Part shown: positions 1 through 64,000 of the stretch, piece by piece
Position numbering within the stretch: the stretch's first letter is position 1
Layout of the letters: every line of letters starts with the position of its first letter
DNA from: an uncultured delta proteobacterium
GTDB taxonomy: Bacteria; Desulfobacterota; Desulfobacteria; Desulfobacterales; SG8-13
DNA: 64,000 nt
Direction: 5' to 3'
Assembly (NCBI GenBank): GCA_963848135.1
Contig: CAWKCK010000005.1
Span: 1 to 64,000 of the forward strand
Notes under the pieces: generated by a model
Database searches by the model: none
What the model was told of the DNA's origin: nothing
What the model saw: only the letters and a program-made list of their open reading frames with translations
Translations under genes and position numbers: made by a program

Positions 1-69
1 TTTATCGAGGCCCTCTTATTACGAATATGGATAGCCATATCCTATTTGCAAAACACACTTTCCCTTCAA

Positions 70-1839
70 TTATTCTTCTTCACCCAACCGCATAATAGTG
101 TCAATTTCATCGACGATCGAGCGGTTGAGCAACTCCAACCCGCTAAAATCGGCATTACTGATAAGTTGTTTGAATGCACTGTTGAGTAAATTGCGGCTGC
201 TGGCAAATCGCACGATGACTTGAAAGAGGACAAAAGAGAGCAGCCAAACCATAACAATACTGACGCCCGCATGCAGAAAGTACCCTGATGGCAGCGTTTT
301 CTGAAGCAGAAAACTCGTTACGCTTTTGTACGTAAAGAGCGCCATGACCGCCAGTGAGGGCAAGTTGAACAAAAACTGAAGTAAAAAGCCCGAAACCGCT
401 GTCACCCTTCGTTCCATAACCGACGCCAATGTCGATTTCCAGACGGACGACAACCGTTCCAACAGTTCTTTTTCCTCCGGCATTGCGGCGACGATACTAC
501 GCACCCGGTTGTCGAACCCCAAGCGGGTCAGCTTTGCGGCGATATCGGGCCAAGCCTGCTGGATTGTGTAGCGGTATTTGAGCATTGCCGGTGCCATATC
601 ACCGCCGGTCGTGGCCTCTTCGACCGCACTGCGGGTTTTACGGTACCGCACGAGAGATGAAAGCAGCCCCCAGATCTGCAAGAGTGGGTTTCCAAAACGC
701 AGGGTGGCCACCATGCCAGCTCCAGCCATAAGAAACCGGGCCCACAGGGCCACAAGCCACCCGATCGGTCCCCACCAGCGGCCAGCGAGATTCTGGTAAA
801 AAAGGGCCTGAATACCGGTCAGCATTTCAGTTCCGGTTTCTTTGAGAGTTGTCGTCGCCGCCAGCGTTGCCCGGTGCTCCAGTTCGACAATATTCTGCCT
901 GGCCGCCACCAATCCTTCTCCCATGCCGGCAACACTCTGGTGGGCGGATCTGCGGACCAGGTTGACAAGGTGCTCTGCCCGTTGCATGCGCGCATCGACA
1001 AAGCGACCACCGCGTGAAAGGTTGCCCAGGATCAGCTCGCGCAGTTGCGGATACTGATCGTATGCGTGCAGGGGACTTTCCCCTTCCGGCCACTGCGGGT
1101 CTTTGAGGTGGCTACGGGCGCTGGTACAGAAGATGCTGTCAACGGGTCTGCGCCAAGAGGCTTCAAGATGTTCCTTTAGATCCGGCAGGATTGTGTCCGT
1201 CAACTCATCTTGCGGCAGACGGTCGCAGCGGTTAAGCACCACGTAGAGCGAAGTGCCGGGAAACAGATCGACGAATGGTTTCAGGAAAACGATCGTGTCC
1301 CGGCGCTTCGGATTTTCGGCATTCAGCACACATACCAATACGTCGGTCAACGCAATCGTTTTCTCGAGTATGGGATGAAACACTTCACTTTCAGTGCTAT
1401 CCATATCAGGCGTGTCGATCAGGATGACCTGGTCCAGGCCTTCGGCGGCCGGATGCGGGAACACCTTTACGGTATCCGGCCCGAGATCATTGAGCAATAA
1501 ATCGGCATCTCCCCGTGTCTGGCAGAAAACGACCACCTCTCGCGTTGTCGGGCGATCATCGCCGGCCCTGGAAAGCCGGTCGTTACCCGATAGAGCGTTC
1601 AGCAGGGTCGATTTTCCCGCGCCGCTGGGTCCAATCAAAGTGACCACAAGTTTACGGTCCAGCCTTTCGGTCAACTTATCTAATAGGTCGGTGGCGGCAC
1701 GACACTCCGACTGCAGTGCATGCGCCGGGCGCCATCGTGACGCTGCACCCGCTTGCTCCTGAATCCTTAGAATGGCCTCCCGGAAGATCGACATCTGCCT
1801 GCGGGCCTTTAGCTGGTTCTCGTCGAAAGAATTATTCAC
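70..1839 (-). CDS. Dynamin-like/Era-type GTPase domain protein with C-terminal hydrophobic helices
   Basis: G1 GPSGAGKS, G2 RPTT, G3 DTPD, G4 NRCD; hydrophobic segments in the C-terminal half. Confidence 0.8.
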   Translation of the reverse strand: MNNSFDENQLKARRQMSIFREAILRIQEQAGAASRWRPAHALQSECRAATDLLDKLTERLDRKLVVTLIGPSGAGKSTLLNALSGNDRLSRAGDDRPTTREVVVFCQTRGDADLLLNDLGPDTVKVFPHPAAEGLDQVILIDTPDMDSTESEVFHPILEKTIALTDVLVCVLNAENPKRRDTIVFLKPFVDLFPGTSLYVVLNRCDRLPQDELTDTILPDLKEHLEASWRRPVDSIFCTSARSHLKDPQWPEGESPLHAYDQYPQLRELILGNLSRGGRFVDARMQRAEHLVNLVRRSAHQSVAGMGEGLVAARQNIVELEHRATLAATTTLKETGTEMLTGIQALFYQNLAGRWWGPIGWLVALWARFLMAGAGMVATLRFGNPLLQIWGLLSSLVRYRKTRSAVEEATTGGDMAPAMLKYRYTIQQAWPDIAAKLTRLGFDNRVRSIVAAMPEEKELLERLSSVWKSTLASVMERRVTAVSGFLLQFLFNLPSLAVMALFTYKSVTSFLLQKTLPSGYFLHAGVSIVMVWLLSFVLFQVIVRFASSRNLLNSAFKQLISNADFSGLELLNRSIVDEIDTIMRLGEEE

Positions 1840-1966
1840 TCGTCACCTCATCCGCAAATCTCGTCTTGATTGTTTCCACGCGTGTGACCTCATGCTGGTT
1901 GCATTCTCTCCCCGAGCAACCTGAGCATGGCGTAATCTCTTCACCAAGAACGGGGGAAGAGAGAAA

Positions 1967-3928
1967 TCAGCTGATCGAAGCCAACGTTTCTTCGACCGCA
2001 AGGGTAAGTTTAGCGGCATCTGCCGCCGTATTCTCCATCTGACGGATCACTTCTCCGGCAATCGTCTCTTCGAACACCTGTTTGACAATATGGGCCCGGT
2101 TTTCGATCCACCGCTTGACCACCGGTTCCAACATGTCGGATAGATCCTTACGACCGGTCTCATCGATTCCGGCTGAAGCCGGAATCGTAACCAGGGCCCA
2201 CAGGTCGTGCATCCCGAACAATCCATGCAGTTTGGCGTAAATACCGCTGCCGCCCACCGGGTCGCCGGTGGTAAGAATGTAGGCGATACCGAGAGTTGCC
2301 GGCAGAACATTCAGTGAAGCGAAAAAAGATTCCCGGGTTTTTTGCAGGAAATTCATCCGTCGGCGAAATTCGCCGACCAGATTAATCAATTCCTGGTTCA
2401 GCGCTGTATCCTCCGATATGTCCAGTACATCTTTAGCGGCAGCAATGACCCGTTGAGCGGTATCCGTCCAGGGTCGCCGGTCAAGATCATGACGAATTTT
2501 TTTTGAACATACCGGAGCGGCAGCATGAACAGTGACCGTACCGGTTGCAGAGGCGATGTGGCGGGAGGGAAGTTCCTTTTCGCTCAGATCGCGCTGAAGG
2601 CGAATGCGGTCGACGAGAGTGATCAAGCGCACTCCTATCGCATCCTTTGCAATGGTCTCGACGATGATCTCTTCCGCTAAAAGACTGTCCCGCAGTTCTG
2701 CAGCCGAACCCAGAAGATCGGACTTTATCCGCTCAAGAGGGTCAACCGTTCCGGCAGTTCCGCTTTTTTCGCCGGCATCGCCGTCCACCGACGGCTTCAC
2801 GAGGGAAAGGATAATCCTGGCCGGTTTGCCGATCAAATTGCCAACACCGCGAAAAAACTTCAAGTGTGGTGGACTCGTCTCGAGCCAGATGTCATTCAAC
2901 CGTCGCATGATGCTTTTGAGTGGGAACGACACCAGCGATTGCTGCACAGCGCGTCCAAGGGTCAAATGCAATGCGCCAGTATAGAGGTCGATTTCATCCC
3001 GAACGGTTTTTGATTCCGTGACAACCTGGCCGACGTGCTGGACGAAGGCTTCCAGCATTGTCTGAATCTGCCGTTCCCTGATCTGCCGCGGATCCAGATC
3101 TGCGAGCAAGTTCATAATATCTGGTTCCCCGGCCGGCACCGGCCGTAGACGCATGAGCGCTTCCCCCGCAGCCACCGCATCACTGGTGTCGGTCCGGTAG
3201 CAACCGATGAGATAATCGCCTCTTGCCGCACCATACAGGTTGGTGGCCGTCGTTTCGAGATGGGCTCGAACTTGCTGGTCGTCGAGGGTGCGGGAACAGT
3301 TGTAGACCAGAATGCAACGGCGCATGCCCGCCTCGGTCAGGATGTGACGCATGAATCGGGTGTTCTCAAGGTTGTTGTAGGTGGTGTTGGTAACGATATA
3401 AATAAGTACATTACAGGCCTCGAGCACCTCCCGGGCTACATCCCGATTGACGAAACGATCGTCCGATCCGGTATCGAAGTCAGGCGTGTCCATCAGTATC
3501 TGACCCTTGGGGGTATCTTCATGAACGGTCACCAACGGCGGGCCGGGAGTCATCAGGTCCATTGGATCCTGCACTGGAGAGGGCGTCTGCCCGAAGGGGT
3601 CGAATAGGTTGGAAAGGATACTTTTATGCTCGATCATTTGGGGATTAATAGCAATCAGTACCCGCCGGGTGCTGCCCGCATTTCCGCGCACCGGTGAGAC
3701 CCTCTCATTCAGCAGGGAATTGAAGAGTGTCGACTTGCCCGCGTTGGCCCCACCGCAGATGGCCACCATCAGGGGCAGGTTTGGGTCGACCAAGGGTAAC
3801 AGACGTGCATCGAGATTCTTCCAAACCTCGCCTGAAACCGCATCCTCGATGTGGAGCATGTCCACCAGAGCGGGCACAATTTCCCGCAAGCGAAACAGTG
3901 GTTTTCTGTATTGGTCAAATGAGGTCAT
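1967..3928 (-). CDS. Dynamin-like GTPase domain protein (partner of the adjacent GTPase)
   Basis: G1 GGANAGKS, G3 DTPDFD; ORF is open to 3988, ATG at 3928 chosen as the likelier start. Confidence 0.75.
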   Translation of the reverse strand: MTSFDQYRKPLFRLREIVPALVDMLHIEDAVSGEVWKNLDARLLPLVDPNLPLMVAICGGANAGKSTLFNSLLNERVSPVRGNAGSTRRVLIAINPQMIEHKSILSNLFDPFGQTPSPVQDPMDLMTPGPPLVTVHEDTPKGQILMDTPDFDTGSDDRFVNRDVAREVLEACNVLIYIVTNTTYNNLENTRFMRHILTEAGMRRCILVYNCSRTLDDQQVRAHLETTATNLYGAARGDYLIGCYRTDTSDAVAAGEALMRLRPVPAGEPDIMNLLADLDPRQIRERQIQTMLEAFVQHVGQVVTESKTVRDEIDLYTGALHLTLGRAVQQSLVSFPLKSIMRRLNDIWLETSPPHLKFFRGVGNLIGKPARIILSLVKPSVDGDAGEKSGTAGTVDPLERIKSDLLGSAAELRDSLLAEEIIVETIAKDAIGVRLITLVDRIRLQRDLSEKELPSRHIASATGTVTVHAAAPVCSKKIRHDLDRRPWTDTAQRVIAAAKDVLDISEDTALNQELINLVGEFRRRMNFLQKTRESFFASLNVLPATLGIAYILTTGDPVGGSGIYAKLHGLFGMHDLWALVTIPASAGIDETGRKDLSDMLEPVVKRWIENRAHIVKQVFEETIAGEVIRQMENTAADAAKLTLAVEETLASIS

Positions 3929-4157
3929 GGGGCCCAATTCGTTGAATACCCTAATCAAGCAGTCAGAAATCCTTGCGCACGGAGGCAATGCTACCGCCTA
4001 AACGAGTGGCAGCATTTCAATTGTATTTCAGCTTTGATCTATCCTGCTTATTTAACAAACGGCAATTAACATCATCTCGTGCCGATTTCATGTTTACTTT
4101 CAGATCGGCGTATGGTCGATTTGATTATGTTGCCGTGAAGTTAAGCACTCATTGCCC

Positions 4158-5309
4158 TCAGACAATACCTTTATCTACCATAGCGTCAATCTCAATTGTT
4201 GAATACCCCAGTTCCGATAATATGTCACGCGTGTTCTCCCCGAAACCCGGTGCCGGGGTGCGGAGGCTTCCGGGGGTATCGCTCAGCTTGATCGGTGTCC
4301 CCAGAAGAGAGGTTTGGCCCCCTTGCCCGTCACTCAGATCGACGACCATCTCGCGTTCGCGGAAGTGTCTCGCCTGCAAAACTTCTTCCAGCGTTTTTAC
4401 CGGTGCCCAACAGGCATCGACATCCGCAAGAAGTTCTTCCCATTGCGCCAGAGTTTTTGTCTTGATAGTGCGCCGCATGAAACGTATTATTTCTTCCCTT
4501 CGATGGTCGTCGTACTGAAGAGTGGAATACTTCCGGGCACCGAAAAGATCACAGATTCGCTGCCAGAATTTACTCTCAACCGCGCCGATGCTCAGAAAAC
4601 GCCCGTCCCGAGTCTCGTAAGTGTTGTAGCAGGCATAGCGATGCGAGAAACGCATGTCGGCTCGCCGGGGCGCAGTACCGTCGAGCTGTTGGAAATGCAG
4701 CACGAGGGAAAGCAGACTGACAGACCCGTCGGTCATGGAGATATCGACGTACTGCCCCTGGCCGGTTTTCTCACGGGATAACAGTGCCAGCAATATGCCG
4801 GCCACTGCATTTAGTCCCCCTCCGGCCATGTCGGCAACTTGTATGCCCGGGATGGTGGGCGGGCGGTCAGGCTCTCCAATCAACTCGAGTACGCCGGAAT
4901 GCGCCAGATAATTGACGTCGTGCCCGGCCTTGTCTCTCAGCGGTCCGGTTTGTCCGTAACCACTGACGGCACAATAAACGATTCCGGGGTTGAAACCTCG
5001 TATTGTTTCGTAGTCCACGCCAAGCCGCTGCACGACCCCTGGACGAAATCCTTCCAGAACCACATCCGCCATCTGCGCCAACCGGTAAAAAATGGATCGA
5101 CCTTCGGCAGTCTTCAGGTTGAGAGTCATGTGCTGCTTGTTGCGATTGACCGTCGCCAGAAGGAAATCATCGGTTTTATAACGCCGGTCTTCAATCGCAA
5201 TCACCCGCGCGCCGTGATCGGCAAGAATCATGGAGCAATAGGGCCCGGGAAGCAGGCGGGAAAGATCGAGGACAGTTATGCCGGATAATGCGCCGCGGTT
5301 TGGCTGCAT
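4158..5309 (-). CDS. CaiB/BaiF family (class III) CoA-transferase
   Basis: VLDLSRLLPGP, NRNK, EGFRPGV, GHDVNY motifs; GAGG upstream of ATG 5309. Confidence 0.92.
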   Translation of the reverse strand: MQPNRGALSGITVLDLSRLLPGPYCSMILADHGARVIAIEDRRYKTDDFLLATVNRNKQHMTLNLKTAEGRSIFYRLAQMADVVLEGFRPGVVQRLGVDYETIRGFNPGIVYCAVSGYGQTGPLRDKAGHDVNYLAHSGVLELIGEPDRPPTIPGIQVADMAGGGLNAVAGILLALLSREKTGQGQYVDISMTDGSVSLLSLVLHFQQLDGTAPRRADMRFSHRYACYNTYETRDGRFLSIGAVESKFWQRICDLFGARKYSTLQYDDHRREEIIRFMRRTIKTKTLAQWEELLADVDACWAPVKTLEEVLQARHFREREMVVDLSDGQGGQTSLLGTPIKLSDTPGSLRTPAPGFGENTRDILSELGYSTIEIDAMVDKGIV

Positions 5310-5394
5310 GTTAACCTCTATCATATTAAATATGGAGGCAAGGCTTGACACCACGTTCTTGGAGACGGCTGCGGGTCCTTAACGCCCGCACCGG

Positions 5395-6201
5395 TCACTT
5401 CCCCTTGAAGCGCGGTTTGCGTTTTTCACTAAAAGCGCTGATCGCCTCGAACAAGTCTTCCGAGTGAAGCAGGGCGGCATTCTTCTGGGCGGTATAGCGT
5501 AAACCGGCATCGATGCTGACATCACGGCTGTAGTTGATCACATCCTTGACCCCTTGAACGGTCAACGGCGGATTGTCCGCGATTTGACGTGCCAGTGCTT
5601 CGGCTTCATCGTATAGATGCGTTCGCCCATCGCACACCCTGGTGACGAGCCCCATAGCATACGCCTCAGGAGCAGCAAAATCCCGTCCGGTGAGCGCCAA
5701 TTCCCGGCAGTGGCCGTCCCCGATGATCCGCGGTAACCGTTGCAAGGTCCCCAGATCGGCGACTATCCCCATGCGGGTCTCCCGGATGCTGAACAGAGAT
5801 GATTTCTCCGCCAAACGGATATCGCAAGCGCAGACCATATCAACCCCTCCGCCGATGCAGTATCCGTGAACGGCCGCGATGACCGGTTTGCAGCAATCTT
5901 CAATCGCTTGAATGCCCTCTTGAAGCTCCCGGACTTTTCGCCACAGGCCCTCACGATCATCCGCTGCGCCGCCTCCAATAATTGACGTGGCCGCCGCCAG
6001 GTCGGTGCCGGCCGTGAAATTTCTCCCGGCGGCCTTAATGATCACCACCCGCGTACCCGGGTCGGTGGCGAAGTGCTTGAAATGTAGCGTCAAACCTTTA
6101 AAGAAATCAAAATCCATTGCGTTGTGTTTTTTCGGCCGGTTGATGGTCAGCCATGCAATGTCATCTTTATTTTCGACAAGAAAAAAATCGCCTTGTGCCA
6201 T
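5395..6201 (-). CDS. Enoyl-CoA hydratase/isomerase (crotonase) family
   Basis: FTAGTDL, KPVIAAVHGYCIGGG, ADLGTLQRLP. Confidence 0.92.
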   Translation of the reverse strand: MAQGDFFLVENKDDIAWLTINRPKKHNAMDFDFFKGLTLHFKHFATDPGTRVVIIKAAGRNFTAGTDLAAATSIIGGGAADDREGLWRKVRELQEGIQAIEDCCKPVIAAVHGYCIGGGVDMVCACDIRLAEKSSLFSIRETRMGIVADLGTLQRLPRIIGDGHCRELALTGRDFAAPEAYAMGLVTRVCDGRTHLYDEAEALARQIADNPPLTVQGVKDVINYSRDVSIDAGLRYTAQKNAALLHSEDLFEAISAFSEKRKPRFKGK

Positions 6202-6438
6202 GTTTCCTCTCCATACGAAAAATGTAAGGCTCCCTCCAAAACCGAACCGATGTGACCTGTTATTGATTCACACGGCTGCCAGCATCGCCAAAAATCCGCT
6301 TAGAAGCAATATAGATGGGCTCGTTGACAGTGTCAAACAAAGTCCATCCATGCATGATTCGGGTTTTGACTTCCTCAATCGGTTCGATTATGGTGCAAAG
6401 TTCTGAACTTGAGAATATCACAAAAAGGAGGCTGAAAA

Positions 6439-7365
6439 GTGCAGAAGAATCAGGCTCATACAGACCCTGCACCACGCGAGTCTTTGACCGGTGTTGCCTG
6501 CGCCGTCAGTGCTTTTCTGATCTGGGGGCTGAGTCCGATTTACTTCAAGGCCTTGCGCACGGTACCCCCCTTTGAAATCCTGATGCACCGCATGGTATGG
6601 TCCTTTTTGTTCCTTCTGCCACTGGTTGTGTTTACCAGGCGTCGCAAGGAATTCAAAACGGCGCTCACCTCCCGTCGAACCATCCTGATCCTACTGGCGA
6701 CAACGCTATTGGTTTCCGGCAACTGGTTCGTTTTCATCTGGGCCATCAACAACGACCTGATCCTTCAGACCAGCCTGGGGTATTACATCAACCCATTGAT
6801 CAATGTGGTTCTGGGATTGGTGTTTCTGAAAGAACGGCTGCGCCCGGCCCAGATTGTGGCGGTCAGTCTGGCGACCATCGGTGTCCTCTACCTGACCATT
6901 GAAATCGGTCGCCCCCCCTGGATCTCACTGTTTCTGGCGTTCTCTTTCGGATTTTACGGCCTCATACGCAAAGTGGCGGCAGTCAATGCCCTGGTGGGAC
7001 TGACTATTGAAACACTACTGCTGTCAATTCCGGCGGTGATCTATCTCATTTACACGTATGTGCAGGGCGGCGGTGCGTTTCTCCGCGGTGACACACGGAT
7101 CGATCTTCTGCTTCTCGCGGCCGCTCTGTTTACGGCCCTGCCCCTGCTGCTGTTTACGGTCGGGGCCCGCCAGATTCACTTTTCGACAATTGGGATCCTG
7201 CAATACATCGCGCCGAGCTGTACGTTTCTTTTGGCTGTCCTTGCTTACGGTGAGCCGTTTCGTTCAGCCCAGCTGCTGACCTTCCTGCTGATATGGTCCG
7301 CCCTTCTCATTTATACCATCGACTCGTTCGTTTACTATCGGCAGTACCGGGCAAAGTCGAATTGA
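6439..7365 (+). CDS. rarD: EamA/DMT transporter RarD
   Basis: IWGLSPIYFK, SLGYYINPL, GILQYIAP motifs; about 10 TM helices. Confidence 0.88.
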   Translation: MQKNQAHTDPAPRESLTGVACAVSAFLIWGLSPIYFKALRTVPPFEILMHRMVWSFLFLLPLVVFTRRRKEFKTALTSRRTILILLATTLLVSGNWFVFIWAINNDLILQTSLGYYINPLINVVLGLVFLKERLRPAQIVAVSLATIGVLYLTIEIGRPPWISLFLAFSFGFYGLIRKVAAVNALVGLTIETLLLSIPAVIYLIYTYVQGGGAFLRGDTRIDLLLLAAALFTALPLLLFTVGARQIHFSTIGILQYIAPSCTFLLAVLAYGEPFRSAQLLTFLLIWSALLIYTIDSFVYYRQYRAKSN

Positions 7366-7447
7366 AAATTTTTCTATCGATTTTCGGGGGTGATTCGTTA
7401 TTTGTGCAAGCTATCCCTGCGCGTGTAAGACCCCTGAATAGCAGCAG

Positions 7448-8257
7448 CTAAGAGCGGTATACCTTCGGGCGGCGGTGGGGTAAAAAGTAGCGCATCCGAT
7501 GCTGCCTTACGCTGTCCAGAAGCGCAGCCTCCAGGTCGGCCAGCAGAAGCCCCTCTCTGTTTGTGACATATTGCTGCACGACGTTACCGTCAGGCCCGAC
7601 AACCACCGCAACACCAGGAAACTCGAGTCCGTATCCGTTAGTCCCCACCTGATTGCAGGCGGCGACATACACGCCGTTGTCGAAGGCGCGTGCCGTCAGA
7701 TGACGCAACCATGAGGCCAGTTTTTCCTTTGCAGTTCCTCTTGGCGAAGCATGCGGAATGACGATCAGGTCGCACCCTTCCAGGGCCATGCGGGTGGAGA
7801 GTTCCGGGAAATGGGCATCATAACACAGCTGTATACCTGCCGTCACTTCCCGAAGAGAATGGAGGGGAACATGGCTGCCCGGGGTGAACAGTGCCTGCTC
7901 CGGTGGTGCTATGTGCAGCTTTCGGTAGACACCTGCCAAACCTTGGGGGGTGACGACCAGGTGCGTGGCAAACACCCGCCCCTGATGATCCGATTCCGCC
8001 AGTCCGGCCAGAATTACCAGCGATAACGCCCGGGCAATCTCGACAAGCTTCTCCGTCTCGGGCCCGGGCACAGGCAGGGCCGTTTGGGCCAGAACCTTGC
8101 CGGATACGTAGCCGGTGACGTTCAACTCCGGAAAACAGATCATCTCCGCGCCCTGCAGGGCCGCCATTTCCGACCATTTGGCGACCTTCTCCAGATTTTC
8201 TTCTATGGATGCCACGGGACAATTGACGACCGCGAGGGCTATACGGATATTGCGCAT
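7448..8257 (-). CDS. Carbon-nitrogen hydrolase (nitrilase family)
   Basis: Triad motifs FPE, YRK, LCYD. Confidence 0.9.
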   Translation of the reverse strand: MRNIRIALAVVNCPVASIEENLEKVAKWSEMAALQGAEMICFPELNVTGYVSGKVLAQTALPVPGPETEKLVEIARALSLVILAGLAESDHQGRVFATHLVVTPQGLAGVYRKLHIAPPEQALFTPGSHVPLHSLREVTAGIQLCYDAHFPELSTRMALEGCDLIVIPHASPRGTAKEKLASWLRHLTARAFDNGVYVAACNQVGTNGYGLEFPGVAVVVGPDGNVVQQYVTNREGLLLADLEAALLDSVRQHRMRYFLPHRRPKVYRS

Positions 8258-8370
8258 GGTAAACCGATACGTTTTGCAGGGGTTGATTTGGCGTTATTCA
8301 CGGATCGAGTGCAACGTCAGCTTTCTTTTGAATCTAAAATTCCCGATGGCAGCCAGCGGAAATTTCAGAT

Positions 8371-8823
8371 TTACAGGTCGAACTTGGCCTTGATCTTGAA
8401 AACCCTGGTTGCCGGCATATTCAGGATTTCGCCAACACCGGTCTGTCGGGAAATCTGCGCGAGGTTGGCCACGATTTCCGCCATGGACGGCGCGATAAAT
8501 GTAAACCAGATATTCACCTCATGGTCGCGCTGATAATTGTGGGTCACACCGTTGTAGCGATTAACCACGGCTGCAAATTGGTCGATGGCGTCCTCGGGGA
8601 CCCTGGCGGCACAGAGGGTGCTGACAAATCCAACTTTTTCGGGTACAAAATTACCGCCGATCCGGCGAATGACATCTTTTTCCTTTAGTTTCCTGATCCG
8701 ATCGATGACGTCGTCCTCGGTCAACCCCAGATCTTCTGCAATCGTCTTGTAGGGCCGCAAAGTAATCGGAAATCGTGTTTGTATCCGATTCAGTATCCGT
8801 CTGTCGGTATCGTCAAGAATCAT
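8371..8823 (-). CDS. ahbA: Siroheme decarboxylase alpha subunit / AsnC-like (AhbA)
   Basis: IQTRFP..RPY, IRRIGG, STLCAA, VTHNYQR..NIWFT, typical of AhbA/NirD; start uncertain (8823 or 8832). Confidence 0.75.
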   Translation of the reverse strand: MILDDTDRRILNRIQTRFPITLRPYKTIAEDLGLTEDDVIDRIRKLKEKDVIRRIGGNFVPEKVGFVSTLCAARVPEDAIDQFAAVVNRYNGVTHNYQRDHEVNIWFTFIAPSMAEIVANLAQISRQTGVGEILNMPATRVFKIKAKFDL

Positions 8824-8845
8824 GAAATCCAAACCTCTTTGTTTT

Positions 8846-9055
8846 TCCCAAATTGAGCGATTTTCAAGTTTGCCGCAAGTACTAGGAAAATGTCGTTCCG
8901 CTATAGTGAACTATGCGGGACGGCATTGGACGCCGTAGATGCGGTGAAATTGGAAATCCTGTAGGGTTTTATATTTTCGAAATTCCGATGGGCAGAATTC
9001 CTTATTTTTATTCTTCATTTTCATATTTCGAAAATATGAAACGCTCAACTTGGGT
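8846..9055 (+). mobile_element. ~210 bp MITE-like element, copy 1 (diverged)
   Basis: Alignable by eye to 62726-62934 and to the reverse complement of 51157-51366; ends CCCAAATTGAGCG / CGCTCAACTTGGG. Confidence 0.75.
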
Positions 9056-9079
9056 TTTAATAGGCATCGAAACCAGAGT

Positions 9080-9478
9080 TCAGCCACCTGACATCAGATT
9101 AACATGCAGCTTCCGCGTCCTGGGTCCGTCGAATTCACAGAAAAATATGCCTTGCCACGTCCCCAATACCAGGCGTCCCTTTTCTACCATGACCAATTCC
9201 GAAGATCCGACCAGCGTGGTTTTGATATGGGCGGCGGAGTTGCCTTCCAGGTGACGGTAGTTTGCGTCCCATGGGACGATCTCGTTCAAGACCTTGAGGA
9301 TGTCGCCTCTGACGCTGGGATCGGCGCTTTCATTGATGGTCACTGCAGCGGTGGTATGCGGGACATAGAGCATGCAAAAACCGGTGTCAAATCCGGTAGA
9401 TGCGACCGCTTCGCGGACCTTTTGGGTGACGTCAATGAATTCTGTTCTGGCGCTGGTATCGACGGTTAAAACGACCAT
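9080..9478 (-). CDS. yjbQ: YjbQ/UPF0047 family protein
   Basis: PHTTAAVTINE, HLEGNSAAHIK, LGTWQGIFFCEFDGPR. Confidence 0.92.
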   Translation of the reverse strand: MVVLTVDTSARTEFIDVTQKVREAVASTGFDTGFCMLYVPHTTAAVTINESADPSVRGDILKVLNEIVPWDANYRHLEGNSAAHIKTTLVGSSELVMVEKGRLVLGTWQGIFFCEFDGPRTRKLHVNLMSGG

Positions 9479-9495
9479 GGCACCTCCTTAATGCA

Positions 9496-9528
9496 GAAAA
9501 GGCCCTGCACGACATGCAGAGCCTTTTC
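9496..9528 (-). terminator. Intrinsic terminator downstream of dsrC
   Basis: GAAAAGGC-C-CTGCA-loop-TGCAG-A-GCCTTTTC hairpin. Confidence 0.65.
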
Positions 9529-9565
9529 CCTTGGAAATCGTCGGGTCTTAATCCTTTGAATCGGA

Positions 9566-9883
9566 TTAGACACAGCCGGTCGGTTTTGGAAGACCAGCCA
9601 TTTTACAGGCTCCCTTACCCGGTCCGGAGGGAAACAGTTCGTAGATATGTTTCAACTTGAAGCCGGTAACTTTGGAAAGAACTCGAACCATCGGGGCAAT
9701 ACCATTCTTTTCATAGTATTCGCGAAGGACCTTGATCACTTTCTGGTGCTCTTCGTTCAGTTCGTCGATACCTTCCTCTTTCTTGACCCACTGGACCCAT
9801 TCTTGACTCCAGTTCGTGTAAGAATCGATGAACCCGTCTTCGTCTACAGAAAAAGATTTCCCCATGAATTCAACTGTTGGCAT
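9566..9883 (-). CDS. dsrC: Dissimilatory sulfite reductase partner DsrC
   Basis: 105 aa; LFPSGPGKGACKMAGLPKPTGCV with both conserved C-terminal Cys. Confidence 0.95.
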   Translation of the reverse strand: MPTVEFMGKSFSVDEDGFIDSYTNWSQEWVQWVKKEEGIDELNEEHQKVIKVLREYYEKNGIAPMVRVLSKVTGFKLKHIYELFPSGPGKGACKMAGLPKPTGCV

Positions 9884-10086
9884 ACAATGACCTCCTTTAA
9901 AAAATTTAATTATCCCTATGGCTTATCGCCAGTCCGCCTGTTGAAATATTTAAAGGTGTTTTATTAACGTATTGCCCCCCCAATGTCAACCTTAAAAAGA
10001 CAGGTTTTCCATTGACCGTGCAACCTCCCGGTAAGAGCAACATATCGAAATTTCCATAAGTAGGAGATCCGGATGCGATTGGATGG

Positions 10087-10932
10087 TCAATACTCTTTGG
10101 GCATATGATTGAGCTGCTCAAGCGTGAATACGGGTCCGTCCTTGCACACGAAATCCTTGCCGATATTGCAGCGACCGCAAATCCCGATACCACACTTCAT
10201 CCGGTTCTCCAGCGACATGATGATATGGTCGTTCGCGTAGCCGAGGGTTTCCAGAACCGGTTGGGTGAACTTTATCATTATCGGGGGGCCGCAAACGATC
10301 GCGTAAATATCGCCATCGGCCGGCGGCGCTTTCTTTTCGGTAATCATCGGCACGAAGCCGGTATTGTATTTCCAGTCCGGGTCATCGGCGGCATCCACGG
10401 TAATGTGCATGTGGATGTCGGAGCGTCTCTCCCACTCTGCCAGTTCATCCCGGTAGAGAAGCATTCCCGGCGTCCGGGCACCGTAAACGACATGTATGTC
10501 TTTGAATTTCGGCCGGTTGTCGGGATCGAGCATGTAGATAATCGAGGACCGAAGGGTCGTAAAGGCGAAGCCACCGCCAACGATCAGAATACTTTTACCT
10601 TCCATGGTCTCCCAGGGATACCAGTTTCCCAGCGGCCCCCGAACCCCCATGATATCGCCCACCTTCATGTTGTGCAGAGCGGAGGAGACCAAACCGACCT
10701 TGTTGACCGTGAAAAGCAGGAAACCCGCTTCAGTGGGTGAAGAGGCAATCCCAATCGGTATTTCACCCTTACCGGCGATGGACAGTTCAGCGAATTGGCC
10801 AGCCTTGTAGTCAAACTTCTTTTGATCCTCAGGATTTACGAAAACCAGTTTGAAGGTTTTCAGGTTCCGGTCTTCGGTTTCGGTGGTGATTTGATCGATG
10901 CGGACCGGATACGGTAAATATGGATTCAGCAC
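10087..10932 (-). CDS. flxA: FlxA, FAD/NAD(P)-binding subunit with 2Fe-2S
   Basis: GQFAEL, RGPLGN, GGG, CGPP, MKCGIGICGRC, CKDGPVF; GTG start after AGAGGAGG. Confidence 0.85.
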   Translation of the reverse strand: MLNPYLPYPVRIDQITTETEDRNLKTFKLVFVNPEDQKKFDYKAGQFAELSIAGKGEIPIGIASSPTEAGFLLFTVNKVGLVSSALHNMKVGDIMGVRGPLGNWYPWETMEGKSILIVGGGFAFTTLRSSIIYMLDPDNRPKFKDIHVVYGARTPGMLLYRDELAEWERRSDIHMHITVDAADDPDWKYNTGFVPMITEKKAPPADGDIYAIVCGPPIMIKFTQPVLETLGYANDHIIMSLENRMKCGIGICGRCNIGKDFVCKDGPVFTLEQLNHMPKEY

Positions 10933-10951
10933 GAAATATCCTCCTCTATCG

Positions 10952-12013
10952 TCACTTGACTTCGCAGACAGCCGCCTCACCATGATTGTTCATCAATTCG
11001 CACACCCTGCGTATATCTATGTTTACCGGGCACAAACGAACGCAGCGACCGCATCCCACGCACTGGATGCCCTCATCGTATTTGTCCACGTAATACTTGA
11101 GTTTGTGCATGAACCGTTGCCGAACCCTATGGAGTTTGGTTCCGCGGGGATTGTGGCCCGATCCGTGCTGGGTAAACAAGGGATACATGCAGCTGTCCCA
11201 ATTCCGCATACGTTGGCCCTTTTTGCCGCGGTTTTCATCTTGGATGTCAAAGCACCAGCAAGTGGGGCAAACGAAGGTGCAGGTACCGCAATTGATACAT
11301 GAAAAGGATACGTCCTCCCAAAACGACGCTTCGTAAAGCGCGATAGTTTCCTGGTCTTTGAGTCGATCCGTGGCGACCCGGGAGACAATCTTATCTTCGG
11401 CGAACTTTTTGAGCGCGTCAATTTGCTCGATCGCCTCGGGAATGGCGGTGTCCCATCCAGCGGCGGCAGCCAATTTTTCACCCTTTTCAGTAAGGATTTT
11501 CGCCAGCCAGGCTTCGCCGGTGTCCACCAAAAGGACGTCCAGACCTTCTTCGTGAAACGGACCACATCCGGCAGTGGTGCAGAAACAGGAACTGCAGGGC
11601 TCATTGCAGGCATAACCGATAAAGGTCGTGGCATCAAAAGCCTTGAGCCAATACGGATCCTTGTATTCGGGTGTGGCAAAATTCTTGCCGACCAATAAAT
11701 AGGCCTTGACATCACAGGGACGGATACCGAACACCGCTCGAGGAGCATAATTCTGGGTCACCTCTTTTACGATATGGTGGTCTTCGCGCGTCTCATCCAG
11801 ACTGTATTCAAACATTACTTCCGACTGAGGATAAATAAGGGATTTCGGAGACATTCGCGTGTTCAAGTAATCGAAATCCGGCGCCACGCCATCCAAGAGC
11901 TCGCAGAAGCTGTAATACTTATCTTCCTTAACTGGTACGAAGACGCGGTAGTCTTTGCGAAGTTTGTCCAGATCGGCGACCAGTTTCTTCTTTTCGATAG
12001 TGATAATTCTCAT
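10952..12013 (-). CDS. flxB: FlxB, 4Fe-4S dicluster subunit
   Basis: GIRPCD, CINCGTCTFVCPTC, CVGCGRCVRLCP; operon position. Confidence 0.82.
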   Translation of the reverse strand: MRIITIEKKKLVADLDKLRKDYRVFVPVKEDKYYSFCELLDGVAPDFDYLNTRMSPKSLIYPQSEVMFEYSLDETREDHHIVKEVTQNYAPRAVFGIRPCDVKAYLLVGKNFATPEYKDPYWLKAFDATTFIGYACNEPCSSCFCTTAGCGPFHEEGLDVLLVDTGEAWLAKILTEKGEKLAAAAGWDTAIPEAIEQIDALKKFAEDKIVSRVATDRLKDQETIALYEASFWEDVSFSCINCGTCTFVCPTCWCFDIQDENRGKKGQRMRNWDSCMYPLFTQHGSGHNPRGTKLHRVRQRFMHKLKYYVDKYDEGIQCVGCGRCVRLCPVNIDIRRVCELMNNHGEAAVCEVK

Positions 12014-12088
12014 GGACTCAACCTTCGGCGTAGAATGGTTAGGGCTTGACTGTTGAAATGCAGCAAACCCAGCGAACCAAGCACTTGT

Positions 12089-13033
12089 CTATTTAATGAA
12101 TTCATCCGGATCGTTCGGCCGGTAAAAGTCGAGGGCCGGACGGTTGTCCAGAGTCATACCGGCTTCCCAATCGAACAGTTCCAGGCAGTCTTTTTCCAAT
12201 TTCTTGGTGAACTGCCGCATCGGGATACCGACCGGGCAGGCCCGCTCACAGGCACCACAGTCCGTACAACGACCGGCGCAATGGTAGGCCCTTAGAAAAT
12301 GGAACGTACGGATGTCGATCGGATCCTGGCTTTTCCCGACCCACTGGGGACGATGCTCATCGACAAAGCAGGTCGGGCAATAACATAGCGGGCAGGCATT
12401 GCGACAAGCGTAGCACCGTATGCAGGCGTCCAGAATCCCTTCGAAGAAAGCCCACTTCCCTTCAGGCGCCAAGCTTTCAATACGGCGCACATCCGCATAG
12501 CGGTCCACATCCTTTTGTTCCTCCAAGGGTTCGGCGACCATTTCATCGAAAATGACGGGATTACGATGGATGCAAATGGTGCAGTTTTCCTGCAGGACAT
12601 CGGTCCGGCTAAAAGTTTTTTCACCGCCGAGCCCCGTGACGATGACCTGGTCGCCATCTTCTCGAACCGCGGCGATTTCAGTTCCATAGACTGCAGATAT
12701 TCGGCGTCGGTCAATCATCCCCAGGCAGGGCACCCCAATGATATAGAGTTGTTCGCGTTTAATTTTGTTCTCGAGGATGTGGGTGACGATATTGCGAGAA
12801 TCGCAACCCTTGGCGACTATGCCGATCTTCTCTTTGCGGTCGCTCAGATAATTAACCAGATTGATGCCGCAATTACCGTCCCAAACAAACTGTTTGACTT
12901 CTGTCGGTGTCTTGGCAAAGCACGGCTCGTTCATCATCGGCACAGACCCCTTCCGAAAGCCGATGACCATCTCCACCGTGCAGTTTTTCAGGATCTTTTC
13001 TGAAATCTCTTTGATCTTGGTGATATATGACAT
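12089..13033 (-). CDS. flxC: FlxC, 4Fe-4S dicluster subunit
   Basis: KGCDSR, CIRCYACRNACPLCYC, CTDCGACERACP. Confidence 0.8.
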   Translation of the reverse strand: MSYITKIKEISEKILKNCTVEMVIGFRKGSVPMMNEPCFAKTPTEVKQFVWDGNCGINLVNYLSDRKEKIGIVAKGCDSRNIVTHILENKIKREQLYIIGVPCLGMIDRRRISAVYGTEIAAVREDGDQVIVTGLGGEKTFSRTDVLQENCTICIHRNPVIFDEMVAEPLEEQKDVDRYADVRRIESLAPEGKWAFFEGILDACIRCYACRNACPLCYCPTCFVDEHRPQWVGKSQDPIDIRTFHFLRAYHCAGRCTDCGACERACPVGIPMRQFTKKLEKDCLELFDWEAGMTLDNRPALDFYRPNDPDEFIK

Positions 13034-13034
13034 G

Positions 13035-13466
13035 CTAAGCTACCTTGCTCTCAGTTTTGACGAACGTTCGGTTCGGTCCCAATGCCTTGACCGTTGCGGT
13101 GACTTCATTGACGACCTCGACAAACTTGGTGGACTCGGCGGACGAAACCCATGAAAACTGCAGTCTGCCAGGATCGATCCCCATATGTTCCATCAGGTTC
13201 TGGAACAAGGCGAATTTTCTGCGGGCGTAGTAATTACCTTCCAGGTAATGGCATTCGCCGGGATGTCACCCGGATACCCATACGCCGTCGGCACCTTCGC
13301 GCAAGGCAGCCAGAAAGAATTTCGGGCTCATCCGACCGGTGCAGGGAATCCGGATGACCCGGATATTGGGCGGATATTCCATCCGGCCGACACCGGCCAG
13401 ATCCGCCGCACCGTAACTGCACCAGTTGCACAGGAAGGCGGCAATTTTTGGTTCCCATTCTGACAT
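13035..13466 (-). CDS. flxD: FlxD/MvhD-type iron-sulfur subunit, selenoprotein (143 aa)
   Basis: [26 protein letters not shown](13268-13266)-HPGECHY continues in frame to TAG 13037-13035; UGA sits at the Cys of GCHPGxCHY; hairpin ATTACCT-GGA-AGGTAAT 16 nt downstream. Confidence 0.88.
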
Positions 13467-13489
13467 GAACAACTCCTTTTTGTATCCTG

Positions 13490-16400
13490 TTATCCCACTT
13501 CTTCACCGAAAGAAAAGATCTGGGCAAATATCTGGTTGTTGTCAAAACCTTTCAGATGGATGGCTCCCGACCGGCAGGAGGCCACACACAGGCCGCACCC
13601 TTTGCAAAGCACCGGGTTTATTTCTGCCTTGCCGGCCTGTGGTCCGGATTCAGTAAAAATCGGTGCCGAATAGGGACAGATGGAGACGCACACGCCACAG
13701 CGGCTGCACATAAAAGGATCGGTCCTGGCCACGGCCCCGCTGGTGAATATCGATTTGCGGGCCAGTAGCGTCACGGCCCTGGAGGCGGCGGCTTGAGCTT
13801 GCGCTATGGCCTCATCGATCGGTTTGGGATAATGGGCCAGTCCACACAGAAATACCCCGTCGGTGGCGAACTCCGAGGGACCCAGTTTGGCATGGCGCTC
13901 CACAAAAAACCCGTCAGCGTTCAGCGGTACCTTGAGAAAAGCAGCCAGTTGCTCGTCCTTGTTCGGCAGGATTGCTGTTGCCAATGTCAGCAGATCGGCT
14001 TCCAATTCAATGGGTCGGCCGAGGATATGATCGGTCACCTTAACCACAACCTTGCCGTCACCAAGCTCGACCTGGGGTTTGTCGTCAAGGCTGAAACGGA
14101 TGAAGATGACGCCGGCCTCGCGGGCCTCCTTGTAGATCCGTTCCCGTTCTCCATAAGTACGCACATCACGGCAGAGAACAAAAACGTCCATGTCCGGTTT
14201 CATGCGTTTGAGCGTCAGGGCGTTATCCACTGAATGGGTGCAACACACGCGCGAACAATAGGGCCGGTGGGGTTCGCGGGAGCCCACACATTGGATGAAA
14301 ACGGCCGTATCGATATTCTTCAAAGAAGGATCGTTGGCTATCAACCTGCGGTCAAGTTCAAGGCTGGTGACGATTCGGGGGTCGTCTCCATAGTGATACT
14401 CATCCGGCTCGAGTGCCGATCCGCCGGTGGCAATGATCACCACCCCGTGTTCGAGTTCCTCTTCCTGGCCGTCAGTGGTCAATGTTGTCTTGAAATTGCC
14501 CACAAAACCGTCCACCTTGTCGATGGTGGCGTTTAGATGGATATTGACGTTTTCGTCGTTTCCCATCTCTGAAATCAGGGTGTTCAGCTTTTCCTGGATA
14601 TCTTCGCCTTTGGCGGTGCGATAAAGATTGCGGGCCTGACCGCCCAATTTGTCTCCACGTTCGATGATGTGGCTTTCGTAGCCCTGGCGGGCCAGGCTGC
14701 GGGCCGCAGCCATGCCGGATATACCGCCGCCGATTACCATGGCGGTCTGGTTGACCTGCAATTCGGCCTCCTCAAGGGGTTCGGTAAGGGCGACCTTGGA
14801 TACGGCCATCCGCACCAGATCTTTGGCTTTCTGGGTGGCCAAATCAGGTGTATTCTTATGGACCCAGGAGTCGTGGTTGCGGATATTGGCCATTTCAAAC
14901 AGATACTTGTTCAATCCGGCATTGATGAGGGTTTCCTGAAACAGAGGCTCGTGAGTCTTTGGCGTGCAGGCCGCCACGACCACACGATTCAGATTTTTGT
15001 CTTTGATAATCTTTGAAATCGTTTCCTGGGTATCCTGACTGCAGGAGTAAAGGTTATCGGTGGCGTAGTCGACAAAAGGTAGGGTCGCAGCATACTCAGC
15101 CACGGCCGGCACGTCGACGACTCCGGCAATGTTGATTCCGCAACGGCAGACAAACACCCCGACCCGGGGTCGCTCACCGCTGATATTGGTTTCCGGTACG
15201 ATTTCGGCGGTCTTGGTCAGGGTATTGCGGGCCTCGGCAAGGACTTCGCCCGCCGCTGCCGCCGCGGCACTGGCATCGATCACGGCCTGGGGTATGTCCT
15301 TGGGGCTCTGAAACGCCCCGCAGGCGAATATCCCATCGCGGGATGTGGCCACCGGTGCAAAAGAGGCCGTGCTGCAGAAGTTGCCGGTCGTCAACTTAAG
15401 CCCGAGACGTTTGGCCAGATCGATAACCTGGGGGGAAGTTTCCATTCCGACCGATAGAACGATCAGGTCAAACACTTCGGATGTTATCTCACCGGCCTCA
15501 TCGACATACCGAACTTCCAGGTCATCGGTGTCGGCCACAGGGTCGATGGAGTGCACCCGGCTGCGAATGAAACGAACGCCGCTTTTTTCCCGGGCGCTGT
15601 TGTAAAAGCGCTCGAATTCCTTACCGTGTGTGCGCATGTCCATGTAAAAGATGGCACAGTCCAAGTGATCGCCGATGTGCTCCTTGGCAATGACCGCCTC
15701 TTTGATGGCGTACATGCAGCAGACCGATGAGCAGTGCGCGTTGTCGCAACGATTGATATCGCGGGAGCCGACGCATTGAAACCAGGCGATTTTTTTCGGT
15801 TCGCGATGGTCTTTCGATTGGCGCGTGACATGCCCCAGTGTCGGACCGGAGGCCGAGAGCATACGCTCGAACTCCAGCGAGGTCATCACATTGGGAAGGT
15901 TGGCGTAATTGTAGTTATCGAACTTGGACGGATCGAATGGCTGGTATCCCGGGGCCAAAACCACGGAACCGACCTGAAGGCTGGACTTTTTTTCCTTTTG
16001 ATCAAAATCGACCGCACCGACAGGGCAGATTTTTTTACAGGCACCACATTTTCCCTTTTGAAGGTAAATGCAGCTGTCGCCATCGATGCAGTATTTCAAT
16101 GGCACCGCCTGAGCGTATTCGACATAGGCTGATCGCCTTTTCGACATCCCGGCATTATACGTATCGACGATTTTCTTGGGGCATTTCTCCGCGCAAGCGC
16201 CGCAGCCGATACAAACAGTTTCGTCTATGTAGCGGGGGTGCTCGATGATTTCAACCTCGAAATTACCGACCTCACCCTTGATGTCTTTGACTTCGCTGAG
16301 TGTCCTCAACTCGATGTTCAGATGCCGGCCGACCTCGACCAGTTTCGGTGAGATAATTCACATCGCGCAGTCGTTAGTGGGAAACGTTTTATCGAGTTGC

Positions 16401-16537
16401 GCCATGACACCGCCGATAGAGGGCCCTCTTTCCACCAGAAACACATAGTAACCTGAGTCGGCCAGATCCAACGCGGCTTGCATACCGGCGATACCCCCAC
16501 CGACAACCATTACGGATCCGATGACATCTTTTGGCAT
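13490..16537 (-). CDS. hdrA: Large HdrA-family heterodisulfide reductase subunit, selenoprotein (1015 aa)
   Basis: ATG 16537 after [28 protein letters not shown](16360-16358)-IISPKL is in frame with the 939-aa ORF; two FAD modules; SECIS-like CTGGTCG-AGGT-CGGCCGG. Confidence 0.92.
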
Positions 16538-17074
16538 TCTTCGCTCTCCTGTATGTTAGGTACCCCGGCCGGAAAGACTCTGCCGCTGTGCCCGCAGCAG
16601 TCGCCGGGATGATGATTATCTGACCCTGATGTATATGCGATTGCGATCAGAAAAAGAAATGGTATTCATAACGGCTCAGCTTACCCTTGTCAACCCAATT
16701 CGGGTCCGAAATATAGCTTTTTTATAGAGCCAATTCCGAGTTTTAATATTAAATTACAGTTAGTTATGAATTATCAAACAATGTCGGGCGGTTATGGGAT
16801 ATATCCAATAACCTGGTCGGTACGTATTGCATTTTTGTTTATGATCCGTTATAGGATAAAATTTAGCAAGGTTTTGTGCGTTCTTGAAGCGGCTCAATCG
16901 ATCTAACATGGACATTTCATGAAATCTATTCTTCTTTTCTCTAAATATCATAAGTTGCTAACTGTATCCTGATTATAATGCTTCATTTTCAGTTCAAGTA
17001 TCTAAAATTTAATAAATTTACTCATAGTATAGAAAAGATTTCATGAAATATTCGGGCTAAGGAGAGGGGGGCGT

Positions 17075-18337
17075 ATGGTCGATGCGACGATCTGGGATTG
17101 GGAACCTGGTGAAAAACGGATTCCGTTCGGCGAATGGTCGGAAAAATACCGGTGGGTGGAAGAGCCGCACGTAAGCCCCGACGGGGAAAAAATTGCTGCT
17201 ATTGTCAACATCGACGAGGGCCAGTTCGATGTTTGCGTAAACGGGGAAATATGGGGGGGAGAATTCGAAAAAGCCTGGCACCTGAGGTTCACGCCATCCG
17301 GCCGTCTGGCCGCCATTGTTTCGGAAATGGGTGAATGGACCGTGGCGGTGAACGGGTCCGTGTGGGAGAACAAATTCAGCTACGCTTGGAATCCCATCTA
17401 CAGTCAAGATGGGGAAAGCATAGCGGTTGCCTTCCAGCAGGACATGAAATACGGCATAGCCCTGAACGATACACCCTGGGAGGTGTTGTACGACAATATC
17501 ACCTATTTCGCCTTGAGCCCAGACGGTAAACAGACGGCTGGCGCTGTCCAGGTAGCAGCCGCCGATTCCGGTGAGGTGCACAAATTCCAGCAGGGTACAT
17601 TTTCCGCAGCGCTGGACGGCACGGCCTGGGAAAACACCTTCGTGAACGTCTGGAACATGGCCATCAGCCCTGATGGCAAAAACCTGGCGGCCGAAGTGCG
17701 CGTCAACCTCTACGAATACACGATCGCCGTAAACGGTAAAACCTGGGACAAATGTTACGGTAGTGTCTGGGAGCCCATCTTTCATCCGCAGAAGCAATCC
17801 GTCATCGCTCCGGTTCGGATCGAAGGCAAATGGACCCTGGCAGAGAACGGCCAGATCGTATGGGATCGCCGGTTCGTTCAAGTATGGAATCAACTCTTCA
17901 GTCGCGACGGAAGCAAACTGGCAGCGGTCGTAGCTCCAAAGTACGGGCTGTGGACAGTGGCCGTGGACGGCACACCCTGGTCGCTGACATTCAACGAACT
18001 GGTCATTGATCCGGTGTTCAGCCCGACCGGTCATCGGATCGCGGCAATCGGAAAAACCGACGGTAAATGGATCATAACCGTTGACGGAACGGCTTGGAAA
18101 AGCCGCTTCGACATGGCCTGGAAACCCATTTTCAGCCCGGACAACCGCTATTTGGCCGCAAAGGTAGAAAAAGATGGGAAATACACCATTGCCGTCAACG
18201 ACAAGCTCTGGTCGCATAAATGCGATGCCATTTGGGACCCGGTGTTCAGCCCGGACAGCCGCAAAATCCTGCTGAAATCGCTCGAAGATGGTATCTATAT
18301 TCGCCGTGTTTTACCAGTAACTGATGTGGCAAGTTGA
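17075..18337 (+). CDS. tmcD: TmcD, Trp-rich beta-propeller subunit
   Basis: Repeated W.P.FSPDG..LAA units; first gene of the tmcDCBA order. Confidence 0.8.
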   Translation: MVDATIWDWEPGEKRIPFGEWSEKYRWVEEPHVSPDGEKIAAIVNIDEGQFDVCVNGEIWGGEFEKAWHLRFTPSGRLAAIVSEMGEWTVAVNGSVWENKFSYAWNPIYSQDGESIAVAFQQDMKYGIALNDTPWEVLYDNITYFALSPDGKQTAGAVQVAAADSGEVHKFQQGTFSAALDGTAWENTFVNVWNMAISPDGKNLAAEVRVNLYEYTIAVNGKTWDKCYGSVWEPIFHPQKQSVIAPVRIEGKWTLAENGQIVWDRRFVQVWNQLFSRDGSKLAAVVAPKYGLWTVAVDGTPWSLTFNELVIDPVFSPTGHRIAAIGKTDGKWIITVDGTAWKSRFDMAWKPIFSPDNRYLAAKVEKDGKYTIAVNDKLWSHKCDAIWDPVFSPDSRKILLKSLEDGIYIRRVLPVTDVAS

Positions 18338-18349
18338 GAGGGGGGAACC

Positions 18350-19009
18350 ATGCACGAGGTCTACAACTTTGTTAGCGGTCCTCTGGCCTGGCTGGCGTTC
18401 ATCCTGTTTTTCGGCGGCTGCCTTTACCGGTTGATCGGGCTAATTAAACTGGTGAAAGACAAGGAGCCCTTCATCTTCACCTACATGAGCTGGCACTACA
18501 GCCTGCGCTCCATTTTTCATTGGTTGATACCATTTGGCACCGTCAACTGGCGCCGCCATCCGGTGTTGACCATTGTCACTTTCGCCTTTCACATCTGCCT
18601 TGTCATCACTCCGGTCTTCCTCCTCTCTCATATAATCCTCTGGGAAGAAGCTTTCGACATTAGCTGGTGGTCACTGTCTGACGTCTGGGCAGATGTTATG
18701 ACTCTGGTCGTGATTGGAGGATGTATCTTTTTCCTTGTTCGCCGGTTAAAGCTGCCGGAAGTCAAATACGTGACCTCCACTTCTGACTTCGTGATTCTGT
18801 TGATAGTGGCGGCACCCTTCATCACCGGATTCTTGGCCTATCACCAATGGTTCAACTACCCCCTGGTCATGATTCTGCATGTAGTCACGGGAGAAATAAT
18901 GCTGGTGGCCATACCATTCACCCGGCTCAGCCACATGATCTTTTCACCACTTACACGGGCCTACATGGGTTCAGAATTCGGTAAGGTGAGACATGCCAAG
19001 GATTGGTAA
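18350..19009 (+). CDS. tmcC: TmcC, membrane cytochrome b (NarI-like)
   Basis: 5 TM helices with His ligands (FHIC, SHII, LHVV, LSHM). Confidence 0.85.
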   Translation: MHEVYNFVSGPLAWLAFILFFGGCLYRLIGLIKLVKDKEPFIFTYMSWHYSLRSIFHWLIPFGTVNWRRHPVLTIVTFAFHICLVITPVFLLSHIILWEEAFDISWWSLSDVWADVMTLVVIGGCIFFLVRRLKLPEVKYVTSTSDFVILLIVAAPFITGFLAYHQWFNYPLVMILHVVTGEIMLVAIPFTRLSHMIFSPLTRAYMGSEFGKVRHAKDW

Positions 19010-19065
19010 CTTTCATTATCGACACAACCCGGTTCATAGAGCGAAATCGGACAGGAGAGTCTATT

Positions 19066-20418
19066 ATGACCGAACCTGCTAAGGAAAAAGAAAATGTAAA
19101 AAAGGTCCTCGACCAAGGCATCGAAGTGGGCGCTTCACGACTGACATTGGAACAGATCGAAAATGTAATAAACAGTGTGATCAAAGGCGAAACCGGTGCG
19201 CGTCTAAAAACCTATGTCGAAACCTGCATCCATTGCGGACTGTGTTCCGAAGCCTGCCACTACTATCTTTCGCATGACAATGACCCCAGCTTCTCACCCG
19301 TAGGCAAAGTCAAGCAGACCATATGGGAAATGCTCAAGAAAAAAGGCCGGGTCGATCCAGAGTTCATCAAACGGGCGGCAGAGATTGCCCATACCGAATG
19401 CAACCTTTGTAAACGTTGTGCCCAGTATTGTCCTTTCGGCATCGACATCGCTTATCTCATGACCGTTGTTCGGCGTATCATTCACCGTCTCGGGGTCACA
19501 CCCCTGTATATCCAGGACACAGCCCACAGCCATTCGGTAACGATGAATCAGATGTGGGTTAAAGGAGACGAATGGCCGGACACCCTTCAGTGGCAGGAAG
19601 AAGAGGCTCAGGCGGAGATCCCTACCCTCAGGATCCCCCTGGAAAAGGAGGGTGCCGACATCATGTACTCGGTGATTGCACCCGAACCCAAATTCCAGGC
19701 CCAACTGATCTACCAGGCCGCCGTCATTATGGACACCGCCGGTATCAACTGGACCATGCCGGCCACCATGGGGTGGGACAACAGTGACATGGCCATGTTC
19801 ACCGGCGACAATGAACTGATGGGTCGACTCAAACGCACCCACTTCGAAACCGCCTTCCGATTGAAGGTCAAAAAAATCGTCATGGGCGAGTGTGGCCATG
19901 CCTTCCGGTCGGTCTACGACATGGGCAACCGCTGGCTGGGATGGAAGATGCCGCCGATACCGATCGTCCATGCCATTGAGTTCTATTACCAGCTGCTCAA
20001 GGAAGGCCGGATTAAAATTGTGAAAAAATCTGATCAACCCGTGACCCTTCATGACCCCTGCAATGTCGTGAGGGGTGGTGGCTTGCACGAAATGGCGCGC
20101 TACGTGGCCCACGCCCTGTGCGAGAACGTTGTTGAAATGACCCCGAACCGGGAACACAACTACTGCTGCTGCGCCGGTGGCGGTGTCATCAACTGCGGCC
20201 CGCCCTACAAAATGAAGCGTATCGAAGGCAATCGCATCAAGGCCGAGCAATTGTTTGCCGCCAAAGCCCGGGGGGCGAAAATTCTGGTCGCCCCCTGCCA
20301 CAATTGCCACAGTGGACTGCATGACATCGTGCATCACTACGGCATCGGTCTGGATATCAAATTTTTCGGTGATTTGATTTACGAACTCATGGAAAAACCG
20401 GGAGCTGTGGAAGCTTGA
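19066..20418 (+). CDS. tmcB: TmcB, HdrD/DsrK-like Fe-S CCG-domain protein
   Basis: CIHCGLCSEAC, CNLCKRCAQYCP, ECGH, HDPC, CCAGGG, PCHNC. Confidence 0.88.
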   Translation: MTEPAKEKENVKKVLDQGIEVGASRLTLEQIENVINSVIKGETGARLKTYVETCIHCGLCSEACHYYLSHDNDPSFSPVGKVKQTIWEMLKKKGRVDPEFIKRAAEIAHTECNLCKRCAQYCPFGIDIAYLMTVVRRIIHRLGVTPLYIQDTAHSHSVTMNQMWVKGDEWPDTLQWQEEEAQAEIPTLRIPLEKEGADIMYSVIAPEPKFQAQLIYQAAVIMDTAGINWTMPATMGWDNSDMAMFTGDNELMGRLKRTHFETAFRLKVKKIVMGECGHAFRSVYDMGNRWLGWKMPPIPIVHAIEFYYQLLKEGRIKIVKKSDQPVTLHDPCNVVRGGGLHEMARYVAHALCENVVEMTPNREHNYCCCAGGGVINCGPPYKMKRIEGNRIKAEQLFAAKARGAKILVAPCHNCHSGLHDIVHHYGIGLDIKFFGDLIYELMEKPGAVEA

Positions 20419-20435
20419 ACGGTAAGGAGAAAAAA

Positions 20436-20819
20436 ATGAACAAGACCGCCCCCTTGATCCTCGCCTTTCTGCTGGTCTTCCTGTCGGCCGTCATGGTGGC
20501 ACATTCGCAGGACGACATGACACATGTCGACAACAGCGTTTACACCAAGCCTCAGCGCCCACCTTCGGTATTCAACCATCAAGAGCACGACGAGATGGCG
20601 GGAATTGAGGAGTGTAATGAATGTCACCATATTTACGAGGACGGCAAAAAACTGGAAGATGAATCTTCTGAAGACCAGAGATGCTCGGAATGCCATGACT
20701 TCAAGAATTCAGGCAACACCCCGAATCTGACGAGAGCATTTCACACAAATTGCAAGGGCTGTCATCTGCAGCAACAAAAAGGTCCGATCATGTGCGGTGA
20801 ATGCCATGAGAGAGGTTAA
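20436..20819 (+). CDS. tmcA: TmcA, acidic tetraheme cytochrome c3
   Basis: Signal peptide and four CxxCH motifs. Confidence 0.9.
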   Translation: MNKTAPLILAFLLVFLSAVMVAHSQDDMTHVDNSVYTKPQRPPSVFNHQEHDEMAGIEECNECHHIYEDGKKLEDESSEDQRCSECHDFKNSGNTPNLTRAFHTNCKGCHLQQQKGPIMCGECHERG

Positions 20820-21012
20820 ATCCTGCATGTGGTTTGCCACAAAAGAACTGAGATCGTGGAGAAAACCCGGACCATCGATCACGATCCGGTTATCGTAAAA
20901 TTTTTCAAAACGCCTTCAAACACAGCGGTCATTCGACTTGCAATGCGACCAGCTCGCCATAAGGGCTCGATGTGGTCAGAATGGGGCGGCTCGACCTGCC
21001 GATGCCGGGTGG

Positions 21013-21966
21013 ATGAATTTGGTTGACGCAACGCCAAAACAGAAACTAATCGTCATTTGCGGACCGACCGGCATCGGTAAAACCGCCGCCGCCATTGCCG
21101 TGGCCGAGACCTTCGCCGGCGAAATCATCAACGCCGACTCGATGCAGGTCTATCGATCGATGACCATCGGCACCGCCAAACCGACTGCAGAGGAACGGGC
21201 CCGAATCCCCCACTACATGGTCGACATCATCCGCCCGGAGGAAAATTTCGACGCCGTCCGGTTCTCTATTGAGGCCCGCAAGATTGCCCGCGAACTCGAC
21301 CGCCGGGGGGTGCTTGCAATCGTCTCCGGCGGAACCGGTCTCTACATCAAGGCGATGCTCTACGGTCTGTTTCGGTCAGAACCGCCGGATCCATCCATCC
21401 GCCAGCAACTCCGAGCTGAAGCGGCGGCCGTCGGTTCTGAAGTCATGCACCGACGGCTCAGTGTAGTCGATGCCGAAGCCGCCGCACGCATTCACGTCAA
21501 CGATACTTTCCGCATTATCCGGGCTTTGGAGACGGTCGTTGCCACGGGTCAACCAATCAGCGAATACCATCGCCGCCACGGCTTCAGAGACTCTCCGTTC
21601 GTAACCCTGAAAATCGGTCTCGACATGGAGCGCCAACGACTTTACGAACGCATTAACCGCCGGGTCGAGACCATGATCGCCGCCGGTTTGGTGTTGGAAG
21701 TCCGGACGCTTCTCGGAGAAGGCGTCGGTGAAGGAACAAAAGCGATGCGGTCACTGGGCTACCGGCACATGGCCGCTTTCTTGCAAGGCCGCCTGACCTG
21801 GGATGAAGCCGTGCGTACCATGAAACGCGACACCCGCCGGTTTGCCAAACGTCAGCTCTCCTGGTTCAGGACCGACAGGGAAATCGTCTGGTGTTCGCCG
21901 GATGATATTGAGGCCTCATACCCTATGATCGAAAAATTCCTGGGCCACGACAGCTCATATCCTTAA
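21013..21966 (+). CDS. miaA: tRNA dimethylallyltransferase
   Basis: GPTGIGKT, DSMQVY, IGTAKP, GGTGLY, TRRFAKRQ. Confidence 0.95.
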   Translation: MNLVDATPKQKLIVICGPTGIGKTAAAIAVAETFAGEIINADSMQVYRSMTIGTAKPTAEERARIPHYMVDIIRPEENFDAVRFSIEARKIARELDRRGVLAIVSGGTGLYIKAMLYGLFRSEPPDPSIRQQLRAEAAAVGSEVMHRRLSVVDAEAAARIHVNDTFRIIRALETVVATGQPISEYHRRHGFRDSPFVTLKIGLDMERQRLYERINRRVETMIAAGLVLEVRTLLGEGVGEGTKAMRSLGYRHMAAFLQGRLTWDEAVRTMKRDTRRFAKRQLSWFRTDREIVWCSPDDIEASYPMIEKFLGHDSSYP

Positions 21967-22180
21967 ATCGTCTGTAAAGCCCGTAATTCCATTACCGAAT
22001 TTAAAACCCTATTTCCCCTGTATCTTGCCTAAATAACACTTAATATAACGAATGCGGTCATTGACACGCAATTGTCGCGTTGGTATACACGGCTAAGCGA
22101 TAAGTCGGCTCCTCTCTTTACAGATGATGCCCGGAAGATCGAAGCAAACGAAAAGGTTGGAGAGGCGCGAGGAGAAGGCC

Positions 22181-22543
22181 ATGTTCAGTAAACACAGCAG
22201 CGAAGGCTATCGGTCGACGATAAAAGGGATCAGACAAAAAACGCTCGTTTATGGTCAAAATATGTTGATGTCCGAATTGAGGCTGTCAAAAGGGACTCGC
22301 ATTCCCACTCACGACCACCCCCATGAGCAGACCGGCTATCTGGTAACCGGAAAAACCCGGTTGTTCATAGACGACCAAGTTTATGACTGCAGCCCGGGGG
22401 ACAGTTGGTGCATTCCGGGCAACGCGAAACACGGAACCTTTGCCATCAAAGATTCAGTGGTCATTGAAATTTTCTCGCCGGTACGGGAAGATCTTCACCC
22501 CGACACCGAGTACTCACCGTTTATTCAATCGTGGAACAGATGA
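22181..22543 (+). CDS. Cupin domain protein
   Basis: HDHPHEQ and PGN.KHG motifs. Confidence 0.85.
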   Translation: MFSKHSSEGYRSTIKGIRQKTLVYGQNMLMSELRLSKGTRIPTHDHPHEQTGYLVTGKTRLFIDDQVYDCSPGDSWCIPGNAKHGTFAIKDSVVIEIFSPVREDLHPDTEYSPFIQSWNR

Positions 22544-22565
22544 TCATATCGCGAAGGGCCCTGAT

Positions 22566-22916
22566 TCATCCGATCGTGTTCTTGACGATTCCAATCAACT
22601 TCTCCGGATCAAAGGGCTTGGCGATGAAAGCGATGGCGTCCTTGATGGCATGATCTCCGTCGATACCGCTGATGACGATGACAGGGATGTCTCTCAAATC
22701 TTTATCCTTCCTGAGTTTGCGATAAAATCGCGGGCCCCATTCATCCGGCAGCTGCAGGTCCAGGGTGATCAGGTCCGGCTTTTCCTGTCTCACCAAGTCA
22801 AGGGCTTCGGAAGTATTGAATGCGGTGCAGGTGGCGTAACCGTTGTCGCTGAAAACGGCCTGAAGATAGCTAACCACCGTGGGGTCGTCGTCGATGATCA
22901 TTATTTTTTTCGGCAT
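22566..22916 (-). CDS. Single-domain response regulator
   Basis: IDDD, LD, ISG, KP receiver motifs. Confidence 0.9.
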   Translation of the reverse strand: MPKKIMIIDDDPTVVSYLQAVFSDNGYATCTAFNTSEALDLVRQEKPDLITLDLQLPDEWGPRFYRKLRKDKDLRDIPVIVISGIDGDHAIKDAIAFIAKPFDPEKLIGIVKNTIG

Positions 22917-22999
22917 CTTGGATCCCTCCTTCCGTATCCTCTTTAGTCCTTTCATAATCTATCGGCCTCTCGCGGTCAACAACATCCCTTTCGGGTGGG

Positions 23000-23706
23000 A
23001 TCAATAATGCGCCGATGCCGCCCGGTTCTCCTTCGAAACCCGCGTCGTTCTGGCGGTTCCGGGCCTTACATCAAAGTGATGCTCTACGGCCTGTTCCGGA
23101 CCGCCCCTCCAGATCCGGCGATCCGGCAGAAACTCAAGGCCGAAGCGGATGCCATCGGTTCGGCGGCCTTGCATCGGCGTCTGCAGGGTATCGACCCCGA
23201 AGCGGCCGCACGCATCCATAGCCAGGATACCTTCCGCATTGTTCGGGCGTATGAAACAATCGCCGCCACCGGAAAACCGATCACCGATCACCACCGTCGG
23301 CACGGATTTCGGGTCACCCTTCAGGGCTCTCAAAATCGGCCTCGAGATGGACCGTAAACGGCTCTGTGAACGGATCAACAGCCGGGTGGGTGCCATGATC
23401 GCTGCCGGCTTGGTGGAAGAAGTCAGGGAACTTCTCGGAAAAGGCATTGACGGGGGGACGAAGGCGATGCGGGCATTGGGCTATCGGCACATGGTCGATT
23501 TTCTGTCTGGTCGTCTCCCATGGGAAGAGGCTGTGCGCATCATGAAACGCGACACGCGCCGCTTTGCTAAACGTCAGCTGTCCTGGTTCCGGGCGGACAA
23601 GGAAATCGTGTGGTGCACGCCGGAGAACATCAACACCTTGTATCCAATGATTGAAAACTTTCTGGCTTTCGACGGACCCCAACGCCAAAACACTGCCAGA
23701 CGCTGA
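23000..23706 (+). pseudogene. miaA: 5'-truncated, frameshifted second copy of miaA
   Basis: GGSGPYIK.MLYGLF..HHRRHGF in one frame and ALKIGL..TRRFAKRQLSWFR in another; shift near 23312; no Walker A region. Confidence 0.85.
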
Positions 23707-23729
23707 AGTGCAGTCCCCTAACCCGGATG

Positions 23730-23848
23730 TTTCACGCCCCTGAGGGATTCATTGGCAAGGCACTCAAGGGTGCCGCCGTAGTATACCTACTGCTAGCCCT
23801 TGATAACGGTGCCAATGTATGCCTCAAGGAACGCCCAAGGGGTGAAAA
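23730..23848. repeat. REP-like nested palindrome with GTAG/CTAC apex
   Basis: TGAGG/CCTCA, CATTGGCA/TGCCAATG, TCAAGGG/CCCTTGA, GTAG-N5-CTAC. Confidence 0.6.
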
Positions 23849-23857
23849 CTTTTCTAA

Positions 23858-23983
23858 TTTTCTCTAAATATCATAAGTTGCTAACTGTACCATGACTATT
23901 ATGCTCCCAATTCAGTTCAAGTATCTAAAATTTAATAATTTACTCATAGTGTAGAAAAGATTTCATGAAATATTCGGGCTAAG
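23858..23983 (+). repeat. Orphan copy of the tmcD upstream region (16935-17061)
   Basis: Near-identical blocks TTTTCTCTAAATATCATAAGTTGCTAACTGTA and AGAAAAGATTTCATGAAATATTCGGGCTAAG. Confidence 0.9.
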
Positions 23984-24226
23984 CAGTCTGCCTTCAATAC
24001 TATAAGCTGACCTCAAAATTAGGATTTTCGAACGAGATCAAGGCGAGACCGAGGATGAACCCGCACAGGCATACTCACGTATGTCGAGGACTTGAGACCA
24101 GGGTTCAACGCCGATACTTGTCCGCCTCTGGCAGATCGGGTGAAAGAAATTTTTTAGACAGCTTCTAATTGTCGCCGCAAGTCCTGGCCCCAGAATTTCA
24201 TAAATTCTTTTGCGATGATTATTATT

Positions 24227-25780
24227 CTACTTTTTCTTTACACCCCTCTCGGGTTTCCAGACAACTTCATACAAATCATTGCGCCGGTTTCTGATATTTT
24301 GAACACTCCCCTGCTGCCGCAATTCTTTCAGCAAATCGAGATCCAGATCCACCATCAGTGTCATCTCGGTGTTCGGTGTGGCCTCTGCCGCAATCGCATC
24401 GTGCGGGAAAGCGAAATCCGACGGTGTAAATACGGCCGACTGCGAGTACTGAATATCCATGTTCTCAACCTTTGGCAAATTTCCAACACTCCCAGAAATC
24501 GCCACGTAACACTCATTTTCGATGGCGCGGGCTTGGGCGCATCGCCTGATCCTGAGGTAGGCGTTTTTGGTATCTGTCAAAAAGGGAACAAATAGTATAG
24601 TCATTCCCTTATCCACCAGGTTCCGAGCCAGTTCCGGAAATTCGACGTCGTAGCAGATGAGAATACCAATTTTTCCAATATCGGTATCAAATATTCGATT
24701 CTCATCTCCACCCTTCAAACCCCAATATTGGGCTTCATCTGGCGTAATGTGTATCTTATGCTGCGCACCCCAGGTACCGTCCCTTCGGCACAAATAAGAT
24801 ACATTGTACAAAGAATCATTCTTCAAAAGCGGAATACTGCCGGCAATAATATTGGTATTATATGAAAGAGCCATGTTTACGAAGGCCGCGCGGATTTCAT
24901 CCGAATAATCTGAGAGAGATCGCATCGCTTCCGCCGGATTTTCCTGATTGAAATTTTTCAACAGCGGCGCATTGAACAACTCGGGGAATAGGACAAGATC
25001 TGACTTATACCCCGCCACGGCATCGACAAAAAACTCGGCCTGATGCAAAAATTCTTCAACGTTATTAAAAGCACGCATCTGCCATTGAACCACACCGATG
25101 CGCGGATAGGCTTTCCGACCACCGAATAGTTTTTTCCGTTTCTCGTAGTAAACATTGTTCCACTCCATTAAAACCCCGTACGAATTGGATTTGGAATCTT
25201 CGGGGATATAATTTTTTAATATTTTCTTGATGTGAAAATCATTGGAAAGCTGGAACGACAGTACCTGATCGTAGATTTCATTGGCCTTGACTTTTTGAAT
25301 GTAAGCAGAGGGCGAGAGCGTATCGGCGTATTCCTCATATCCGGGAATGCGACCGCCAAATATGATGCTCTTTAAATTCAGCGTCTCGCATAATTCCTTA
25401 CGGGCGTCATACAAACGCCTTCCTAAACGTAGACCCCGGTAGGCTGGATCTACAAAAACATCGATACCATACAACGCATTACCATCAGGATCATGCCCTG
25501 TCATTTTACCGCCATCTATTAAGTCATCGTATGAGTGCCGGTTCTCAAATTCTTCCGCGTTGACAATCATGGCATGTGCCGCGGCGACGACATTGCCTTT
25601 GTCTTCGATACACATTTGGCCTTCCGGAAAACAATCGATCAGGGTATCGTATTCTCTTAATTTCCATGCGCCACCCATTTCCGAATATACGTGATCCATA
25701 ATTCTTTTGATGTGGGGGAAATCTTCGCGAGTCAACCCTCTGAGTATCAGTTTGAATTTTGTTTCTTCAGTATTACTCAT
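24227..25780 (-). CDS. GNAT acetyltransferase / carbon-nitrogen hydrolase fusion
   Basis: YRGLRLGRRLY acetyl-CoA motif; FPE, HKIH, ICYD triad. Confidence 0.9.
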   Translation of the reverse strand: MSNTEETKFKLILRGLTREDFPHIKRIMDHVYSEMGGAWKLREYDTLIDCFPEGQMCIEDKGNVVAAAHAMIVNAEEFENRHSYDDLIDGGKMTGHDPDGNALYGIDVFVDPAYRGLRLGRRLYDARKELCETLNLKSIIFGGRIPGYEEYADTLSPSAYIQKVKANEIYDQVLSFQLSNDFHIKKILKNYIPEDSKSNSYGVLMEWNNVYYEKRKKLFGGRKAYPRIGVVQWQMRAFNNVEEFLHQAEFFVDAVAGYKSDLVLFPELFNAPLLKNFNQENPAEAMRSLSDYSDEIRAAFVNMALSYNTNIIAGSIPLLKNDSLYNVSYLCRRDGTWGAQHKIHITPDEAQYWGLKGGDENRIFDTDIGKIGILICYDVEFPELARNLVDKGMTILFVPFLTDTKNAYLRIRRCAQARAIENECYVAISGSVGNLPKVENMDIQYSQSAVFTPSDFAFPHDAIAAEATPNTEMTLMVDLDLDLLKELRQQGSVQNIRNRRNDLYEVVWKPERGVKKK

Positions 25781-25835
25781 AAATGCCTCTCAGTTTATAT
25801 TTAAGGTCCCAAATCAGTCAGGGTGGATGATGGAC

Positions 25836-27458
25836 TCACGATTTGGCAGTAGCCATCAACTCTTTGAGACGGCGCTCAGCTTCTGCACCCGTCAACACTC
25901 TGGCCTGGTGCATATGGGCACCCGGGTCCTCGTCCGCCAATAGAACGAGTTCAAACTGTTGCGGCCGGATCTCAAGGTAGTAAAAAACGATGTCATCCGC
26001 GCTGAGCGTCTCGTGGCCGGCACGCTCAGTAAGCGTAAAGTAAATACCGCCCTTCCCGTTTAACGTTCGGTAATGAACCTCGGTGCAGACTTGCCGGGAG
26101 GCATCGGCAAAATCGAAGAAAAAATCGTATTCATCACCGATGTACGAGAATACGCCTGCTAAAAATTGGGTTCTTTCTGCGTTATTTAATTTTGGGCGAA
26201 GAACCAGCAAGCGGTTAATGTGGGTGTCCATAATTTTTTCCAGGTTGTTGAAGATAACGCCTTCTGATACCGCCTCAATGATATCGGCATTCTCCCCTCC
26301 GGGAAGAAATTCCTGGGCTATATGAAGGTCGAAACGCTTACGTTCGGGCTCGGCCACAATTGGCAGGCTGTCTGTTTTTAAGCCGGCCGTTACACGCTGG
26401 GCGGGAGAGCCCACATAGGTGATCCCGTGTTTAAACATTCCAGGGATAAAGACGTCGCTGATATATCCAGCGGTAAACGTTAAAATAATGTCACCGGGTT
26501 GCAGAAGATCGTAAACATGCCTTTTTTGAGCCGCACTAAATCGTATAAGGTGTGCGTTGGGGCTTTTCAACCGGCTGATGTCTTTAAAAAGAAGTGAACG
26601 GACAGCATACCGTAAATTACCATATGTCTGTGAAGCGTCCCGGGCCAATTCTGCGGCCCGGGTGTGTGAGAAGTAATTCTCAGTCCTGGCCATAGCGCCG
26701 GCTTGCGCATTCAGTGTGCGTTGTGTCTGCTGCATCGCTCCCGAATATAGAATCGGAATCTGCCCCAACAGATTTGCATAAACCGGATCTTCGTTACCGA
26801 GTTCGACCAACATCGACTGAGGATCGGCGACATCTTCCGAGTACAACATCCAGGCAGCCGCCAGCCTATGAGCGTTGTCCTTGGATGTTACATTGCGGCG
26901 AAGACGGTCATAGGTCCCCTGGGGAATTTCCGAACGGAAAAATGGTTCATTCAGTTTGGCGATGGCAACGGGGTCATCCGTAAATTCGGCGACTAAGAAT
27001 GACGTATGGAAAGCCAACAAAAACTCGGCATACAGCACGAGAGCATGGGCCTTTATCCCGGTTTCGTCATCGGTGAAACGGGCTTGTGGCCCCCCGTAAC
27101 TGTTGATGATATCCCACAAAGTGGTATGGCCGACAACGAATCGGAAGTAGAAGCGTTCGATCTGGTTGTTTTCTTCGGTGACAAAATAACCACGCTTGGC
27201 CCAACCTCCGCGTTGATGAAGCGCGATGAATTCGGATCGAGTGTTCTCCAGCTGATCGGCGACAGTGCGCAGTGTCCGTTGATCGGATTCGACTTTGCGC
27301 TTGGCCTGCACTGGTGACATGGACGACAAAGAGGATTGAACTCCTGATTTGGTCGTTGCGCAGGCGGTGAGAAGCAGTATGGCGAGCAGACCGACTGCAG
27401 AAAGCCAGTGGACGGCCCGTTCATTTCGCCGGCGCATGTTGGTAACGACAACTTGCAT
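25836..27458 (-). CDS. Lipoprotein with permuted NlpC/P60 (YiiX-like) domain
   Basis: Lipobox LTAC; LQPGDII, KHGITY, IEA, YDF.F, VCTE; start may be 27437. Confidence 0.75.
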   Translation of the reverse strand: MQVVVTNMRRRNERAVHWLSAVGLLAILLLTACATTKSGVQSSLSSMSPVQAKRKVESDQRTLRTVADQLENTRSEFIALHQRGGWAKRGYFVTEENNQIERFYFRFVVGHTTLWDIINSYGGPQARFTDDETGIKAHALVLYAEFLLAFHTSFLVAEFTDDPVAIAKLNEPFFRSEIPQGTYDRLRRNVTSKDNAHRLAAAWMLYSEDVADPQSMLVELGNEDPVYANLLGQIPILYSGAMQQTQRTLNAQAGAMARTENYFSHTRAAELARDASQTYGNLRYAVRSLLFKDISRLKSPNAHLIRFSAAQKRHVYDLLQPGDIILTFTAGYISDVFIPGMFKHGITYVGSPAQRVTAGLKTDSLPIVAEPERKRFDLHIAQEFLPGGENADIIEAVSEGVIFNNLEKIMDTHINRLLVLRPKLNNAERTQFLAGVFSYIGDEYDFFFDFADASRQVCTEVHYRTLNGKGGIYFTLTERAGHETLSADDIVFYYLEIRPQQFELVLLADEDPGAHMHQARVLTGAEAERRLKELMATAKS

Positions 27459-27798
27459 TGGAAATCGCCTTTCGCTACGCAGGTGTAGATGACAACCTGG
27501 CTAATTTTTGAATGGCAAAAATGTTTTGATTCAAACCCCGGTGATCGATGGCACCAAATGAACTCCAGTTTGCTAATAAAATCTGTCACGGCCTCTTTGG
27601 GTTGTATATGAGCCCACTTATAGGCTGAGCCTCTGACTTTAGCTTGGTAAAATACTGGAAAATTGACCGATAATCAAGGCTCCTAAACGGTATTGAAATA
27701 ATCGTTAAGGATGAGGTCAGGCGCCCCAAATCTGTTAGGCGATAGCCAAGCCGGGCGTCACGGTAGGTATGGTTTTGATAGCAACCATGGTCGGACAG

Positions 27799-27880
27799 CT
27801 ATCAGCCGTTGGATTTCCTATATATAGCCAGACGGTATCGTTATAATACACTAAATTTAAATAGTTACGAGACTGGCAAG
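27799..27880 (+). repeat. Array site R1
   Basis: CTATC..TATAG-CCAGACG-GTATC..ATAGTTACGAGAC-TGGCAAG. Confidence 0.85.
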
Positions 27881-28205
27881 CTATTTTTACCAATGTGCCA
27901 CACCGTGGTATTGACGAATGTGTTGCTATTAGGTTATGCGTTTCTTGGGGTTATCTCAATCGGTACCGACTTCAGCGTTACCTAACGCCTGATGCTCTCG
28001 TAACCACACCGGTATAATTTACATTTTCCTCATCCATTTCTCACGGTCATTATTCAATCCCCTTTATACCTTAATTAAAAACCTTGGTACCTCTAAGTCG
28101 GCTATATTCATGTAGCTGCTCGTCATTCTCATTATTAAAAGGGGGTGATGCCTCAATATACACAAAACTCTTAAATAAATAGAAATCATTGAAAAAAGAA
28201 AAGCC

Positions 28206-28703
28206 ATGTCTCTGTATCGAATTTGTTCTGTTACTACTGCTATTATTTTATTTTTTGGTTTCGTAGCAATCGATTGTGCAGTGGCTGGAGAAAAGGTAAA
28301 GATAAAGGCATCCGGTACAAGCATTAATACCAAGTGGCACGAAATAGAAGTCGGTGACGCAGATGGACATGTAATTGCTGTATTTCAGAATACACAAGCT
28401 TGGACTAATGATACAAATGGAGAAAAAATGACGGCCTATAGTAGGGGCACCATGGACCTCCATAAAAATACCGGGCAAGCTACTATGGAAGGTTATAGTA
28501 TAATGACTTATCCTAGTGGCGATAAACGGTACGCAAGTTTTGAGGGTAAAATTGTGAGTAAGGGTAAATGGCAAGGGACATTTACTGACATAGATGGTAC
28601 AGGCAAATTTAAAGGATGTGCAGGGGGAGGCACCTGGGAATCCGAAAGTCTGGGGCCTGGAATATCTCAAATCGTAGCCGAAAGAGAGAGGACTTTCCAA
28701 TAA
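28206..28703 (+). CDS. Secreted beta-rich hypothetical protein
   Basis: Signal peptide; C-terminal GTGKFKG..GGGTW shared with 29315-29782. Confidence 0.7.
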   Translation: MSLYRICSVTTAIILFFGFVAIDCAVAGEKVKIKASGTSINTKWHEIEVGDADGHVIAVFQNTQAWTNDTNGEKMTAYSRGTMDLHKNTGQATMEGYSIMTYPSGDKRYASFEGKIVSKGKWQGTFTDIDGTGKFKGCAGGGTWESESLGPGISQIVAERERTFQ

Positions 28704-28846
28704 AAATTGATTGGATTACAAAGTTAACGGCAGGGTTATAATTGGCGCTGCCGTTTTCATCAAAATCTTAAAATGATGTTTCCACTAATAATTCAGTATT
28801 CAACTTCGTTTACACGTTTCTGACATCTACCAGAGAGAGGAAACAG

Positions 28847-29263
28847 ATGAAAAGGATTTCATTTGTAATCTTCGTTTTATCCGCTTTCCTGCTGTTCAAT
28901 TCATGCGATACTCCAATGAATAAATACAGTGCGAAAAATGAGGAAGAAAAAAAGATAATCGCACTGTTAAATACTTATTGCAATGCACGGAATAGTGCAG
29001 ATTTGGCTAAGCTGCAATCAACCTTCCATGATGATGGAATATACATATCAGGACGTGGAGGGCAATTCACAAAAGACAAGATTCTAGAGACAAATCCTCA
29101 AGATTGGTTGGATAATAAGGTTGATCTATATAATCCCGATTTTAAGGTTATGGGTAATGAAGCAAAGGTTACAATGACTGCAAAGTATGGTTCATTCAAA
29201 ACAAATCAAATCTATACATTGGTAAAGGAAAGTGACAACTGGCTTATTATGAAGGTGGAGTAA
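28847..29263 (+). CDS. NTF2-like (DUF4440-type) lipoprotein
   Basis: Lipobox-like FNSC; helix..FHDDG..strand pattern of the NTF2 fold. Confidence 0.65.
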   Translation: MKRISFVIFVLSAFLLFNSCDTPMNKYSAKNEEEKKIIALLNTYCNARNSADLAKLQSTFHDDGIYISGRGGQFTKDKILETNPQDWLDNKVDLYNPDFKVMGNEAKVTMTAKYGSFKTNQIYTLVKESDNWLIMKVE

Positions 29264-29314
29264 TTCAGGCAAGTGCTGAGTTATACTTTTAATCATTAGA
29301 AAGGGAGGTTCACT

Positions 29315-29782
29315 ATGATTCAGTGGATAATAATTCTACTTCTCACGATATTACTGTTTGCCCCCGCGTCTCAGGCCGCTGATCCCTTTGAAGCCAACGC
29401 CTGCCGGTCGGGGACGATGACAGTCGTTCAGGGTAGTAAGGAACTTATGATATTGGGAGTAGAGTTAAAAGGGATTCTCAATAGCAACACGGAAATGCTA
29501 AATAATACCTCTGAAATTTGTGTGGGCATATTCAAAAAAATGGGCGAAGAAGTTACTCAAATGGGGTATTGCAAATATTTATACCCCAATGGCGATATTA
29601 ACGTTGTAGAATGGGACGGAAGTAGAAATGAGGGTAAATGGAATTATTTATTAGGTACCGGTAAATGGGAAAACATAAAGGGCGGTGGAACTTGGAAAAA
29701 TCTCCAACGCGCCAAATCTATTGCCGATGGAACTTTTCAAAACTGTATTATGTTGAATGGAACTTATGAATTACCGAAATAG
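29315..29782 (+). CDS. Secreted beta-rich hypothetical protein
   Basis: GGGAGG RBS, signal peptide ending ASQA, GTGKWENIKGGGTW. Confidence 0.75.
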   Translation: MIQWIIILLLTILLFAPASQAADPFEANACRSGTMTVVQGSKELMILGVELKGILNSNTEMLNNTSEICVGIFKKMGEEVTQMGYCKYLYPNGDINVVEWDGSRNEGKWNYLLGTGKWENIKGGGTWKNLQRAKSIADGTFQNCIMLNGTYELPK

Positions 29783-29871
29783 TTCGTTATAAATTTTATG
29801 GGTTAAAATACGAACAAAGTTTCTCGGAATAAAAGGCAGACTCAGATAATAATAACTCTGCCTTTTTCTAT

Positions 29872-29972
29872 CTGCTATGTTCCAGCATCTATCAACCGAC
29901 GGATTTCCTAAATATATCAAGGGCGTAACACAACTAATCGCCTCTTAAAAGAGTTTATCATAGGTTGGCAAG
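29872..29972 (+). repeat. Array site R2 (degenerate core)
   Basis: CTGCTAT..CTATC..GGATTTCCTAAATATA..TGGCAAG at conserved spacing. Confidence 0.65.
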
Positions 29973-30082
29973 GCTGCAAAACCTTCCGGTTAAAATCGTC
30001 CGGCATCGGATGGCCCGAAAATTATCTCAGATTGTGATCGCATTTTCGCCCCTGATTAGGACAACCTTGTGGATATCCTTTA

Positions 30083-30142
30083 GATTGCCGAACCGTATCG
30101 CAACAATTGACACGATTTCCGATAGTTGGTTTAGTGGCTAAG
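30083..30142 (+). repeat. Array site R3
   Basis: GATTG-CCGAACC-GTATC..GATAGTT..TGGCTAAG. Confidence 0.75.
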
Positions 30143-30497
30143 ATATTTTATTTTTGATTGTTAGCCTCCCTATTAATTAATTACCAGTTACTCTCTATTT
30201 CGCCCGATTGACCCTTCATGATAATTATTTTTGCGAATTATGCGTATTTTCCGTATAATTGTCATAATCAGTGCAAAAAACGTCTAATTCGGAAAATAAT
30301 TTTAAATTTTTATTTTTGTAGAAACTTTAATCTATTTGTTATTTAATGTATTTCCGTTTGGTTAGGATATTTGGGGGGAGGGAATGGTTGGTTCACAGTT
30401 TAATTTTGCTGGATAAGGGATTTAACGATTCCGGTGTCAAAGACTGGTAGCCGCATAATATACAATATAGAGAATAGAAAACAAAGGGGATACTAAG

Positions 30498-31103
30498 TTG
30501 CCACCAAATAATTATGTTCTCATCGATTTCGAAAATGTTCAACCTAAGAATATTGAAATATTAAAAAAACATCCTTTCAAAATCTTTGTTTTTGTTGGAG
30601 AGAACCAGGTCAGAATTTCATTTGAAATTGCAAATGCACTACAAGAATTTGTTAGTGAAGCAAAATATATTAAAATTTCAGGTAACGGAAAGAACTCATT
30701 AGATTTTCATATTGCATTTTATATCGGCCAATTGTCACTTCAAGATCCAAAAGGCTATTTCCATATTGTCTCTAAAGACACTGGATTCGACCCACTTGTT
30801 AAGCATTTGCGAATAAGTAAAATCAAAGTAAATCGGGTAAATGATTTGGCAGAAATACCTATTCTTCGTATTTCTAATACAACAGATAAGGACGAAACAA
30901 TAAATACAATAGTAAAAAATCTTGCAGGTCGGGGGCAATCGAGACCGAGAAAAGTAAAGACACTGTCTAATACAATCAATTCATTATTCACTATCAAACT
31001 AGAAGAAAATGAATTAATGAAGGTAATTAAAACACTTCAAACCAAGAAATATATACATCTTAACCAAGAAAACGTTTCATACAATTTACCAAAAAATCTC
31101 TAA
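30498..31103 (+). CDS. PIN/NYN-like domain protein
   Basis: LIDFENV, GKNSLDFHI, SKDTGFD acidic motifs. Confidence 0.82.
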   Translation: MPPNNYVLIDFENVQPKNIEILKKHPFKIFVFVGENQVRISFEIANALQEFVSEAKYIKISGNGKNSLDFHIAFYIGQLSLQDPKGYFHIVSKDTGFDPLVKHLRISKIKVNRVNDLAEIPILRISNTTDKDETINTIVKNLAGRGQSRPRKVKTLSNTINSLFTIKLEENELMKVIKTLQTKKYIHLNQENVSYNLPKNL

Positions 31104-31168
31104 CCAGCCGTTTCACTCAATATTTTGCACTACGCGCAAATTCGCAAATAAACTTATAGTTAAAACTA

Positions 31169-31268
31169 CTGCTATATTTCTTGCGTTTTTATCTGGTCGA
31201 TTTGCTTTAGATAGTCACACCGTATCGTCACAAATGATGCGTTTTCAGATAGTTGGACTAATGGCAAG
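31169..31268 (+). repeat. Array site R4
   Basis: CTGCTAT..TTATC..GATAG-TCACACC-GTATC..GATAGTT..TGGCAAG. Confidence 0.85.
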
Positions 31269-31644
31269 GTACCTTCAATCAAGTCCACCGACTTTATCCA
31301 CCGATAAAATACAACCAAAAATATTACAATGTGATATAGCTATCTGAGGTAATATTATTTTTATTGACATTGTTGCTCCCAAAAAATAACTAATACGGAT
31401 ACATCTTCATTCGCGACTGATGCTCATTTTCTAACAGGCTTCTATTATGAAATATCTCTAATCAAGCTGACCCCATCTGGTATTAGTTCTCTTAATATTC
31501 TAAATCCTGATTACAATTTTCGGCAAACACGATAAAAGGCAAATTTTCGTCTGGGGGAAGATGGAAAAAACAGATTGTTTTAAATATACAATCTACTTGC
31601 ATTTAACGGTTGACTGATTCTTAAAAGAGGAAAAAAGGGGGGGT

Positions 31645-32526
31645 ATGAAGGTAGCAAAAAGAAATAGTTTCTTATTCTATTCTACAATTATATTATCATT
31701 ACTTCTCTTAAATGGACACTATTTAAGTGCAAAGGCAGATATAGTCGTGACGCTTGATAGAAGTAGCGATCGTGGGCCTGTGACCTGTGCAACATCTATC
31801 GATCCGGTTGAGCAAAGTTACATTTTAATAGAGGTACCCAATGCCATTGCCTCTCTTGTTCTATTTGTCGGAGGGAACGGCAGACTATTCATCAATAATA
31901 TGCAACTTGGTATTAATATAAATAATTTTCTCTCTCGCAGCCGACATTTGTTTGCCTCATTCAACTTCAATGTTGTAGTTATTGATGCAGCAACAGATTT
32001 TCTTAGCTGTCAGTATGGGCTCAGCGGTTGGCGCCTGAGCCCAGAACATGTTAGTGATATAAATGCGGTAATACAAGATCTGCGTGGGCGTTATAACGAA
32101 CTACCCATTTGGGTGGTTGGTACGAGTCGGGGATCTGTATCTGCAGCACAAGCCGCAGCCGCTTTGTCACCCGAATCAGGCGGTCCCGATGGGCTGGTGT
32201 TAACATCTAGTGCAACAATAGGGAGCACGGAACCGTACCATTTATCTGTTTTCGATGTTGATTTAAAAAATATAACAGTCCCTACTTTGATTACTACACA
32301 CAAGCAAGATAAATGTTGGGTAACACCACCTGAGGATACAAAAGTAATTAAGGGCCGCCTTGTTTCTGCACCAAAAGTGGGTACCCATAAATATAATGGA
32401 GGTTTCGAACCAATATCAGACCCATGCCAAGCATTATCGTGTCATGGATATTTCGGAATAGAGCCGAAGGTGGTTAAAGATATTGCAGAGTGGATTGAAA
32501 AGCAGGTCGGTAAAAGAGCTAAATGA
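31645..32526 (+). CDS. Secreted alpha/beta hydrolase
   Basis: Signal peptide; GTSRG nucleophile elbow, D.C..TPP, CHGYFG. Confidence 0.8.
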   Translation: MKVAKRNSFLFYSTIILSLLLLNGHYLSAKADIVVTLDRSSDRGPVTCATSIDPVEQSYILIEVPNAIASLVLFVGGNGRLFINNMQLGININNFLSRSRHLFASFNFNVVVIDAATDFLSCQYGLSGWRLSPEHVSDINAVIQDLRGRYNELPIWVVGTSRGSVSAAQAAAALSPESGGPDGLVLTSSATIGSTEPYHLSVFDVDLKNITVPTLITTHKQDKCWVTPPEDTKVIKGRLVSAPKVGTHKYNGGFEPISDPCQALSCHGYFGIEPKVVKDIAEWIEKQVGKRAK

Positions 32527-32713
32527 TACATTAACCAATTCAAGGAAGCGTCAGGCAGCGTCAAAACAGGCGTTGCCTTTTTATAAACAATAGTATCATG
32601 TTTATGGTTATTATAATCTGTAAAATTTAGTATCTAAAATTACCAATAATAATTTATTCCTCCAAAATGCAGATTATTCCGACGAAACTGTAATCAGCCC
32701 AGAGTAAATGTAT

Positions 32714-32814
32714 CTGCTATAACTTTTGAACTATCACCAAGGATGATTTTCTCGAGACAGCCGGATCATATCTTTCTAAAATCCCCGGGAACCGAAAATC
32801 CAGTTACTGGCAAG
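32714..32814 (+). repeat. Array site R5
   Basis: CTGCTAT..CTATC..GACAG-CCGGATC-ATATC..CTGGCAAG. Confidence 0.8.
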
Positions 32815-32851
32815 CTATTTGGAGTCAAACCTTTTTATTGGGGATTAATCG

Positions 32852-33495
32852 ATGAAATCATCTAAAATATCCTTGCTATATTTGGTAGCCATTCTATGGC
32901 TATTGTCACTGCATGCTTGCGCAGGTGGATCAAATAATAAAAATACCCAACCGGAAAAAATTTACCCGATAGAGGAAAGGAGTATTATACAAGATGTTGA
33001 AACAATCCAATTAGCAACCATCGATTCTATCCCGATGAGGGCCCCAATAAAAAATAATTACGATAATATTATTTTCAGAAGTTTCGAGTGTAGCGAACAG
33101 TTTAAGAAAGATTATCCAGATGCGCGAAAGAATTGTAAGGAATCTATAATTTCAAAATTGAAAAATAAGAAAAATTATCTATCTGTAACTGATAATATAG
33201 AAAAGCCAATTCCAGGAAAAAGTTTATTTATAGACATGAAGATTATTGACATGCGAATAGTGACTGAATCAGCACGGGCTCTGGGAATTTATATGGCTGG
33301 AGCTTCTTATATGGATGTTTTGCTTAAATATGGGATGCTGATACCAACCAAATTATGCATAAAAAGCATCTATACACATATAGTAACCCATTTGGTTCAT
33401 ATTGGTCAGGCGGAGCATCTGACCGGAATCTACCATCTGATTTCGGAGTACTCATCGGAGAATATATTTTTAGACTTGTACCCGGAACACAATAA
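32852..33495 (+). pseudogene. Lipoprotein (DUF4410-like) with a 1-nt frameshift near 33326
   Basis: Lipobox LHAC; alternative frame gives IWDADTNQ..GGASDRNLPSDFG..PGTQ-TAA(33495), ending just before site R6. Confidence 0.6.
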
Positions 33496-33509
33496 ATCAA
33501 ATGCTCTAT

Positions 33510-33610
33510 CTGCTATAGTTCCAAAGATATCATCCAGCTTGATACCATTAATATAGCCATACCATATCGTCAGTTTCTATTTAATTTCTTTAGGTTATGG
33601 TATTGGCAAG
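33510..33610 (+). repeat. Array site R6
   Basis: CTGCTAT..ATATC..TATAG-CCATACC-ATATC..TTGGCAAG. Confidence 0.8.
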
Positions 33611-33719
33611 GAATATTTAGTTGCCTGTCACGTTGATGCATTGACAACTTGTTTCTTGCCAAATAGTAGTAATCAAATTGAGTTTTCAAAACCCTAAAAG
33701 ACATAGAAAGGAGTGAAAA

Positions 33720-34238
33720 ATGAAAAAATTAACTAATGTGGTGCTTATAGTTATTTTTGTTTTAATCATTGCTCCTGGACTCTCCGCAGCTAAAGAAGAG
33801 ACGGTCATAATCAGGGAGGGTTTTACTGTTCCAGATGGTAAGAGGCTTCTGATTGATGATATAACTGTTATGTGCAACCTTCTTATACCAACGTTTTTTA
33901 ACTGGCCAAATCCGGCTGTTCAAATGTTATCTGGATCTTCTACTCCAATTTTGAGAATAACATACCCCAACGATAAGTGTCCTGAAAATATTACCGGGGA
34001 GGATGAGCCACATTGTCCATTCCAAGATCATTCTCTTGGTGTTGGTTCAAATTATTCCGCAATAGCACAACATCCAGATGGAAGAAATGCAATTAGCATT
34101 TATGCAGGCCGCCAAACGTCAATTATTGCCGACGAAGGAGCAATTCTTTATGGATTGTGTCCAGTAAATCGTGCCGATGTATTAGTGGGAGCTGAATTGA
34201 TCTCCGTGGGGATCGGTCGTCTAATAAAAATGCCATAG
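33720..34238 (+). CDS. Secreted hypothetical protein
   Basis: AAGGAG RBS, signal peptide, 172 aa. Confidence 0.7.
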   Translation: MKKLTNVVLIVIFVLIIAPGLSAAKEETVIIREGFTVPDGKRLLIDDITVMCNLLIPTFFNWPNPAVQMLSGSSTPILRITYPNDKCPENITGEDEPHCPFQDHSLGVGSNYSAIAQHPDGRNAISIYAGRQTSIIADEGAILYGLCPVNRADVLVGAELISVGIGRLIKMP

Positions 34239-34429
34239 TTTCTGTTATGGCCGATAAAAAGCTTAGTCAGAAATAGCTCTACATTTTCATTTCTGCAATT
34301 AAGCGAAATTTTAGTAACTCGGAAACCAAGAAGGCCGACTTCAACATATGGTAGTTGGACTTTTTCGCTTTTGATTGTGATAAGATCAATGTATCGTGGA
34401 AAAAACAGTCATGGCGAAATTCAAGCCTG

Positions 34430-34486
34430 CTGCTATGAACTTTGAGCTATCTCTGGTCGATCTGCTTGAGATAGCCAACCGGTATC
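34430..34486 (+). repeat. Array site R7 (left arm and core only)
   Basis: CTGCTAT..CTATC..GATAG-CCAACCG-GTATC; right arm replaced by the integrase terminator. Confidence 0.8.
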
Positions 34487-34497
34487 TAACGAATAGA

Positions 34498-34528
34498 GGG
34501 GTGAAGCCAACCAAGGGATTCACCCCTT
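34498..34528 (-). terminator. Hairpin immediately downstream of the integrase
   Basis: GGGGTGAA..TTCACCCC. Confidence 0.5.
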
Positions 34529-34532
34529 TCGT

Positions 34533-35370
34533 TTAGCAATATAGGTTTTCAATCCACCTCATCGCCTCTGTATCACTGATTGTTCCAAGATACCGCTGAG
34601 TGGTTGCAAGATTTGCGTGACGGAGAATGACCTTGCTCACGATTTCGATTGGCGCTCCGGATCGAGAGGCATAAGTAGCCGAATGCCGCCTCAGGTCATG
34701 GGGTCTCAAATGGATACCGACCATCTTTCCCGCTTTTTTTACAACCAGCCTGGCCGCTGTATAGGTAATCGGAAAAATGCGATCATCTGGCCTGTTATAA
34801 GTCTTAATGGCATAGTCACGAAGCCTGGCAGCCACTTTCTGCGGGATGAACACAATCTCATGCTCTTTACCGCTTTTCGGTTCTCGCAGGATCAGCTTTC
34901 GATCCTGGATGTCATTCACTCTGAGTTTTAACACTTCACCGATTCGCATCCCGCCACGGGCCATCAGTTCAAGCATCAAACGATTACGAATTTTGGTGGT
35001 TCGGAAAATGATTTCATCAACGGTCTCTTTTTCGATGATTTTCCATCTTGATACCACCCTTTCCCGATAAAGCTTTCGGATCATGGGTGTGTCACACGGA
35101 TTGCCTATGTCGGGGTCGACGTTATTGCGGAAAAAATTGAAAAAGGCGGACAGGTGGGAATAACGGACTCGCTTTGTGTAGGGCTTGTTACCGTTGGTAA
35201 AGCTGTTAAGAAAGGAAAGGACATCATCTGGTGTAACCTGGGCAATCTCGACCTCACCGAACTCATGACAGAAACGGTCAATAACTGACCAGTAGGACCG
35301 CACAGTATTTTTTTTTCGAGTGGGTCTTGTGGTAATCGATCCAGATTTTTGCGGCTTTTGTGACTTTCAT
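34533..35370 (-). CDS. Tyrosine recombinase (about 278 aa) with a frameshift in an A9 run
   Basis: Catalytic R (GMRIGE), K (PKSG), HDLRR, LRH, Y (TQRY); ATG 35370 after GGGGG gives MKVTKAAKIWIDYHKTHSKK, which joins NTVRSYW only if A9 (T 35308-35316) is read as A8. Confidence 0.88.
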
Positions 35371-35429
35371 GGTTTACCCCCTTTGGTTATTGATGTTTGA
35401 CATTCGGGGAAATCCCGAGGTAAACTGAT

Positions 35430-35488
35430 GATAGCCAGATCGTATAAGCAGTTTCAACGGTATTTTCGATAGTTACAAGACTGGCAAG
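35430..35488 (+). repeat. Array site R8 (core and right arm)
   Basis: GATAG-CCAGATC-GTATA..GATAGTTACAAGAC-TGGCAAG. Confidence 0.85.
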
Positions 35489-35963
35489 CTAGTTTTAACG
35501 AGGTGCCACATAGTGGCAATTGACAACATTATCCATATATGAAAATCAATGATCAAGCGAAAGCTCATTCTGAATCTCCGCTGGATGTTCCATACGTTAT
35601 CAAACTTTTCACCTGACTATTCGTCTCCTCTTCATCAACTCCTGGCAATTAAATTCTATACCTAAATAACCAATAGTAACCGGCAACCTAAAACCATCAA
35701 GAGGAGGTTTCGTGATAGGGTTTGTCGATAACCCAATATGCCAAATTGCCTAAGGGGATGGTTTCGTTTTTTTTATTCTTTGCGGAAACAGGTTCTTCTT
35801 GTTGGCCAAGAACCTGATGGCCAATGCAGACGCATTTAACAGTACAACGGCTACAGGATTAAGGAAATAATGACTTAAGCGTTCGAGTAAGGCAATGAAA
35901 GTAAATTGCTGTGCGCAGGTCATACCGCTGTGAGGTCCAATTCTTCTTTTAGGGGGATCATCC

Positions 35964-36968
35964 ATGAAACGGAACAACATTTTTACCTTAATTTTTGTGA
36001 GCCTCTGTTTTCTACTTTTTGCTACAGCATCATATTCAAAACTGGCGTCAAACGAAGACCTGTGGGAAGGATCGACAATAATAGATCAAAGTGGCGATTT
36101 TAATGCGTGGCCTGTCGAGAACATATTCGGTCCTAGCGCCACCCTATTTAGGGATTATCAGGATGCCGGATTTCAACACTATGTTGTTTGGAAGACGCTG
36201 ATACCAGTATCACTTGATTCTATCAATTTGATCGCATGGCACGATTGGGGAGTGGATCCTCATGGAGATAATCGTGATAGGAATTACCGGGGATTTTCAG
36301 AGTTCAGACTCTACTATGCCAATTCATACGAAAAGAGTTACACTGATTGGAAGCAAATAATTACGACGACAACAAACAACCCCTACGGTGGAGGCACGAA
36401 CTACAGTGGTAAGAATTGGCTCGAATATGAGGCAACTTTTTCACCCATCACAGGACAATATTTTAAAGCCGTGTTTGTTCAGGCCGGTGATGGATCGGAT
36501 CATTACAATGATTCACAAGGACCAAGAGTTATTGAGTTGGATGGTTACTATAATTACCCCAAATTAGCAATATTGTGGAATTTATGGCATGAGACTGACT
36601 CTCCAAATCATTTGACCGAGGTCGTGGATTTTGGCTATGTCGGATGGGATAAATCGGGAGAATCAAAGGCTGACGCTTTGGTAGTCCTGGGTAATATAGG
36701 TTCAAAAGATCTTGAAATTGGCGAAATAGATTTGAGTTGTAACGAAGGGTCATCATACTTTGAAACTACCGTAGATTGTAAAAACAAATTAATTTCTCCC
36801 GGTAAAACGTGCTTTTTTTTAGCTACATATCGACCGGAAAAAGGTGGATTGCATTCATGCATATTGTATATTGAGTCTAATGACCCACAATACCCTAAGA
36901 AGCAAATACAATTTAGAGGACGTTCAATTCCTCCAGGTCAGTGGTTTCTCGAACTTCTTTTAGATTAG
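35964..36968 (+). CDS. Secreted protein, galactose-binding-like domain plus Ig-like (ASH/choice-of-anchor D type) domain
   Basis: Signal peptide; DFG..N.G..DL.I..I.PG.TC..Y.P..IESNDP pattern; ends QWFLELLLD. Confidence 0.65.
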   Translation: MKRNNIFTLIFVSLCFLLFATASYSKLASNEDLWEGSTIIDQSGDFNAWPVENIFGPSATLFRDYQDAGFQHYVVWKTLIPVSLDSINLIAWHDWGVDPHGDNRDRNYRGFSEFRLYYANSYEKSYTDWKQIITTTTNNPYGGGTNYSGKNWLEYEATFSPITGQYFKAVFVQAGDGSDHYNDSQGPRVIELDGYYNYPKLAILWNLWHETDSPNHLTEVVDFGYVGWDKSGESKADALVVLGNIGSKDLEIGEIDLSCNEGSSYFETTVDCKNKLISPGKTCFFLATYRPEKGGLHSCILYIESNDPQYPKKQIQFRGRSIPPGQWFLELLLD

Positions 36969-37154
36969 AGAGACGATAATTAACAGAGGTCTCTTAGTAT
37001 GTTAAAATGTAAATTCAATCTTACATGACAAAACATGAGGTCGAGTGAATACTGACAAACTACAAATACCGTCTGTACTAATAACGTCAGCGGAAAACTC
37101 AAGTGAGCTTCCCACGTTATCCAATGAATCGAAAATAAGCCTAATTGACGATAG

Positions 37155-37254
37155 CTGCTATGACCATTGAGTTATCATCTGGTCGATTTGATTGAGATAG
37201 CCGGATCGTATCGTCACAGATTGTTTAATTTCTGATATTTATGCCTTTGGCAAG
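37155..37254 (+). repeat. Array site R9
   Basis: CTGCTAT..TTATC..GATAG-CCGGATC-GTATC..GATAT..TGGCAAG. Confidence 0.85.
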
Positions 37255-37530
37255 CAAGTCAGATTTTGGATAAGGCTTAAATTGTTGTGCTTTCATTTTT
37301 ACGTATTTGCACTATTGCGGTTATTCAGATACTGGTACGGAAAAACATTTTACGCTGTAAAGTTTTAAACATACAAAAGGATTCGCAGATTGTGAAAAGT
37401 ATTACATAATGTTACACAATATGCCCTCAATTTTTTACATCTACCTTGTGGCATATGCTCAACTTGCTGAATTTATTTTCAATTAATCTGCTTATATTAC
37501 TTTATTATTGCACGTTTTTTGCATCTTTAA

Positions 37531-37645
37531 TCGCGTGGAAAGCAAATCTTACCGAAAGGTAAGGACAGAAAGCCACGGGTCTTGAATCCAACTGCTGATT
37601 CCGGTTTCTCAACACCTCCTATTGTCAAGATAGCCGTGTTGCCGC
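37531..37645 (+). ncRNA. c-di-GMP-I (GEMM) riboswitch-like motif with extended P3
   Basis: GCAAAT-CTTACC-GAAA-GGTAAG-GACAGAAAGCCACGGGTCTT..AAGATAGCCGTGTTGCC. Confidence 0.65.
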
Positions 37646-37871
37646 TTGTGACTTCGTTAGAGTCAGATGAAGATGACCCGGCTATTTTTGTTTGATACTC
37701 TCCCGGTAGCTGAATGCCTGTACACCTTTTTGACCTGTTCTCGAAATACTGAATTAACAACCTTTCTGGTTTAGGTATCAAGCCAACATCCAGTCTCGTT
37801 AGTTCTTCGCCCGTCGCGAAACTGAGTTAGCCTTTTTTATGTTTTATAGCCGAGAAGCTAGGAGGTAAACC

Positions 37872-39345
37872 ATGCGATTCAGTGCAAAATTTTTTTGGAC
37901 AGTGATGGCCGTGTCATTGATTATGGTTATTTCCACTGGACATGAAATACTCGCCGGTACATGCCAGGTTCAAAAAATAGCGGCTGCCGGGAACTATGAC
38001 CCCCAATATTTGACCAATGTCAACGATATACTGTTTTTCAGCGCTGATGACAGTGTGCACAATAGAGAGTTGTGGAAAAGCGACGGCACCGAGGTCGGCA
38101 CCGTCATGGTCAAGGACATTTATTCCGTGAATACGAAGGCAATCCTCTGTCGGTAGCTATCCTACCAAGCTGACCAACGTGAACGGCACACTTTTTTTCA
38201 GTGCCGGACAGATTAGCGGGGGACCACATAACCCGATACGTGAGTTATGGAAAAGCGACGGCACCGAAGCCGGCACGGTCATGGTCAAAGACCTAAATGG
38301 CATGGATCCGGGAGCTCCGGATTGGCTGATCAATGTCAACGGGACGCTATTCTTCACGGCCAGCGATATCGGAGAGGAAGGATCTGAACTGTGGAAAAGC
38401 GATGGCACCGAGGCCGGCACGGTCATGGTCAAGGATATCAACGAGACAGTGCGCCCTGGATTCCCTGACGATAGCAGCAACCCAATGCACCTGACGGCAG
38501 TGGGCAATCTGCTTTTTTTCACTGCCGATGACGGGGAACATGGGCGGGAATTATGGAAAAGCGACGGCACCGAAGACGGCACCGTCATGGTTGAAGATAT
38601 CTGGGCATTGACGATAAGCAGTGATCCCGTCGGGTTGACCCACCACCAGCTGATTGTGGCATTCAGCGCCGATGATGGCCTATCAGGCCGCGAGCTTTGG
38701 GGCAGTGCTCTTGGGTTTGGGGCCTATCAAATCAAGGACATAAGAACGGTTTTTGGTAATCCCCAGCTCAGCAGCAACCCTGAATTTCTCACTTCCATCG
38801 GTAGCACCCTCTTTTTTGCCGCCACTGCCGCGGATGGGACCGCCAGAGAACTGTGGAAAAGTGACGGTACAGAGGCGGGTACGGTCCTGGTAAAAGACAT
38901 CAACCCGCTTGCGGATAGTTCGCCGCAAGACCTTATAAATGTGAATGGTACGCTTTATTTTTCCGCCGATGACGGAGTAAATGGCCGTGAACTATGGAAA
39001 AGCAATGGCACAGCGGCAGGCACTGTCATGGTCAAAAACATCAATCCGCTGGGAGATAGCTTGCCGGAAGGCTTTACATATGTGAACAACAAGCTCTACT
39101 TTTCTGCCGATGACGGAATTAACGGCCGCGAACTATGGACAAGTGACGGCTCGACGTCGGGCACCATAATGGTAGAGGATATCCAGCCGCTCGCAGGGGC
39201 TGGCAGCGATCCGGAATGGTTAACAAACGTGAACGGCACGCTCTATTTTAGCGCTTCGGGCGGGCTTTGGAAATGCTATGAAAAGGAGGAGGATTTTCCC
39301 TGGGAACTCTTTCTCCCTGCAATCACTAAGAAACGCGGAAAGTGA
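37872..39345 (+). pseudogene. Secreted ELWxxDGT-repeat beta-propeller protein, frameshifted near 38125-38155
   Basis: Signal peptide and first ELWKSDGT repeat in 37872-38156; remaining repeats in 38179-39345; may be an assembly indel. Confidence 0.8.
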
Positions 39346-39458
39346 CGGAGAAACCGAGGCTGCTTTATTACCGGACTAGTCATAGACCAACTCTTCATTT
39401 TAGCTGTCATATGTAATTTTGGCGATCCAAGTCACCGATTCAGGGGGGCCTTCAGAGG

Positions 39459-40220
39459 ATGAACAGCAGGGAGATCTTACTTTCATTACCGAAGGTGTTG
39501 GACATGAAGGATAAAGGGATAACAGCTATAGGCTTGGCGATTCCCATTCTGGCATTTATTTTAATGCTTGCTTTTCCACAGGTTGTCATAGGCGCTGCTC
39601 CAAATGAGAACCTCACACCAATATATATGTTGCTGCTTGAAAGTGGCTGTCAATCAGTTGCCATCTCTCTAGTAAAGGACATCAATGGTTACGGAAGTTC
39701 TGTCCCAGAATATTTAACCAACATCAATAGTTTTCTGTATTATAGTGCAATGGACGGTGTTTACGGTGATTATCTGTGGAAATCGGACGGCTCCTCTTCC
39801 GGCACTAAGATGGTCAAAGACATCAATAGTGTTGAAGGTTCTAAACCGGAGAACTTAACCAACATTAACGGCACTCTGTTTTTCAGCGCATTTGATGGAG
39901 TCAACGGACGGGAGCTATGGAAATCGAACGGCACTCATGCAGGCACTCAGATGGTGAAAAACATAAATACCGGTGGTAATTCTTTCCTTTATTCACTCAC
40001 AAACGTTAATGGCTCCCTATTTTTCAGTGCTACAGAAGGCGTCCATGGAAGAGAACTATGGAAATCCGATGGCACCTCCGCGGGTACCCAATTGGTTAGG
40101 GATATCAATAGCAGCGGAGATTCTTACCCGTCTGGTTTAACGAATATCAATGGCACGCTTTATTTTAGTGCAGATGATGGGGTCAACGGAAAGGAATTAT
40201 GGAAAGCAGAATGTCGATGA
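39459..40220 (+). CDS. Secreted ELWxxDGT-repeat protein
   Basis: Four (E/Y)LWK-type repeats after a signal peptide; start may be 39504. Confidence 0.85.
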   Translation: MNSREILLSLPKVLDMKDKGITAIGLAIPILAFILMLAFPQVVIGAAPNENLTPIYMLLLESGCQSVAISLVKDINGYGSSVPEYLTNINSFLYYSAMDGVYGDYLWKSDGSSSGTKMVKDINSVEGSKPENLTNINGTLFFSAFDGVNGRELWKSNGTHAGTQMVKNINTGGNSFLYSLTNVNGSLFFSATEGVHGRELWKSDGTSAGTQLVRDINSSGDSYPSGLTNINGTLYFSADDGVNGKELWKAECR

Positions 40221-40411
40221 TAGCATCTTGAAGAAGTTAGCATCGTTAAGAGCTTTCAGTCGTATCGTGGATGATGTGGCAGTCTATAGTGCTCCAATGT
40301 GGCGACTTAATTTGCCACCCAAAACTTGCTTCATAATATCTGTATAAAATTAAGCCTCTGAAAAATACATATACTGTAAACAAATAATAAGGTGTGACCG
40401 ATTGCCGCTTG

Positions 40412-40511
40412 CTGCTATATAGAGCAACTATAAGTATTTCTCAAATGCTCATCATTGCCACATCATACTTTCACCGATGATATAATTTTTGACGTTTGGC
40501 ATAGTGGCAAT
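40412..40511 (+). repeat. Array site R10a (degenerate)
   Basis: CTGCTA 40412, TTGCCA 40455 (+43), TGGCAA 40505 (+50): same spacing as the other sites. Confidence 0.6.
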
Positions 40512-40531
40512 AAAGCACACGAATTAGTGAG

Positions 40532-40562
40532 GGTCGATTTCGTGGGATAGCCATAACGTACC
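40532..40562 (+). repeat. Array site R10b (core)
   Basis: GGTCGATTT..GATAG-CCATAAC-GTACC. Confidence 0.6.
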
Positions 40563-41086
40563 TGCCTGGTCATTAAGATTTTGACCACTGGCTCGAAGCC
40601 TATCTATTCCATGAATTGACATGGGTCGTTCCAGTTTCTGTAAGATACAAGCACAAGATTAATCTGGGCACGGTGAAATAGATTCAACTCAGATACCGGT
40701 TAGGATTGGCACTTGACCCCCATGGCAACTCCATTCTATTGATAGATATTAGCGTTTGTTCGCATTCCTCTTCCTTTTCTGATAGTACAGCGGTAATTAC
40801 GAAAATCTCAAATTGCCACCCCTTCTTGATTGTTGGATCGGCTTGTGTAGGCTCCAGACCCTAATTAATCTGACAGTGAAATGATTGATAACAGGATACT
40901 GATTTTTTTTAAAACCACACTTGATGTAACCGTAGAAAGTGAAAAAACCTTCTTTCATTTAATTCCTGCCAATGTGGGAATCAGTATGATCAAAACGGTT
41001 ATAAACGATCTCTCGCCTGTGTGAAAATGGCAATATTGGTATCTCTTTAGGAGTTTATTATGCTTTTCTTCACAAGGAGGAATGCA

Positions 41087-42484
41087 ATGAGGACAATCAA
41101 AATTTTACAAATGGCTATGTTAATTGTTCTTTTTATCATGCTGGGCTTATCATACGCGCAGGACGACTATAAGGGATGCAGTGACCATCCAATGTTTTCC
41201 AGAATACAGAACTTTTATATCTCCAGCTGCCAGGAAGTTGAATACGATTCTCACAATTTTTACGATGAAAAGGGTAAAAAGCAAGTCATCGAAGGTCATA
41301 AATGGCGGATAAGTTACAAAATTAAAAAAGGTAGTGCGCCAGCGGGTGTGCTTAAAATTAAGAAAAACTATATCAATGCAGTCAAGAAAATCGGTGGCCA
41401 TGTTCTTAAAGAAGGCGGACATTGCTTCATGAAAGTTGACCAAGCAGGCAGGGAAACATGGGTTGAACTGAATACCGCAACGACTACTACCGGAGATAAC
41501 TACAGTCTAATCATTGTTCAAACCGCTGTTATGGAGCAAGAGGTGATAGCGGACCCCGATGCCATGGCAAGTGATATTAACGCAACTGGGCATTTCACGG
41601 TTTACGGGATTTATTTTGACCATGACAGCGATGCTGTTAAATCAGAGTCTGAACCGGCCCTTAAATTGATCGCAAAAATGCTGAAGGCGAACGAGAACCT
41701 TAATGTTTATGTGGTTGGTCATACCGACACTACCGGCGAGCCAGCATACAATATGGAGTTATCCCGTAAACGCGCTCAAGCAGTAGCAGATCAATTGGTT
41801 AAGATATACAGTATCTCTCCGAAGCGTCTCAAGGCGGAAGGCATTGGCTCTTTATCGCCAATTAGCACGAACCGGACAGAGGAAGGGAAAAAGCTTAATC
41901 GGAGAGTGGAGTTGGTGGAGATGGGAAGCCAGAATACAGTACAAGCTTTTATTACACCGCCTGTGCAGAAACATACCACTGGAGGTCAACCAAGTAGTGA
42001 GTTTGAGGCCCTGCTGGATGCCGCAGTAGTATCTTACAAGGAGGGGGACAGGGTTGAAGCGGTTGATAATTTAAAAAAGGGGGTTTTATCCATATGGGAT
42101 GAGGTGCCCTTGACCATAAAAAATGTAAGACTTGTTGAAGATATGAAGACCTATGAAACCAGAAAGAACAGTACCTTTGGTTCGGGAGAAAAGATGTATT
42201 TCATTGCGCATCTTGTCGGCTACAAAATGAAGCCGGTTGGAGATTCCTATTCTATTAACATTACGACGGATGTTTATTTCCTTCGAGAAGGTGAAATACT
42301 AGCCGGTCAGCAGAATTTTGGGAAGTTTGAACTCATTTCACCCATTCAGAAAACGGACTTCCAGCTTGAGTTGACCTACTGGCTTACCGATGCACCGTCG
42401 GGCGATTATGACGTGCAGACGGTGGTTCACGATCAGAATTCTGGTCAAAGCACGAAGTTTACAACGCAAGTTAAAATGAGATGA
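41087..42484 (+). CDS. OmpA-family peptidoglycan-binding protein with extra N- and C-terminal domains
   Basis: Signal peptide; IYFD, VGHTD, N..LS.KRA, NRRVE. Confidence 0.85.
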   Translation: MRTIKILQMAMLIVLFIMLGLSYAQDDYKGCSDHPMFSRIQNFYISSCQEVEYDSHNFYDEKGKKQVIEGHKWRISYKIKKGSAPAGVLKIKKNYINAVKKIGGHVLKEGGHCFMKVDQAGRETWVELNTATTTTGDNYSLIIVQTAVMEQEVIADPDAMASDINATGHFTVYGIYFDHDSDAVKSESEPALKLIAKMLKANENLNVYVVGHTDTTGEPAYNMELSRKRAQAVADQLVKIYSISPKRLKAEGIGSLSPISTNRTEEGKKLNRRVELVEMGSQNTVQAFITPPVQKHTTGGQPSSEFEALLDAAVVSYKEGDRVEAVDNLKKGVLSIWDEVPLTIKNVRLVEDMKTYETRKNSTFGSGEKMYFIAHLVGYKMKPVGDSYSINITTDVYFLREGEILAGQQNFGKFELISPIQKTDFQLELTYWLTDAPSGDYDVQTVVHDQNSGQSTKFTTQVKMR

Positions 42485-42546
42485 TGTGCTATTTTCATCT
42501 AACTTCAATATAGGAGGTAGCCCGATGCTGTTAAAACAGGCACTAA

Positions 42547-42969
42547 TTGCCGTTTTTCCCGGTTTCCTTTGTGGTGGAATGGATGTGCAGGATGTTGACC
42601 AATATGCCGGATGTTGCCCCGTCCATGCATATGAATCGGACCGTAGCTCGATATGAGGATGGTTATGATGTCGTTCTTAGAGATGCGCCGGCGGTCATAG
42701 TCGCCCACGCCCATAAAGAAAATCGTGTGGCATCAGCAGCCTGTAACACCACACAGACTTACTTGGAATTGGCCTCAACCACCCTGGGAATGGGGGCCTG
42801 TTGGGCAGGCTATTTTAATGCGACTGCAACTACTTTTCCGCCTATGAAAAAGGCCTTAGTCCTGCCCGAAGATCACAAGGCATTTGGTTCCATGATGGTT
42901 GGATATCCAAAGTATCGATATCAACGCATGCCAATCCGGAATGTACCTAGAATCACGTGGCGACTATAA
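42547..42969 (+). pseudogene. C-terminal fragment of a nitroreductase family protein
   Basis: DAPAVIVAH, LEL....GMGACWAG, VGYP; N-terminal part absent. Confidence 0.7.
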
Positions 42970-43000
42970 AAAGAGAAAAGCAGCTCGTTGGATTACATAT

Positions 43001-43057
43001 TATAGCCAGATCGTATATACAGTATTAATGCTATTTTAGATAGTTACGAAACTGGCA
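43001..43057 (+). repeat. Array site R11, split by IS110
   Basis: TATAG-CCAGATC-GTATA..GATAGTTACGAAAC-TGGCA; the remaining AG resumes at 44608. Confidence 0.85.
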
Positions 43058-43199
43058 CCCATTAAAAGGCTTCCGTCAACAAAAAACACCACGCCATCGC
43101 AAAGGGGGTATATTTTTTTGCAGGAACAAAATTCAGTTCGACGTTCGTCCTATTTTTTTTACCTGCTCCCGAAATTTATTTTTGTTTTCTGTGCAGCGT

Positions 43200-43487
43200 C
43201 ACTTAATCTGCTAACAGGCACCCATCAGGATCAAGGCCAAAGAGAGAATATCTAAAGCCCCTGGTCCGTAATCGGACCCCAGAAAAAGATCGGTACCTTG
43301 TCAAAGCCAATTGGGTTGTCACAAGAGATAGGGCTCCTTTCGGGCCAGCCATTGCGAGCTTATGACAAGGGCAGATCGAAAAAGCGGACACCCGCCTGAA
43401 TCTATATTGTAGGGAGTGCAGCGGTGGCCAACCAAGCAATAGGGATTTTAACCACCAATAGCAAAGGATCACCGCTGCAGTCCCAAA
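43200..43487 (-). ncRNA. Putative bridge/seek RNA of the IS110 element
   Basis: Non-coding, hairpin-rich; contains segments matching the target (CCUUG / CUGG) and the donor junction (AUGGGUG / GAUUA); boundaries approximate. Confidence 0.55.
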
Positions 43488-44508
43488 CTATTGCGCAAGA
43501 AGCTTTTCACGAAAGGGAACCTGATCTCTCATGATATAGTAGCAGATGGCGGGCCAGTTTGTTGCCCAGCGCTTTGGTTGCCAGACTTGTATTGGCCTGA
43601 GCAACCTTGCGGTTATAGTATCGTCTAAACTGTTCATTATACCGACGGCCCAATTGAGCGGCTTCAGTGAGGGCCCAGCTCAGGTAGCGATTGCCGTTTT
43701 TACGATTGCCACACCCCTTGCTTTTTCCGTCGGACAACCGCTTGGATGGCACGCACCGACAGTAGGAAGCAAAATTGCCGACCTTTGGAAAACGATTGAT
43801 GTCACCCACTTCCAGCATGATAGTCATAGCCAGAATGTTACCGATACCGGGTATTGTCAGCAATTGCCTGAACCCTTTTTTGAGTTTTACTCTTTCTATT
43901 ATTGCTTTCTCTATACTTTTGATCTTCTGCTTGAGAAAATTTATTGTATCCAAACTGGTTTGAGCAGAGAAAATCAGGTACTCTTCTTTTAGCCACCTTT
44001 CCAATGCTTCGACGTTCATCTTTCGGATGTCACTGGTGCTTATTTTTACTGCACAGCATCTTTGAATGAACGATTGCAGGCTCAAGATGTTCGCGGTCTT
44101 GTGCCGGACTAAAAACATCCGTTTGCGTGCCAGGTCCCGCACCGGGCGATGTTGCTTTGGGTAAATGTAGCCTTCGGGCAAAATACCGAGTATGAGAAGT
44201 TGGGCCAGAAAAAAGGCGTCATGCTGATCGTCACTGTACTTTAGCCCTTCGTATTGTTTGATTGCCGACGGGTTGGCCAAGTGTGCAGAGCCATATCCCG
44301 CATCCATGAGGCCATCTACGAGCCAGTACCAGTTGTAGGTGGACTCTACAACAAATCCCTTTAATCGTTTTTTGAAGGGTTCTAACGTGTGAAGAATCTG
44401 GTCAAGGTCATTGGCCAAACGCTTTTTGAAAACACGGTTCAATGCATCGTCTATGATTCCGATGTAGGTATTTCTTTAATGAAGATCCAGACCAGCGTAC
44501 AGTTCCAT
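43488..44508 (-). pseudogene. IS110-family transposase/recombinase with a premature stop and a C-terminal frameshift
   Basis: MELYAGLDLH-TAA (codon 11), VVEST, SDD.HDA, TIPGIG, SDGK; extra base near 43548 before ICYYIMRD. Confidence 0.85.
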
Positions 44509-44882
44509 AGGGCACCTCCTACGTTATAGGGTTATGGTTGGGATCAACCCTTTATAACGAATCGCTGTGTCCTTTGCGAACGGGAGGTGCCTTTTAGATG
44601 ATTATCAAGATATTATTACCAATGTGATACGCTGTGGTATTGACGTTTGAATTACTATTGGGTTATGCGCTTCTTTGGGGACATTTTAATCGATACCGTC
44701 TTAAACCATACCAAATGCCTGTTGCTCTCGTCATCGCTATTACCCAATTCTTTCGAACCCATCCATTTCTTACGGTCATTGATCGTTCCCATTTCTATCT
44801 CAATAACACCATTAAATCCTTGAATTTCGTTTTTGGCTCGTTGCTATTCACATATCTGGGCAATATCTATCAAGGGGGGAAG

Positions 44883-46679
44883 ATGAGTAAAAATTGGATG
44901 TTGATCGCAATCGTTTTCATCGTATCATTGGTGGTGTTCACAGCCCCGCTTGTAAACCACCAGGCCGCAGCCCAGGAATGGAACTGGCAGAACCCTTTGC
45001 CCCAGGGTAACCGCCTCAATGGGATTTGGGGAAGCTCGACCAGCAATGTCTTTGCCGTTGGCGAAGGTGGCACTATAATCCGTTACAACGGTACCAGTTG
45101 GGGTAGTATGACTACCACTACCACCTCAGCAGACCTCTATGGTGTTTGGGGAAGCTCGGCCAACAATATCTTTGCTGTGGGTCAAGGCGGCACCATCATC
45201 CGCTACAACGGCAACAGCTGGACTTCCATGGCCAGCGGCAGCTCACAGAACCTAACTGATATCTGGGGAAGCTCGGCCAATAATGCCATTGCTGTCGGCC
45301 TTAACGGCACCATCCTGCGCTATGACGGCAGCAGCTGGACCACCATGCCCAGCGGCATATTAGAAGATCTCAATGGTGTCTGGGGAACATCAAGCAGCGA
45401 TGTCTTTGCCGTCGGCGAAAAAGGCACCGTCATTCATTATGACGGCATTAGTTGGAACACCATGACAGCTACCGGCACCTCAGAAAACCTCTTCGGCGTT
45501 TGGGGAAGCTCGGGCAGCAATGTCTTTGTTGTCGGTGGTAACGGAGCCGTCATCCGCTATGACGGCTCCAGCTGGAGCCCCATGAGCGGTATTCCCGATT
45601 ATGTCGGTCTTTACGGGGGGATTTGGGGTAGCTCAGGGAGTGATGTTTATACTGCAGGATATTCCGGCCACATCTTCCACTACGACGGCCAGACCTGGAC
45701 CTCAGTGGGCTACCTGGGCACATCAAACTATTTCTATGGAATCTGGGGAACTTCCGCCAGTGATGTTGCTGCCGTTGGTACGGGTGGGGCTATCTACCAC
45801 TACGACGGCAGCAGCTGGAGCCCCACGAGCACTGGCGATACCCTCTATTATCTGGGAGGTGTCTGGGGAAGCTCGGATAACAACGTATTTGCCGTTGGCC
45901 GTAGCGGCACTCTCTTCCAATATGACGGCAGCAGTTGGAGCTCAACAAGGATTGTCACCAGGTATTTCGATGGCATCTGGGGAAGCTCTGCCAGCGACGT
46001 TTTTGCCGTGGGACAACTCGGCACCGTCGTGCACTACAACGGCTCCAGTTGGGAAAATATGACAGGCACCGGCACTGCAGAGTGGCTCAAGGGCATCTGG
46101 GGGAGCTCTGCCAGCGATGTCTTTGCCGTGGGACGAGGCGGCACCATTCTTCACTACGACGGCGGTAGCTGGAGCCTCATGACCAGCGGCACGTCCAATT
46201 CCCTCAACGGCATCTGGGGAAGCTCGGGCAGCAATGTCTTTGCCGTGGGCTGGAACGGTACCATTCTGCACTACGACGGCAGCAGCTGGAGCCCCATGGC
46301 CAGCGGCACGTCCGATTACCTCAGCGGCATCTGGGGGAGCTCTGCCAGCGACGTCTTTGCTGTGGGGGGAAACGGCACCGTCCTTCACTACGACGGCAGC
46401 AGCTGGAGCCCCATGACCAGCGGCACGTCCAATGCATTCAACGGCGTTTGGGGAAGCTCGGGCAGGAATGTCTTTGCTGTGGGGGTGAGCGGCGCCATCA
46501 TTCGCTACAACGGAAGCAGCTGGAGCCCCATGACCAGCGGCGCCTCCAATACGCTCCGTGGTATCTGGGGAAGCTCTGTGGGCGACGTCTTTGTTGTGGG
46601 CGACTATGGAACCATCCTTCATTTCGAGGTGCTTCCAAACCACGTTAACTGGCTGTTTTTGCTGCTCTTGTATGAGTGA
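44883..46679 (+). CDS. Secreted beta-propeller protein with ~39-aa GIWGSS.SDVFAVG..GTILHYDGSSW repeats
   Basis: GGGGGG RBS, signal peptide, about 14 tandem repeats; ends HVNWLFLLLLYE. Confidence 0.85.
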   Translation: MSKNWMLIAIVFIVSLVVFTAPLVNHQAAAQEWNWQNPLPQGNRLNGIWGSSTSNVFAVGEGGTIIRYNGTSWGSMTTTTTSADLYGVWGSSANNIFAVGQGGTIIRYNGNSWTSMASGSSQNLTDIWGSSANNAIAVGLNGTILRYDGSSWTTMPSGILEDLNGVWGTSSSDVFAVGEKGTVIHYDGISWNTMTATGTSENLFGVWGSSGSNVFVVGGNGAVIRYDGSSWSPMSGIPDYVGLYGGIWGSSGSDVYTAGYSGHIFHYDGQTWTSVGYLGTSNYFYGIWGTSASDVAAVGTGGAIYHYDGSSWSPTSTGDTLYYLGGVWGSSDNNVFAVGRSGTLFQYDGSSWSSTRIVTRYFDGIWGSSASDVFAVGQLGTVVHYNGSSWENMTGTGTAEWLKGIWGSSASDVFAVGRGGTILHYDGGSWSLMTSGTSNSLNGIWGSSGSNVFAVGWNGTILHYDGSSWSPMASGTSDYLSGIWGSSASDVFAVGGNGTVLHYDGSSWSPMTSGTSNAFNGVWGSSGRNVFAVGVSGAIIRYNGSSWSPMTSGASNTLRGIWGSSVGDVFVVGDYGTILHFEVLPNHVNWLFLLLLYE

Positions 46680-47065
46680 TGAGGAGTGTATTGCTTTGAA
46701 TAGATTCACATTTTGATCGTGAATTGCAGTAGATCGTGTTTATCTCTGAATGTTCAATTCACAAATCCGGATTGATCCCACAAATTTCCTGTGTAGTTGC
46801 CTCCGTTAACATCGGGCCGTGGGCACCTGGACTGAGCGAAGGTGGTTCGCCTATACCTATAATATCTCAGTTTTTAAACATCCAGAATAATTTATGGTAC
46901 GTTATCTGTCATAATTTGTCATCTAAAAAGTACAGATAATGTACACTCGTTAATGGGAACACTCGCGCAGTATATCAACCATACATCGTTAACGGAAGCT
47001 TGGTCTGATATATTTTGATATCTACATTTTTTCAAATGGTTAAGAAAATTTCTATGATCCCACAT

Positions 47066-47148
47066 CTATCACCCTGCGGATTTCCTGAATATATCCAGAC
47101 GGTATCGTTATAATAGACGAAAATTTAGATAGTTATGAGAATGGCAAG
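47066..47148 (+). repeat. Array site R12 (closest to R1)
   Basis: CTATC..GGATTTCC..TATAT-CCAGACG-GTATCGTTATAATA..GATAGTTATGAGAA-TGGCAAG. Confidence 0.85.
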
Positions 47149-47201
47149 CTGTACGACATAAAACCTATTATTTCTATTAATAATGGTTAGTTATAGAACA
47201 T

Positions 47202-48122
47202 TCAATGTATTGGTTTTTGCCCTTTGTCAAGAGTTTTTTCACCGTCACCGGTGTGGCGTTGAAGCACCTTGTTCATGGCGCTATAGTAATCACGTCGAAC
47301 CTTCGGGTTGGAGACCCGACAATACCGCTGCGTGGTTTTTATGCGCGTGTGGCCCAGCAGATCCTGGATGGTAACCAGGTCGGCATCGGCGTTGAGCATC
47401 TGCGTGGCCATCGTATGACGTAGTTGATGGCAACAGACTCTCAGGCCTGCTTTCTTGGCATAATACTGCATACGGTGCTGAATGCCGCGAACCTTCAGAG
47501 GTTGGCCTCTAAAACGGCCTTTTTCCACCAGGAAGAGTTTTCTTACTCTCGAATGCGGTCTGGTCTTGAGATAAGCCACAAGTGCGAGATAGGCGTCCTT
47601 GCTCAAATAGACCACACGGTCTTTTAGCCCCTTGCCCTGGTAGACAAACACTTGATACCGCGGCAGGTCCAAGGCACTCAGAGTGAGATTGGTTACCTCT
47701 TCGACCCGGAGTCCGCAGCGCAGCATCAGCTTGAAGATGGCCCGGTCTCTGGGATTGTCGATGACCGCAAAGAGCGCAGAGATCTCTTCATCCCGCAGGT
47801 AGCGCGGCAGTGGCCTGGAGAGCCTTAAGGTATACCCGCGCTTGACCGGATTGCTCATTACAACCTCCTCTTCGTTGATCAGGTAATCATAAAAGCTGCG
47901 GATGCTGTCCAGGTAGCAATTGACGGTCTTGGGTTTCAAACGCTTGCTGCGCAGATAATCGATGAAGCCCAATAGTTTCTTGTGGGTGACAGCCTCCACG
48001 TGCATATCCAGCCAGACGACAAACTGCTTCAGGGTGCTCATATAGGTTCGCAGCGTATGGGCGGAGTAATTGCGTCGCTTTAAGAACCTACGGTAGTTGA
48101 TAATCGAGTTGGTAATGTCCAT
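47202..48122 (-). CDS. Tyrosine recombinase with N-terminal SAM-like domain
   Basis: GLRVEE, GKG, HQLRH, LGH, TQRY. Confidence 0.92.
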   Translation of the reverse strand: MDITNSIINYRRFLKRRNYSAHTLRTYMSTLKQFVVWLDMHVEAVTHKKLLGFIDYLRSKRLKPKTVNCYLDSIRSFYDYLINEEEVVMSNPVKRGYTLRLSRPLPRYLRDEEISALFAVIDNPRDRAIFKLMLRCGLRVEEVTNLTLSALDLPRYQVFVYQGKGLKDRVVYLSKDAYLALVAYLKTRPHSRVRKLFLVEKGRFRGQPLKVRGIQHRMQYYAKKAGLRVCCHQLRHTMATQMLNADADLVTIQDLLGHTRIKTTQRYCRVSNPKVRRDYYSAMNKVLQRHTGDGEKTLDKGQKPIH

Positions 48123-49176
48123 GGAGTTCTCCCTTTTCGACGATGGCCATGGCTTTGTAGTATTGTTCCCGGCGCGTGTTGTCGGTCAGCCGGGCATAGC
48201 GGCGGGTCATTTCGATGCAGCTGTGCCCGAGAAGCTCCTGCAAACACTGCAGCGGCATACCGGCGTTGAGCAGCTCTGTGGCGAAGGTGTGCCGCAGGCA
48301 GTGCAGGGTATATCCCTTGTGGGCCAGTCCGGATTTTTGCAGATAGGCGTTGAAGATTAGGCGGGCAGCCGCATAACCCAGGGCTCGCCCGCAGTTGCCG
48401 TAGAAGATGAACCCGCTTTGTCTTCTCCTGGTGTTCAGCCATTTTATTAGAGCGCTTCGGGCATCATCGCTCAAATAGACAACGCGTCCGACCCGGTTCT
48501 TTTGTGCTTCTATGATTTGTATAATATTTTCCCGCAGGTTGAGATCTTCCACTTTGGTGCCGAGCAGCTCGCCGATGCGCATCCCGGTTCGCAACAATGT
48601 CAATACCAGGGCGCGATCACGCGGTTTTTTGACTACGGCCAACAGCTGCTTGATATGATCCGGATCAATGGCCCGCGGCAGGGCATCGGGAACTTTAATG
48701 CGCAGTTTGCGCTTGAGCAGATCCGGGTGAAGCACATCGCGATCGATCAAAAAGTTGATAAAGGCATACAGGCAGCGCAACTGAGTGCTGACCGTATTGG
48801 GTGAAAGCCCGCGGTCTTGCTCATGTTCAACGAATTCGGCGATGTGCTCGCGGTTGATGGCTTGCAGTTGATCGATGCCGCTGTCTTTGAGAAAACGTAA
48901 AAAACCGGTAATGTTGCCACCGTTGGATCGGATCGTGTTGTGTCGGCAATTGCGTCGATGCTGATCGCGCAAATATGCCTCGACATGCTCCGCAGCCAAG
49001 AGATCCTGCACGGTGATTTTGCGTAGGATTCGGTCAATAAGAGGATTGAAAGTGAAGGGATTTCGATCGAAATTGGAACGGATCGAGGGTGAACGCGTTG
49101 ATTGGTCCTTGCCCGTCCGATACCTTTTGCGTTGATCGGTCTGGGTTTCTGCGGAAACGTGTTCGAGGTTCATCAC
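48088..49176 (-). CDS. Tyrosine recombinase with N-terminal SAM-like domain
   Basis: GMRIGE, QKN, HCLRH, LGH, TRRY; overlaps the next gene by 35 nt. Confidence 0.92.
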   Translation of the reverse strand: MMNLEHVSAETQTDQRKRYRTGKDQSTRSPSIRSNFDRNPFTFNPLIDRILRKITVQDLLAAEHVEAYLRDQHRRNCRHNTIRSNGGNITGFLRFLKDSGIDQLQAINREHIAEFVEHEQDRGLSPNTVSTQLRCLYAFINFLIDRDVLHPDLLKRKLRIKVPDALPRAIDPDHIKQLLAVVKKPRDRALVLTLLRTGMRIGELLGTKVEDLNLRENIIQIIEAQKNRVGRVVYLSDDARSALIKWLNTRRRQSGFIFYGNCGRALGYAAARLIFNAYLQKSGLAHKGYTLHCLRHTFATELLNAGMPLQCLQELLGHSCIEMTRRYARLTDNTRREQYYKAMAIVEKGELHGHYQLDYQLP

Positions 49177-49420
49177 TGCCTCCTTTCGTTTTTTGCAGAA
49201 ATAACAGGCAGATAATGACCTCTGTAACGCTTTCAGTCAATTACCTTTTTATGTCGTACAGTGGCAAGATAACCATACCTTTCTTGTAGCCGTCCTCTAA
49301 CCCTCAAACAAACATCCTGACCTTATTAACTTAACTTTTGTAGAATTTAAACTCCATGTTAAATTAGACAGGTGATACTGATTTTGATATAGTATAATAA
49401 AAATTGAAATGCAGTTTCAA

Positions 49421-49500
49421 TCCAGAACAAAGCTAAACCTGTCGTGAGGCAGAGACAGAAAACCACGGACCTGTTAGCAGGCAGCCGGGTTACCACGGAA
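49421..49500 (+). ncRNA. c-di-GMP-I (GEMM) riboswitch
   Basis: G-CTAAA-CCTGTC-GTGA-GGCAGA-GACAGAAAACCACGGACCTG..CAGGCAGCCGGGTTACC. Confidence 0.8.
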
Positions 49501-49510
49501 TAATATTGGA

Positions 49511-49547
49511 AGCCGAGTTGCCGCATTGGTAACTCGGCTTTTATTTA
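49511..49547 (+). terminator. Riboswitch expression-platform terminator
   Basis: AAGCCGAGTTGCC-GCATT-GGTAACTCGGCTT followed by TTATTT. Confidence 0.8.
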
Positions 49548-49738
49548 ATGGCGGGAATGGTTGAAAAGAATCGAGATTGCTCAAATAGTATCTCAAAAAT
49601 TAGATGCCGGACTTTTCGATGAACAAAGCTTCAGTCGATCGTAACGGAAACCGGGATGTTGCCTATCCGAGTGATAGCGTATTTTTACTCATGGTCACCT
49701 GCATCTTCGTTAGAAGAAGAAGGTGTTAATAAAATAAA

Positions 49739-50923
49739 ATGAAAAAAAATAAAGGCAAACCACACAGCTTTAAGAAACTACGAAGGCAGGCTGAGAAACG
49801 ACTGCTTGAAAGAGATACCGATCTGTCAAATTTGACCTTAAAGGATATAAATGCGCTGATCCACGAATTGGAGGTGCATCAGATTGAATTGGAAATGCAA
49901 AACGAAGAGTTGCGACGAGCACAGATGGACCTGGAAGCAGCACGGGACAAGTATACTGATTTATATGAATTTGCGCCTGTTGGATATTTTAGCATTGATG
50001 ATAAGGGGTTGATTTTAGATGCGAACCTTAATGGTGCAACGATGCTTGGTATAGAAAGAGGAAAACTGCCAGGTCGATTCTTCACACAGTTTATTACCAG
50101 GGATGATCAGGATGTTTTTTACTTTCACAAACAAAAACTTTTTAAAACGATAACGAAACAATTCTGTGAGCTAAGAATAACGAAAAAAGACGGAACTGAA
50201 TTTTATGCTCAGGTAGAAAGCAGCCCCGTCATTGACGAGGCCGGAAATTGCAGTTCGTTACGTTTTTCACTAAGCGATATCACAGAGCGCAAGCAAGCAG
50301 AGCTGGCACTCATTGCAAGCAAATCAGAGATAGAGTCCATTGTTAAAACAGTGCCGGACATTATCTATCGATTAGACCAGCATGGCCGCCTAACTTTTGT
50401 GAGTGATTCAGTGAAACGATATGGATACCTACCAGAAGAACTTATAGGCACAAACGTCATGAAAATCGTTTATCCCGAGGACAGAACAAAGACAATTCGC
50501 AGAATCAAGGAGAGACGCACAGGAGTTAGGAGAAAAAAATCATTTGAGGCAAGACTTATAAGCAAAAATCGAACGACGGTCTCTTTTGAGGTTTTCATGA
50601 TCTCGGCAGAAGGACTGTATTCACCTGCAAAGTTTGGGTTGGGTGAATTTCTTGGAACCCAAGGCATCGCCAGGGACATAACCGCGCTTAAACAGGCTGA
50701 AGATGAACGCGAAAAGCTCATCACAAAATTACAAGAGGCTTTTGACAATATTAAAACGCTGAAGGGGCTACTGCCCATTTGTGCTAATTGTAATAAAATT
50801 CGGGATGATAAAGGGTATTGGAATCAAATCGAATCCTACATCAGGGACCACTCCGATGCAGAATTCAGTCATAGCATTTGCCCTGTCTGTGCCGAGAAAT
50901 TATATGGTTATTTGAAAGAATAG
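49739..50923 (+). CDS. Double-PAS sensor with a C-terminal Cys-rich domain and no kinase
   Basis: HELEVHQIELEMQNEEL coil, two PAS/PAC (DITERK, RDIT), LPICANC..HSICPVC tail. Confidence 0.85.
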   Translation: MKKNKGKPHSFKKLRRQAEKRLLERDTDLSNLTLKDINALIHELEVHQIELEMQNEELRRAQMDLEAARDKYTDLYEFAPVGYFSIDDKGLILDANLNGATMLGIERGKLPGRFFTQFITRDDQDVFYFHKQKLFKTITKQFCELRITKKDGTEFYAQVESSPVIDEAGNCSSLRFSLSDITERKQAELALIASKSEIESIVKTVPDIIYRLDQHGRLTFVSDSVKRYGYLPEELIGTNVMKIVYPEDRTKTIRRIKERRTGVRRKKSFEARLISKNRTTVSFEVFMISAEGLYSPAKFGLGEFLGTQGIARDITALKQAEDEREKLITKLQEAFDNIKTLKGLLPICANCNKIRDDKGYWNQIESYIRDHSDAEFSHSICPVCAEKLYGYLKE

Positions 50924-51038
50924 AATTATTAAGGGTATATATCCTGATAACGGTGTAACACGGGCGGGTAAACTTATGGCAGAGGTAAAACTTGTGGTAC
51001 CTCAAATCATATCACGTATTAGTTGAAAGTCGCGCCGG

Positions 51039-51096
51039 CTGCTATCTAAGGCAAATTTAACCACCATTGAAAAGCCACTGATAGCCAGATAATATA
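51039..51096 (+). repeat. Array site R13 (left arm and core; last site seen)
   Basis: CTGCTAT 51039; GATAG-CCAGATA with TAGCCA at +43. Confidence 0.6.
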
Positions 51097-51156
51097 TTTT
51101 AAAATTTGTTAGATTTTAATATAAGTCCTGTTTTATTACTAACCCAAGATACTTAA

Positions 51157-51366
51157 ACCTAAAGTGAGCGTTTCATATTTTAAATGGAGGGGGAACTGCT
51201 TCGTTTATAAGGAATCCTATCAAAGTTTGATTTTAAAATTTGAAACCCTTTGGGATTGCCGATCTTGCCGCATCTACGGTGTCATATGCCGTTCCGCATA
51301 GCTGACTATTGCGGAACGACACCTTCCTTGTAGCTGCGGCAACCTCGACAATCGCTCAAATTAGGT
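51157..51366 (-). mobile_element. ~210 bp MITE-like element, copy 2
   Basis: Ends ACCTAAAGTGAGCG / CGCTCAAATTAGGT; close reverse complement of 62726-62934. Confidence 0.8.
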
Positions 51367-51756
51367 GAAATTTAGTTATATCGTAATATCGTGTTGACAA
51401 TAAGATTCATTTAACATTAAAAATGTTCTCAGTTCCGCTGTGAAATCTCATCACTTATTCTGTTCGCACGCCCCTCCATCTGAGTTCAAGCTGCAGTCCG
51501 ACATTTGGATCAAAATATTCGTAAGCATTCACAGGGTACCGCATCTGCTTTGTTGTCGGGCACTTGAAGTACAACAGTACGTCTGCGCGCCTGACGCCTT
51601 GCGTCCGCGGCACCCTGTAAACGCTTACAATTCTGTGGTCTGAAGTCCATTGGCCGTTAGCAACCCTGTGAACCGATACCAATATTCCAAAAACTTCTTA
51701 TAGCTGCGGTATGAGCAAAAGGTAACTATTGCCATTAAGTCAAAAAAGGAGGCGAC

Positions 51757-52452
51757 ATGAGTGAACCCATTCAATTAGACAAAGTTTTTCAAATTATCAT
51801 GAAACGCATGATGGAAACCGGTCAGGCACCCCATTACACAGAAATTGCAGCCAAATTGGCGGTGCCGGTAGAGGAGGGACGTAAAGTATTGCATGAGCTG
51901 TATTCACCTGGATTTCCAGGCTGGTTGTTTCCCAATACCGACGACATTGTTTCATTCCCGCCGTTCAGCAACCTTCCGACTCAATACCGGATCACTATCG
52001 ACGGCCAACAAAAATGGTTCGGTCAGTGAGGATTCGAATCGCTGGCGGTCAGCTGGCTTTTTCCAGGTAAGACAGTCAAGATTGAAGCTCCCTGCCTGGA
52101 TTGCGGCTCTAAGATCAAAGTTGAAATTAAAGATGGATCGATTCAGAACGCTGAACCGGAGAAATTAATCGGATATACTTCCGTTCCTTTTCGGGATTGG
52201 TTCAATAACCTGCCTTATGCCTGAAGTACCATGAATCTCTTCCGGTCGGAAGAGCATGCAAGAAATTGGAATGGTTTTAAGGCAGGTACAGAAGACGGAA
52301 TGAATAAGGTTTCTGATATCGCTGGACTATTTTCAGGTAATCTTTTTGCAAGACGATTAGACGCAGACTACGTCTCACATATGCAGGAGTATATGATGGA
52401 GTTATTTGGGGAAGTGAAAAAGATGGGTTCTTTTTGGCATCCACCTGAGTAG
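51757..52452 (+). CDS. MerB-like organometallic lyase family protein with two selenocysteines (231 aa)
   Basis: AGGAGG RBS; one frame broken only by TGA 52027-29 (KWFGQ-U-GFE) and TGA 52222-24 (LPYA-U-STMNLF); PPFSNLPT.Y, CLDCG, F.SEE motifs; a hairpin follows each TGA. Confidence 0.82.
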
Positions 52453-52485
52453 TATACAATTGGCATTACCCAATTTAGTGGACAA

Positions 52486-52532
52486 ATACAAAAAGGGCAT
52501 AGAGGAATAACTCTCTAAGCCCTTTTATGTAT
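52486..52532. terminator. Bidirectional terminator-like hairpin
   Basis: ATACAAAAAGGGC.TAGAG..CTCTA.GCCCTTTT.TGTAT between convergent genes. Confidence 0.6.
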
Positions 52533-52759
52533 CCAACCCTGATTCAAATCTTCATCGCGAAAAGCGTCCGTTGCCAAGCGAAGATTCAATGACCACCGGC
52601 ACAGCCGGAGGAATGACCTGATGACTGCTCAAGGTGGTCTTTTAAATACTTTAGCTCGGGCAACCAGCCAGCCATTGAATTATAATATTCATCGTCTCTG
52701 GTAGTCGTTAATTCCTGAAGCCGTCAACATTGCCGGTCTCCCCAGAATACCTGCGGTAT

Positions 52760-54064
52760 TTAGCTGTGATTATTATGATTTGCTACGCCCGCCGACGCTC
52801 TTTTAGCTCTTTTCGGCGAAAGCCAGGCAAAAGCCCCTTCCTGGGATCGTCCCTCGGTTTTGCGATTGGGGGCTTTCGACCGACCCCTAAATGGCGGCCG
52901 TTTTGCTGAGTGATTGACCTTTCTGCTGGCTGATGCCGAAGGGACATCATAATTGAAATCCGTCAGGGTGCGCTGCTCCACGCGACCGCCGATGGCCTTA
53001 TTGATGGCCTTCACCATCCGGGTGTCCTCTGCGGTGATAAGGGTAAATGCCTGTCCGCTGCACTCGGCCCGGCCGGTACGCCCGATGCGGTGAATATAGG
53101 CCTCGGGAGTGGCCGGAATATCGTAATTGATGACATGGGAAATATTGAGGACGTCAATGCCGCGGGCCGCAATATCCGTAGCCACAAGGATTTGAAATTT
53201 CCCGGAACGAAAACTTTCCAGCGCTGCCTGACGCCGCCCCTGGGACAGGTTGCCCTGCAGTGAGGTCGAGCGGTAGCCGGCCCGTGCCAGTTTCTCGCCC
53301 AGATTCTTGGCACGATGCTTGGTGCGGGTAAACACCAGGACCGACCCGGTTCGGGTATGCCCCAGCAGTTTTATCAATAGAGCTGTCTTCAAATGCGGGG
53401 CCACCGGAAACAAGGCATGGCTGACGGTCTCCGCCGGTGCGGTCATTCCGATCTGTACTGTCATCGGGTTGTGCAAAATATCATTGGCCAGATTGCGGAT
53501 ATCTTTCGGCATGGTGGCCGAAAAGAGCAGGGTCTGGCGATTTTTTGAAGGAACGTGGGTTAAAATACGGCGAATGTCGGGTAAAAACCCCATATCGAAC
53601 ATCTGATCGGCTTCGTCTATCACCAACACTTCCAGCCGCGAAAGATCAATTGTCCGTCGATTAATGTGATCCAGCAAACGGCCGGGACATCCCACTACAA
53701 TTTCGGCACGCTTGAGAGCCTGGATCTGGGGATTGATCCCCACGCCGCCATAAACCGCGACGCTGCGCAATCGGGTTTGGCGTCCCAGGACCTTGATGGC
53801 CCCATGGATCTGTTCGGCCAATTCGCGGGTAGGAGCGATGATCAGTGCACCGACCCGGCCGCGCGGCCCATTGATAAGCCGATTGAGAATGGGCAAGGCA
53901 AAAGCGGCTGTTTTTCCCGTACCGGTCTGGGCCAACCCCATTACATCACGGCCCTTCATGACCTTTGGAATGGCTTGCGCCTGAATGGGTGTGGGCGTGA
54001 CAAAACCCGCTTCCTTTGCGCCTTTGGCAACTGCGGGGTGAAACGAAAAAGTATCAAAATTCAT
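52760..54064 (-). CDS. DEAD-box RNA helicase (RhlE-like)
   Basis: AQTGTGKT, PTRELA, DEAD, SAT, HRIGRTGR. Confidence 0.95.
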   Translation of the reverse strand: MNFDTFSFHPAVAKGAKEAGFVTPTPIQAQAIPKVMKGRDVMGLAQTGTGKTAAFALPILNRLINGPRGRVGALIIAPTRELAEQIHGAIKVLGRQTRLRSVAVYGGVGINPQIQALKRAEIVVGCPGRLLDHINRRTIDLSRLEVLVIDEADQMFDMGFLPDIRRILTHVPSKNRQTLLFSATMPKDIRNLANDILHNPMTVQIGMTAPAETVSHALFPVAPHLKTALLIKLLGHTRTGSVLVFTRTKHRAKNLGEKLARAGYRSTSLQGNLSQGRRQAALESFRSGKFQILVATDIAARGIDVLNISHVINYDIPATPEAYIHRIGRTGRAECSGQAFTLITAEDTRMVKAINKAIGGRVEQRTLTDFNYDVPSASASRKVNHSAKRPPFRGRSKAPNRKTEGRSQEGAFAWLSPKRAKRASAGVANHNNHS

Positions 54065-54301
54065 TAAATAAATTCCTTAAAGAAGATCAATGTCATTGAT
54101 CTCGGACTAAATCTGTACGGAATCAGCGTTCCCGTGCTCCTGCGTGAGAACGGCTCCGCACTCATTAAACAGGTCCGCCCGCGGAACTATTCCGGAGCGT
54201 ATTCTCTCTTTGTTTGTATTCTGGGAATTTCGCGGTAGGAGCTTCCAGGGGCATCCATGTATATTGGATGGAATGCCCCGTTCCAGAAGATAATCAGAAG
54301 G

Positions 54302-54502
54302 TTAGCTTACAGTGACATTAGCGGCGGCAAGCCCTTTTGGGCCTTGCTCGATGTCAAAAGTCACCCGGTCGCCTTCGCTCAGGCTTTTAAAACCGCTGGC
54401 GTTTATTCCTGAATGATGAACAAACACATCCGGTCCGCCGTCCTGTTCGATGAAACCGAAACCTTTTTGGTCGTTAAACCATTTTACGGTACCATTGGCC
54501 AT
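54302..54502 (-). CDS. Cold-shock protein
   Basis: GTVKWFN..KGFGFI, DVFVH. Confidence 0.95.
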
Positions 54503-54753
54503 GATAACATCCTCCTTTCTTAAAAGTATTCAAAATCTTAAACTGGAGGATGCTTCAATGAGGTACAGAAATATTCCTACAGAAAAAAATCGCCCCTCCG
54601 ATTCTCTGATGTTGGGGGCCACGTTGAATGGCGCATAATAAACCAATTTTAGCCAAATGCAAGCGAATTGTTGACATTAAAAAATATTTTAGCTTGTTAC
54701 CCGTTCACCGCGATCTAACCCCTTTTTAGCCGGAATACAAAATTCAGGCCCCA

Positions 54754-55917
54754 TTATCTCAGGTTGACCCGCGGCACACGGGCGGTAATAGCGGAAGTGA
54801 CCTCGTAGTTAATGGTGCCCAAGAGGCCCGCAATCTCGTCGGTTGTAACGGATTCGGTTCCCTGTCGGCCGATAATCACCACCTCGTCCTCGAGGTGGAC
54901 ATCGGGAACATGTCCAACGTCGAGCATCGTCAGATCCATGCATACCCTGCCGACAATCGGCGCCCGGACACCGTTGACCAACATGGATCCCCGATTGGAA
55001 AGACGACGGTTGTATCCATCGGCGTAACCGACAGGTATCGTCGCGATGGTGGTCGGCTTTTCAGTGGTGTGGGTCATACCGTAGCTGACGGCAAATCCGA
55101 CGGGAACCGTTTTCAGGTGGATAATCCGTGCCTTCAGACTCATGGCCGGCGCGAGGGCAATTTTGCCTTGGTCGACCTCATCGGAAGGATAAAGCCCGTA
55201 GAGGGAGATACCGGCCCGAACCATGTCCAGGTGCGTGTGGGGCATATCGATGATGGCGCCGCTGTTGGCGGCATGCCGAACCGGGATCTCTAATCCGGCG
55301 CGTTCCAGACGATCAAGGAAATCAAGGTATACGGTGAATTGCTGTTCGGCATATGTCTTGTCGGCACTGTCGGCGCTGGCAAAATGAGTAAAAATCCCTT
55401 CCAGTTCCACCCCCCGCAGCCTGGCAATCTCTAACGAATCCTTTACAGCTGTTCCGGTTACGTCCATCCCCGGTGGCGCGTACCGTCGGGCATCGGGCAA
55501 AAGTCCCAGACGCCCCATACCACTGTCGATCTTCAGATGAACTTTTAGGCGCCCACCCGTCTTGCCGATCTGCTCGGCGTAAGCCCTGGCGGTTTCGATG
55601 GCATAGACCGTCTGCGTGATATCATATCGAACAAGCGTGGCGACGGAATCGGGTGATGTGTAACCGAGGACCAGAATCGGCGCCGAGAGGCCAGCTTCGC
55701 GCAGCATGGTTGCTTCAGGAAGCCGGGCGACACCCAGGGCCTCGGCGCCGCTCTCGATCGCCCGACGCGCGACTGCCACCAGTCCATGACCATACGCATT
55801 GGCCTTTACGGCGACCAGAAGCCGCGCCTCGGGGCGGGTAATGCGCCTCAATTCCCGCACATTTGCGGCGATTGCCGCCAAGTCTATTTCAGCCCAGATT
55901 AGAGGCGTGTCTGTCAC
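54754..55917 (-). CDS. alr: Alanine racemase
   Basis: AVKANAYGHG, HLKIDSGMGRLG, GYADG, GRVCMD. Confidence 0.95.
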   Translation of the reverse strand: MTDTPLIWAEIDLAAIAANVRELRRITRPEARLLVAVKANAYGHGLVAVARRAIESGAEALGVARLPEATMLREAGLSAPILVLGYTSPDSVATLVRYDITQTVYAIETARAYAEQIGKTGGRLKVHLKIDSGMGRLGLLPDARRYAPPGMDVTGTAVKDSLEIARLRGVELEGIFTHFASADSADKTYAEQQFTVYLDFLDRLERAGLEIPVRHAANSGAIIDMPHTHLDMVRAGISLYGLYPSDEVDQGKIALAPAMSLKARIIHLKTVPVGFAVSYGMTHTTEKPTTIATIPVGYADGYNRRLSNRGSMLVNGVRAPIVGRVCMDLTMLDVGHVPDVHLEDEVVIIGRQGTESVTTDEIAGLLGTINYEVTSAITARVPRVNLR

Positions 55918-56288
55918 AGGACTTCTTTCCGCTCGTACTTGTCAATCCATTGGCCGTCTGTATAACCAGACGAGTTAATCCAACAACGCCCTATCGGCAG
56001 CCATCATACGAACCGTTTAGCCCGAACATTTCATGAAATCTTTTAACCGAGCGGTCAAAAGGAAGCTATGTCGGGACGTTGGCCAAACTCATGAACCGTA
56101 TAACCCTGGGGCACTTTGTACCTCCCCAAGATTTTATGAAAAAGCTGCAAAGATTTCACCCTTTGGGTCAACCGGGGGTTCTCGTGGTCACGCTATAGCG
56201 AGATTATTCGAGGATCGCGGTAGACTGACTACAGCATCACCTCGAAATGCCTTGGCCACAATAGCCTCCAATTGATGAAAATTCCGGG

Positions 56289-57401
56289 CTATATGAGCGC
56301 ATCGACCGCTTCATATTTCATTCCAAAGGCGTCAGCAACTCCTTTGTAGGTTACCTTGCCGCGCACGACGTTGGCACCGCATTTGATTTCCGGGTTACTG
56401 TCAAAAGCCTTTTTCCAGCCCTTGTTAGCGATTTCGACCGCATACGGAAGCGTTGCATTGGTCAATGCGACGGTCGAGGTTTTAGGCACCGCTCCGGGCA
56501 TGTTGGCCACACAGTAATGGACCACCCCGTTGACGACATAGGTCGGATTGCCGTGGGTGGTCGCTTTCGATGTTTCGAAACAACCACCCTGGTCAATGGC
56601 AACATCCACCAACACCGAACCTTTCTTCATTGTCTTCAACATGTCACGGGTTATCAATTTGGGTGCCTTGGCCCCGGGGATGAGAACGGCCCCGACCACC
56701 ACATCGGCCTCACGGATAAGATCGCGGACGGTAAGCGGGCTCGACATCAGGGGAATACAATTGCTGGGCATGACATCACTCAGGTAACGCAAACGGCGGA
56801 GATCCATGTCGAGGATATACACCCTGGCCCCCAGCCCGCATGCCATCTTGGCCGCATTGATTCCCACGACGCCGCCACCGATAATCACCACGGTCCCGGG
56901 ATCCACCCCCGGAACACCACCCAGCAATACTCCGGCACCACCCCTGCTCATTTCCAGGTACATCGCCCCCTGCTGGATGGCCATGCGTCCCGCCACTTCG
57001 CTCATGGGGGTCAGGAGCGGTAGCGATCCATCGGATTTCTGAATGGTTTCGTAAGCAATGTTGATGCTGCGCCGCTTCTTCAATATCTGCGTCAATTCCT
57101 TGGCAGCGGCCAGATGGAGGTAAGTGAATACGATCTGGTCCTCCCGGATCAGGTCGTATTCTGGTGGAAGCGGCTCTTTGACGTGCATGACCATCTCCGC
57201 TTTGGCGAAGACTTCCCGAGGAGACTTCGCGATTTTGGCACCGGCGTTGCGGTAATCCGTATTGTTGAACCCGCTGCCGATCCCGGCATCCTTTTCCACC
57301 AGGACAGTGTGCCCGTGCTGCTTCATCACCTCTACACCGGCCGGGGTCATGGACACCCGGTTCTCTTCCGCTTTAATCTCCTTTAGGATTCCAACAATCA
57401 T
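56289..57401 (-). CDS. ald: Alanine dehydrogenase
   Basis: KEIK..ENRV, FTYLHLA, PMSEVAGR, DVAIDQGG, VANMPG. Confidence 0.95.
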   Translation of the reverse strand: MIVGILKEIKAEENRVSMTPAGVEVMKQHGHTVLVEKDAGIGSGFNNTDYRNAGAKIAKSPREVFAKAEMVMHVKEPLPPEYDLIREDQIVFTYLHLAAAKELTQILKKRRSINIAYETIQKSDGSLPLLTPMSEVAGRMAIQQGAMYLEMSRGGAGVLLGGVPGVDPGTVVIIGGGVVGINAAKMACGLGARVYILDMDLRRLRYLSDVMPSNCIPLMSSPLTVRDLIREADVVVGAVLIPGAKAPKLITRDMLKTMKKGSVLVDVAIDQGGCFETSKATTHGNPTYVVNGVVHYCVANMPGAVPKTSTVALTNATLPYAVEIANKGWKKAFDSNPEIKCGANVVRGKVTYKGVADAFGMKYEAVDALI

Positions 57402-57538
57402 GTTTCCCCCCATCCGTTGGGCCCTTCGCCCGTTATCAAGTTGAATGGATTACCCACAGGTCCGTTTGACCGTTGTCGCACTCAAATATCCAACCGGCTA
57501 AACCGGCTGACGGACCTAACCGGCCGCCCCTAGGCAGC

Positions 57539-58790
57539 CTATAGCATTTCGATGGCACACGCCATGGCCACCCCGCCACCACCGCACAGGGTCGCCAGAC
57601 CGAGAGTTTTGCCCCTTTGCTGCAGGGCATGTATAAGAGTCACCATGATTCGGGCGCCTGTTGCACCGACCGGATGCCCCAGACCGATACCGGAACCGTT
57701 GATATTGGTAATTTCACGTTTCAAACCCAGTTCTCTTTCAACGGCAATGTACTGGGCCGCGAAAGCCTCATTCACTTCGATCAGCTCGAAGTCATCGATT
57801 TTCAAACCGCTCCTGCCGAGCAGATCTTTCACCGCCGGTACGGGTGATAAACCCATGATCGACGGGTGGCAGGCCCCTTTGCCTGACGGCTTTGATTCTG
57901 GCTATGGGCCGTATGTTCAAGTCCATGGCCTTGCTGCGCGACATGATCACCAACCCGGCTGAACCGTCGTTGATGCCGCTGGCGTTGCCAACGGTGACCT
58001 TACCGATGTCAGGCACAAAGACCGGCGGCAGCCTTTTCAGATCCGCCATGGTCAATCCGGGCCGGAAATGCTCATCGTGGGCAAATACGACCGCCCTTCC
58101 CTCCTTTTTATGCAACCGCATCGGAACGATTTCGGCATCGAAAGATCCGTCACTGTTCGCCCGCTCGGCATTGTTCTGGCTCCTCAGGGCGACCTCATCC
58201 ATTTCTTCACGACTGATATCAAAATGCTGGGCAAGAAATTCTGCGGTGTGTCCCATGAGGTAGGGTTTACCCTTGAAGTAGCTAAGCGGCGGCTTGTCTG
58301 CATCCACCGGCCCGTCCTCCGGATGGGGGATGATGTGAGATCCGCAATGGAGGGCATGGATCATGGCATCGACGAACACCTGATCCTGCAGGCGGCATCC
58401 CCAGCGTGCCGATGGGACTTCGTATGGGACACCGGACATGTGTTCGACACCACCGGCCAGTATGATACCGGCCATTTCTGATTGAATCATGGCCATCCCG
58501 GAAACGACAGCCTCCATCCCGGAGATGCACACCCGGTTGATGGTCACGGCCGGAACAGTGTCTGGTATTCCGGCCAGTAAGGCCCCGACCCGGGAAACGT
58601 TCAATGCATCGGTCGGCTCCATGCAGCAACCGTAACGGATATCGTCAATCAAGGCCGGTTCGATTCCGGCCCGTTCGACGGCCGCTGTCATGGTCACGCT
58701 GGCAATTCTGGCGGCATTGCTGTCGCGAAGTGTTCCTCCGAAGGCACCGATGGCGGTCCGGCAGGCCGATGCGATCACCACCTCTTCCAT
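57539..58790 (-). pseudogene. Acetyl-CoA acetyltransferase (thiolase) with a 1-nt insertion near 57884
   Basis: NRVCISG in ORF 57792-58790; NEAFA, GHPVGATG, LCGGGG in ORF 57539-57856; possibly a sequencing error. Confidence 0.85.
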
Positions 58791-59075
58791 GGCTGTCTCC
58801 TCTGATCCGCGGCAGCGGTTACCGCGACACTGATGCCCCTGTCAAGGATGCTGCGTCCAACTTAAGAGCAAATTGCACATGGCGGGCAATTTAGCGTATC
58901 CTATGAAAATCGATCAGATCTTGTCAAGAAATTGCCGCTCCATCTCGGCAAGACGATCTTGACAAATATTTTATCGGCGATTTAAATAATTGAGGTGCAG
59001 GGATCATTTAAACAAAGTATAACGCATTAATATACCGTATTCTGCATTTCATCTTCTACACTGGGGAGGCCGAGG

Positions 59076-61823
59076 ATGGCAGAGAAAAAGTGGGTTTATC
59101 TCTTTGAAGAAGTCGAACAGGTTCAGGAATATGTCTGCGGCGAATGGGAGAACGTCCGCGGACTGTTGGGTGGTAAAGGTGCAAATCTGGCAGAAATGGC
59201 ACGGCTGGGAATCCCGGTACCTCCCGGATTTACGGTCACCACCGAGGCCTGCAATGCTTACCTCGCCGGTGGAGGCACCCTGCCGGAAGGAATGTGGGAA
59301 CAAGAAATCGCGGCCCTGCACAGGATTGAAGCGGCAACCGGCAAAACATTCGGCGATCTCAAGATCCCTCTGTTAGTCTCTTGTCGTTCCGGGGCCAGGT
59401 ACTCCATGCCCGGAATGATGGACACGGTTCTCAATATCGGTCTGAACGATAATACGGCCAAGGGGTTGGCCGCCCTGACCGGTGACGAAAGATTCGCCTA
59501 CGATGCCTATCGGCGACTGATCCAAATGTTCGGCACTGTCGTTATGGGCGTGCCCGACGATGTCTATGAAGAGGTGCTCACCACTGCACGCGAAAAAGCG
59601 GGCGTCAAGACCGATTCGGATCTGAATGCCGAGCAGTGGCGTGTCATTACCCAGGAATTTAAGGACATTTACCGACACCATACCCATCATGATTTTCCCA
59701 CAGATCCTTTCGAGCAATTGAAATTGGCCACCGAAGCGGTATTTAAGAGCTGGAACGGCAAGCGGGCCATCGATTATCGCAAGGCCGCCGGTATTCCGCA
59801 CGATCTGGGAACGGCGGTCAGCATTGTGACCATGGTTTTCGGCAATATGGGCGACGACTGCGCCACCGGAGTGGCCATGACCCGCAATGGCTCTAACGGC
59901 GAAAAGCATCTCGAAGGCGATTATCTCACCAACGCCCAAGGCGAGGACGTTGTCGCCGGCATCCGCCTGACAAAAGATCTCAAAGAACTGATATCGGAAA
60001 TGCCGTCGGCCTACGCAGAATTCGAGCAGATTGTCCAAAGACTCGAGCGCCACTATCGCGATATGCAGGACGTCGAATTCACGATCGAGCGCGGAAAACT
60101 CTGGATGCTTCAAACGCGTGATGGGAAACGCACGGCTCAAGCTGCCGTCCGCATTGCGGTCGACATGGCCGAGGAAGGGTTGATCTCCCAGGAGGAAGCA
60201 GTTTTAAGAGTTTCTCCGGAGCAGGTCGATTTTTTCATGCATCCGCAGTTCGACATCCAGGCCACCCGATCCGCCCGCAACCAGGGGGGCCTGTTGGCCA
60301 GCGGACTCAATGTGTCACCGGGTGCCGCCTGCGGAATCGTGGCATTCGACGCCGACCTGGCAGAGTCCTGGGCCAAAAAGAACAGCAACCCGGTCATCAT
60401 GGTGAGGCCGGAAACCAAGCCGGATGATGTCCACGGAATGCTGGCAGCATGCGGAATTTTGACGAGCCGCGGCGGCCGAACCAGCCACGCCGCTCTTGTG
60501 GCCCGCCAATTCGGCAAACCTGCCGTGGTTGGGGTTTCCAGCCTGAATATCGATATCGGCAAGCGCCGGATGAGCGTTGGAGAGGTCGTCGTTCAAGAAG
60601 GCGACTGGATATCTGTCGACGGCACATCCGGTGAGGTCTTTTTGGGACAAATTGCGACGACGGTGCCGGACATCAAGGACCCATGGCTGCTGAAACTACT
60701 CGCATGGGCCGATAAATTTCGCCGACTGGGTGTGTGGGCCAATGCCGACTATCCCCGCGATGCCGTGAGGGCCCGCGAATACGGCGCCGAGGGTATCGGA
60801 TTGTGTCGAACCGAACACATGTTTTTCGAGGCCGAAAGACTCCCGATCGTGCAGAAGATGATCATGTCCGACCGACGTGTCGATCAAAGTGAAGCCTTAG
60901 AGGCTCTGCTGCCTTTTCAACGGGAAGATTTTGCCGGTCTGTTCCGGGCCATGGACGGGCTGCCGGTTATTATCCGCCTGATCGATCCGCCCCTGCACGA
61001 GTTCCTGCCCAGTCATGTCAATCTGCTGCGCGAATTGGCCGATTTGAAAATCCGCCTGCATCACGCCGCCACCCTGAGCGATATCGACGAATTGCTATTA
61101 GAGGTCCAGACCAAGGAACGGATTCTCAGGCGGGTGGAAAGCCTGCAGGAAGCCAACCCGATGCTCGGCATGCGCGGTGTTCGTCTCGGCATTCACATTC
61201 CCGAGTTGACGACCATGCAGGTCCGGGCGATATTCGAAGCCGCCTGTGAGGTGGCCAAAGACGGTGTTGACGTCCATCCGGAGGTCATGATCCCTCTCAC
61301 AAGCCACGTAAATGAGCTCAAAATTCAGCGAGAAATTCTGGAAGGCGAAGCCCGTAAAGTCATGGATGAGCAGGGTATGGTCATCGATTACAAGTTCGGC
61401 ACGATGATCGAGATTCCGAGGGCCGCCCTGACGGCCGACCAGATCGCTCACCAGGCGGAGTTTTTCTCTTTCGGCACTAACGACCTCACCCAGACAACCT
61501 TCGGCATATCACGTGACGATGCCGAGGCGGGATTTCTGATCGAATATATGGAAAGAGGCATCCTTAACGACAATCCGTTCGCCACGATCGACAAAGATGG
61601 TGTCGGCGCCCTGATGGCCATGGCCGTCCAAAAAGGACGCAGCGTTAAACCGGATCTGGAATGCGGTATTTGCGGAGAGCACGGCGGGGACCCCAAATCG
61701 ATTCGCGTGTGCCATGAACTCGGGCTGACCTATGTGTCCTGCTCACCCTTTCGGGTACCGATCGCCCGCCTGGCAGCCTCACACGCAGCACTGGAAGCCA
61801 AGAAAAAGGAAAAAGGGAAGTAA
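59076..61823 (+). CDS. ppdK: Pyruvate, phosphate dikinase
   Basis: GGKGANL, SMPGMMDT, GGRTSHAA, GLCRTEHMF, SFGTNDL, CGEHGG. Confidence 0.96.
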   Translation: MAEKKWVYLFEEVEQVQEYVCGEWENVRGLLGGKGANLAEMARLGIPVPPGFTVTTEACNAYLAGGGTLPEGMWEQEIAALHRIEAATGKTFGDLKIPLLVSCRSGARYSMPGMMDTVLNIGLNDNTAKGLAALTGDERFAYDAYRRLIQMFGTVVMGVPDDVYEEVLTTAREKAGVKTDSDLNAEQWRVITQEFKDIYRHHTHHDFPTDPFEQLKLATEAVFKSWNGKRAIDYRKAAGIPHDLGTAVSIVTMVFGNMGDDCATGVAMTRNGSNGEKHLEGDYLTNAQGEDVVAGIRLTKDLKELISEMPSAYAEFEQIVQRLERHYRDMQDVEFTIERGKLWMLQTRDGKRTAQAAVRIAVDMAEEGLISQEEAVLRVSPEQVDFFMHPQFDIQATRSARNQGGLLASGLNVSPGAACGIVAFDADLAESWAKKNSNPVIMVRPETKPDDVHGMLAACGILTSRGGRTSHAALVARQFGKPAVVGVSSLNIDIGKRRMSVGEVVVQEGDWISVDGTSGEVFLGQIATTVPDIKDPWLLKLLAWADKFRRLGVWANADYPRDAVRAREYGAEGIGLCRTEHMFFEAERLPIVQKMIMSDRRVDQSEALEALLPFQREDFAGLFRAMDGLPVIIRLIDPPLHEFLPSHVNLLRELADLKIRLHHAATLSDIDELLLEVQTKERILRRVESLQEANPMLGMRGVRLGIHIPELTTMQVRAIFEAACEVAKDGVDVHPEVMIPLTSHVNELKIQREILEGEARKVMDEQGMVIDYKFGTMIEIPRAALTADQIAHQAEFFSFGTNDLTQTTFGISRDDAEAGFLIEYMERGILNDNPFATIDKDGVGALMAMAVQKGRSVKPDLECGICGEHGGDPKSIRVCHELGLTYVSCSPFRVPIARLAASHAALEAKKKEKGK

Positions 61824-61835
61824 AGACTCCGGAGA

Positions 61836-62567
61836 TCAAAAGGCCTTTTCACCGGCACGGCGCCGGCCCTCCTCCTTTTCCCGGCGGTCCTTTTCTTCCA
61901 AAGAAACCAGTTCGTCGATATTATCGGCAAAGTAGATCATGATTCGATACTCATTGTCATCGCGACGCGTGGGGGCGATAGTGGCCAAAAGAACGTCTTT
62001 TTTATCCCGCCAATACATGGCCTGGCCGGTCTCTTCTTGCGGCAGATCGATTTTCATCGGCTTCCCGAATTTATCTTCGAGGGTACGCAAAATATCGGAT
62101 ATATCTCTGCTCGCGTTAATATGAATAAAGAGCGGCCGTTCGGTATGATTTGAGAAAACCAATTCGACATAGTAGAATGGAAGGTTTTTATTTCGCGCAT
62201 AACGGTACATGAGCTTGACGGTGTTGTGCTCCACCCGCTCGCCCGGGGGTGTATTCAAACGAAGGTTCAGCTGGTAAAGATCGGGGAAATGTTTTTCGAG
62301 AAAGCCTTCCCCGTTGACCTCCAAGTCGATGATGTTGCGGTATGAAATGGCATCGGAACCGAGGCTATTTTTCAAACGCTCGCGCAACGCTTCCGTATAC
62401 GGTGTTGTCGCACCGACATCGAGAAATGCGAAACCCTCTGTCTGGGTCGGCGATTGAGGCACAGCCTGCTCTTCACCCGAACAGCCGGCCACAAGGGTGG
62501 CAAACAGCCCGATGAGGCCAAAAAATAGGTTTCGAAAGGCACGTGTGTTTTTTCTGAATAGGCGCAT
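61836..62567 (-). CDS. Hypothetical lipoprotein
   Basis: Lipobox VAGC after a hydrophobic stretch. Confidence 0.7.
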   Translation of the reverse strand: MRLFRKNTRAFRNLFFGLIGLFATLVAGCSGEEQAVPQSPTQTEGFAFLDVGATTPYTEALRERLKNSLGSDAISYRNIIDLEVNGEGFLEKHFPDLYQLNLRLNTPPGERVEHNTVKLMYRYARNKNLPFYYVELVFSNHTERPLFIHINASRDISDILRTLEDKFGKPMKIDLPQEETGQAMYWRDKKDVLLATIAPTRRDDNEYRIMIYFADNIDELVSLEEKDRREKEEGRRRAGEKAF

Positions 62568-62725
62568 ACGATATGATAATCATCCTCTCAGGTATCTGTT
62601 AGCTTCCAGAGCTGTCTAACTTTGAAAGCCTCCGCATCAAGGCTGGGGGGTTACCGATGGTTATTGATCTCGAAAACCTCATCCCGGCAGTGTCGGTTCC
62701 CGCGAGTTTCTGCCGGAAATATTAG

Positions 62726-62934
62726 ACCTAATTTGAGCGATTGTCGAGGTTGCCGCAGATACAAGGAAGATGTCGTTCCGCTATAGTCAGCTATGCGGGA
62801 TGGTATATGACACCGTAGATGCGGCAAGATCGGCAATCCCAAAGGGTTTCAAATTTTAAAATCAAACGATGATAGAATTCCCTATATATAAAGCAGTTCC
62901 CCCTCCTTTAAAATTTGAAACGCTCACTTTAGGT
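62726..62934 (+). mobile_element. ~210 bp MITE-like element, copy 3
   Basis: Ends ACCTAATTTGAGCG / CGCTCACTTTAGGT; flanked by TAG on both sides. Confidence 0.8.
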
Positions 62935-62981
62935 TAGATAATGCCTGAATGCATGTCAATAGTACAGGTAGTGATGACAAT

Positions 62982-63338
62982 ATGGATTCAAAAGAAGCGA
63001 TTCTCACATTTTCACAAAGTGAAAAGGTAAAGGCCGGTATCATCTGGGTAACGCAAGCGCTCGAATTCCTCATCCGGCTCCCGGAGAAAAACCGGCGCAG
63101 CGCCGAACGGATGGCGCATGTTTTTATCGGAATGATCCTGCATGATGTTCATCTGGCCGGCCGGTTGGCGACGGATCCGAAGTGGCACGAGGTGGAAAAG
63201 AACGTCGACCTGGCCCTTGTCATGCTCGATTCCGGTGTGCCCTCCGAAGCCGGGTACCATCTAACGAGGGCCTTGAGTTGTGTCACCGATATCGGCCAGC
63301 GGTCTATGAGTTACCTGAAGAAGCACGGGCTTCTCTAA
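62982..63338 (+). CDS. Hypothetical helical protein
   Basis: 118-aa ORF filling the gap between genes, protein-like composition. Confidence 0.6.
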   Translation: MDSKEAILTFSQSEKVKAGIIWVTQALEFLIRLPEKNRRSAERMAHVFIGMILHDVHLAGRLATDPKWHEVEKNVDLALVMLDSGVPSEAGYHLTRALSCVTDIGQRSMSYLKKHGLL

Positions 63339-63453
63339 TCGGACCCGGCGCTCATCGTTGCGCCTGAATATGTCCCTCTGGTTCCGCATGCCGCGGGCAT
63401 CCCGGCCGGAAGGAGACGAACCGGCGCGAGGGGCATTTCTCTGGCCGCATCGG

Positions 63454-63996
63454 TCACAGGACCTCCCGGCGTTGGAGATCCTCTATGTGAAAGGGGAACT
63501 CGGAACGGGACCGATCTTCAATATAACGTGCCAATGTCTTTTCGATTACCGGAAATGCCAAATCCGCCCACGGAATCTCGTCTACCCCAAAGAGCCGGAC
63601 TTCCAAGCTTTCCGGACCGGGCTTGAAATCCAGATCGGACAGGCACCCCCTGAACATAAGGTATATCTGATTGACATAGCAGATATTGTAGAGACCGTAA
63701 GGAACCATCCCGTGAATCGTAGCTCCGGCCTCTTCGTGGGTTTCCCGCCTGGCCCCCTCCGCTACGGTTTCTCCGTTTTCCAGATAGCCGGCCGGAAGGG
63801 TCCACAGCCCGTATCGTGGTTCGATCGCCCGCCGGCAGAAAAGGATCTTATCCTGCCACTCGGGAATGCAACCGACAACGACCCTGGGATTCTGGTAGTG
63901 AATCGTGCGGCAGGAACGACAAGTGTATCGTGGGCGATCATCTCCAGGGGGTATAACCAGGGTAACAGCGGAACCACATCGGCTACAATACTTCAT
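63454..63996 (-). CDS. NUDIX hydrolase with N-terminal zinc ribbon
   Basis: CSRC..CRSC; Nudix box GYLENGETVAEGARRETHEEAG. Confidence 0.92.
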   Translation of the reverse strand: MKYCSRCGSAVTLVIPPGDDRPRYTCRSCRTIHYQNPRVVVGCIPEWQDKILFCRRAIEPRYGLWTLPAGYLENGETVAEGARRETHEEAGATIHGMVPYGLYNICYVNQIYLMFRGCLSDLDFKPGPESLEVRLFGVDEIPWADLAFPVIEKTLARYIEDRSRSEFPFHIEDLQRREVL

Positions 63997-64000
63997 TCCA

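Follow-up and report, generated by a model that had tools for sequence, protein, structure and literature searches.

The ~100-bp sites of the TnpI/IRS system of Tn4430 and those used by Xer at cer or psi consist of a central inverted repeat flanked by copies of binding words; each replicon or transposon carries a single such site, which serves in the resolution of dimers or cointegrates. The pdif sites of Acinetobacter plasmids are dif-like, 28 bp long and of alternating orientation, and use the host XerC/XerD. RAYT transposases spread REPINs, and parent elements do the same for MITEs. In integrons, the attC site is targeted by IS1111-attC elements and group IIC-attC introns, according to two reports (PMC3001079, PMC11187229). 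The array presented here, located in the window (the whole 64,000-nucleotide stretch of DNA that was analysed), has the appearance of an integron equivalent not described before, and no paper describing such a system was found. We see about an even chance that it is one of ~10 arrays of a lineage-specific cassette system of Desulfosarcinaceae, run by a recombinase whose gene is nested in the site.

An nhmmer profile was seeded with the 14 copies listed in a preliminary description of this DNA and iterated over the whole 6.03-Mb genome. All 14 window copies were matched on the + strand and none on the − strand, 12 of them at E ≤ 1.3e-7 and two weakly (those starting at 40532 and 51036, Table 1), matches that are partly by construction since the window copies contributed to the profile. 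The genome contains 80 copies at E ≤ 1e-4; the family is also matched in 14 of the 15 congeneric genomes scanned, and the number per genome varies from 0 to 85. Another site on the same strand lies within 12 kb of as many as 70 of the 80, compared with a mean of 11.5 and a maximum of 24 clustered sites in 500 random placements, and no site has one on the opposite strand at that range. Only five of the 80 are overlapped for more than 40 nt by an ORF of 100 aa or longer. The gene upstream of the site is co-oriented with it in 64 of 77 cases and the gene downstream in 52 of 78, the leaders between site and gene having a median length of 243 nt and some containing riboswitches. The subtypes of the site show a mean column identity of 61%. 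The co-oriented and intergenic character claimed for the copies thus holds. Occurrence of the motif genome-wide before core genes, which the preliminary description had set against its own reading, was not seen: the sites lie almost exclusively in variable, AT-richer islands.

The site is ~105 bp long and is composed of the words CTGCTAT and CTATCA, a central palindrome GATAGCC-N3-GGTATC (the core), and the words GATAGTT and TGGCAAG; the first copy of the array has all five blocks (the CTGCTAT and GATAGTT words in similar form), with TGGCAAG at 27874. Its outer ends, CTGCTAT and TGGCAAG, are sharp, with the copies diverging beyond them, many right-half sites begin at the core, and at the junctions inspected the site follows immediately on the terminator of the preceding gene. 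Neither a consensus fold, nor a hairpin, nor excess single-strand stability was found in the site, and the attC core words are missing, so that identity with attC, already doubted in the preliminary description, was rejected. As part of the reading preferred here, the site would be a double-stranded structure built of short putative protein-binding words. Its arms reassort: across site pairs the correlation between left-arm and right-arm identity is r 0.35, where left arms agree at 85% or more the right arms agree at only 59% (background 48%), and the core-left segment correlates at 0.12-0.27 with left-arm segments and at 0.01-0.05 with right-arm segments. A consensus promoter scan revealed no promoter at a fixed position of the site, and promoter-like matches are not enriched in the sites (55 vs 44.1 ± 7.9 in shuffles). 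In some copies, by our reading, the core palindrome is enclosed between TTGAGA-like and TATAAT-like words.

Within the window the array occupies 28-51 kb, where most 1-kb bins have a GC content of 0.34-0.46, bins 38-39, 45-47 and 48-49 kb reach 0.53-0.55, and most flanking bins fall at 0.50-0.58, in line with the AT-richer 23 kb noted before. The cargo is a set of functionally unrelated accessory genes, several of whose products match no Pfam family (Table 1). Among the protein types named earlier, PIN, OmpA and PAS were confirmed by Pfam, but the hydrolase match is weak and below the cut-off; the "beta-propellers" at 37872-40220 and 44634-46679 do have internal repeats, but no Pfam family stands behind the label. 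Riboswitches in the leaders were confirmed as two of the c-di-GMP-I class, and the − strand genes proved to be the recombinase gene, an IS110-family transposase gene and two further tyrosine recombinase genes. Several parts of the array recur elsewhere. ORFs 28206-28703 and 29315-29782, which share one interval here, are separate modules in G007:C3 and G006:C29. Positions 42569-43057 are 94.9% identical to C17:45141-44653, with the identity extending across the site as far as its TGGCA; the leader of the repeat protein (44585-44804) is a paralogue of that behind the array's first site, and the subtype of the last site also ends arrays at C17 30 kb, C17 1249 kb and C1 70 kb.

Table 1. Features of the array in the window.
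Feature	Position	Strand	Basis
Full site, first of the array	27780-27887	+	nhmmer E 3e-18, profile positions 3-111
Cargo, three small ORFs in one interval	28206-28703, 28847-29263 (DUF4440), 29315-29782	+	ORFs, Pfam
Partial sites	29869-29957 (profile 2-92), 30062-30140 (profile 25-103)	+	nhmmer
Cargo, PIN7-domain protein	30498-31103	+	Pfam PF18475, 3e-30
Full site	31167-31274	+	nhmmer E 1.7e-21
Cargo, secreted hydrolase-like protein	31645-32526	+	Hydrolase_4 24.2 bits, below cut-off 27
Full site	32711-32822	+	nhmmer E 2e-14
Cargo, ORF before site 33507-33616	32852-33556	+	no Pfam family
Full site	33507-33616	+	nhmmer E 8.3e-15
Cargo, ORF after site 33507-33616	33720-34238	+	no Pfam family
Split site, left part (left arm, core)	34427-34499	+	profile positions 2-75
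XerA-like tyrosine recombinase gene	34533-35370	-	Pfam Phage_integrase 3.4e-22
A9 run of the recombinase (T9 on + strand)	35308-35316	-	frame analysis
Recombinase ATG	35370-35368	-	278-aa protein needs one-base slip
Split site, right part (second core copy, right arm to TGGCAAG)	35420-35496	+	profile positions 36-112
Promoter-like TTGAAA-18-TATCAT facing recombinase gene	35457-35428	-	promoter scan match
Cargo, secreted protein, Ig-like domain hint	35964-36968	+	ORF, Pfam
Full site, top-scoring copy	37152-37260	+	nhmmer E 4.6e-26
c-di-GMP-I riboswitch	37532-37646	+	Rfam RF01051, 46.5 bits
Repeat-protein ORFs, one module with riboswitch 37532-37646	37872-38156, 38179-39345, 39459-40220	+	internal repeats D2/D5/D6
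Full site	40409-40515	+	nhmmer E 1.3e-7
Weak partial copy	40532-40597	+	nhmmer E 0.48
Cargo, OmpA-domain protein	41060-42484	+	Pfam 1.6e-21
Truncated nitroreductase copy	42547-42969	+	Pfam
Site (profile 24-106) interrupted within TGGCAAG	42979-43061	+	nhmmer
IS110-family insertion sequence, within TGGCAAG	43058-44606	-	NCBIfam IS110, 162 bits
Cargo, repeat protein	44634-46679	+	repeats D11, D14, D18 and D1/D3/D7
Site ending in TGGCAAG (47142-47148)	47052-47148	+	nhmmer E 3e-22 (match 47052-47152)
Two-recombinase mobile element, 16-nt terminal inverted repeats	47149-49261	-	both ORFs Phage_integrase ~7e-36
Second TGGCAAG copy after two-recombinase element	49262-49268		
c-di-GMP-I riboswitch	49422-49497	+	Rfam 52.2 bits
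PAS-domain protein, module with riboswitch 49422-49497	49739-50923	+	Pfam PAS_9, 3.5e-23
Last, partial site (left arm and core only)	51036-51100	+	nhmmer E 0.027

The recombinase nested in the array is XerA-like, its NCBIfam XerA score being 118.5 bits, below the cut-off of 220, and six homologues all retain the catalytic R, K, H-x-x-R, H and Y. Its assignment to IntI was rejected, in accordance with the preliminary description, as the integron-integrase model gives 53 bits vs a cut-off of 265 and no IntI structure is found among its PDB matches. In-frame homologues read HSKKNTVRSY, and the run is conserved: of 38 reference loci, 20 show the A9 run with frame +1 open and one is in frame without any run. 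Such recoding argues for a maintained, regulated gene. The proposed co-location of site and recombinase is borne out in this genome and beyond it. When the genome is searched with the recombinase by tblastn, the six longer matches all lie antisense within a split site, whose parts cover profile positions 2-75 and 36/40-112; two of these copies look intact and four are broken, and a seventh match is a short fragment adjoining a partial site. The left part at 34427-34499, aligned with the five other units, stops before the terminator hairpin of the recombinase gene. Relatives G006 and G003 have the same nested layout, and cultured Desulfosarcina a related one (a full site, then the gene, then a half-site), in which CTGCTAT, GATAGGCC and CTGGCAAG are kept. 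The central three bases of the cores of the recombinase units are AAC or AAT on the left and AGA on the right, a difference not to be expected after a recent simple exchange. The solo site C17:1223153, joining a left arm and a right arm typical of recombinase units, matches the expected scar of excision between the two cores. No integrase match at E ≤ 1e-40 was obtained in G007 (94% complete, 57 sites), and in G006 (72 sites) and G003 (37 sites) the recombinase copies are all broken.

Three other mobile elements are found at fixed positions of the site, which is a new observation of this analysis. A group II intron is inserted between CTGCTA and the final T of the left end, an IS110-family element, present in at least nine genomic copies and with an identical junction in all five that were aligned, lies within TGGCAAG, and a two-recombinase element duplicates TGGCAAG, its three genomic copies sharing both the position and the duplication.

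The whole array is missing from the orthologous locus of G007, the closest relative, and in congeneric genomes the same cargo modules are located beside different neighbours, with the junctions at sites. In our own tally, with mobile elements taken out, the junctions between homologous cargo and different sites fall directly after CTGCTAT in ~6 cases, directly after TGGCAAG in ~9, and near the core in 2-3. A single crossover point cannot account for junctions at both edges and the core; the three elements insert at these same edges, and homologous exchange between element copies followed by their loss could yield many of the edge junctions without the nested recombinase. The expectation that relatives differ by whole modules finds support in the different neighbours of the cargo and in the junctions at sites, but the breaks are not confined to the core. 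The circular or excised modules that the preliminary description had looked to did not materialise, as the contigs of four metagenome runs contain no excision or circle joint. Gene capture or shuffling, its central proposal, draws support from the anatomy and clustering of the site, the nesting, the invariant catalytic residues and recoding of the recombinase, the scar-like solo site, the reassorted arms, the turnover, the unrelated cargo and the targeting by other mobile elements; the junctions at the edges, where those elements insert, G007 with its lack of an integrase match, the broken copies in G006, G003 and four of the six units here, the unlike central bases of the two cores and the missing excision joint speak against it. 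We consider gene capture plausible. The small XerA-like tyrosine recombinase would act at this site to recombine DNA; its expression would be gated by the A9 slip, and its likely promoter overlaps the right-hand core. The enzyme would recombine directly repeated sites, its action on the site and the place of crossover being what we infer, and site-bounded modules, the recombinase gene included, would be excised and re-inserted. Unrelated accessory genes could in this way accumulate in arrays and be reshuffled, as in integrons though with different parts, and the nested recombinase, rather than the other elements, would move the cargo.

The elements and junctions can also be read in another way, which is possible but on the whole doubtful: the site may play an independent role in the host, acting for instance as a shared operator or protein-binding platform before accessory transcription units, and, being conserved, multi-copy and non-coding, may serve as a landing pad for four selfish elements, one of them a ~1 kb minimal recombinase-gene element. 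The cargo order would then be changed by horizontal transfer and homologous recombination between element copies, not by cassette capture. This would account for four different elements at fixed positions, for junctions clustering at their insertion points, and for sites that persist in genomes without the integrase or with broken copies only; the co-oriented genes that follow the sites, behind leaders that can hold riboswitches, and the TTGAGA-like and TATAAT-like words around some cores also fit it. A shared host function is, however, hard to reconcile with functionally unrelated cargo, with the lack of a fixed-position promoter or of an excess of promoter-like matches, and with the near confinement of sites to variable islands away from core genes; moreover, co-orientation is commoner upstream than downstream, and the site begins right behind the terminator of the previous gene.

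A further explanation, in our view unlikely, regards the solo sites as deletion derivatives of recombinase units that keep left arm, core and right arm but have lost the gene, and that the recombinase spreads in trans in the manner of REPINs or MITEs. The arrays would then arise because insertion is favoured behind terminators in accessory islands, and not through gene capture. Core-core recombination would leave a solo site, and one such exists (C17:1223153), while the sharp outer ends, the variation in copy number across congeners and the many right-half sites beginning at the core point the same way. However, no site was found to be present in one genome and absent from another between flanks conserved on both sides: relatives lacking either of the two solitary sites tested also lack one or both flanks, and only three site pairs have both flanks homologous, their sites being nearly identical. 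Free insertion would also not lead one to expect strict co-orientation within arrays and with genes, and the subtypes are old and diverse, unlike a recent burst. That the repeat is the binding region of one transcription factor, with the adjoining recombinase gene a coincidence, seems very improbable; its short repeated words (GATAG / CTATC) and intergenic position upstream of co-oriented genes would suit a regulon, but the recombinase gene at the same site position in six of six units here and again in other genomes, the targeting by three more mobile elements, the arrays that are indels between close relatives, and the clustered rather than genome-wide copies would not.

Taking the nested-recombinase cassette system as the preferred reading, several known systems can be set beside it. 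The TnpI/IRS and cer/psi sites resemble the present one in being ~100 bp long with arms, and direct repeats would favour deletion between them; here, however, 80 copies bound gene modules, and the pairing of enzyme and site is deduced. With REP/REPIN-RAYT systems and MITEs it shares a multi-copy intergenic repeat flanking a cognate enzyme gene, but the repeat is 105 bp long, lacks a hairpin and forms strictly co-oriented arrays in variable islands, and, unlike in REP/REPIN-RAYT systems, the enzyme is a tyrosine recombinase and not an IS200-type Y1 transposase. Like pdif modules, the gene modules are bounded by sites, here putative ones, of the Xer family of recombinases, but these are 105 bp long and all direct, and their own recombinase gene is nested inside. 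From integrons, sedentary chromosomal integrons and CALINs included, the array differs in its XerA-like recombinase, in a site without a hairpin fold or attC core words, in a recombinase gene placed within the array in antisense orientation, enclosed by a site and dependent on the A9 slip, in that neither an attI nor a Pc-like head of the array was observed, and in modules with long leaders, some with riboswitches. The similarities to integrons are nevertheless extensive: long co-oriented arrays of unrelated accessory genes are split by one repeated site, array content varies between close relatives, the array has a tyrosine recombinase associated with it, and the repeated site is targeted by an IS110/IS1111-type element and by group II introns, as attC is in the integron reports cited above.

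The studied genome (6.03 Mb, 18 contigs, the window being the start of contig 5) was searched with a profile of the junction site that was seeded with the window copies and then iterated over the whole genome. The preliminary description had counted about 14 intergenic copies of the site in the window, all in the same orientation; the family is found directly by a repeat search of the window, the 14 reported cores share one architecture and the + strand, and 12 of them are recovered by the iterated profile at E <= 1.3e-7, the other two being weak (40532-40597, E 0.48; 51036-51100, E 0.027). Applied to the genome with a cut-off of E <= 1e-4, the profile returns 80 copies. Of these, 70 lie less than 12 kb from another copy on the same strand, against a mean of 11.5 and a maximum of 24 over 500 random placements, and not one lies that close to a copy on the opposite strand; an ORF of at least 100 aa overlaps just five. 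The preceding gene is co-oriented with the site in 64 of 77 cases, and the following gene in 52 of 78.

These copies resolve into about 10 arrays, and the genes upstream of the first site differ from one array to another. The window array is more AT-rich than its flanks and its cargo consists of mutually unrelated genes. The riboswitches announced for the module leaders are indeed present: two c-di-GMP-I riboswitches lie in window leaders and one at another array locus, in the leaders of three cassette modules in all, so that at least some of the cargo would be under second-messenger control. Within the window cargo, three successive ORFs have a common repeat of ~141-160 nt encoding ELWKSDGT-type units, and the first two look like a single gene split by a stop or frameshift. 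Immediately after the last window site there is a ~220-bp dispersed repeat, unrelated to the junction site, of which self-BLAST finds over 30 additional copies spread across many contigs (85-94% identity). The last sites of four arrays belong to one subtype, with CTGCTATCTAA in the left arm and TTGAAAAGCC preceding the core; such sites could have a specialised role as terminal or primary sites, although the classification follows a crude pattern and is not universal. A tRNA gene is located ~580 bp past the last site of the largest array. The coordinates of these and other features are collected in the table.

Features of the arrays and of the elements associated with the junction site (C1, C17 and C18, contigs of the studied genome; L003-L006, its array loci)
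Feature	Location	Remark
Intact-looking nested recombinase genes	window 34533-35370 (-); C17:1225259-1226026	2 of 6 copies
Frame-switch run of the window recombinase	window 35308-35316	T9 (A9 on the coding strand)
Last-site subtype	window 51036-51100; C17:30120-30222; C17:1248737-1248840; C1:70411-70520	crude pattern
Largest array	C17, 1213-1249 kb	
tRNA gene	L003:19421-19491 (C17:1249421-1249491)	
c-di-GMP-I riboswitches	window 37532-37646, 49422-49497; L006:12161-12243 (-)	
Three ORFs with common repeat	window 37872-40220	
ORFs resembling one split gene	window 37872-38156, 38179-39345	
Dispersed repeat	window 51141-51378	
IS110-family element	window 43058-44606	NCBIfam NF033542, 162.4 bits vs cut-off 140
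Two-recombinase element, 2.1 kb	window 47149-49261; C17:1219865-1222008; C18:549337-551483	
Group II introns (C18)	L004:9912-11283 (-); L006:9053-10855 (-); L005:12418-14593 (-)	three arrays
DDE-transposase IS	C17:1215000-1216530; C18:606431-607951; C18:886997-888527	458 aa; near-identical copies

The consensus of the 80 copies has two sharp outer blocks, CTGCTAT and TGGCAAG, outside which the copies diverge, and inner blocks comprising CTATCA, the central palindrome GATAGCC-N3-GGTATC and GATAGTT. The claim that this is not an attC site is borne out, as the attC core words RYYYAAC and GTTRRRY are absent from the consensus. Both an attC-like hairpin and a structured RNA are ruled out: RNAalifold predicts no consensus pair for 47 full sites, and none of 10 sites is more stable as single-stranded DNA than its shuffles (z from -1.10 to +1.59). 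Rfam has no match to the site, giving only the two riboswitches in the window. The lack of a fold, of excess stability and of an Rfam family points to a putative double-stranded, multi-word protein-binding site rather than an attC. A sigma-54 promoter at TGGCA was dismissed by eye, the conserved GC being missing at the -12 distance. A sigma-70 promoter at a fixed site position was dismissed after a scan that gave neither a recurrent + strand match nor enrichment. That the sites belong to a plain regulon is very improbable.

The recombinase nested in the arrays has a phage-integrase catalytic domain (Phage_integrase) and a SAM-like N-terminal domain in Pfam. Its best NCBIfam model is XerA, at 118.5 bits under a cut-off of 220, and the XerC and XerD models likewise score it under their cut-offs; the closest solved chains are archaeal XerA 4a8e and 5hxy. 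It was said not to be an IntI, in agreement with the 52.9 bits of the integron integrase model TIGR02249 (cut-off 265, aligned solely to residues 2-165), the 37.2 of PRK15417 (cut-off 435) and the lack of an IntI structure among the solved-chain matches at E <= 1e-5. The studied genome contains six longer matches and one fragment. The proposed co-location of recombinase and site is seen in all six longer copies, each of which is antisense to its own array and lies between a left site part (profile positions 2-75) and a right one (36/40-112), with the site core duplicated around the gene. On the strand of the recombinase gene, a promoter-like element (TTGAAA-18-TATCAT) overlaps the right-hand copy of the core.

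All six copies change frame after codon 21, the rest of the gene reading in +1; the change falls in a run of A9 or G+A8, so that the full window protein needs a one-base slip; homologues annotated as 278 aa have a run shorter by one A. A frame test was applied to 38 loci with the N-terminus kept, drawn from reference genomes of other species. At 21 of them the gene is in the shifted state and its +1 frame stays open over 230 codons or more, with A9 in 20, including loci in complete genomes of cultured Desulfosarcina; one further locus lacks a run and is in frame, and the other 16 have decayed. Insertion-sequence transposase genes use A-run slip signals. The distribution of the shifted state over the 38 loci argues that the A9 run is a conserved recoding signal and not an assembly error, and the conservation of the gene in a state requiring the A9 slip stands even if the reading of the arrays as a capture system fails.

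Of the 15 further genomes searched from the genus, 14 have sites according to a sequence-only covariance model (0 to 85 per genome), as do three of 25 genomes outside it (one of four from other genera of the family, two of 21 from other families). In metagenomes the recombinase family is represented by 5664 proteins at E <= 1e-10, a very large number, and among cultured bacteria it is present in Desulfosarcina variabilis, D. widdelii, D. alkanivorans and D. cetonica. Related units are found in the complete genomes of cultured D. variabilis and D. widdelii, which makes the system testable. The Desulfosarcina unit is ordered as full site, gene and half-site and, read by eye, retains CTGCTAT, GATAGGCC and CTGGCAAG; the genus site profile does not detect these sites, and a strict regular expression yields few of them. 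One repeated half-site is present in D. widdelii. The coupling of sites with recombinase is not tight, site counts being weakly linked to an intact recombinase: G007, the closest relative, has 57 sites yet no integrase match at E <= 1e-40, and in two others from the genus, G006 and G003, every copy of the gene is broken.

Whether strains differ by whole site-to-site modules had been posed as a check. On either side of the array G007 and the window are collinear, and ~5.2 kb without a site takes the place of window 23736-52772; cassette-level polymorphism was not found at this orthologous locus and was dropped, the entire array being absent there. The left-flank protein of the window array has no match in five relatives. 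The three genes that follow the first window site are separate modules elsewhere, the first having a site behind it on contig C3 of G007 and the third being the last gene of an array on contig C29 of G006.

Junctions were compared among 204 sites from the G006 and G007 arrays and from part of the G003 arrays, where 40 site pairs have only the upstream flank in common and 43 only the downstream flank. Most of these pairs are recombinase, IS or intron copies, and junctions in which the site is shared along with a homologous flank are uninformative on the crossover point. Among the remaining cargo pairs, examined by eye, breakpoints had been expected at the core; two to three independent junctions do lie near it, and about six fall right after CTGCTAT and about nine after TGGCAAG, at the site edges. 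The informative junctions show that a cargo body can adjoin a different site on either side. The left and right arms are loosely linked (r 0.35), left arms at least 85% alike going with right arms 59% alike, and the linkage falls between the two core halves. Taken together, the junctions and arms fit recombination at the core plus exchanges at both edges. The edges coincide with insertion points of other mobile elements, and several apparent cargo breaks after CTGCTAT proved to be 3' ends of group II introns. A candidate core chimera at a site on contig C3 of G007 was discarded, since its partners are of similar subtypes and the switch point is not placeable.

No filled and empty pair was found for the two solitary sites tested, and no excision or circle joint at a site in the contigs of four DNA runs, whose contigs are short and come from related populations (best share of words 0.22). 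The one long skip, from 28042 to 44772 in one contig of the run X2, is explained by the paralogous leaders 27877-28075 and 44606-44804. Single contigs end loosely at 27824, 47142 and 47148, positions compatible with breaks at the core and around TGGCAAG.

Other mobile elements use the same site. The IS110-family element, present in at least nine copies in the genome, is inserted inside TGGCAAG in all five aligned copies, and its DEDD transposase family match and fixed insertion sequence place it in the site-targeting IS110 family. The two-recombinase element has a pair of overlapping tyrosine-recombinase genes and terminal inverted repeats of 16 nt, and is flanked in all three copies by a duplication of the 7-bp TGGCAAG; were it to circularise, the joined ends would place an inverted repeat on both sides of TGGCAAG, resembling a classical recombinase core site. 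The group II introns were identified by ribozyme domains (Rfam RF00029 and the D1-D4 models over gathering scores at three loci) and by an intron-encoded reverse transcriptase/maturase (RVT_1 and GIIM in all three ORFs). In two copies the junctions GTGTG... and ...TTGCC were read between CTGCTA and T of the left block, and the third intron lies 35 nt upstream of a site, within a core-like palindrome. Of the three copies of the DDE-transposase IS, two are in or beside arrays, with no fixed position relative to the site. That one 105-bp site is the common target of four different mobile elements holds even if the capture reading fails. In integrons, IS1111-attC elements and group IIC-attC introns are known to target the attC sites (PMC3001079, PMC11187229).

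The favoured reading, to which about an even chance is given, is a recombinase-driven cassette platform. It is preferred because the recombinase is nested in the site across genera, the recoding state is maintained, one solo site looks like an excision scar, the site arms reassort and the ecology is integron-like. The junctions at the site edges, the existence of arrays that lack an intact enzyme and the fact that no excision was seen in the contigs of the four runs keep two other explanations alive. One, a less probable but serious contender, is that a host site is used as a landing pad; the other, rather improbable, is that the solo sites are non-autonomous derivatives of the recombinase unit.

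A broader form of the cassette-platform reading, put forward tentatively and at somewhat less than even odds, is that Desulfosarcinaceae possess a second, independently evolved gene-capture platform, in which an XerA-like recombinase, gated by slippage and nested in a double-stranded ~105-bp site of its own, builds and reshuffles arrays of self-expressed accessory modules, and which drew the same parasite guild (an IS110-type element, a group II intron and recombinase-only elements) as the integron attC. To our knowledge, integrons are the sole well-understood bacterial machine for stockpiling and reshuffling single genes, and integron research has relied on one family of enzymes and on one unusual site that is single-stranded. 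If the independent origin is correct, convergent evolution has produced cassette platforms, and parasites of them, at least twice; with a Xer-type enzyme and an ordinary double-stranded site, cassette arrays would be a recurrent solution, integron finders would leave undetected some of the accessory genes in the pool of abundant marine sulfate reducers, and a simple recombinase/site pair would be available for study.

No description of this system was found in the literature on integron-like and Xer-like recombinases, gene cassettes and Desulfosarcina/Desulfobacter that is accessible without a journal subscription. Xer/dif systems have one ~28-bp dif-type site per replicon, in contrast to the 80 sites of ~105 bp reported here, and the Xer family threshold is not reached. 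REP/RAYT systems (REPINs) combine a short palindromic repeat with an IS200/IS605-type Y1 transposase, unlike the hairpin-free repeat and Phage_integrase of the present arrays, which also differ from pdif modules. Integrons have an IntI-type integrase with an extra domain, an attC that is a single-strand-folding imperfect palindrome, and an integrase at the array head beside attI and the cassette promoter, whereas here these are lacking and the recombinase lies inside the arrays, antisense to them. What is shared with integrons, alone among the defining features tested, is the array itself, composed of co-oriented cassettes that vary between relatives.

Follow-up and report, generated by a model that had tools for sequence, protein, structure and literature searches.

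A 100-bp repeat of a Desulfobacterales genome as a candidate double-stranded recombination site for gene cassettes, with most cassette junctions at its outer ends

The 100-bp repeat copy at positions 37155–37254 of the window (the whole 64,000-nucleotide stretch of DNA analysed here) may be a double-stranded, sequence-defined recombination site of a non-integron cassette system with three working parts, a reading to which we assign a probability of roughly one half. Under this reading, the central GATAG-N7-GTATC would be a core-type site where the gene module of the recombinase IntS integrates and excises, the half-site copies held at fixed distances in the two arms would most likely serve as accessory binding sites through which the synapse is assembled and orientation is fixed, and the outer heptamers would be the commonest joining points of neighbouring DNA, with the near-invariant right-end TGGCAAG as the most important one. 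An invariant 7-bp word would let any two sites exchange strands, whereas the variable N7 would not. Comparisons of joined sequences point to the terminal heptamer more than to the core spacer as the place where cassettes meet. The earlier note on this DNA had described dyad arms around a GATAG-N7-GTATC core with a variable spacer and had read that core as the point of strand exchange; the observation is partly confirmed here, and the reading of the core is partly supported.

The copy under study, R9, matches the full nhmmer model of the repeat (model positions 1–100, plus strand, E = 1.3e-21) and consists of a left end, left arm, core, right arm and right end. Its left end reads CTGCTATG and contains the left-end heptamer TGCTATG (37156–37162), followed by the left-arm half-site motif TTATC (37172–37176; consensus CTATC), which is a putative accessory binding site, the central core GATAG-CCGGATC-GTATC (37196–37212), the right-arm half-site motif GATAT (37234–37238; consensus GATAG), and finally the right-end heptamer TGGCAAG (37248–37254), the main cassette junction; all of these lie on the plus strand. 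At the centre of the site, an inverted GATA and TATC are separated by 9 nt (G-N7-G). The half-site copies keep a conserved spacing, with CTATC at model positions 17–21 and GATAG at 79–83. In this numbering position 43 is the first of TAGCC and position 93 the first of TGGCAAG, which agrees with the spacings of 42–44 nt (CTGCTA to TAGCC) and about 50 nt (TAGCC to TGGCAAG) given by the earlier note.

We profiled information content and dyad symmetry over 107 full copies from four genomes. The left heptamer averages 1.62 bits per position, the left arm 0.85, GATAG 1.10, N7 1.00, GTATC 1.37, the right arm 0.66 and the right heptamer 1.80; TGGCAAG is therefore the most conserved block of the site and is exact in 75 of the 107 copies. 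The column-wise dyad score of this profile is not above chance (z = 0.8 against column shuffles), and the inverted match of the arms is limited to short motifs, namely CTATC versus GATAG and TGCTA versus TGGCA. The description of the arms as approximate inverted repeats of each other thus stands for these short motifs and does not extend to the arms column by column. RNAalifold predicted no base pairs over 26 copies, the DNA folds of four copies were unremarkable on both strands (z from −1.08 to +1.60), and no Rfam family matched any site copy between 27000 and 50000 at E ≤ 0.1. An attC-like hairpin model was considered as well and is ruled out by the RNAalifold result and the DNA folds.

Starting from four window copies, an nhmmer profile iterated twice against the 6.03-Mb genome (G000) recovered 82 repeat copies, 40 of which are full-length, with E-values down to 1e-21. 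Nine arrays contain at least three sites each, and every one of their 67 sites (67/67) lies in the orientation of its array. Between sites lie short genes that are unrelated to one another and for the most part match no Pfam family, and a site is found at nearly every gene boundary. With a sequence-only model, the repeat was present in 17 of 41 related genomes, G000 included, and in 13 of 15 genomes of the same genus, with 65 copies in G006, 46 in G007 and 35 in G003. The nearest named relative of one recombinase is a Desulfobacterales MAG. A distant-mode search of a plasmid collection with positions 37100–37300 as the query gave no match, and we found no description of the site or the system in the openly accessible article texts covered.

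The window array comprises 12 sites, all (12/12) on the plus strand, and a repeat finder clusters the site copies into families D8, D10 and D12–D14. Upstream of R9 lie copy R1 (27783–27883), a degenerate copy with a retained left arm and a decayed core (29873–29972), a partial copy covering model positions 23–97 (30065–30140), and further copies at 31169–31270, 32713–32817 and 33509–33613, the last of which overlaps the end of an ORF at 32852–33556. These are followed by a left arm and core GATAG-CCAACCG-GTATC that run into the IntS module (34431–34497), by intS itself on the minus strand (34533–35303), whose product is a tyrosine recombinase, small and Xer-like, with 256 aa in the listed ORF, and by a core GATAG-CCAGATC-GTATA with right arm and TGGCAAG on the 5′ side of intS (35425–35489). 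Downstream of R9, a copy with a variant left arm occupies 40446–40510, with a second partial core (CCATAAC) at 40546–40562, and a copy at 42981–43057 is cut within its right-end heptamer, after TGGCA, by an IS110-family insertion sequence on the minus strand (43058–44600, right boundary approximate; transposase 43507–44442). The last site copy of the array (47049–47151; TGGCAAG at 47142–47148) abuts a tandem-recombinase unit on the minus strand (47149–49261; intA 47202–48122, intB 48088–49176), which has TGGCAAG on both sides (47142–47148 and 49262–49268). The word TGGCAAG occurs 13 times on the plus strand of the window and twice on the minus strand. The core motifs that the earlier note reported are found where it placed them and far above chance: GATAG-N7-GTATC with at most one mismatch matches the window 10 times versus 2.30 ± 1.40 in shuffles, and none of 100 shuffles reaches 10. 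All of the N7 words that it listed were likewise located at window cores, which start at 27823, 30083, 31210, ~32756, ~33552, 34470, 35430, 37196, 40546, 43001 and 47090.

Several features of the DNA between and beyond the sites were recorded alongside. A c-di-GMP-I-GGC riboswitch model matches 37533–37647 (+, 40.7 bits), in the cassette directly behind R9 and upstream of repeat-rich ORFs (37872–40220), and 49423–49498 (+, 51.7 bits), upstream of a PAS-domain gene at 49739, both scores being below the gathering score of 59. Nine or more tandem 141-nt repeats at 38026–40193 encode an ELWKSDGT-type motif, and the two ORFs that contain them (38179–39345 and 39459–40220) appear to be the two parts of a single large repeat protein. 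Beyond the cassette array, direct repeats of 72–90% identity (16920–17064 with 23843–23986, and 21325–21891 with 23049–23613) suggest a duplicated gene block upstream.

To find the joining points, 40 array regions from G006, G007 and G003 were added to those of G000, giving 201 site hits. All sites with 700-nt flanks were compared by megablast under strict extension, a survey that supersedes a first ungapped flank comparison of 11 pairs. From it, 25 site pairs with one homologous flank were picked by hand, excluding IS110-related, IntS-internal and physically overlapping pairs; one was uninformative because of a contig end, and arm identity in the remaining 24 was scored against background. 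We show that the junction falls at the right end of the site in 12 of the 24 informative pairs, with upstream homology running through the whole site to positions 95–100, or downstream homology beginning at 87–104 or later. In 7–8 pairs the junction lies at the left end, where homology starts or stops between −29 and +16; two of these pairs are not independent, as one upstream segment is common to both. Only 3–4 pairs place it in the core region, where the left arm goes with the upstream flank and the right arm does not, or where homology stops at +59 to +63. Examples of this last group are C17:1233836 versus G007:C3:6163 (left-arm identity 0.88, right-arm 0.51) and C17:1242384 versus G007:C21 (0.88 and 0.69). 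R9 itself falls in the right-end group: its downstream cassette is homologous to a G006 cassette from model position 91 onward, and the arms of the two sites are unrelated.

Public sequencing runs gave hints only. Parts of 33000–39000 occur in 13 runs, none of which (0/13) contains half of the sampled words, and the four runs examined consist of short, low-depth contigs. Among the 24 of 113 loose ends listed, metagenome contigs depart from the window immediately after TGGCAAG at 47148 and 31271, a further contig has another right arm joined to the tandem unit at 47142, and two contigs diverge at positions 63–66 of two sites. A joint across a cassette was not seen among these 24 of 113 loose ends from the four low-depth runs.

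Site hits also vary at their left side. About a quarter (55/201) lack the usual left arm, and many of these have instead a 40-nt left arm of one of two other kinds, each with the TGCTAT end preserved, at 40446–40485 in the window, at C1:70481, C17:1233051 and C18:450365 in G000, and at loci L077, L057, L080 and others; arms thus come in exchangeable types. Separately, a unit of ~113 nt with inverted ends (GAGACTGTCGAAAAA ...) lies directly at the left end of three sites (G000 C17:1242273–1242389 and C18:448020–448136, and locus L086 of G007), and looks like a miniature element targeting the left heptamer.

The junction survey bears directly on the proposal of the earlier note that N7 is the overlap region across which strands are exchanged. 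As the sole overlap region for cassette exchange, with sites of equal N7 as preferred partners, the N7 of the central core now appears unlikely. The part that stands is the core-site form of the centre, together with the position of the IntS module between two cores and a solo site at C17:1223156. The 3–4 comparisons in which the left arm travels with the upstream cassette and the right arm does not would also fit an exchange at the core, as would the metagenome contigs diverging at 63–66 (again among the 24 of 113 loose ends listed) and the weak correlation between left-arm and right-arm identity (r = 0.17 over 5565 site pairs). Linkage between arms dips to 0.12 at position 46, versus 0.25–0.36 inside the arms, a dip that is confounded by, and partly due to, the signal-free invariant columns of the core. 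Against N7 as the sole overlap, 19–20 of the 24 junctions are at site ends, and unequal N7 words flank the IntS module, so that no spacer identity between partners is evident there.

The variability that the earlier note described for N7 holds for three of its positions. N7 follows the pattern CC-n-n-A-n-n, in which positions 46, 47, 48 and 50 are conserved (1.05–1.83 bits) and positions 49, 51 and 52 are variable (0.36–0.62 bits); the 107 copies carry 52 distinct 7-mers, yet the mean of 1.00 bit per position exceeds that of either arm. The earlier note had named crossovers outside the core, or an N7 no more variable than its flanks in a larger alignment, as outcomes that would speak against it, and to a large extent both are what we observe. 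Its suggestion that sites with the same spacer are preferred partners is not borne out either: two random full sites share an N7 7-mer with a probability of 0.030 across the four genomes and 0.045 in this genome alone, so that three shared pairs among 11 window sites compare with 1.6–2.5 expected. Window sites with equal N7 belong to the same arm subtype, and the shared words are thus attributed to common descent.

The central core nevertheless has a probable role of its own. Three tyrosine recombinase genes are present in the window (intS, intA and intB), and the products of all three score far below the curated cut-offs for XerC, XerD, XerA and the integron integrases; with TIGR02249 they reach 52.9, 111.8 and 77.0 bits versus a cut-off of 265, in matches that cover parts of the model. 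IntS can be aligned to structures of archaeal XerA and of XerD, and at the aligned positions it has the catalytic Arg, His-x-x-Arg, His and Tyr. We found IntS in 8 of the 15 same-genus genomes and in five other families, many copies having stop codons. The IntS module of ~1 kb has a left arm and core behind the 3′ end of the gene and a core, right arm and TGGCAAG before its 5′ end. This layout occurs at four near-identical loci (C5:34431/35425, C17:1225153/1226152, C17:1236814/1237813 and C18:552517/551518) and in two more diverged copies (C17:38583 and C18:881205), and it is repeated in G006 (92% identity over the entire 1062 nt) and in G029 (IntS 61% identical). The left half-site 5′ of intS is GATAC in most copies versus GATAG in ordinary sites, and the right half-site behind the 3′ end of intS continues into module sequence, which together place the switch between positions 45 and 53. 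The core-flanked module and the solo site at C17:1223156, which has matching arm types, fit integration and excision of the module via the core. Judged from this sequence arrangement, crossover probably does occur at the core, which would be a core-type site for IntS, and IntS would presumably bind the GATAG motifs. An empty orthologue of an IntS-occupied site was sought through a 104-nt upstream match in G006:C2, which showed a short conserved stretch and then no site.

The N-terminal 20-odd codons of IntS (MKV.KAAKIWIDYHK...) are in a different frame from the remainder, and linking the two parts requires a +1 shift at a run of nine A residues (window 35303–35370, minus strand; C17:1225953–1226123; C18:551547–551717; loci L045, L048 and L049). 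This change of frame is needed in all six same-genus copies read (6/6), several of which have stop codons, whereas the homologue in G036 lacks the A run and reads through without interruption. It may reflect programmed slippage that throttles the recombinase, or shared decay.

The right-end heptamer is marked by a second kind of mobile unit. Of the overlapping pair intA/intB (47202–49176), the genome contains two further near-identical copies, and a diverged family is represented by another two. The three near-identical units start directly after TGGCAAG with CTGTACGACATAAAA and end in the perfect inverse of CTGTACGACATAAAA, followed by TGGCAAG again, such that perfect 15-nt inverted ends enclose each unit and the heptamer is duplicated around it. 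The second family, at 62% and 49% protein identity, has different inverted ends and again TGGCAAG on both sides at both loci (2/2). All five tandem units of the genome (5/5) have one orientation relative to the asymmetric heptamer, and a relative of the unit in G029 has another 7-mer on both sides. We infer that strand exchange would take place inside the heptamer. SE-6945 and SE-6283 of Vibrio carry two tyrosine recombinase genes and imperfect inverted end repeats that were read as core-type sites, and are strand-biased circularizing integrative elements of at least 7 kb with four core genes, 19-bp imperfect repeats and cargo (PMC9345347). They are a loose parallel to the tandem unit, which measures 2.1 kb and has only two genes, ends of 15 nt that are perfect inverted repeats, and a duplicated word of 7 bp.

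The same end of the site attracts other sequences. An IS110-family element interrupts 5 of the 82 sites behind TGGCA, between this pentamer and the final AG (window 43058–44600, C1:217593, C18:536750, C18:590962 and C5:657236), and copies are also present in arrays of G006 and G003. Many cassettes open with a common stretch of ~45 nt, in which TTGACC appears ~13 nt after TGGCAAG and a TATAGT-like box ~17 nt further on, as judged by eye (for instance at G000 C17:1233936, C1:76324 and C1:202378). This stretch would be a putative cassette-borne promoter, unlike the mostly promoterless integron cassettes. A sigma-54 reading of TGGCAAG itself was rejected, as the −12 GC is absent by eye.

We considered whether the repeat could be a non-autonomous miniature derived from the IntS element of 1.06 kb, with which it has the bounding TGCTATG and TGGCAAG in common, that spreads alone into intergenic DNA, in which case the apparent cassettes would be no more than the genes between insertions. 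Homology among the IntS-bearing units does run from position 1 of the left arm to exactly TGGCAAG. Near-identical sites with different flanks on both sides are on record too, such as C17:1233836 versus C18:546384 (identical from −31 to +99) and the window site at 31171–31270 versus a G007 site (91% identity), and the clustering of junctions at both site ends is what such an element would leave. However, the uniform orientation of 67/67 sites within arrays and the presence of sites at nearly every gene boundary are not expected of independent insertions, the same cassette is found beside different neighbours, no target duplication was seen by eye around solo sites in the alignments, and the end motifs are only weakly inverted. 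The dyad score of z = 0.8 and the uniform orientation inside arrays likewise set the repeat apart from MITEs. We therefore regard an independently spreading miniature element as improbable.

It is also conceivable that no site-specific event takes place in the repeat, and that mosaic arms and junctions arise from homologous recombination or gene conversion among copies. In a two-parent scan of 121 sites we found six mosaics, three of which are unreliable because a parent has a 14-column gap; the three reliable ones switch at positions 21–53, 68–70 and 74–78, and define no sharp interval. Such scatter is what homologous exchange would produce, and conserved blocks could seed exchange between copies that share, on average, 57% identity in the left arm (0.57 ± 0.12) and 49% in the right arm (0.49 ± 0.11). 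At this level, however, most copies would be too dissimilar for efficient homologous exchange; moreover, junctions concentrate in the two 7-nt end blocks and not in the core, which is the longest identical stretch, and the heptamer duplication around inverted-repeat units marks site-specific insertion. Overall, homologous exchange as the whole explanation has little likelihood. A mainly regulatory role for the repeat (for example as insulator, terminator or operator), with mobile elements using it as a safe landing place, is very improbable, because the site has no hairpin or terminator fold and no Rfam family, cassette homology breaks at the repeat ends, and several genomes have a recombinase gene embedded in it, even though many cassettes have the promoter-like TTGACC ... 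TATAGT stretch 13 nt after TGGCAAG (by eye) and the repeat is entered by mobile elements of three or four unrelated kinds.

The preferred reading, a three-part double-stranded recombination site, has its own difficulties. Junctions are not at one point, as the left-end (7–8/24) and near-core (3–4/24) cases demonstrate, the reliable mosaic switches resemble scattered exchange more than one fixed cut, and the two N7 words beside the IntS module have as many as 5 mismatches in 7 positions (CCAACCG versus CCAGATC or TCAGAAA), which is not expected from simple conservative exchange. The right arms of all IntS-bearing units are of one subtype, and because these units are conserved with their arms and end exactly at the heptamer, the 1.06-kb unit may also be mobile as a whole, and not through the core. 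The tandem pair is present in none of the 15 same-genus genomes (0/15 at E ≤ 1e-40), so that no heptamer enzyme is assigned there; an enzyme acting at the heptamer in genomes without the tandem pair would be predicted. G007, with 46 sites, has no IntS match at E ≤ 1e-30, a 165-nt fragment at a contig end aside. Finally, the A9 frame change in all IntS copies of the genus that were read, and the stop codons in several, count against this reading.

Comparison with known systems helps to delimit what kind of site this could be. As in integrons, the sedentary chromosomal ones included, the units contain one gene, are uniformly oriented and have a repeated site mostly just behind the upstream gene; the commonest junction lies at the far end of the site, and a half-site with cassettes behind it has a tyrosine recombinase gene reading away from it. 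IS110-family elements target attC sites, and an element of this family targets the site described here. In contrast, attC is an imperfect palindrome (R″/L″ with L′/R′) that acts as a folded single strand, whereas the present site has no fold. The outer boxes of the attC consensus, RYYYAAC ... GTTRRRY, are absent, the ends being TGCTATG and TGGCAAG in the profiles of 40 and of 107 copies. The recombinases differ from integron integrases in falling far below the cut-offs and in being too short for the IntI-specific insert, many cassettes seem to have their own promoter (by eye), and junctions occur also at the left end and the core.

Complex tyrosine-recombinase sites, including lambda attP, the Tn4430 resolution site used with TnpI, and cer/psi of XerCD, offer another comparison. 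The repeat shares with them a length of ~100 bp, inverted half-sites around a short spacer, and extra copies of the half-site motif at fixed distances from the core on both sides. It differs in occurring dozens of times per genome, between cassettes, and in having its best-conserved blocks and most junctions at the outer ends rather than at the core. The plan of simple core sites of the lox, FRT or dif type, inverted elements around a 6–8 bp overlap, is found at the centre, and also at the right end within the tandem unit, where perfect 15-nt inverted ends surround TGGCAAG. The pdif sites that bound the dif modules of Acinetobacter plasmids (XerC/XerD) offer a parallel in that small gene modules bounded by Xer-type sites occur in various contexts. 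Those sites are simple, 28 bp long, of alternating orientation and served by host Xer proteins, whereas the sites here are 100 bp long, directly repeated and accompanied by recombinase genes of their own.

The true joining point matters in practice, as it decides how assays are designed and how cassettes are cut from genome data, and the short site, its defined parts and the natural products at hand should make the system easy to rebuild in the laboratory. More tentatively, one 100-bp site could have two strand-exchange points for different tyrosine recombinases, the core for the IntS gene and the terminal heptamer for promoter-bearing cassettes and tandem units, and might represent a double-stranded-DNA gene-capture system of sediment sulfate reducers with an origin independent of integrons. 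To our knowledge, no other machinery for stockpiling and shuffling single genes is as well understood as the integron, the only such case, whose sites must fold as single-stranded DNA. A second cassette system with a double-stranded site of fixed sequence, if true, would mean that gene-cassette banks evolved more than once.

Follow-up and report, generated by a model that had tools for sequence, protein, structure and literature searches.

A predicted guide RNA of three related hairpin modules in the 3' non-coding region of an IS1111-type insertion sequence from an uncultured Desulfobacterota bacterium

In the genome of an uncultured delta proteobacterium (GenBank assembly GCA_963848135.1), an insertion sequence interrupts one copy of a dispersed intergenic repeat, and this raises the question of whether an RNA encoded by the element itself directs it to that site and, if so, which segments of its non-coding region serve as the guides. 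The window referred to here is the whole stretch of DNA that was analysed, 64,000 nucleotides of contig CAWKCK010000005.1 (positions 1 to 64,000). A first-pass annotation had placed an IS621-style bridge RNA on the minus strand, with a target loop made up of GCCCUUG (43372-43366) and CUGGC (43348-43344) and a donor loop made up of AUGGGUG (43225-43219) and GAUUA (43208-43204). All four words are present on the minus strand at these positions. The ends of the element were determined from eight full-length copies and their flanks, together with intact copies of the repeat (families D7 and D9), and gave the following features, listed from the left end of the element to the right.

44608..44614, minus strand: left target flank AATATCT, which reads AATATCTTG with the core
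44606..44607, minus strand: core dinucleotide TG at the left junction, TG being found at both ends in all eight copies in the same genome
43058..44605, minus strand: IS1111-type insertion sequence, 1,548 bp
44589..44596, minus strand: left subterminal inverted repeat TAAAAGGC, 8 bp, 9 nt from the end
43488..44508, minus strand: transposase gene (DEDD / Transposase_20), no longer intact in the window copy
43074..43079, minus strand: TTGACG, a -35-like box read from the sequence, TTGACA in relatives
43063..43070, minus strand: right subterminal inverted repeat GCCTTTTA, 8 bp, 5 nt from the end
43056..43057, minus strand: core dinucleotide at the right junction, the second copy of TG
43050..43055, minus strand: right target flank CCAGTT

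The two halves of the interrupted repeat lie at 42999-43057 and 44585-44637, and intact copies were found in the window at 27856-27908 and 35464-35516, with 16 matches to the repeat genome-wide. The intact copies read CTGGCAAG on the plus strand, so that the TG (CA on the plus strand) is common to both junctions, and the CTTGCCA of intact sites includes a single TG only. At the left junction, the flank ending ATATCTTG is followed by the start of the element, ATAATCATC, while at the right junction the end of the element, TTTTAATGGG, is followed by TG and then CCAGTT. The junctions proposed in the first-pass annotation (left flank CTTG then ATAATC; right end ATGGG, TG, CCAG) and its TG/CA core were correct. 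The genome contains eight full-length copies of the element that are 90-100% identical, as well as three fragments. All eight full-length copies begin ATAATC and end ATGGG, have TG on both sides with flanks ending CT-TG on the left and beginning TG-CCA on the right, and are found in a single orientation. Insertion in these eight copies is thus site- and orientation-specific, the core dinucleotide being shared and no longer sequence being duplicated. No enrichment of the 8-mer CTGGCAAG was seen in the window, where three matches were found and 1.68 expected, and 24 of 100 shuffles reached three. A reading of the target repeat as a sigma-54 promoter (TGGCA..) was also considered and rejected on a misfit in spacing, judged by eye against the consensus.

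The element belongs to the IS110 family and is of the IS1111 type. Of the traits of the IS1111 subgroup, used here as characterised in the available text of PMC11187229 and PMC11208160, those present include 8-bp subterminal repeats (criterion 7-17 bp), a long downstream non-coding region and a transposase of 339 aa (criterion 330-350 aa). The non-coding region on the 3' side is approximately 430 nt (43058-43487), compared with 97 nt on the 5' side. In relatives, the left and right subterminal repeats covary, TAGTAGGC being found with GCCTACTA and TAGCCGGC with GCCGGCTA. If a circle junction were formed, TTGACG would lie 17 nt from GATAAT, made up of the core G and the left end (44606-44601), and by analogy with published IS1111/IS110 biology the two would make a junction promoter in the circle.

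The transposase gene of the window copy is interrupted by a stop at codon 11 and by a 1-nt insertion near the 3' end, and the seven remaining full-length copies all encode an intact 339-aa transposase. An intact copy includes N-terminal DEDD/RuvC-like and C-terminal Transposase_20 domains, matching PF01548 (E 9.7e-11) and PF02371 (E 1.1e-19) in Pfam, and scored 188.9 bits, against a cut-off of 140, with the NCBIfam model NF033542 'IS110 family RNA-guided transposase'. When its C-terminus, which includes RCVPSKRLSDGK, was compared by eye with the IS1111 C-terminal motif GL-P----S(t)G, as quoted in section 6 of PMC11187229, P-x4-S was found there, followed by D and then G. The three RNA modules described below are identical in the window copy and in three of the intact copies (L002-L004), so the window copy, though without a transposase of its own, could move in trans, as a non-autonomous passenger of the seven intact copies.

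One genome per species was scanned for relatives of the element, and 578 stretches were found to encode them. The best 80 of the 578 were kept; these are 51-89% identical and come mostly from Desulfobacterota metagenome genomes. Their left ends are nearly constant (TG followed by ATAATCAT), as are their right ends (AATGGG followed by TG). The left flanks end in CT, CG, TT, CC, TC, GT, AA or AG before the core, and the right flanks begin with CCA, CCT, ACCC, ACAC, TCCT, ATAA and other sequences. As the flanks differ while the ends stay near-constant, the relatives provide a natural test for any proposed guide.

A single-sequence fold of 43058-43487 gave a z-score of -2.26, and, as such a fold is unreliable for assigning loops, comparative folds were used. 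These revealed a hairpin close to the transposase gene, here called module 1, with the following parts.

43411..43485, minus strand: module 1, a predicted target-binding hairpin (seekRNA-like) of 75 nt that begins 3 nt past the stop codon
43484-43470 with 43426-43412, minus strand: closing helix P1, with compensatory changes in 12 of 16 predicted pairs
43455..43460, minus strand: predicted guide for the right target flank, UAUUGG, in the internal loop (5' side) and complementary to CCAATA
43453-43443, minus strand: inner hairpin of module 1
43433..43441, minus strand: predicted guide for the left target flank, with core, UAUUGCUUG, in the internal loop (3' side) and matched by identity to the left flank plus TG
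43431..43432, minus strand: two bases that follow the core, GU here and AU in most relatives, and could pair with the AT that begins the left end

In the consensus fold of module 1, a closing helix of 12 bp and a CC:GG pair are followed by a large internal loop and then by a short inner stem with a cap, and both target-guide segments fall inside the internal loop. A covariance model built from 20 diverse copies located the module in 84 of 91 loci, immediately 3' of the gene, with scores of 32.6-82.6 bits in the sense direction and at most 26.5 bits in the antisense direction. Rfam gave no match at gathering thresholds on the whole window, and with E values up to 10 the sole match on 42950-44700 was a chance CRISPR-repeat (E 4.1).

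The two guides in module 1 vary together with the flanks. The left guide and the left flank carried the same base at 4.59 of the 7 pre-core positions (permuted 2.35 +/- 0.18; 54 unique pairs) and the right guide could pair with the right flank at 4.91 of 6 positions (permuted 3.03 +/- 0.17; 53 unique pairs). None of 10,000 permutations, which ignore relatedness among the loci, reached the observed match for the left guide and none of 10,000 did so for the right guide, and the outcome was the same with one row per distinct guide (38 rows). All unique pairs were included, exact duplicates alone being removed, and L034, which is aberrant, and the first hairpin of L043, which is degenerate, stayed in the set. 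In L020, L036 and the L084 group the right guide is shifted in register by one base, so the better of two registers was scored. Individual loci illustrate the pattern. Insertion sites with CGTG go with a guide that reads CGUG in place of CUUG (L020, L022, L024, L025, L027 and L036), flanks with CCT go with AGG (L014 and L020), and the flanks ATGCCTG (L059), ACACCT (L057) and TCCTAT (the L084 group) go with the guides AUGCCUG, AGGUGU and AUAGGA, respectively; in L045, ACCCCATT is found with AAUGGGGU. In total, 38 distinct natural guides for each flank (38 left and 38 right) are each paired with the flank of an insertion site. Matching in this clade is imperfect, and in the window the left flank agrees with the guide at four of the seven pre-core positions and the right flank pairs with UAUUGG at four of six, or five of six if one G-U is counted. 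In a single locus, L034, the right flank fits neither the module 1 guide nor the donor-end guide.

The same relationship was seen within the genome that contains the window. At the eight guide positions outside CTTGCCA, the eight occupied sites match at four to six (mean 4.875), compared with a mean of 2.66 for the 911 free CTTGCCA sites, and only 2 of 100,000 random sets of eight sites reached the occupied mean, although five of the eight insertions are in one repeat family and are therefore not independent. Guide-directed site choice would explain the repeated presence of the element in one intergenic repeat of this genome. The central proposal of the first-pass annotation, that targeting of the repeated site is programmed by an RNA, is supported by this guide-flank covariation, but its map of the guides was wrong for three of the four words. 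The target guides are instead predicted at 43460-43433, approximately 70-110 nt upstream of the target words it had chosen. Both of those words fall in a second hairpin, module 2, which is followed by a conserved segment.

43290..43377, minus strand: module 2, a second hairpin of the module 1 build, containing GCCCUUG and CUGGC
43370-43361 with 43305-43296, minus strand: helix P2, with compensatory changes in 9 of 12 pairs
43257..43295, minus strand: family-conserved single strand ending in GAUCUUUUUCUGG, then a hairpin GGUCCG-AUUA-CGGACC, then AGGGGC

Five of the seven bases of GCCCUUG, which had been read as a looped target guide, make up part of the 5' strand of P2, where, for example, a U-A pair of the window copy is A-U in 18 of 34 sequences. 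Nor does this word track the target; relatives at CGTG sites have CCUCUG, and CCCAUG, CCUAUA and CCCGUG were also found, all unrelated to the left flanks. CUGGC consists of the last base of a loop, the family-invariant UGG of the inner stem and one further base, and the UGG is constant in relatives with right flanks as different as ACCC, TCCT and ATAA. With GCCCUUG in a helix and CUGGC in a constant stem, both words fail the tests that the first-pass annotation itself had set, which were location in internal loops and covariation with targets.

The guide-like loops of module 2 in the window copy are AAUGGC on the 5' side and UAUCUCUUG on the 3' side (43330-43322). The 3' loop agrees with the left flank at 3.83 of 7 positions (permuted 2.28 +/- 0.22; reached by none of 10,000 permutations), a looser match than that of module 1. 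For the 5' loop, the register of which is uncertain, pairing with the right flank was 3.23 of 6 compared with 2.97 when permuted, and 387 of 10,000 permutations reached this value. Where the target has changed strongly (L074 and L057), module 2 did not follow. In the conserved segment at 43257-43295, the copies in the same genome vary only in the loop of the hairpin, apart from one change of a stem G-C to G-U.

The third module includes the word AUGGGUG and is made up of a predicted guide for the right end and a hairpin.

43217..43226, minus strand: predicted donor-end guide GAUGGGUG (43226-43219) followed by CC (43218-43217), tracking the right end and the right flank
43189..43217, minus strand: hairpin P3 (CUGU..GCAG-loop-CUGCACAG), from the local minimum-energy fold of the window copy

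The family motif at the donor-end guide is GAUGG(G/A)UG followed by two bases. It is preceded by a GAUCC-like box, as are the loops of modules 1 and 2, and followed by P3, and few parts of the non-coding region are as conserved as the sequence of module 3. The right end is defined in 52 loci. In all 52, the five pre-core bases were the last five of the right end (ATGGG in 44 and ATGGA in 8, the latter in two different contexts). Each of the two post-core bases agreed with the right-flank base at its position in 51 of the 52, and four states were represented (CC, AC, UC and AU). The sole post-core mismatch was in L034. In six loci the core's first base differs from the right junction, with CG or CA in the DNA and UG in the RNA. 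The reading of AUGGGUG as a match to the right end was thus upheld in 52 of 52 loci, including those with the G-to-A variant, and the match is longer than had been recognised. The order of the modules, with the target module 5' of the donor-end module, was also as proposed, module 1 preceding AUGGGUG.

The other parts of the proposed donor loop could not be maintained. GAUUA is made up of the last stem base and the loop bases at the top of P3, and in relatives it is replaced by GAUCA, GAUCG, GAUUG or GAAGC while ATAATC is unchanged. The mini-hairpin CUG-UUAG-CAG, which had been placed between the two donor words, is absent from the local fold and from the folds of relatives. The consensus fold of module 3 contains only a 4-bp helix that lacks covariation, as the variable hairpin aligns badly, and per-sequence folds were therefore used; in our own reading of these, 26 of 29 relatives fold a hairpin at the place of P3, with stem sequences that differ. 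The guides also run in the opposite order to that of IS621, which the first-pass annotation had assumed. The right guide (the top-strand match, 43460-43455) is 5' of the left guide (the bottom-strand match, 43441-43433), and this is the order described for IS1111 seekRNAs in sections 9 and 12 of PMC11187229, the reverse of the IS110 type. In 5,000 shuffles of the 430-nt non-coding region, CTTG was present in 89%, CTGGC in 32% and GATTA in 40%, and in the region itself CTTG occurs four times and GATTA twice. Only ATGGGTG was rarer than chance, being present in 3.3% of shuffles, and ATGGGTGCC in 0.16%. The bridge RNA layout built on the four words does have in its favour that they spell CTTG, CCAG and ATGGG-TG-..TAATC and that one of them matches the right end, but with three of the four expected by chance, located in or beside helices that do not track the target or the left end, and with a much stronger covarying pair of guides at 43460-43433, we regard it as highly improbable.

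A guide for the left end (ATAATC) was not found in the non-coding region. Three candidates, GA..UUUUCUGG, CCUUGAUCC and GAAAUAAC, were inspected, and none was convincingly complementary to ATAATCAT or tracked the left-end variants ATATTC, ATATCC, ATAGCC, ATACCC, AAAATC and AGAATC. The left end hardly varies, so covariation could not locate such a guide. This, together with the loose tracking of the target by module 2, would suit an arrangement in which module 1 is the sole guide, like a short seekRNA, the ends are read by the protein via the subterminal repeats, and modules 2 and 3, including AUGGGUGCC, belong to a longer precursor in which they serve as scaffold or in processing or regulation. 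The available text of PMC11187229 describes short seekRNAs of 70-100 nt that hold the target matches and suffice for ISEc11, and its Discussion states that the role of the long form of 145-170 nt is unknown. However, in the present elements AUGGGUG and the two bases after it track both the G/A variant of the right end and four right-flank dinucleotides in 51-52 of 52 loci, a pattern not easily explained unless there is pairing to the right junction, and module 3 is strongly conserved. Module 1 as the only guide therefore seems unlikely to us.

The fact that AUGGGUGCC is a literal copy of the right junction also suggests another arrangement, in which the conserved 3' region acts as DNA, providing protein-binding sites or internal pseudo-ends, and the matches to the flanks are copies of junctions rather than RNA guides. 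Against this, the helices keep their pairing via compensatory and G-U changes, and the covariance model scores far higher on the sense strand. One target guide is in the sense direction and the other in antisense, on either side of a hairpin, which a duplication of DNA would not yield, and the available text of PMC11208160 and PMC11187229 describes the family as RNA-guided by experiment. We consider a role as DNA very improbable.

The most likely explanation, in which we have good confidence, is that the 3' non-coding region encodes, on the transposase strand, a bridge RNA or seekRNA made up of three related hairpin modules. We infer that this RNA is made and that it binds the enzyme, and the order of the chemical steps given here is proposed on the same footing. 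By analogy with IS621 and the IS1111 seekRNAs, the guide RNA would be transcribed with or after the transposase message. Contigs of relatives, covering parts of the gene and of the non-coding region, were found in four metatranscriptome runs from four studies. They are 88-99% like parts of the element that include 43257-43426, but as contigs they do not demonstrate transcription and carry no strand, start or end information. Module 1 would be the target-binding loop and would hold the target. As UAUUGCUUG has the sequence of the left flank and the TG core, it would pair with the bottom strand, and the two bases after it could pair with the left end where it begins. The GAUGGGUG-CC of module 3 corresponds to the right end followed by the core and by the two right-flank bases nearest to it, and can therefore hold the bottom strand of the right end, either at the circle junction or once the element is inserted. 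Cleavage by the recombinase would be at TG, with strand exchange, and insertion would occur in one orientation at UUGCU-UG-CCAAUA, a motif of the dispersed intergenic repeat.

In this scheme, the two bases after each guide that contains the core would correspond to the start of the other partner, the GU/AU of module 1 to the left end and the CC of module 3 to the right flank. They resemble the handshake guides of IS621 seen in mirror orientation, and, by comparison with the available text of PMC11208158, the GU/AU after the core of module 1 appears handshake-like. With these post-core bases, the match of both guides to the junctions of the inserted element is unbroken, and this would fit a role in excision.

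An RNA-guided element of the IS110 family is of an already known kind, and the closest likeness is to the IS1111 seekRNAs of ISEc11, ISPa11, ISKpn4 and ISPst6 (Siddiquee et al. 2024, PMC11187229). As far as the available text of that paper describes them, the two groups share a transposase of approximately 340 aa, subterminal inverted repeats and a long downstream non-coding region, as well as a hairpin RNA of approximately 75 nt just past the gene, which is predicted here. The guide order is also the same and the two matches meet at the insertion point, and in both groups guides are naturally re-programmed among relatives and a repeated sequence is used as the target. The elements described here differ in their hosts (Desulfobacterota metagenome genomes), in their ends and in their targets, and are known from sequence alone. 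They also differ, relative to the same text, in having a match to the donor end that takes in two flank bases, as well as a second hairpin resembling the target one.

The bridge RNA of IS621, as described in the available text of Durrant et al. 2024 (PMC11208160), Hiraizumi et al. 2024 (PMC11208158) and PMC13626964, is alike in having internal loops with one guide for each DNA half-site, a 2-nt core within a guide and a target loop 5' of the donor loop. Two bases beside the core-containing guide can likewise pair with the other DNA partner, and the circle junction of IS621, like the one predicted here, would create a promoter. In contrast, the IS621 RNA is 5' of the gene with its left guide 5' of the right guide, whereas here the RNA is predicted 3' of the gene and the order is reversed. 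Compared with the same sources, the handshake-like bases here come after the bottom-strand guides, and there are three modules rather than two, with the left-end guide not found. ISPpu9 of Pseudomonas putida (PMC12288879) is a further element of the IS110 family that, from the description in the available text, is alike in being found in repeated extragenic sequences and in having the gene for a small RNA, Ssr9, downstream of the transposase.

To the less studied IS1111 branch, the present elements add a well-resolved natural case of site choice guided by RNA. They also provide a comparative data set on natural guide re-programming and on the handshake positions, together with a donor-end guide that has two flank-matching bases. 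What is unusual, besides these flank-matching bases of the donor guide, is the second target-like module and, in some relatives, the presence of tandem target hairpins. Seven relatives have two full target hairpins each, with different guides. The insertion site of L047 fits the second hairpin, and that of L046 fits module 2 best. It is possible, and we suggest it only tentatively, that the guide RNA used by IS1111-type elements in this clade has three loops and not two, that module 2 (or a tandem copy of module 1 in some relatives) gives a second, related target specificity or holds the flanks during excision, and that the two-base post-core extensions on the bottom-strand guides imply strand exchange in the mirror order of IS621. 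The left flanks of L070 and L071, which are copies of one element on a single contig, fit different hairpins.

The site preferred by the IS1111-type element lies inside a dispersed intergenic repeat of approximately 100–150 nt, which has 16 matches genome-wide and plus-strand genes for repeat-rich proteins as its downstream neighbours. Five of the eight full-length copies of the element in this genome were found inside such repeats, as judged by the AACTATC..AAAT motif common to their right flanks. The copies of the repeat and the two repeat-rich open frames in the window are as follows.

27769–27915, 31169–31268, 35428–35524, 37155–37254, 42999–43057 together with 44585–44644, and 47036–47150: dispersed intergenic repeat
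38026–40105, plus strand: long open frame with internal tandem repeats (a unit of about 94 nt in nine copies)
44634–46679, plus strand: long open frame with internal tandem repeats (periods of 117 nt and about 350 nt at 45015–46618)

The GTG at 44634 is about 27 nt downstream of the element, and the gene that starts there may therefore have been separated by the insertion from its own upstream region.

Among the relatives, seven (loci L040, L046, L047, L054, L070, L071 and L080) carry the target hairpin in two full tandem copies with differing guides. At L047, the second hairpin copy is the one that fits the insertion site, with agreement at nine of 10 bases of the left flank. A single contig carries one element twice, as L070 and L071, and the hairpin that fits the left flank differs between these two copies. 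Together, these observations hint at dual target specificity.

The relative at L012 (2930–3010) contains a tandem duplication of the final ~44 nt of the right end (..GCCTTTTAATGGGTG twice) and thus has two candidate right ends. In the L030 copy, an insertion of about 40 nt, located approximately 280–330 nt past the gene, splits the donor-end guide (GAUGA..insert..GACUGGUGC), and the function of this guide may have been lost. At six loci (L023, L026, L049, L052, L083 and L089) the right-junction dinucleotide is CA or CG, whereas TG is present at the left junction or in the RNA guide; the difference may have been left behind by insertion at sites whose core was mismatched. L084 and L085, two copies of the related element, share a contig, where they are oppositely oriented and separated by about 1 kb.

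Two short segments spaced about 60 nt apart, complementary to one another and present in all relatives, were found in the element.

44576–44584, minus strand: GGCACCTCC, in the left end
44510–44518, minus strand: GGAGGTGCC, in the ribosome-binding region

In read-through transcripts, pairing of the two could mask the ribosome-binding site.

Further features of the window include another set of repeats, which may represent the ends of another mobile element, and two riboswitch aptamers with Rfam scores above the gathering threshold.

51156–51371 and 62721–62935: arms, 11.3 kb apart, of an inverted repeat (~193 nt, 91% identity)
8847–8977: 131-nt direct copy related to the inverted repeat
37532–37646, plus strand: c-di-GMP-I riboswitch aptamer (46.5 bits)
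49422–49497, plus strand: c-di-GMP-I riboswitch aptamer (52.2 bits)

The aptamer at 37532–37646 is flanked by a copy of the dispersed repeat and an open frame beginning at 38179.
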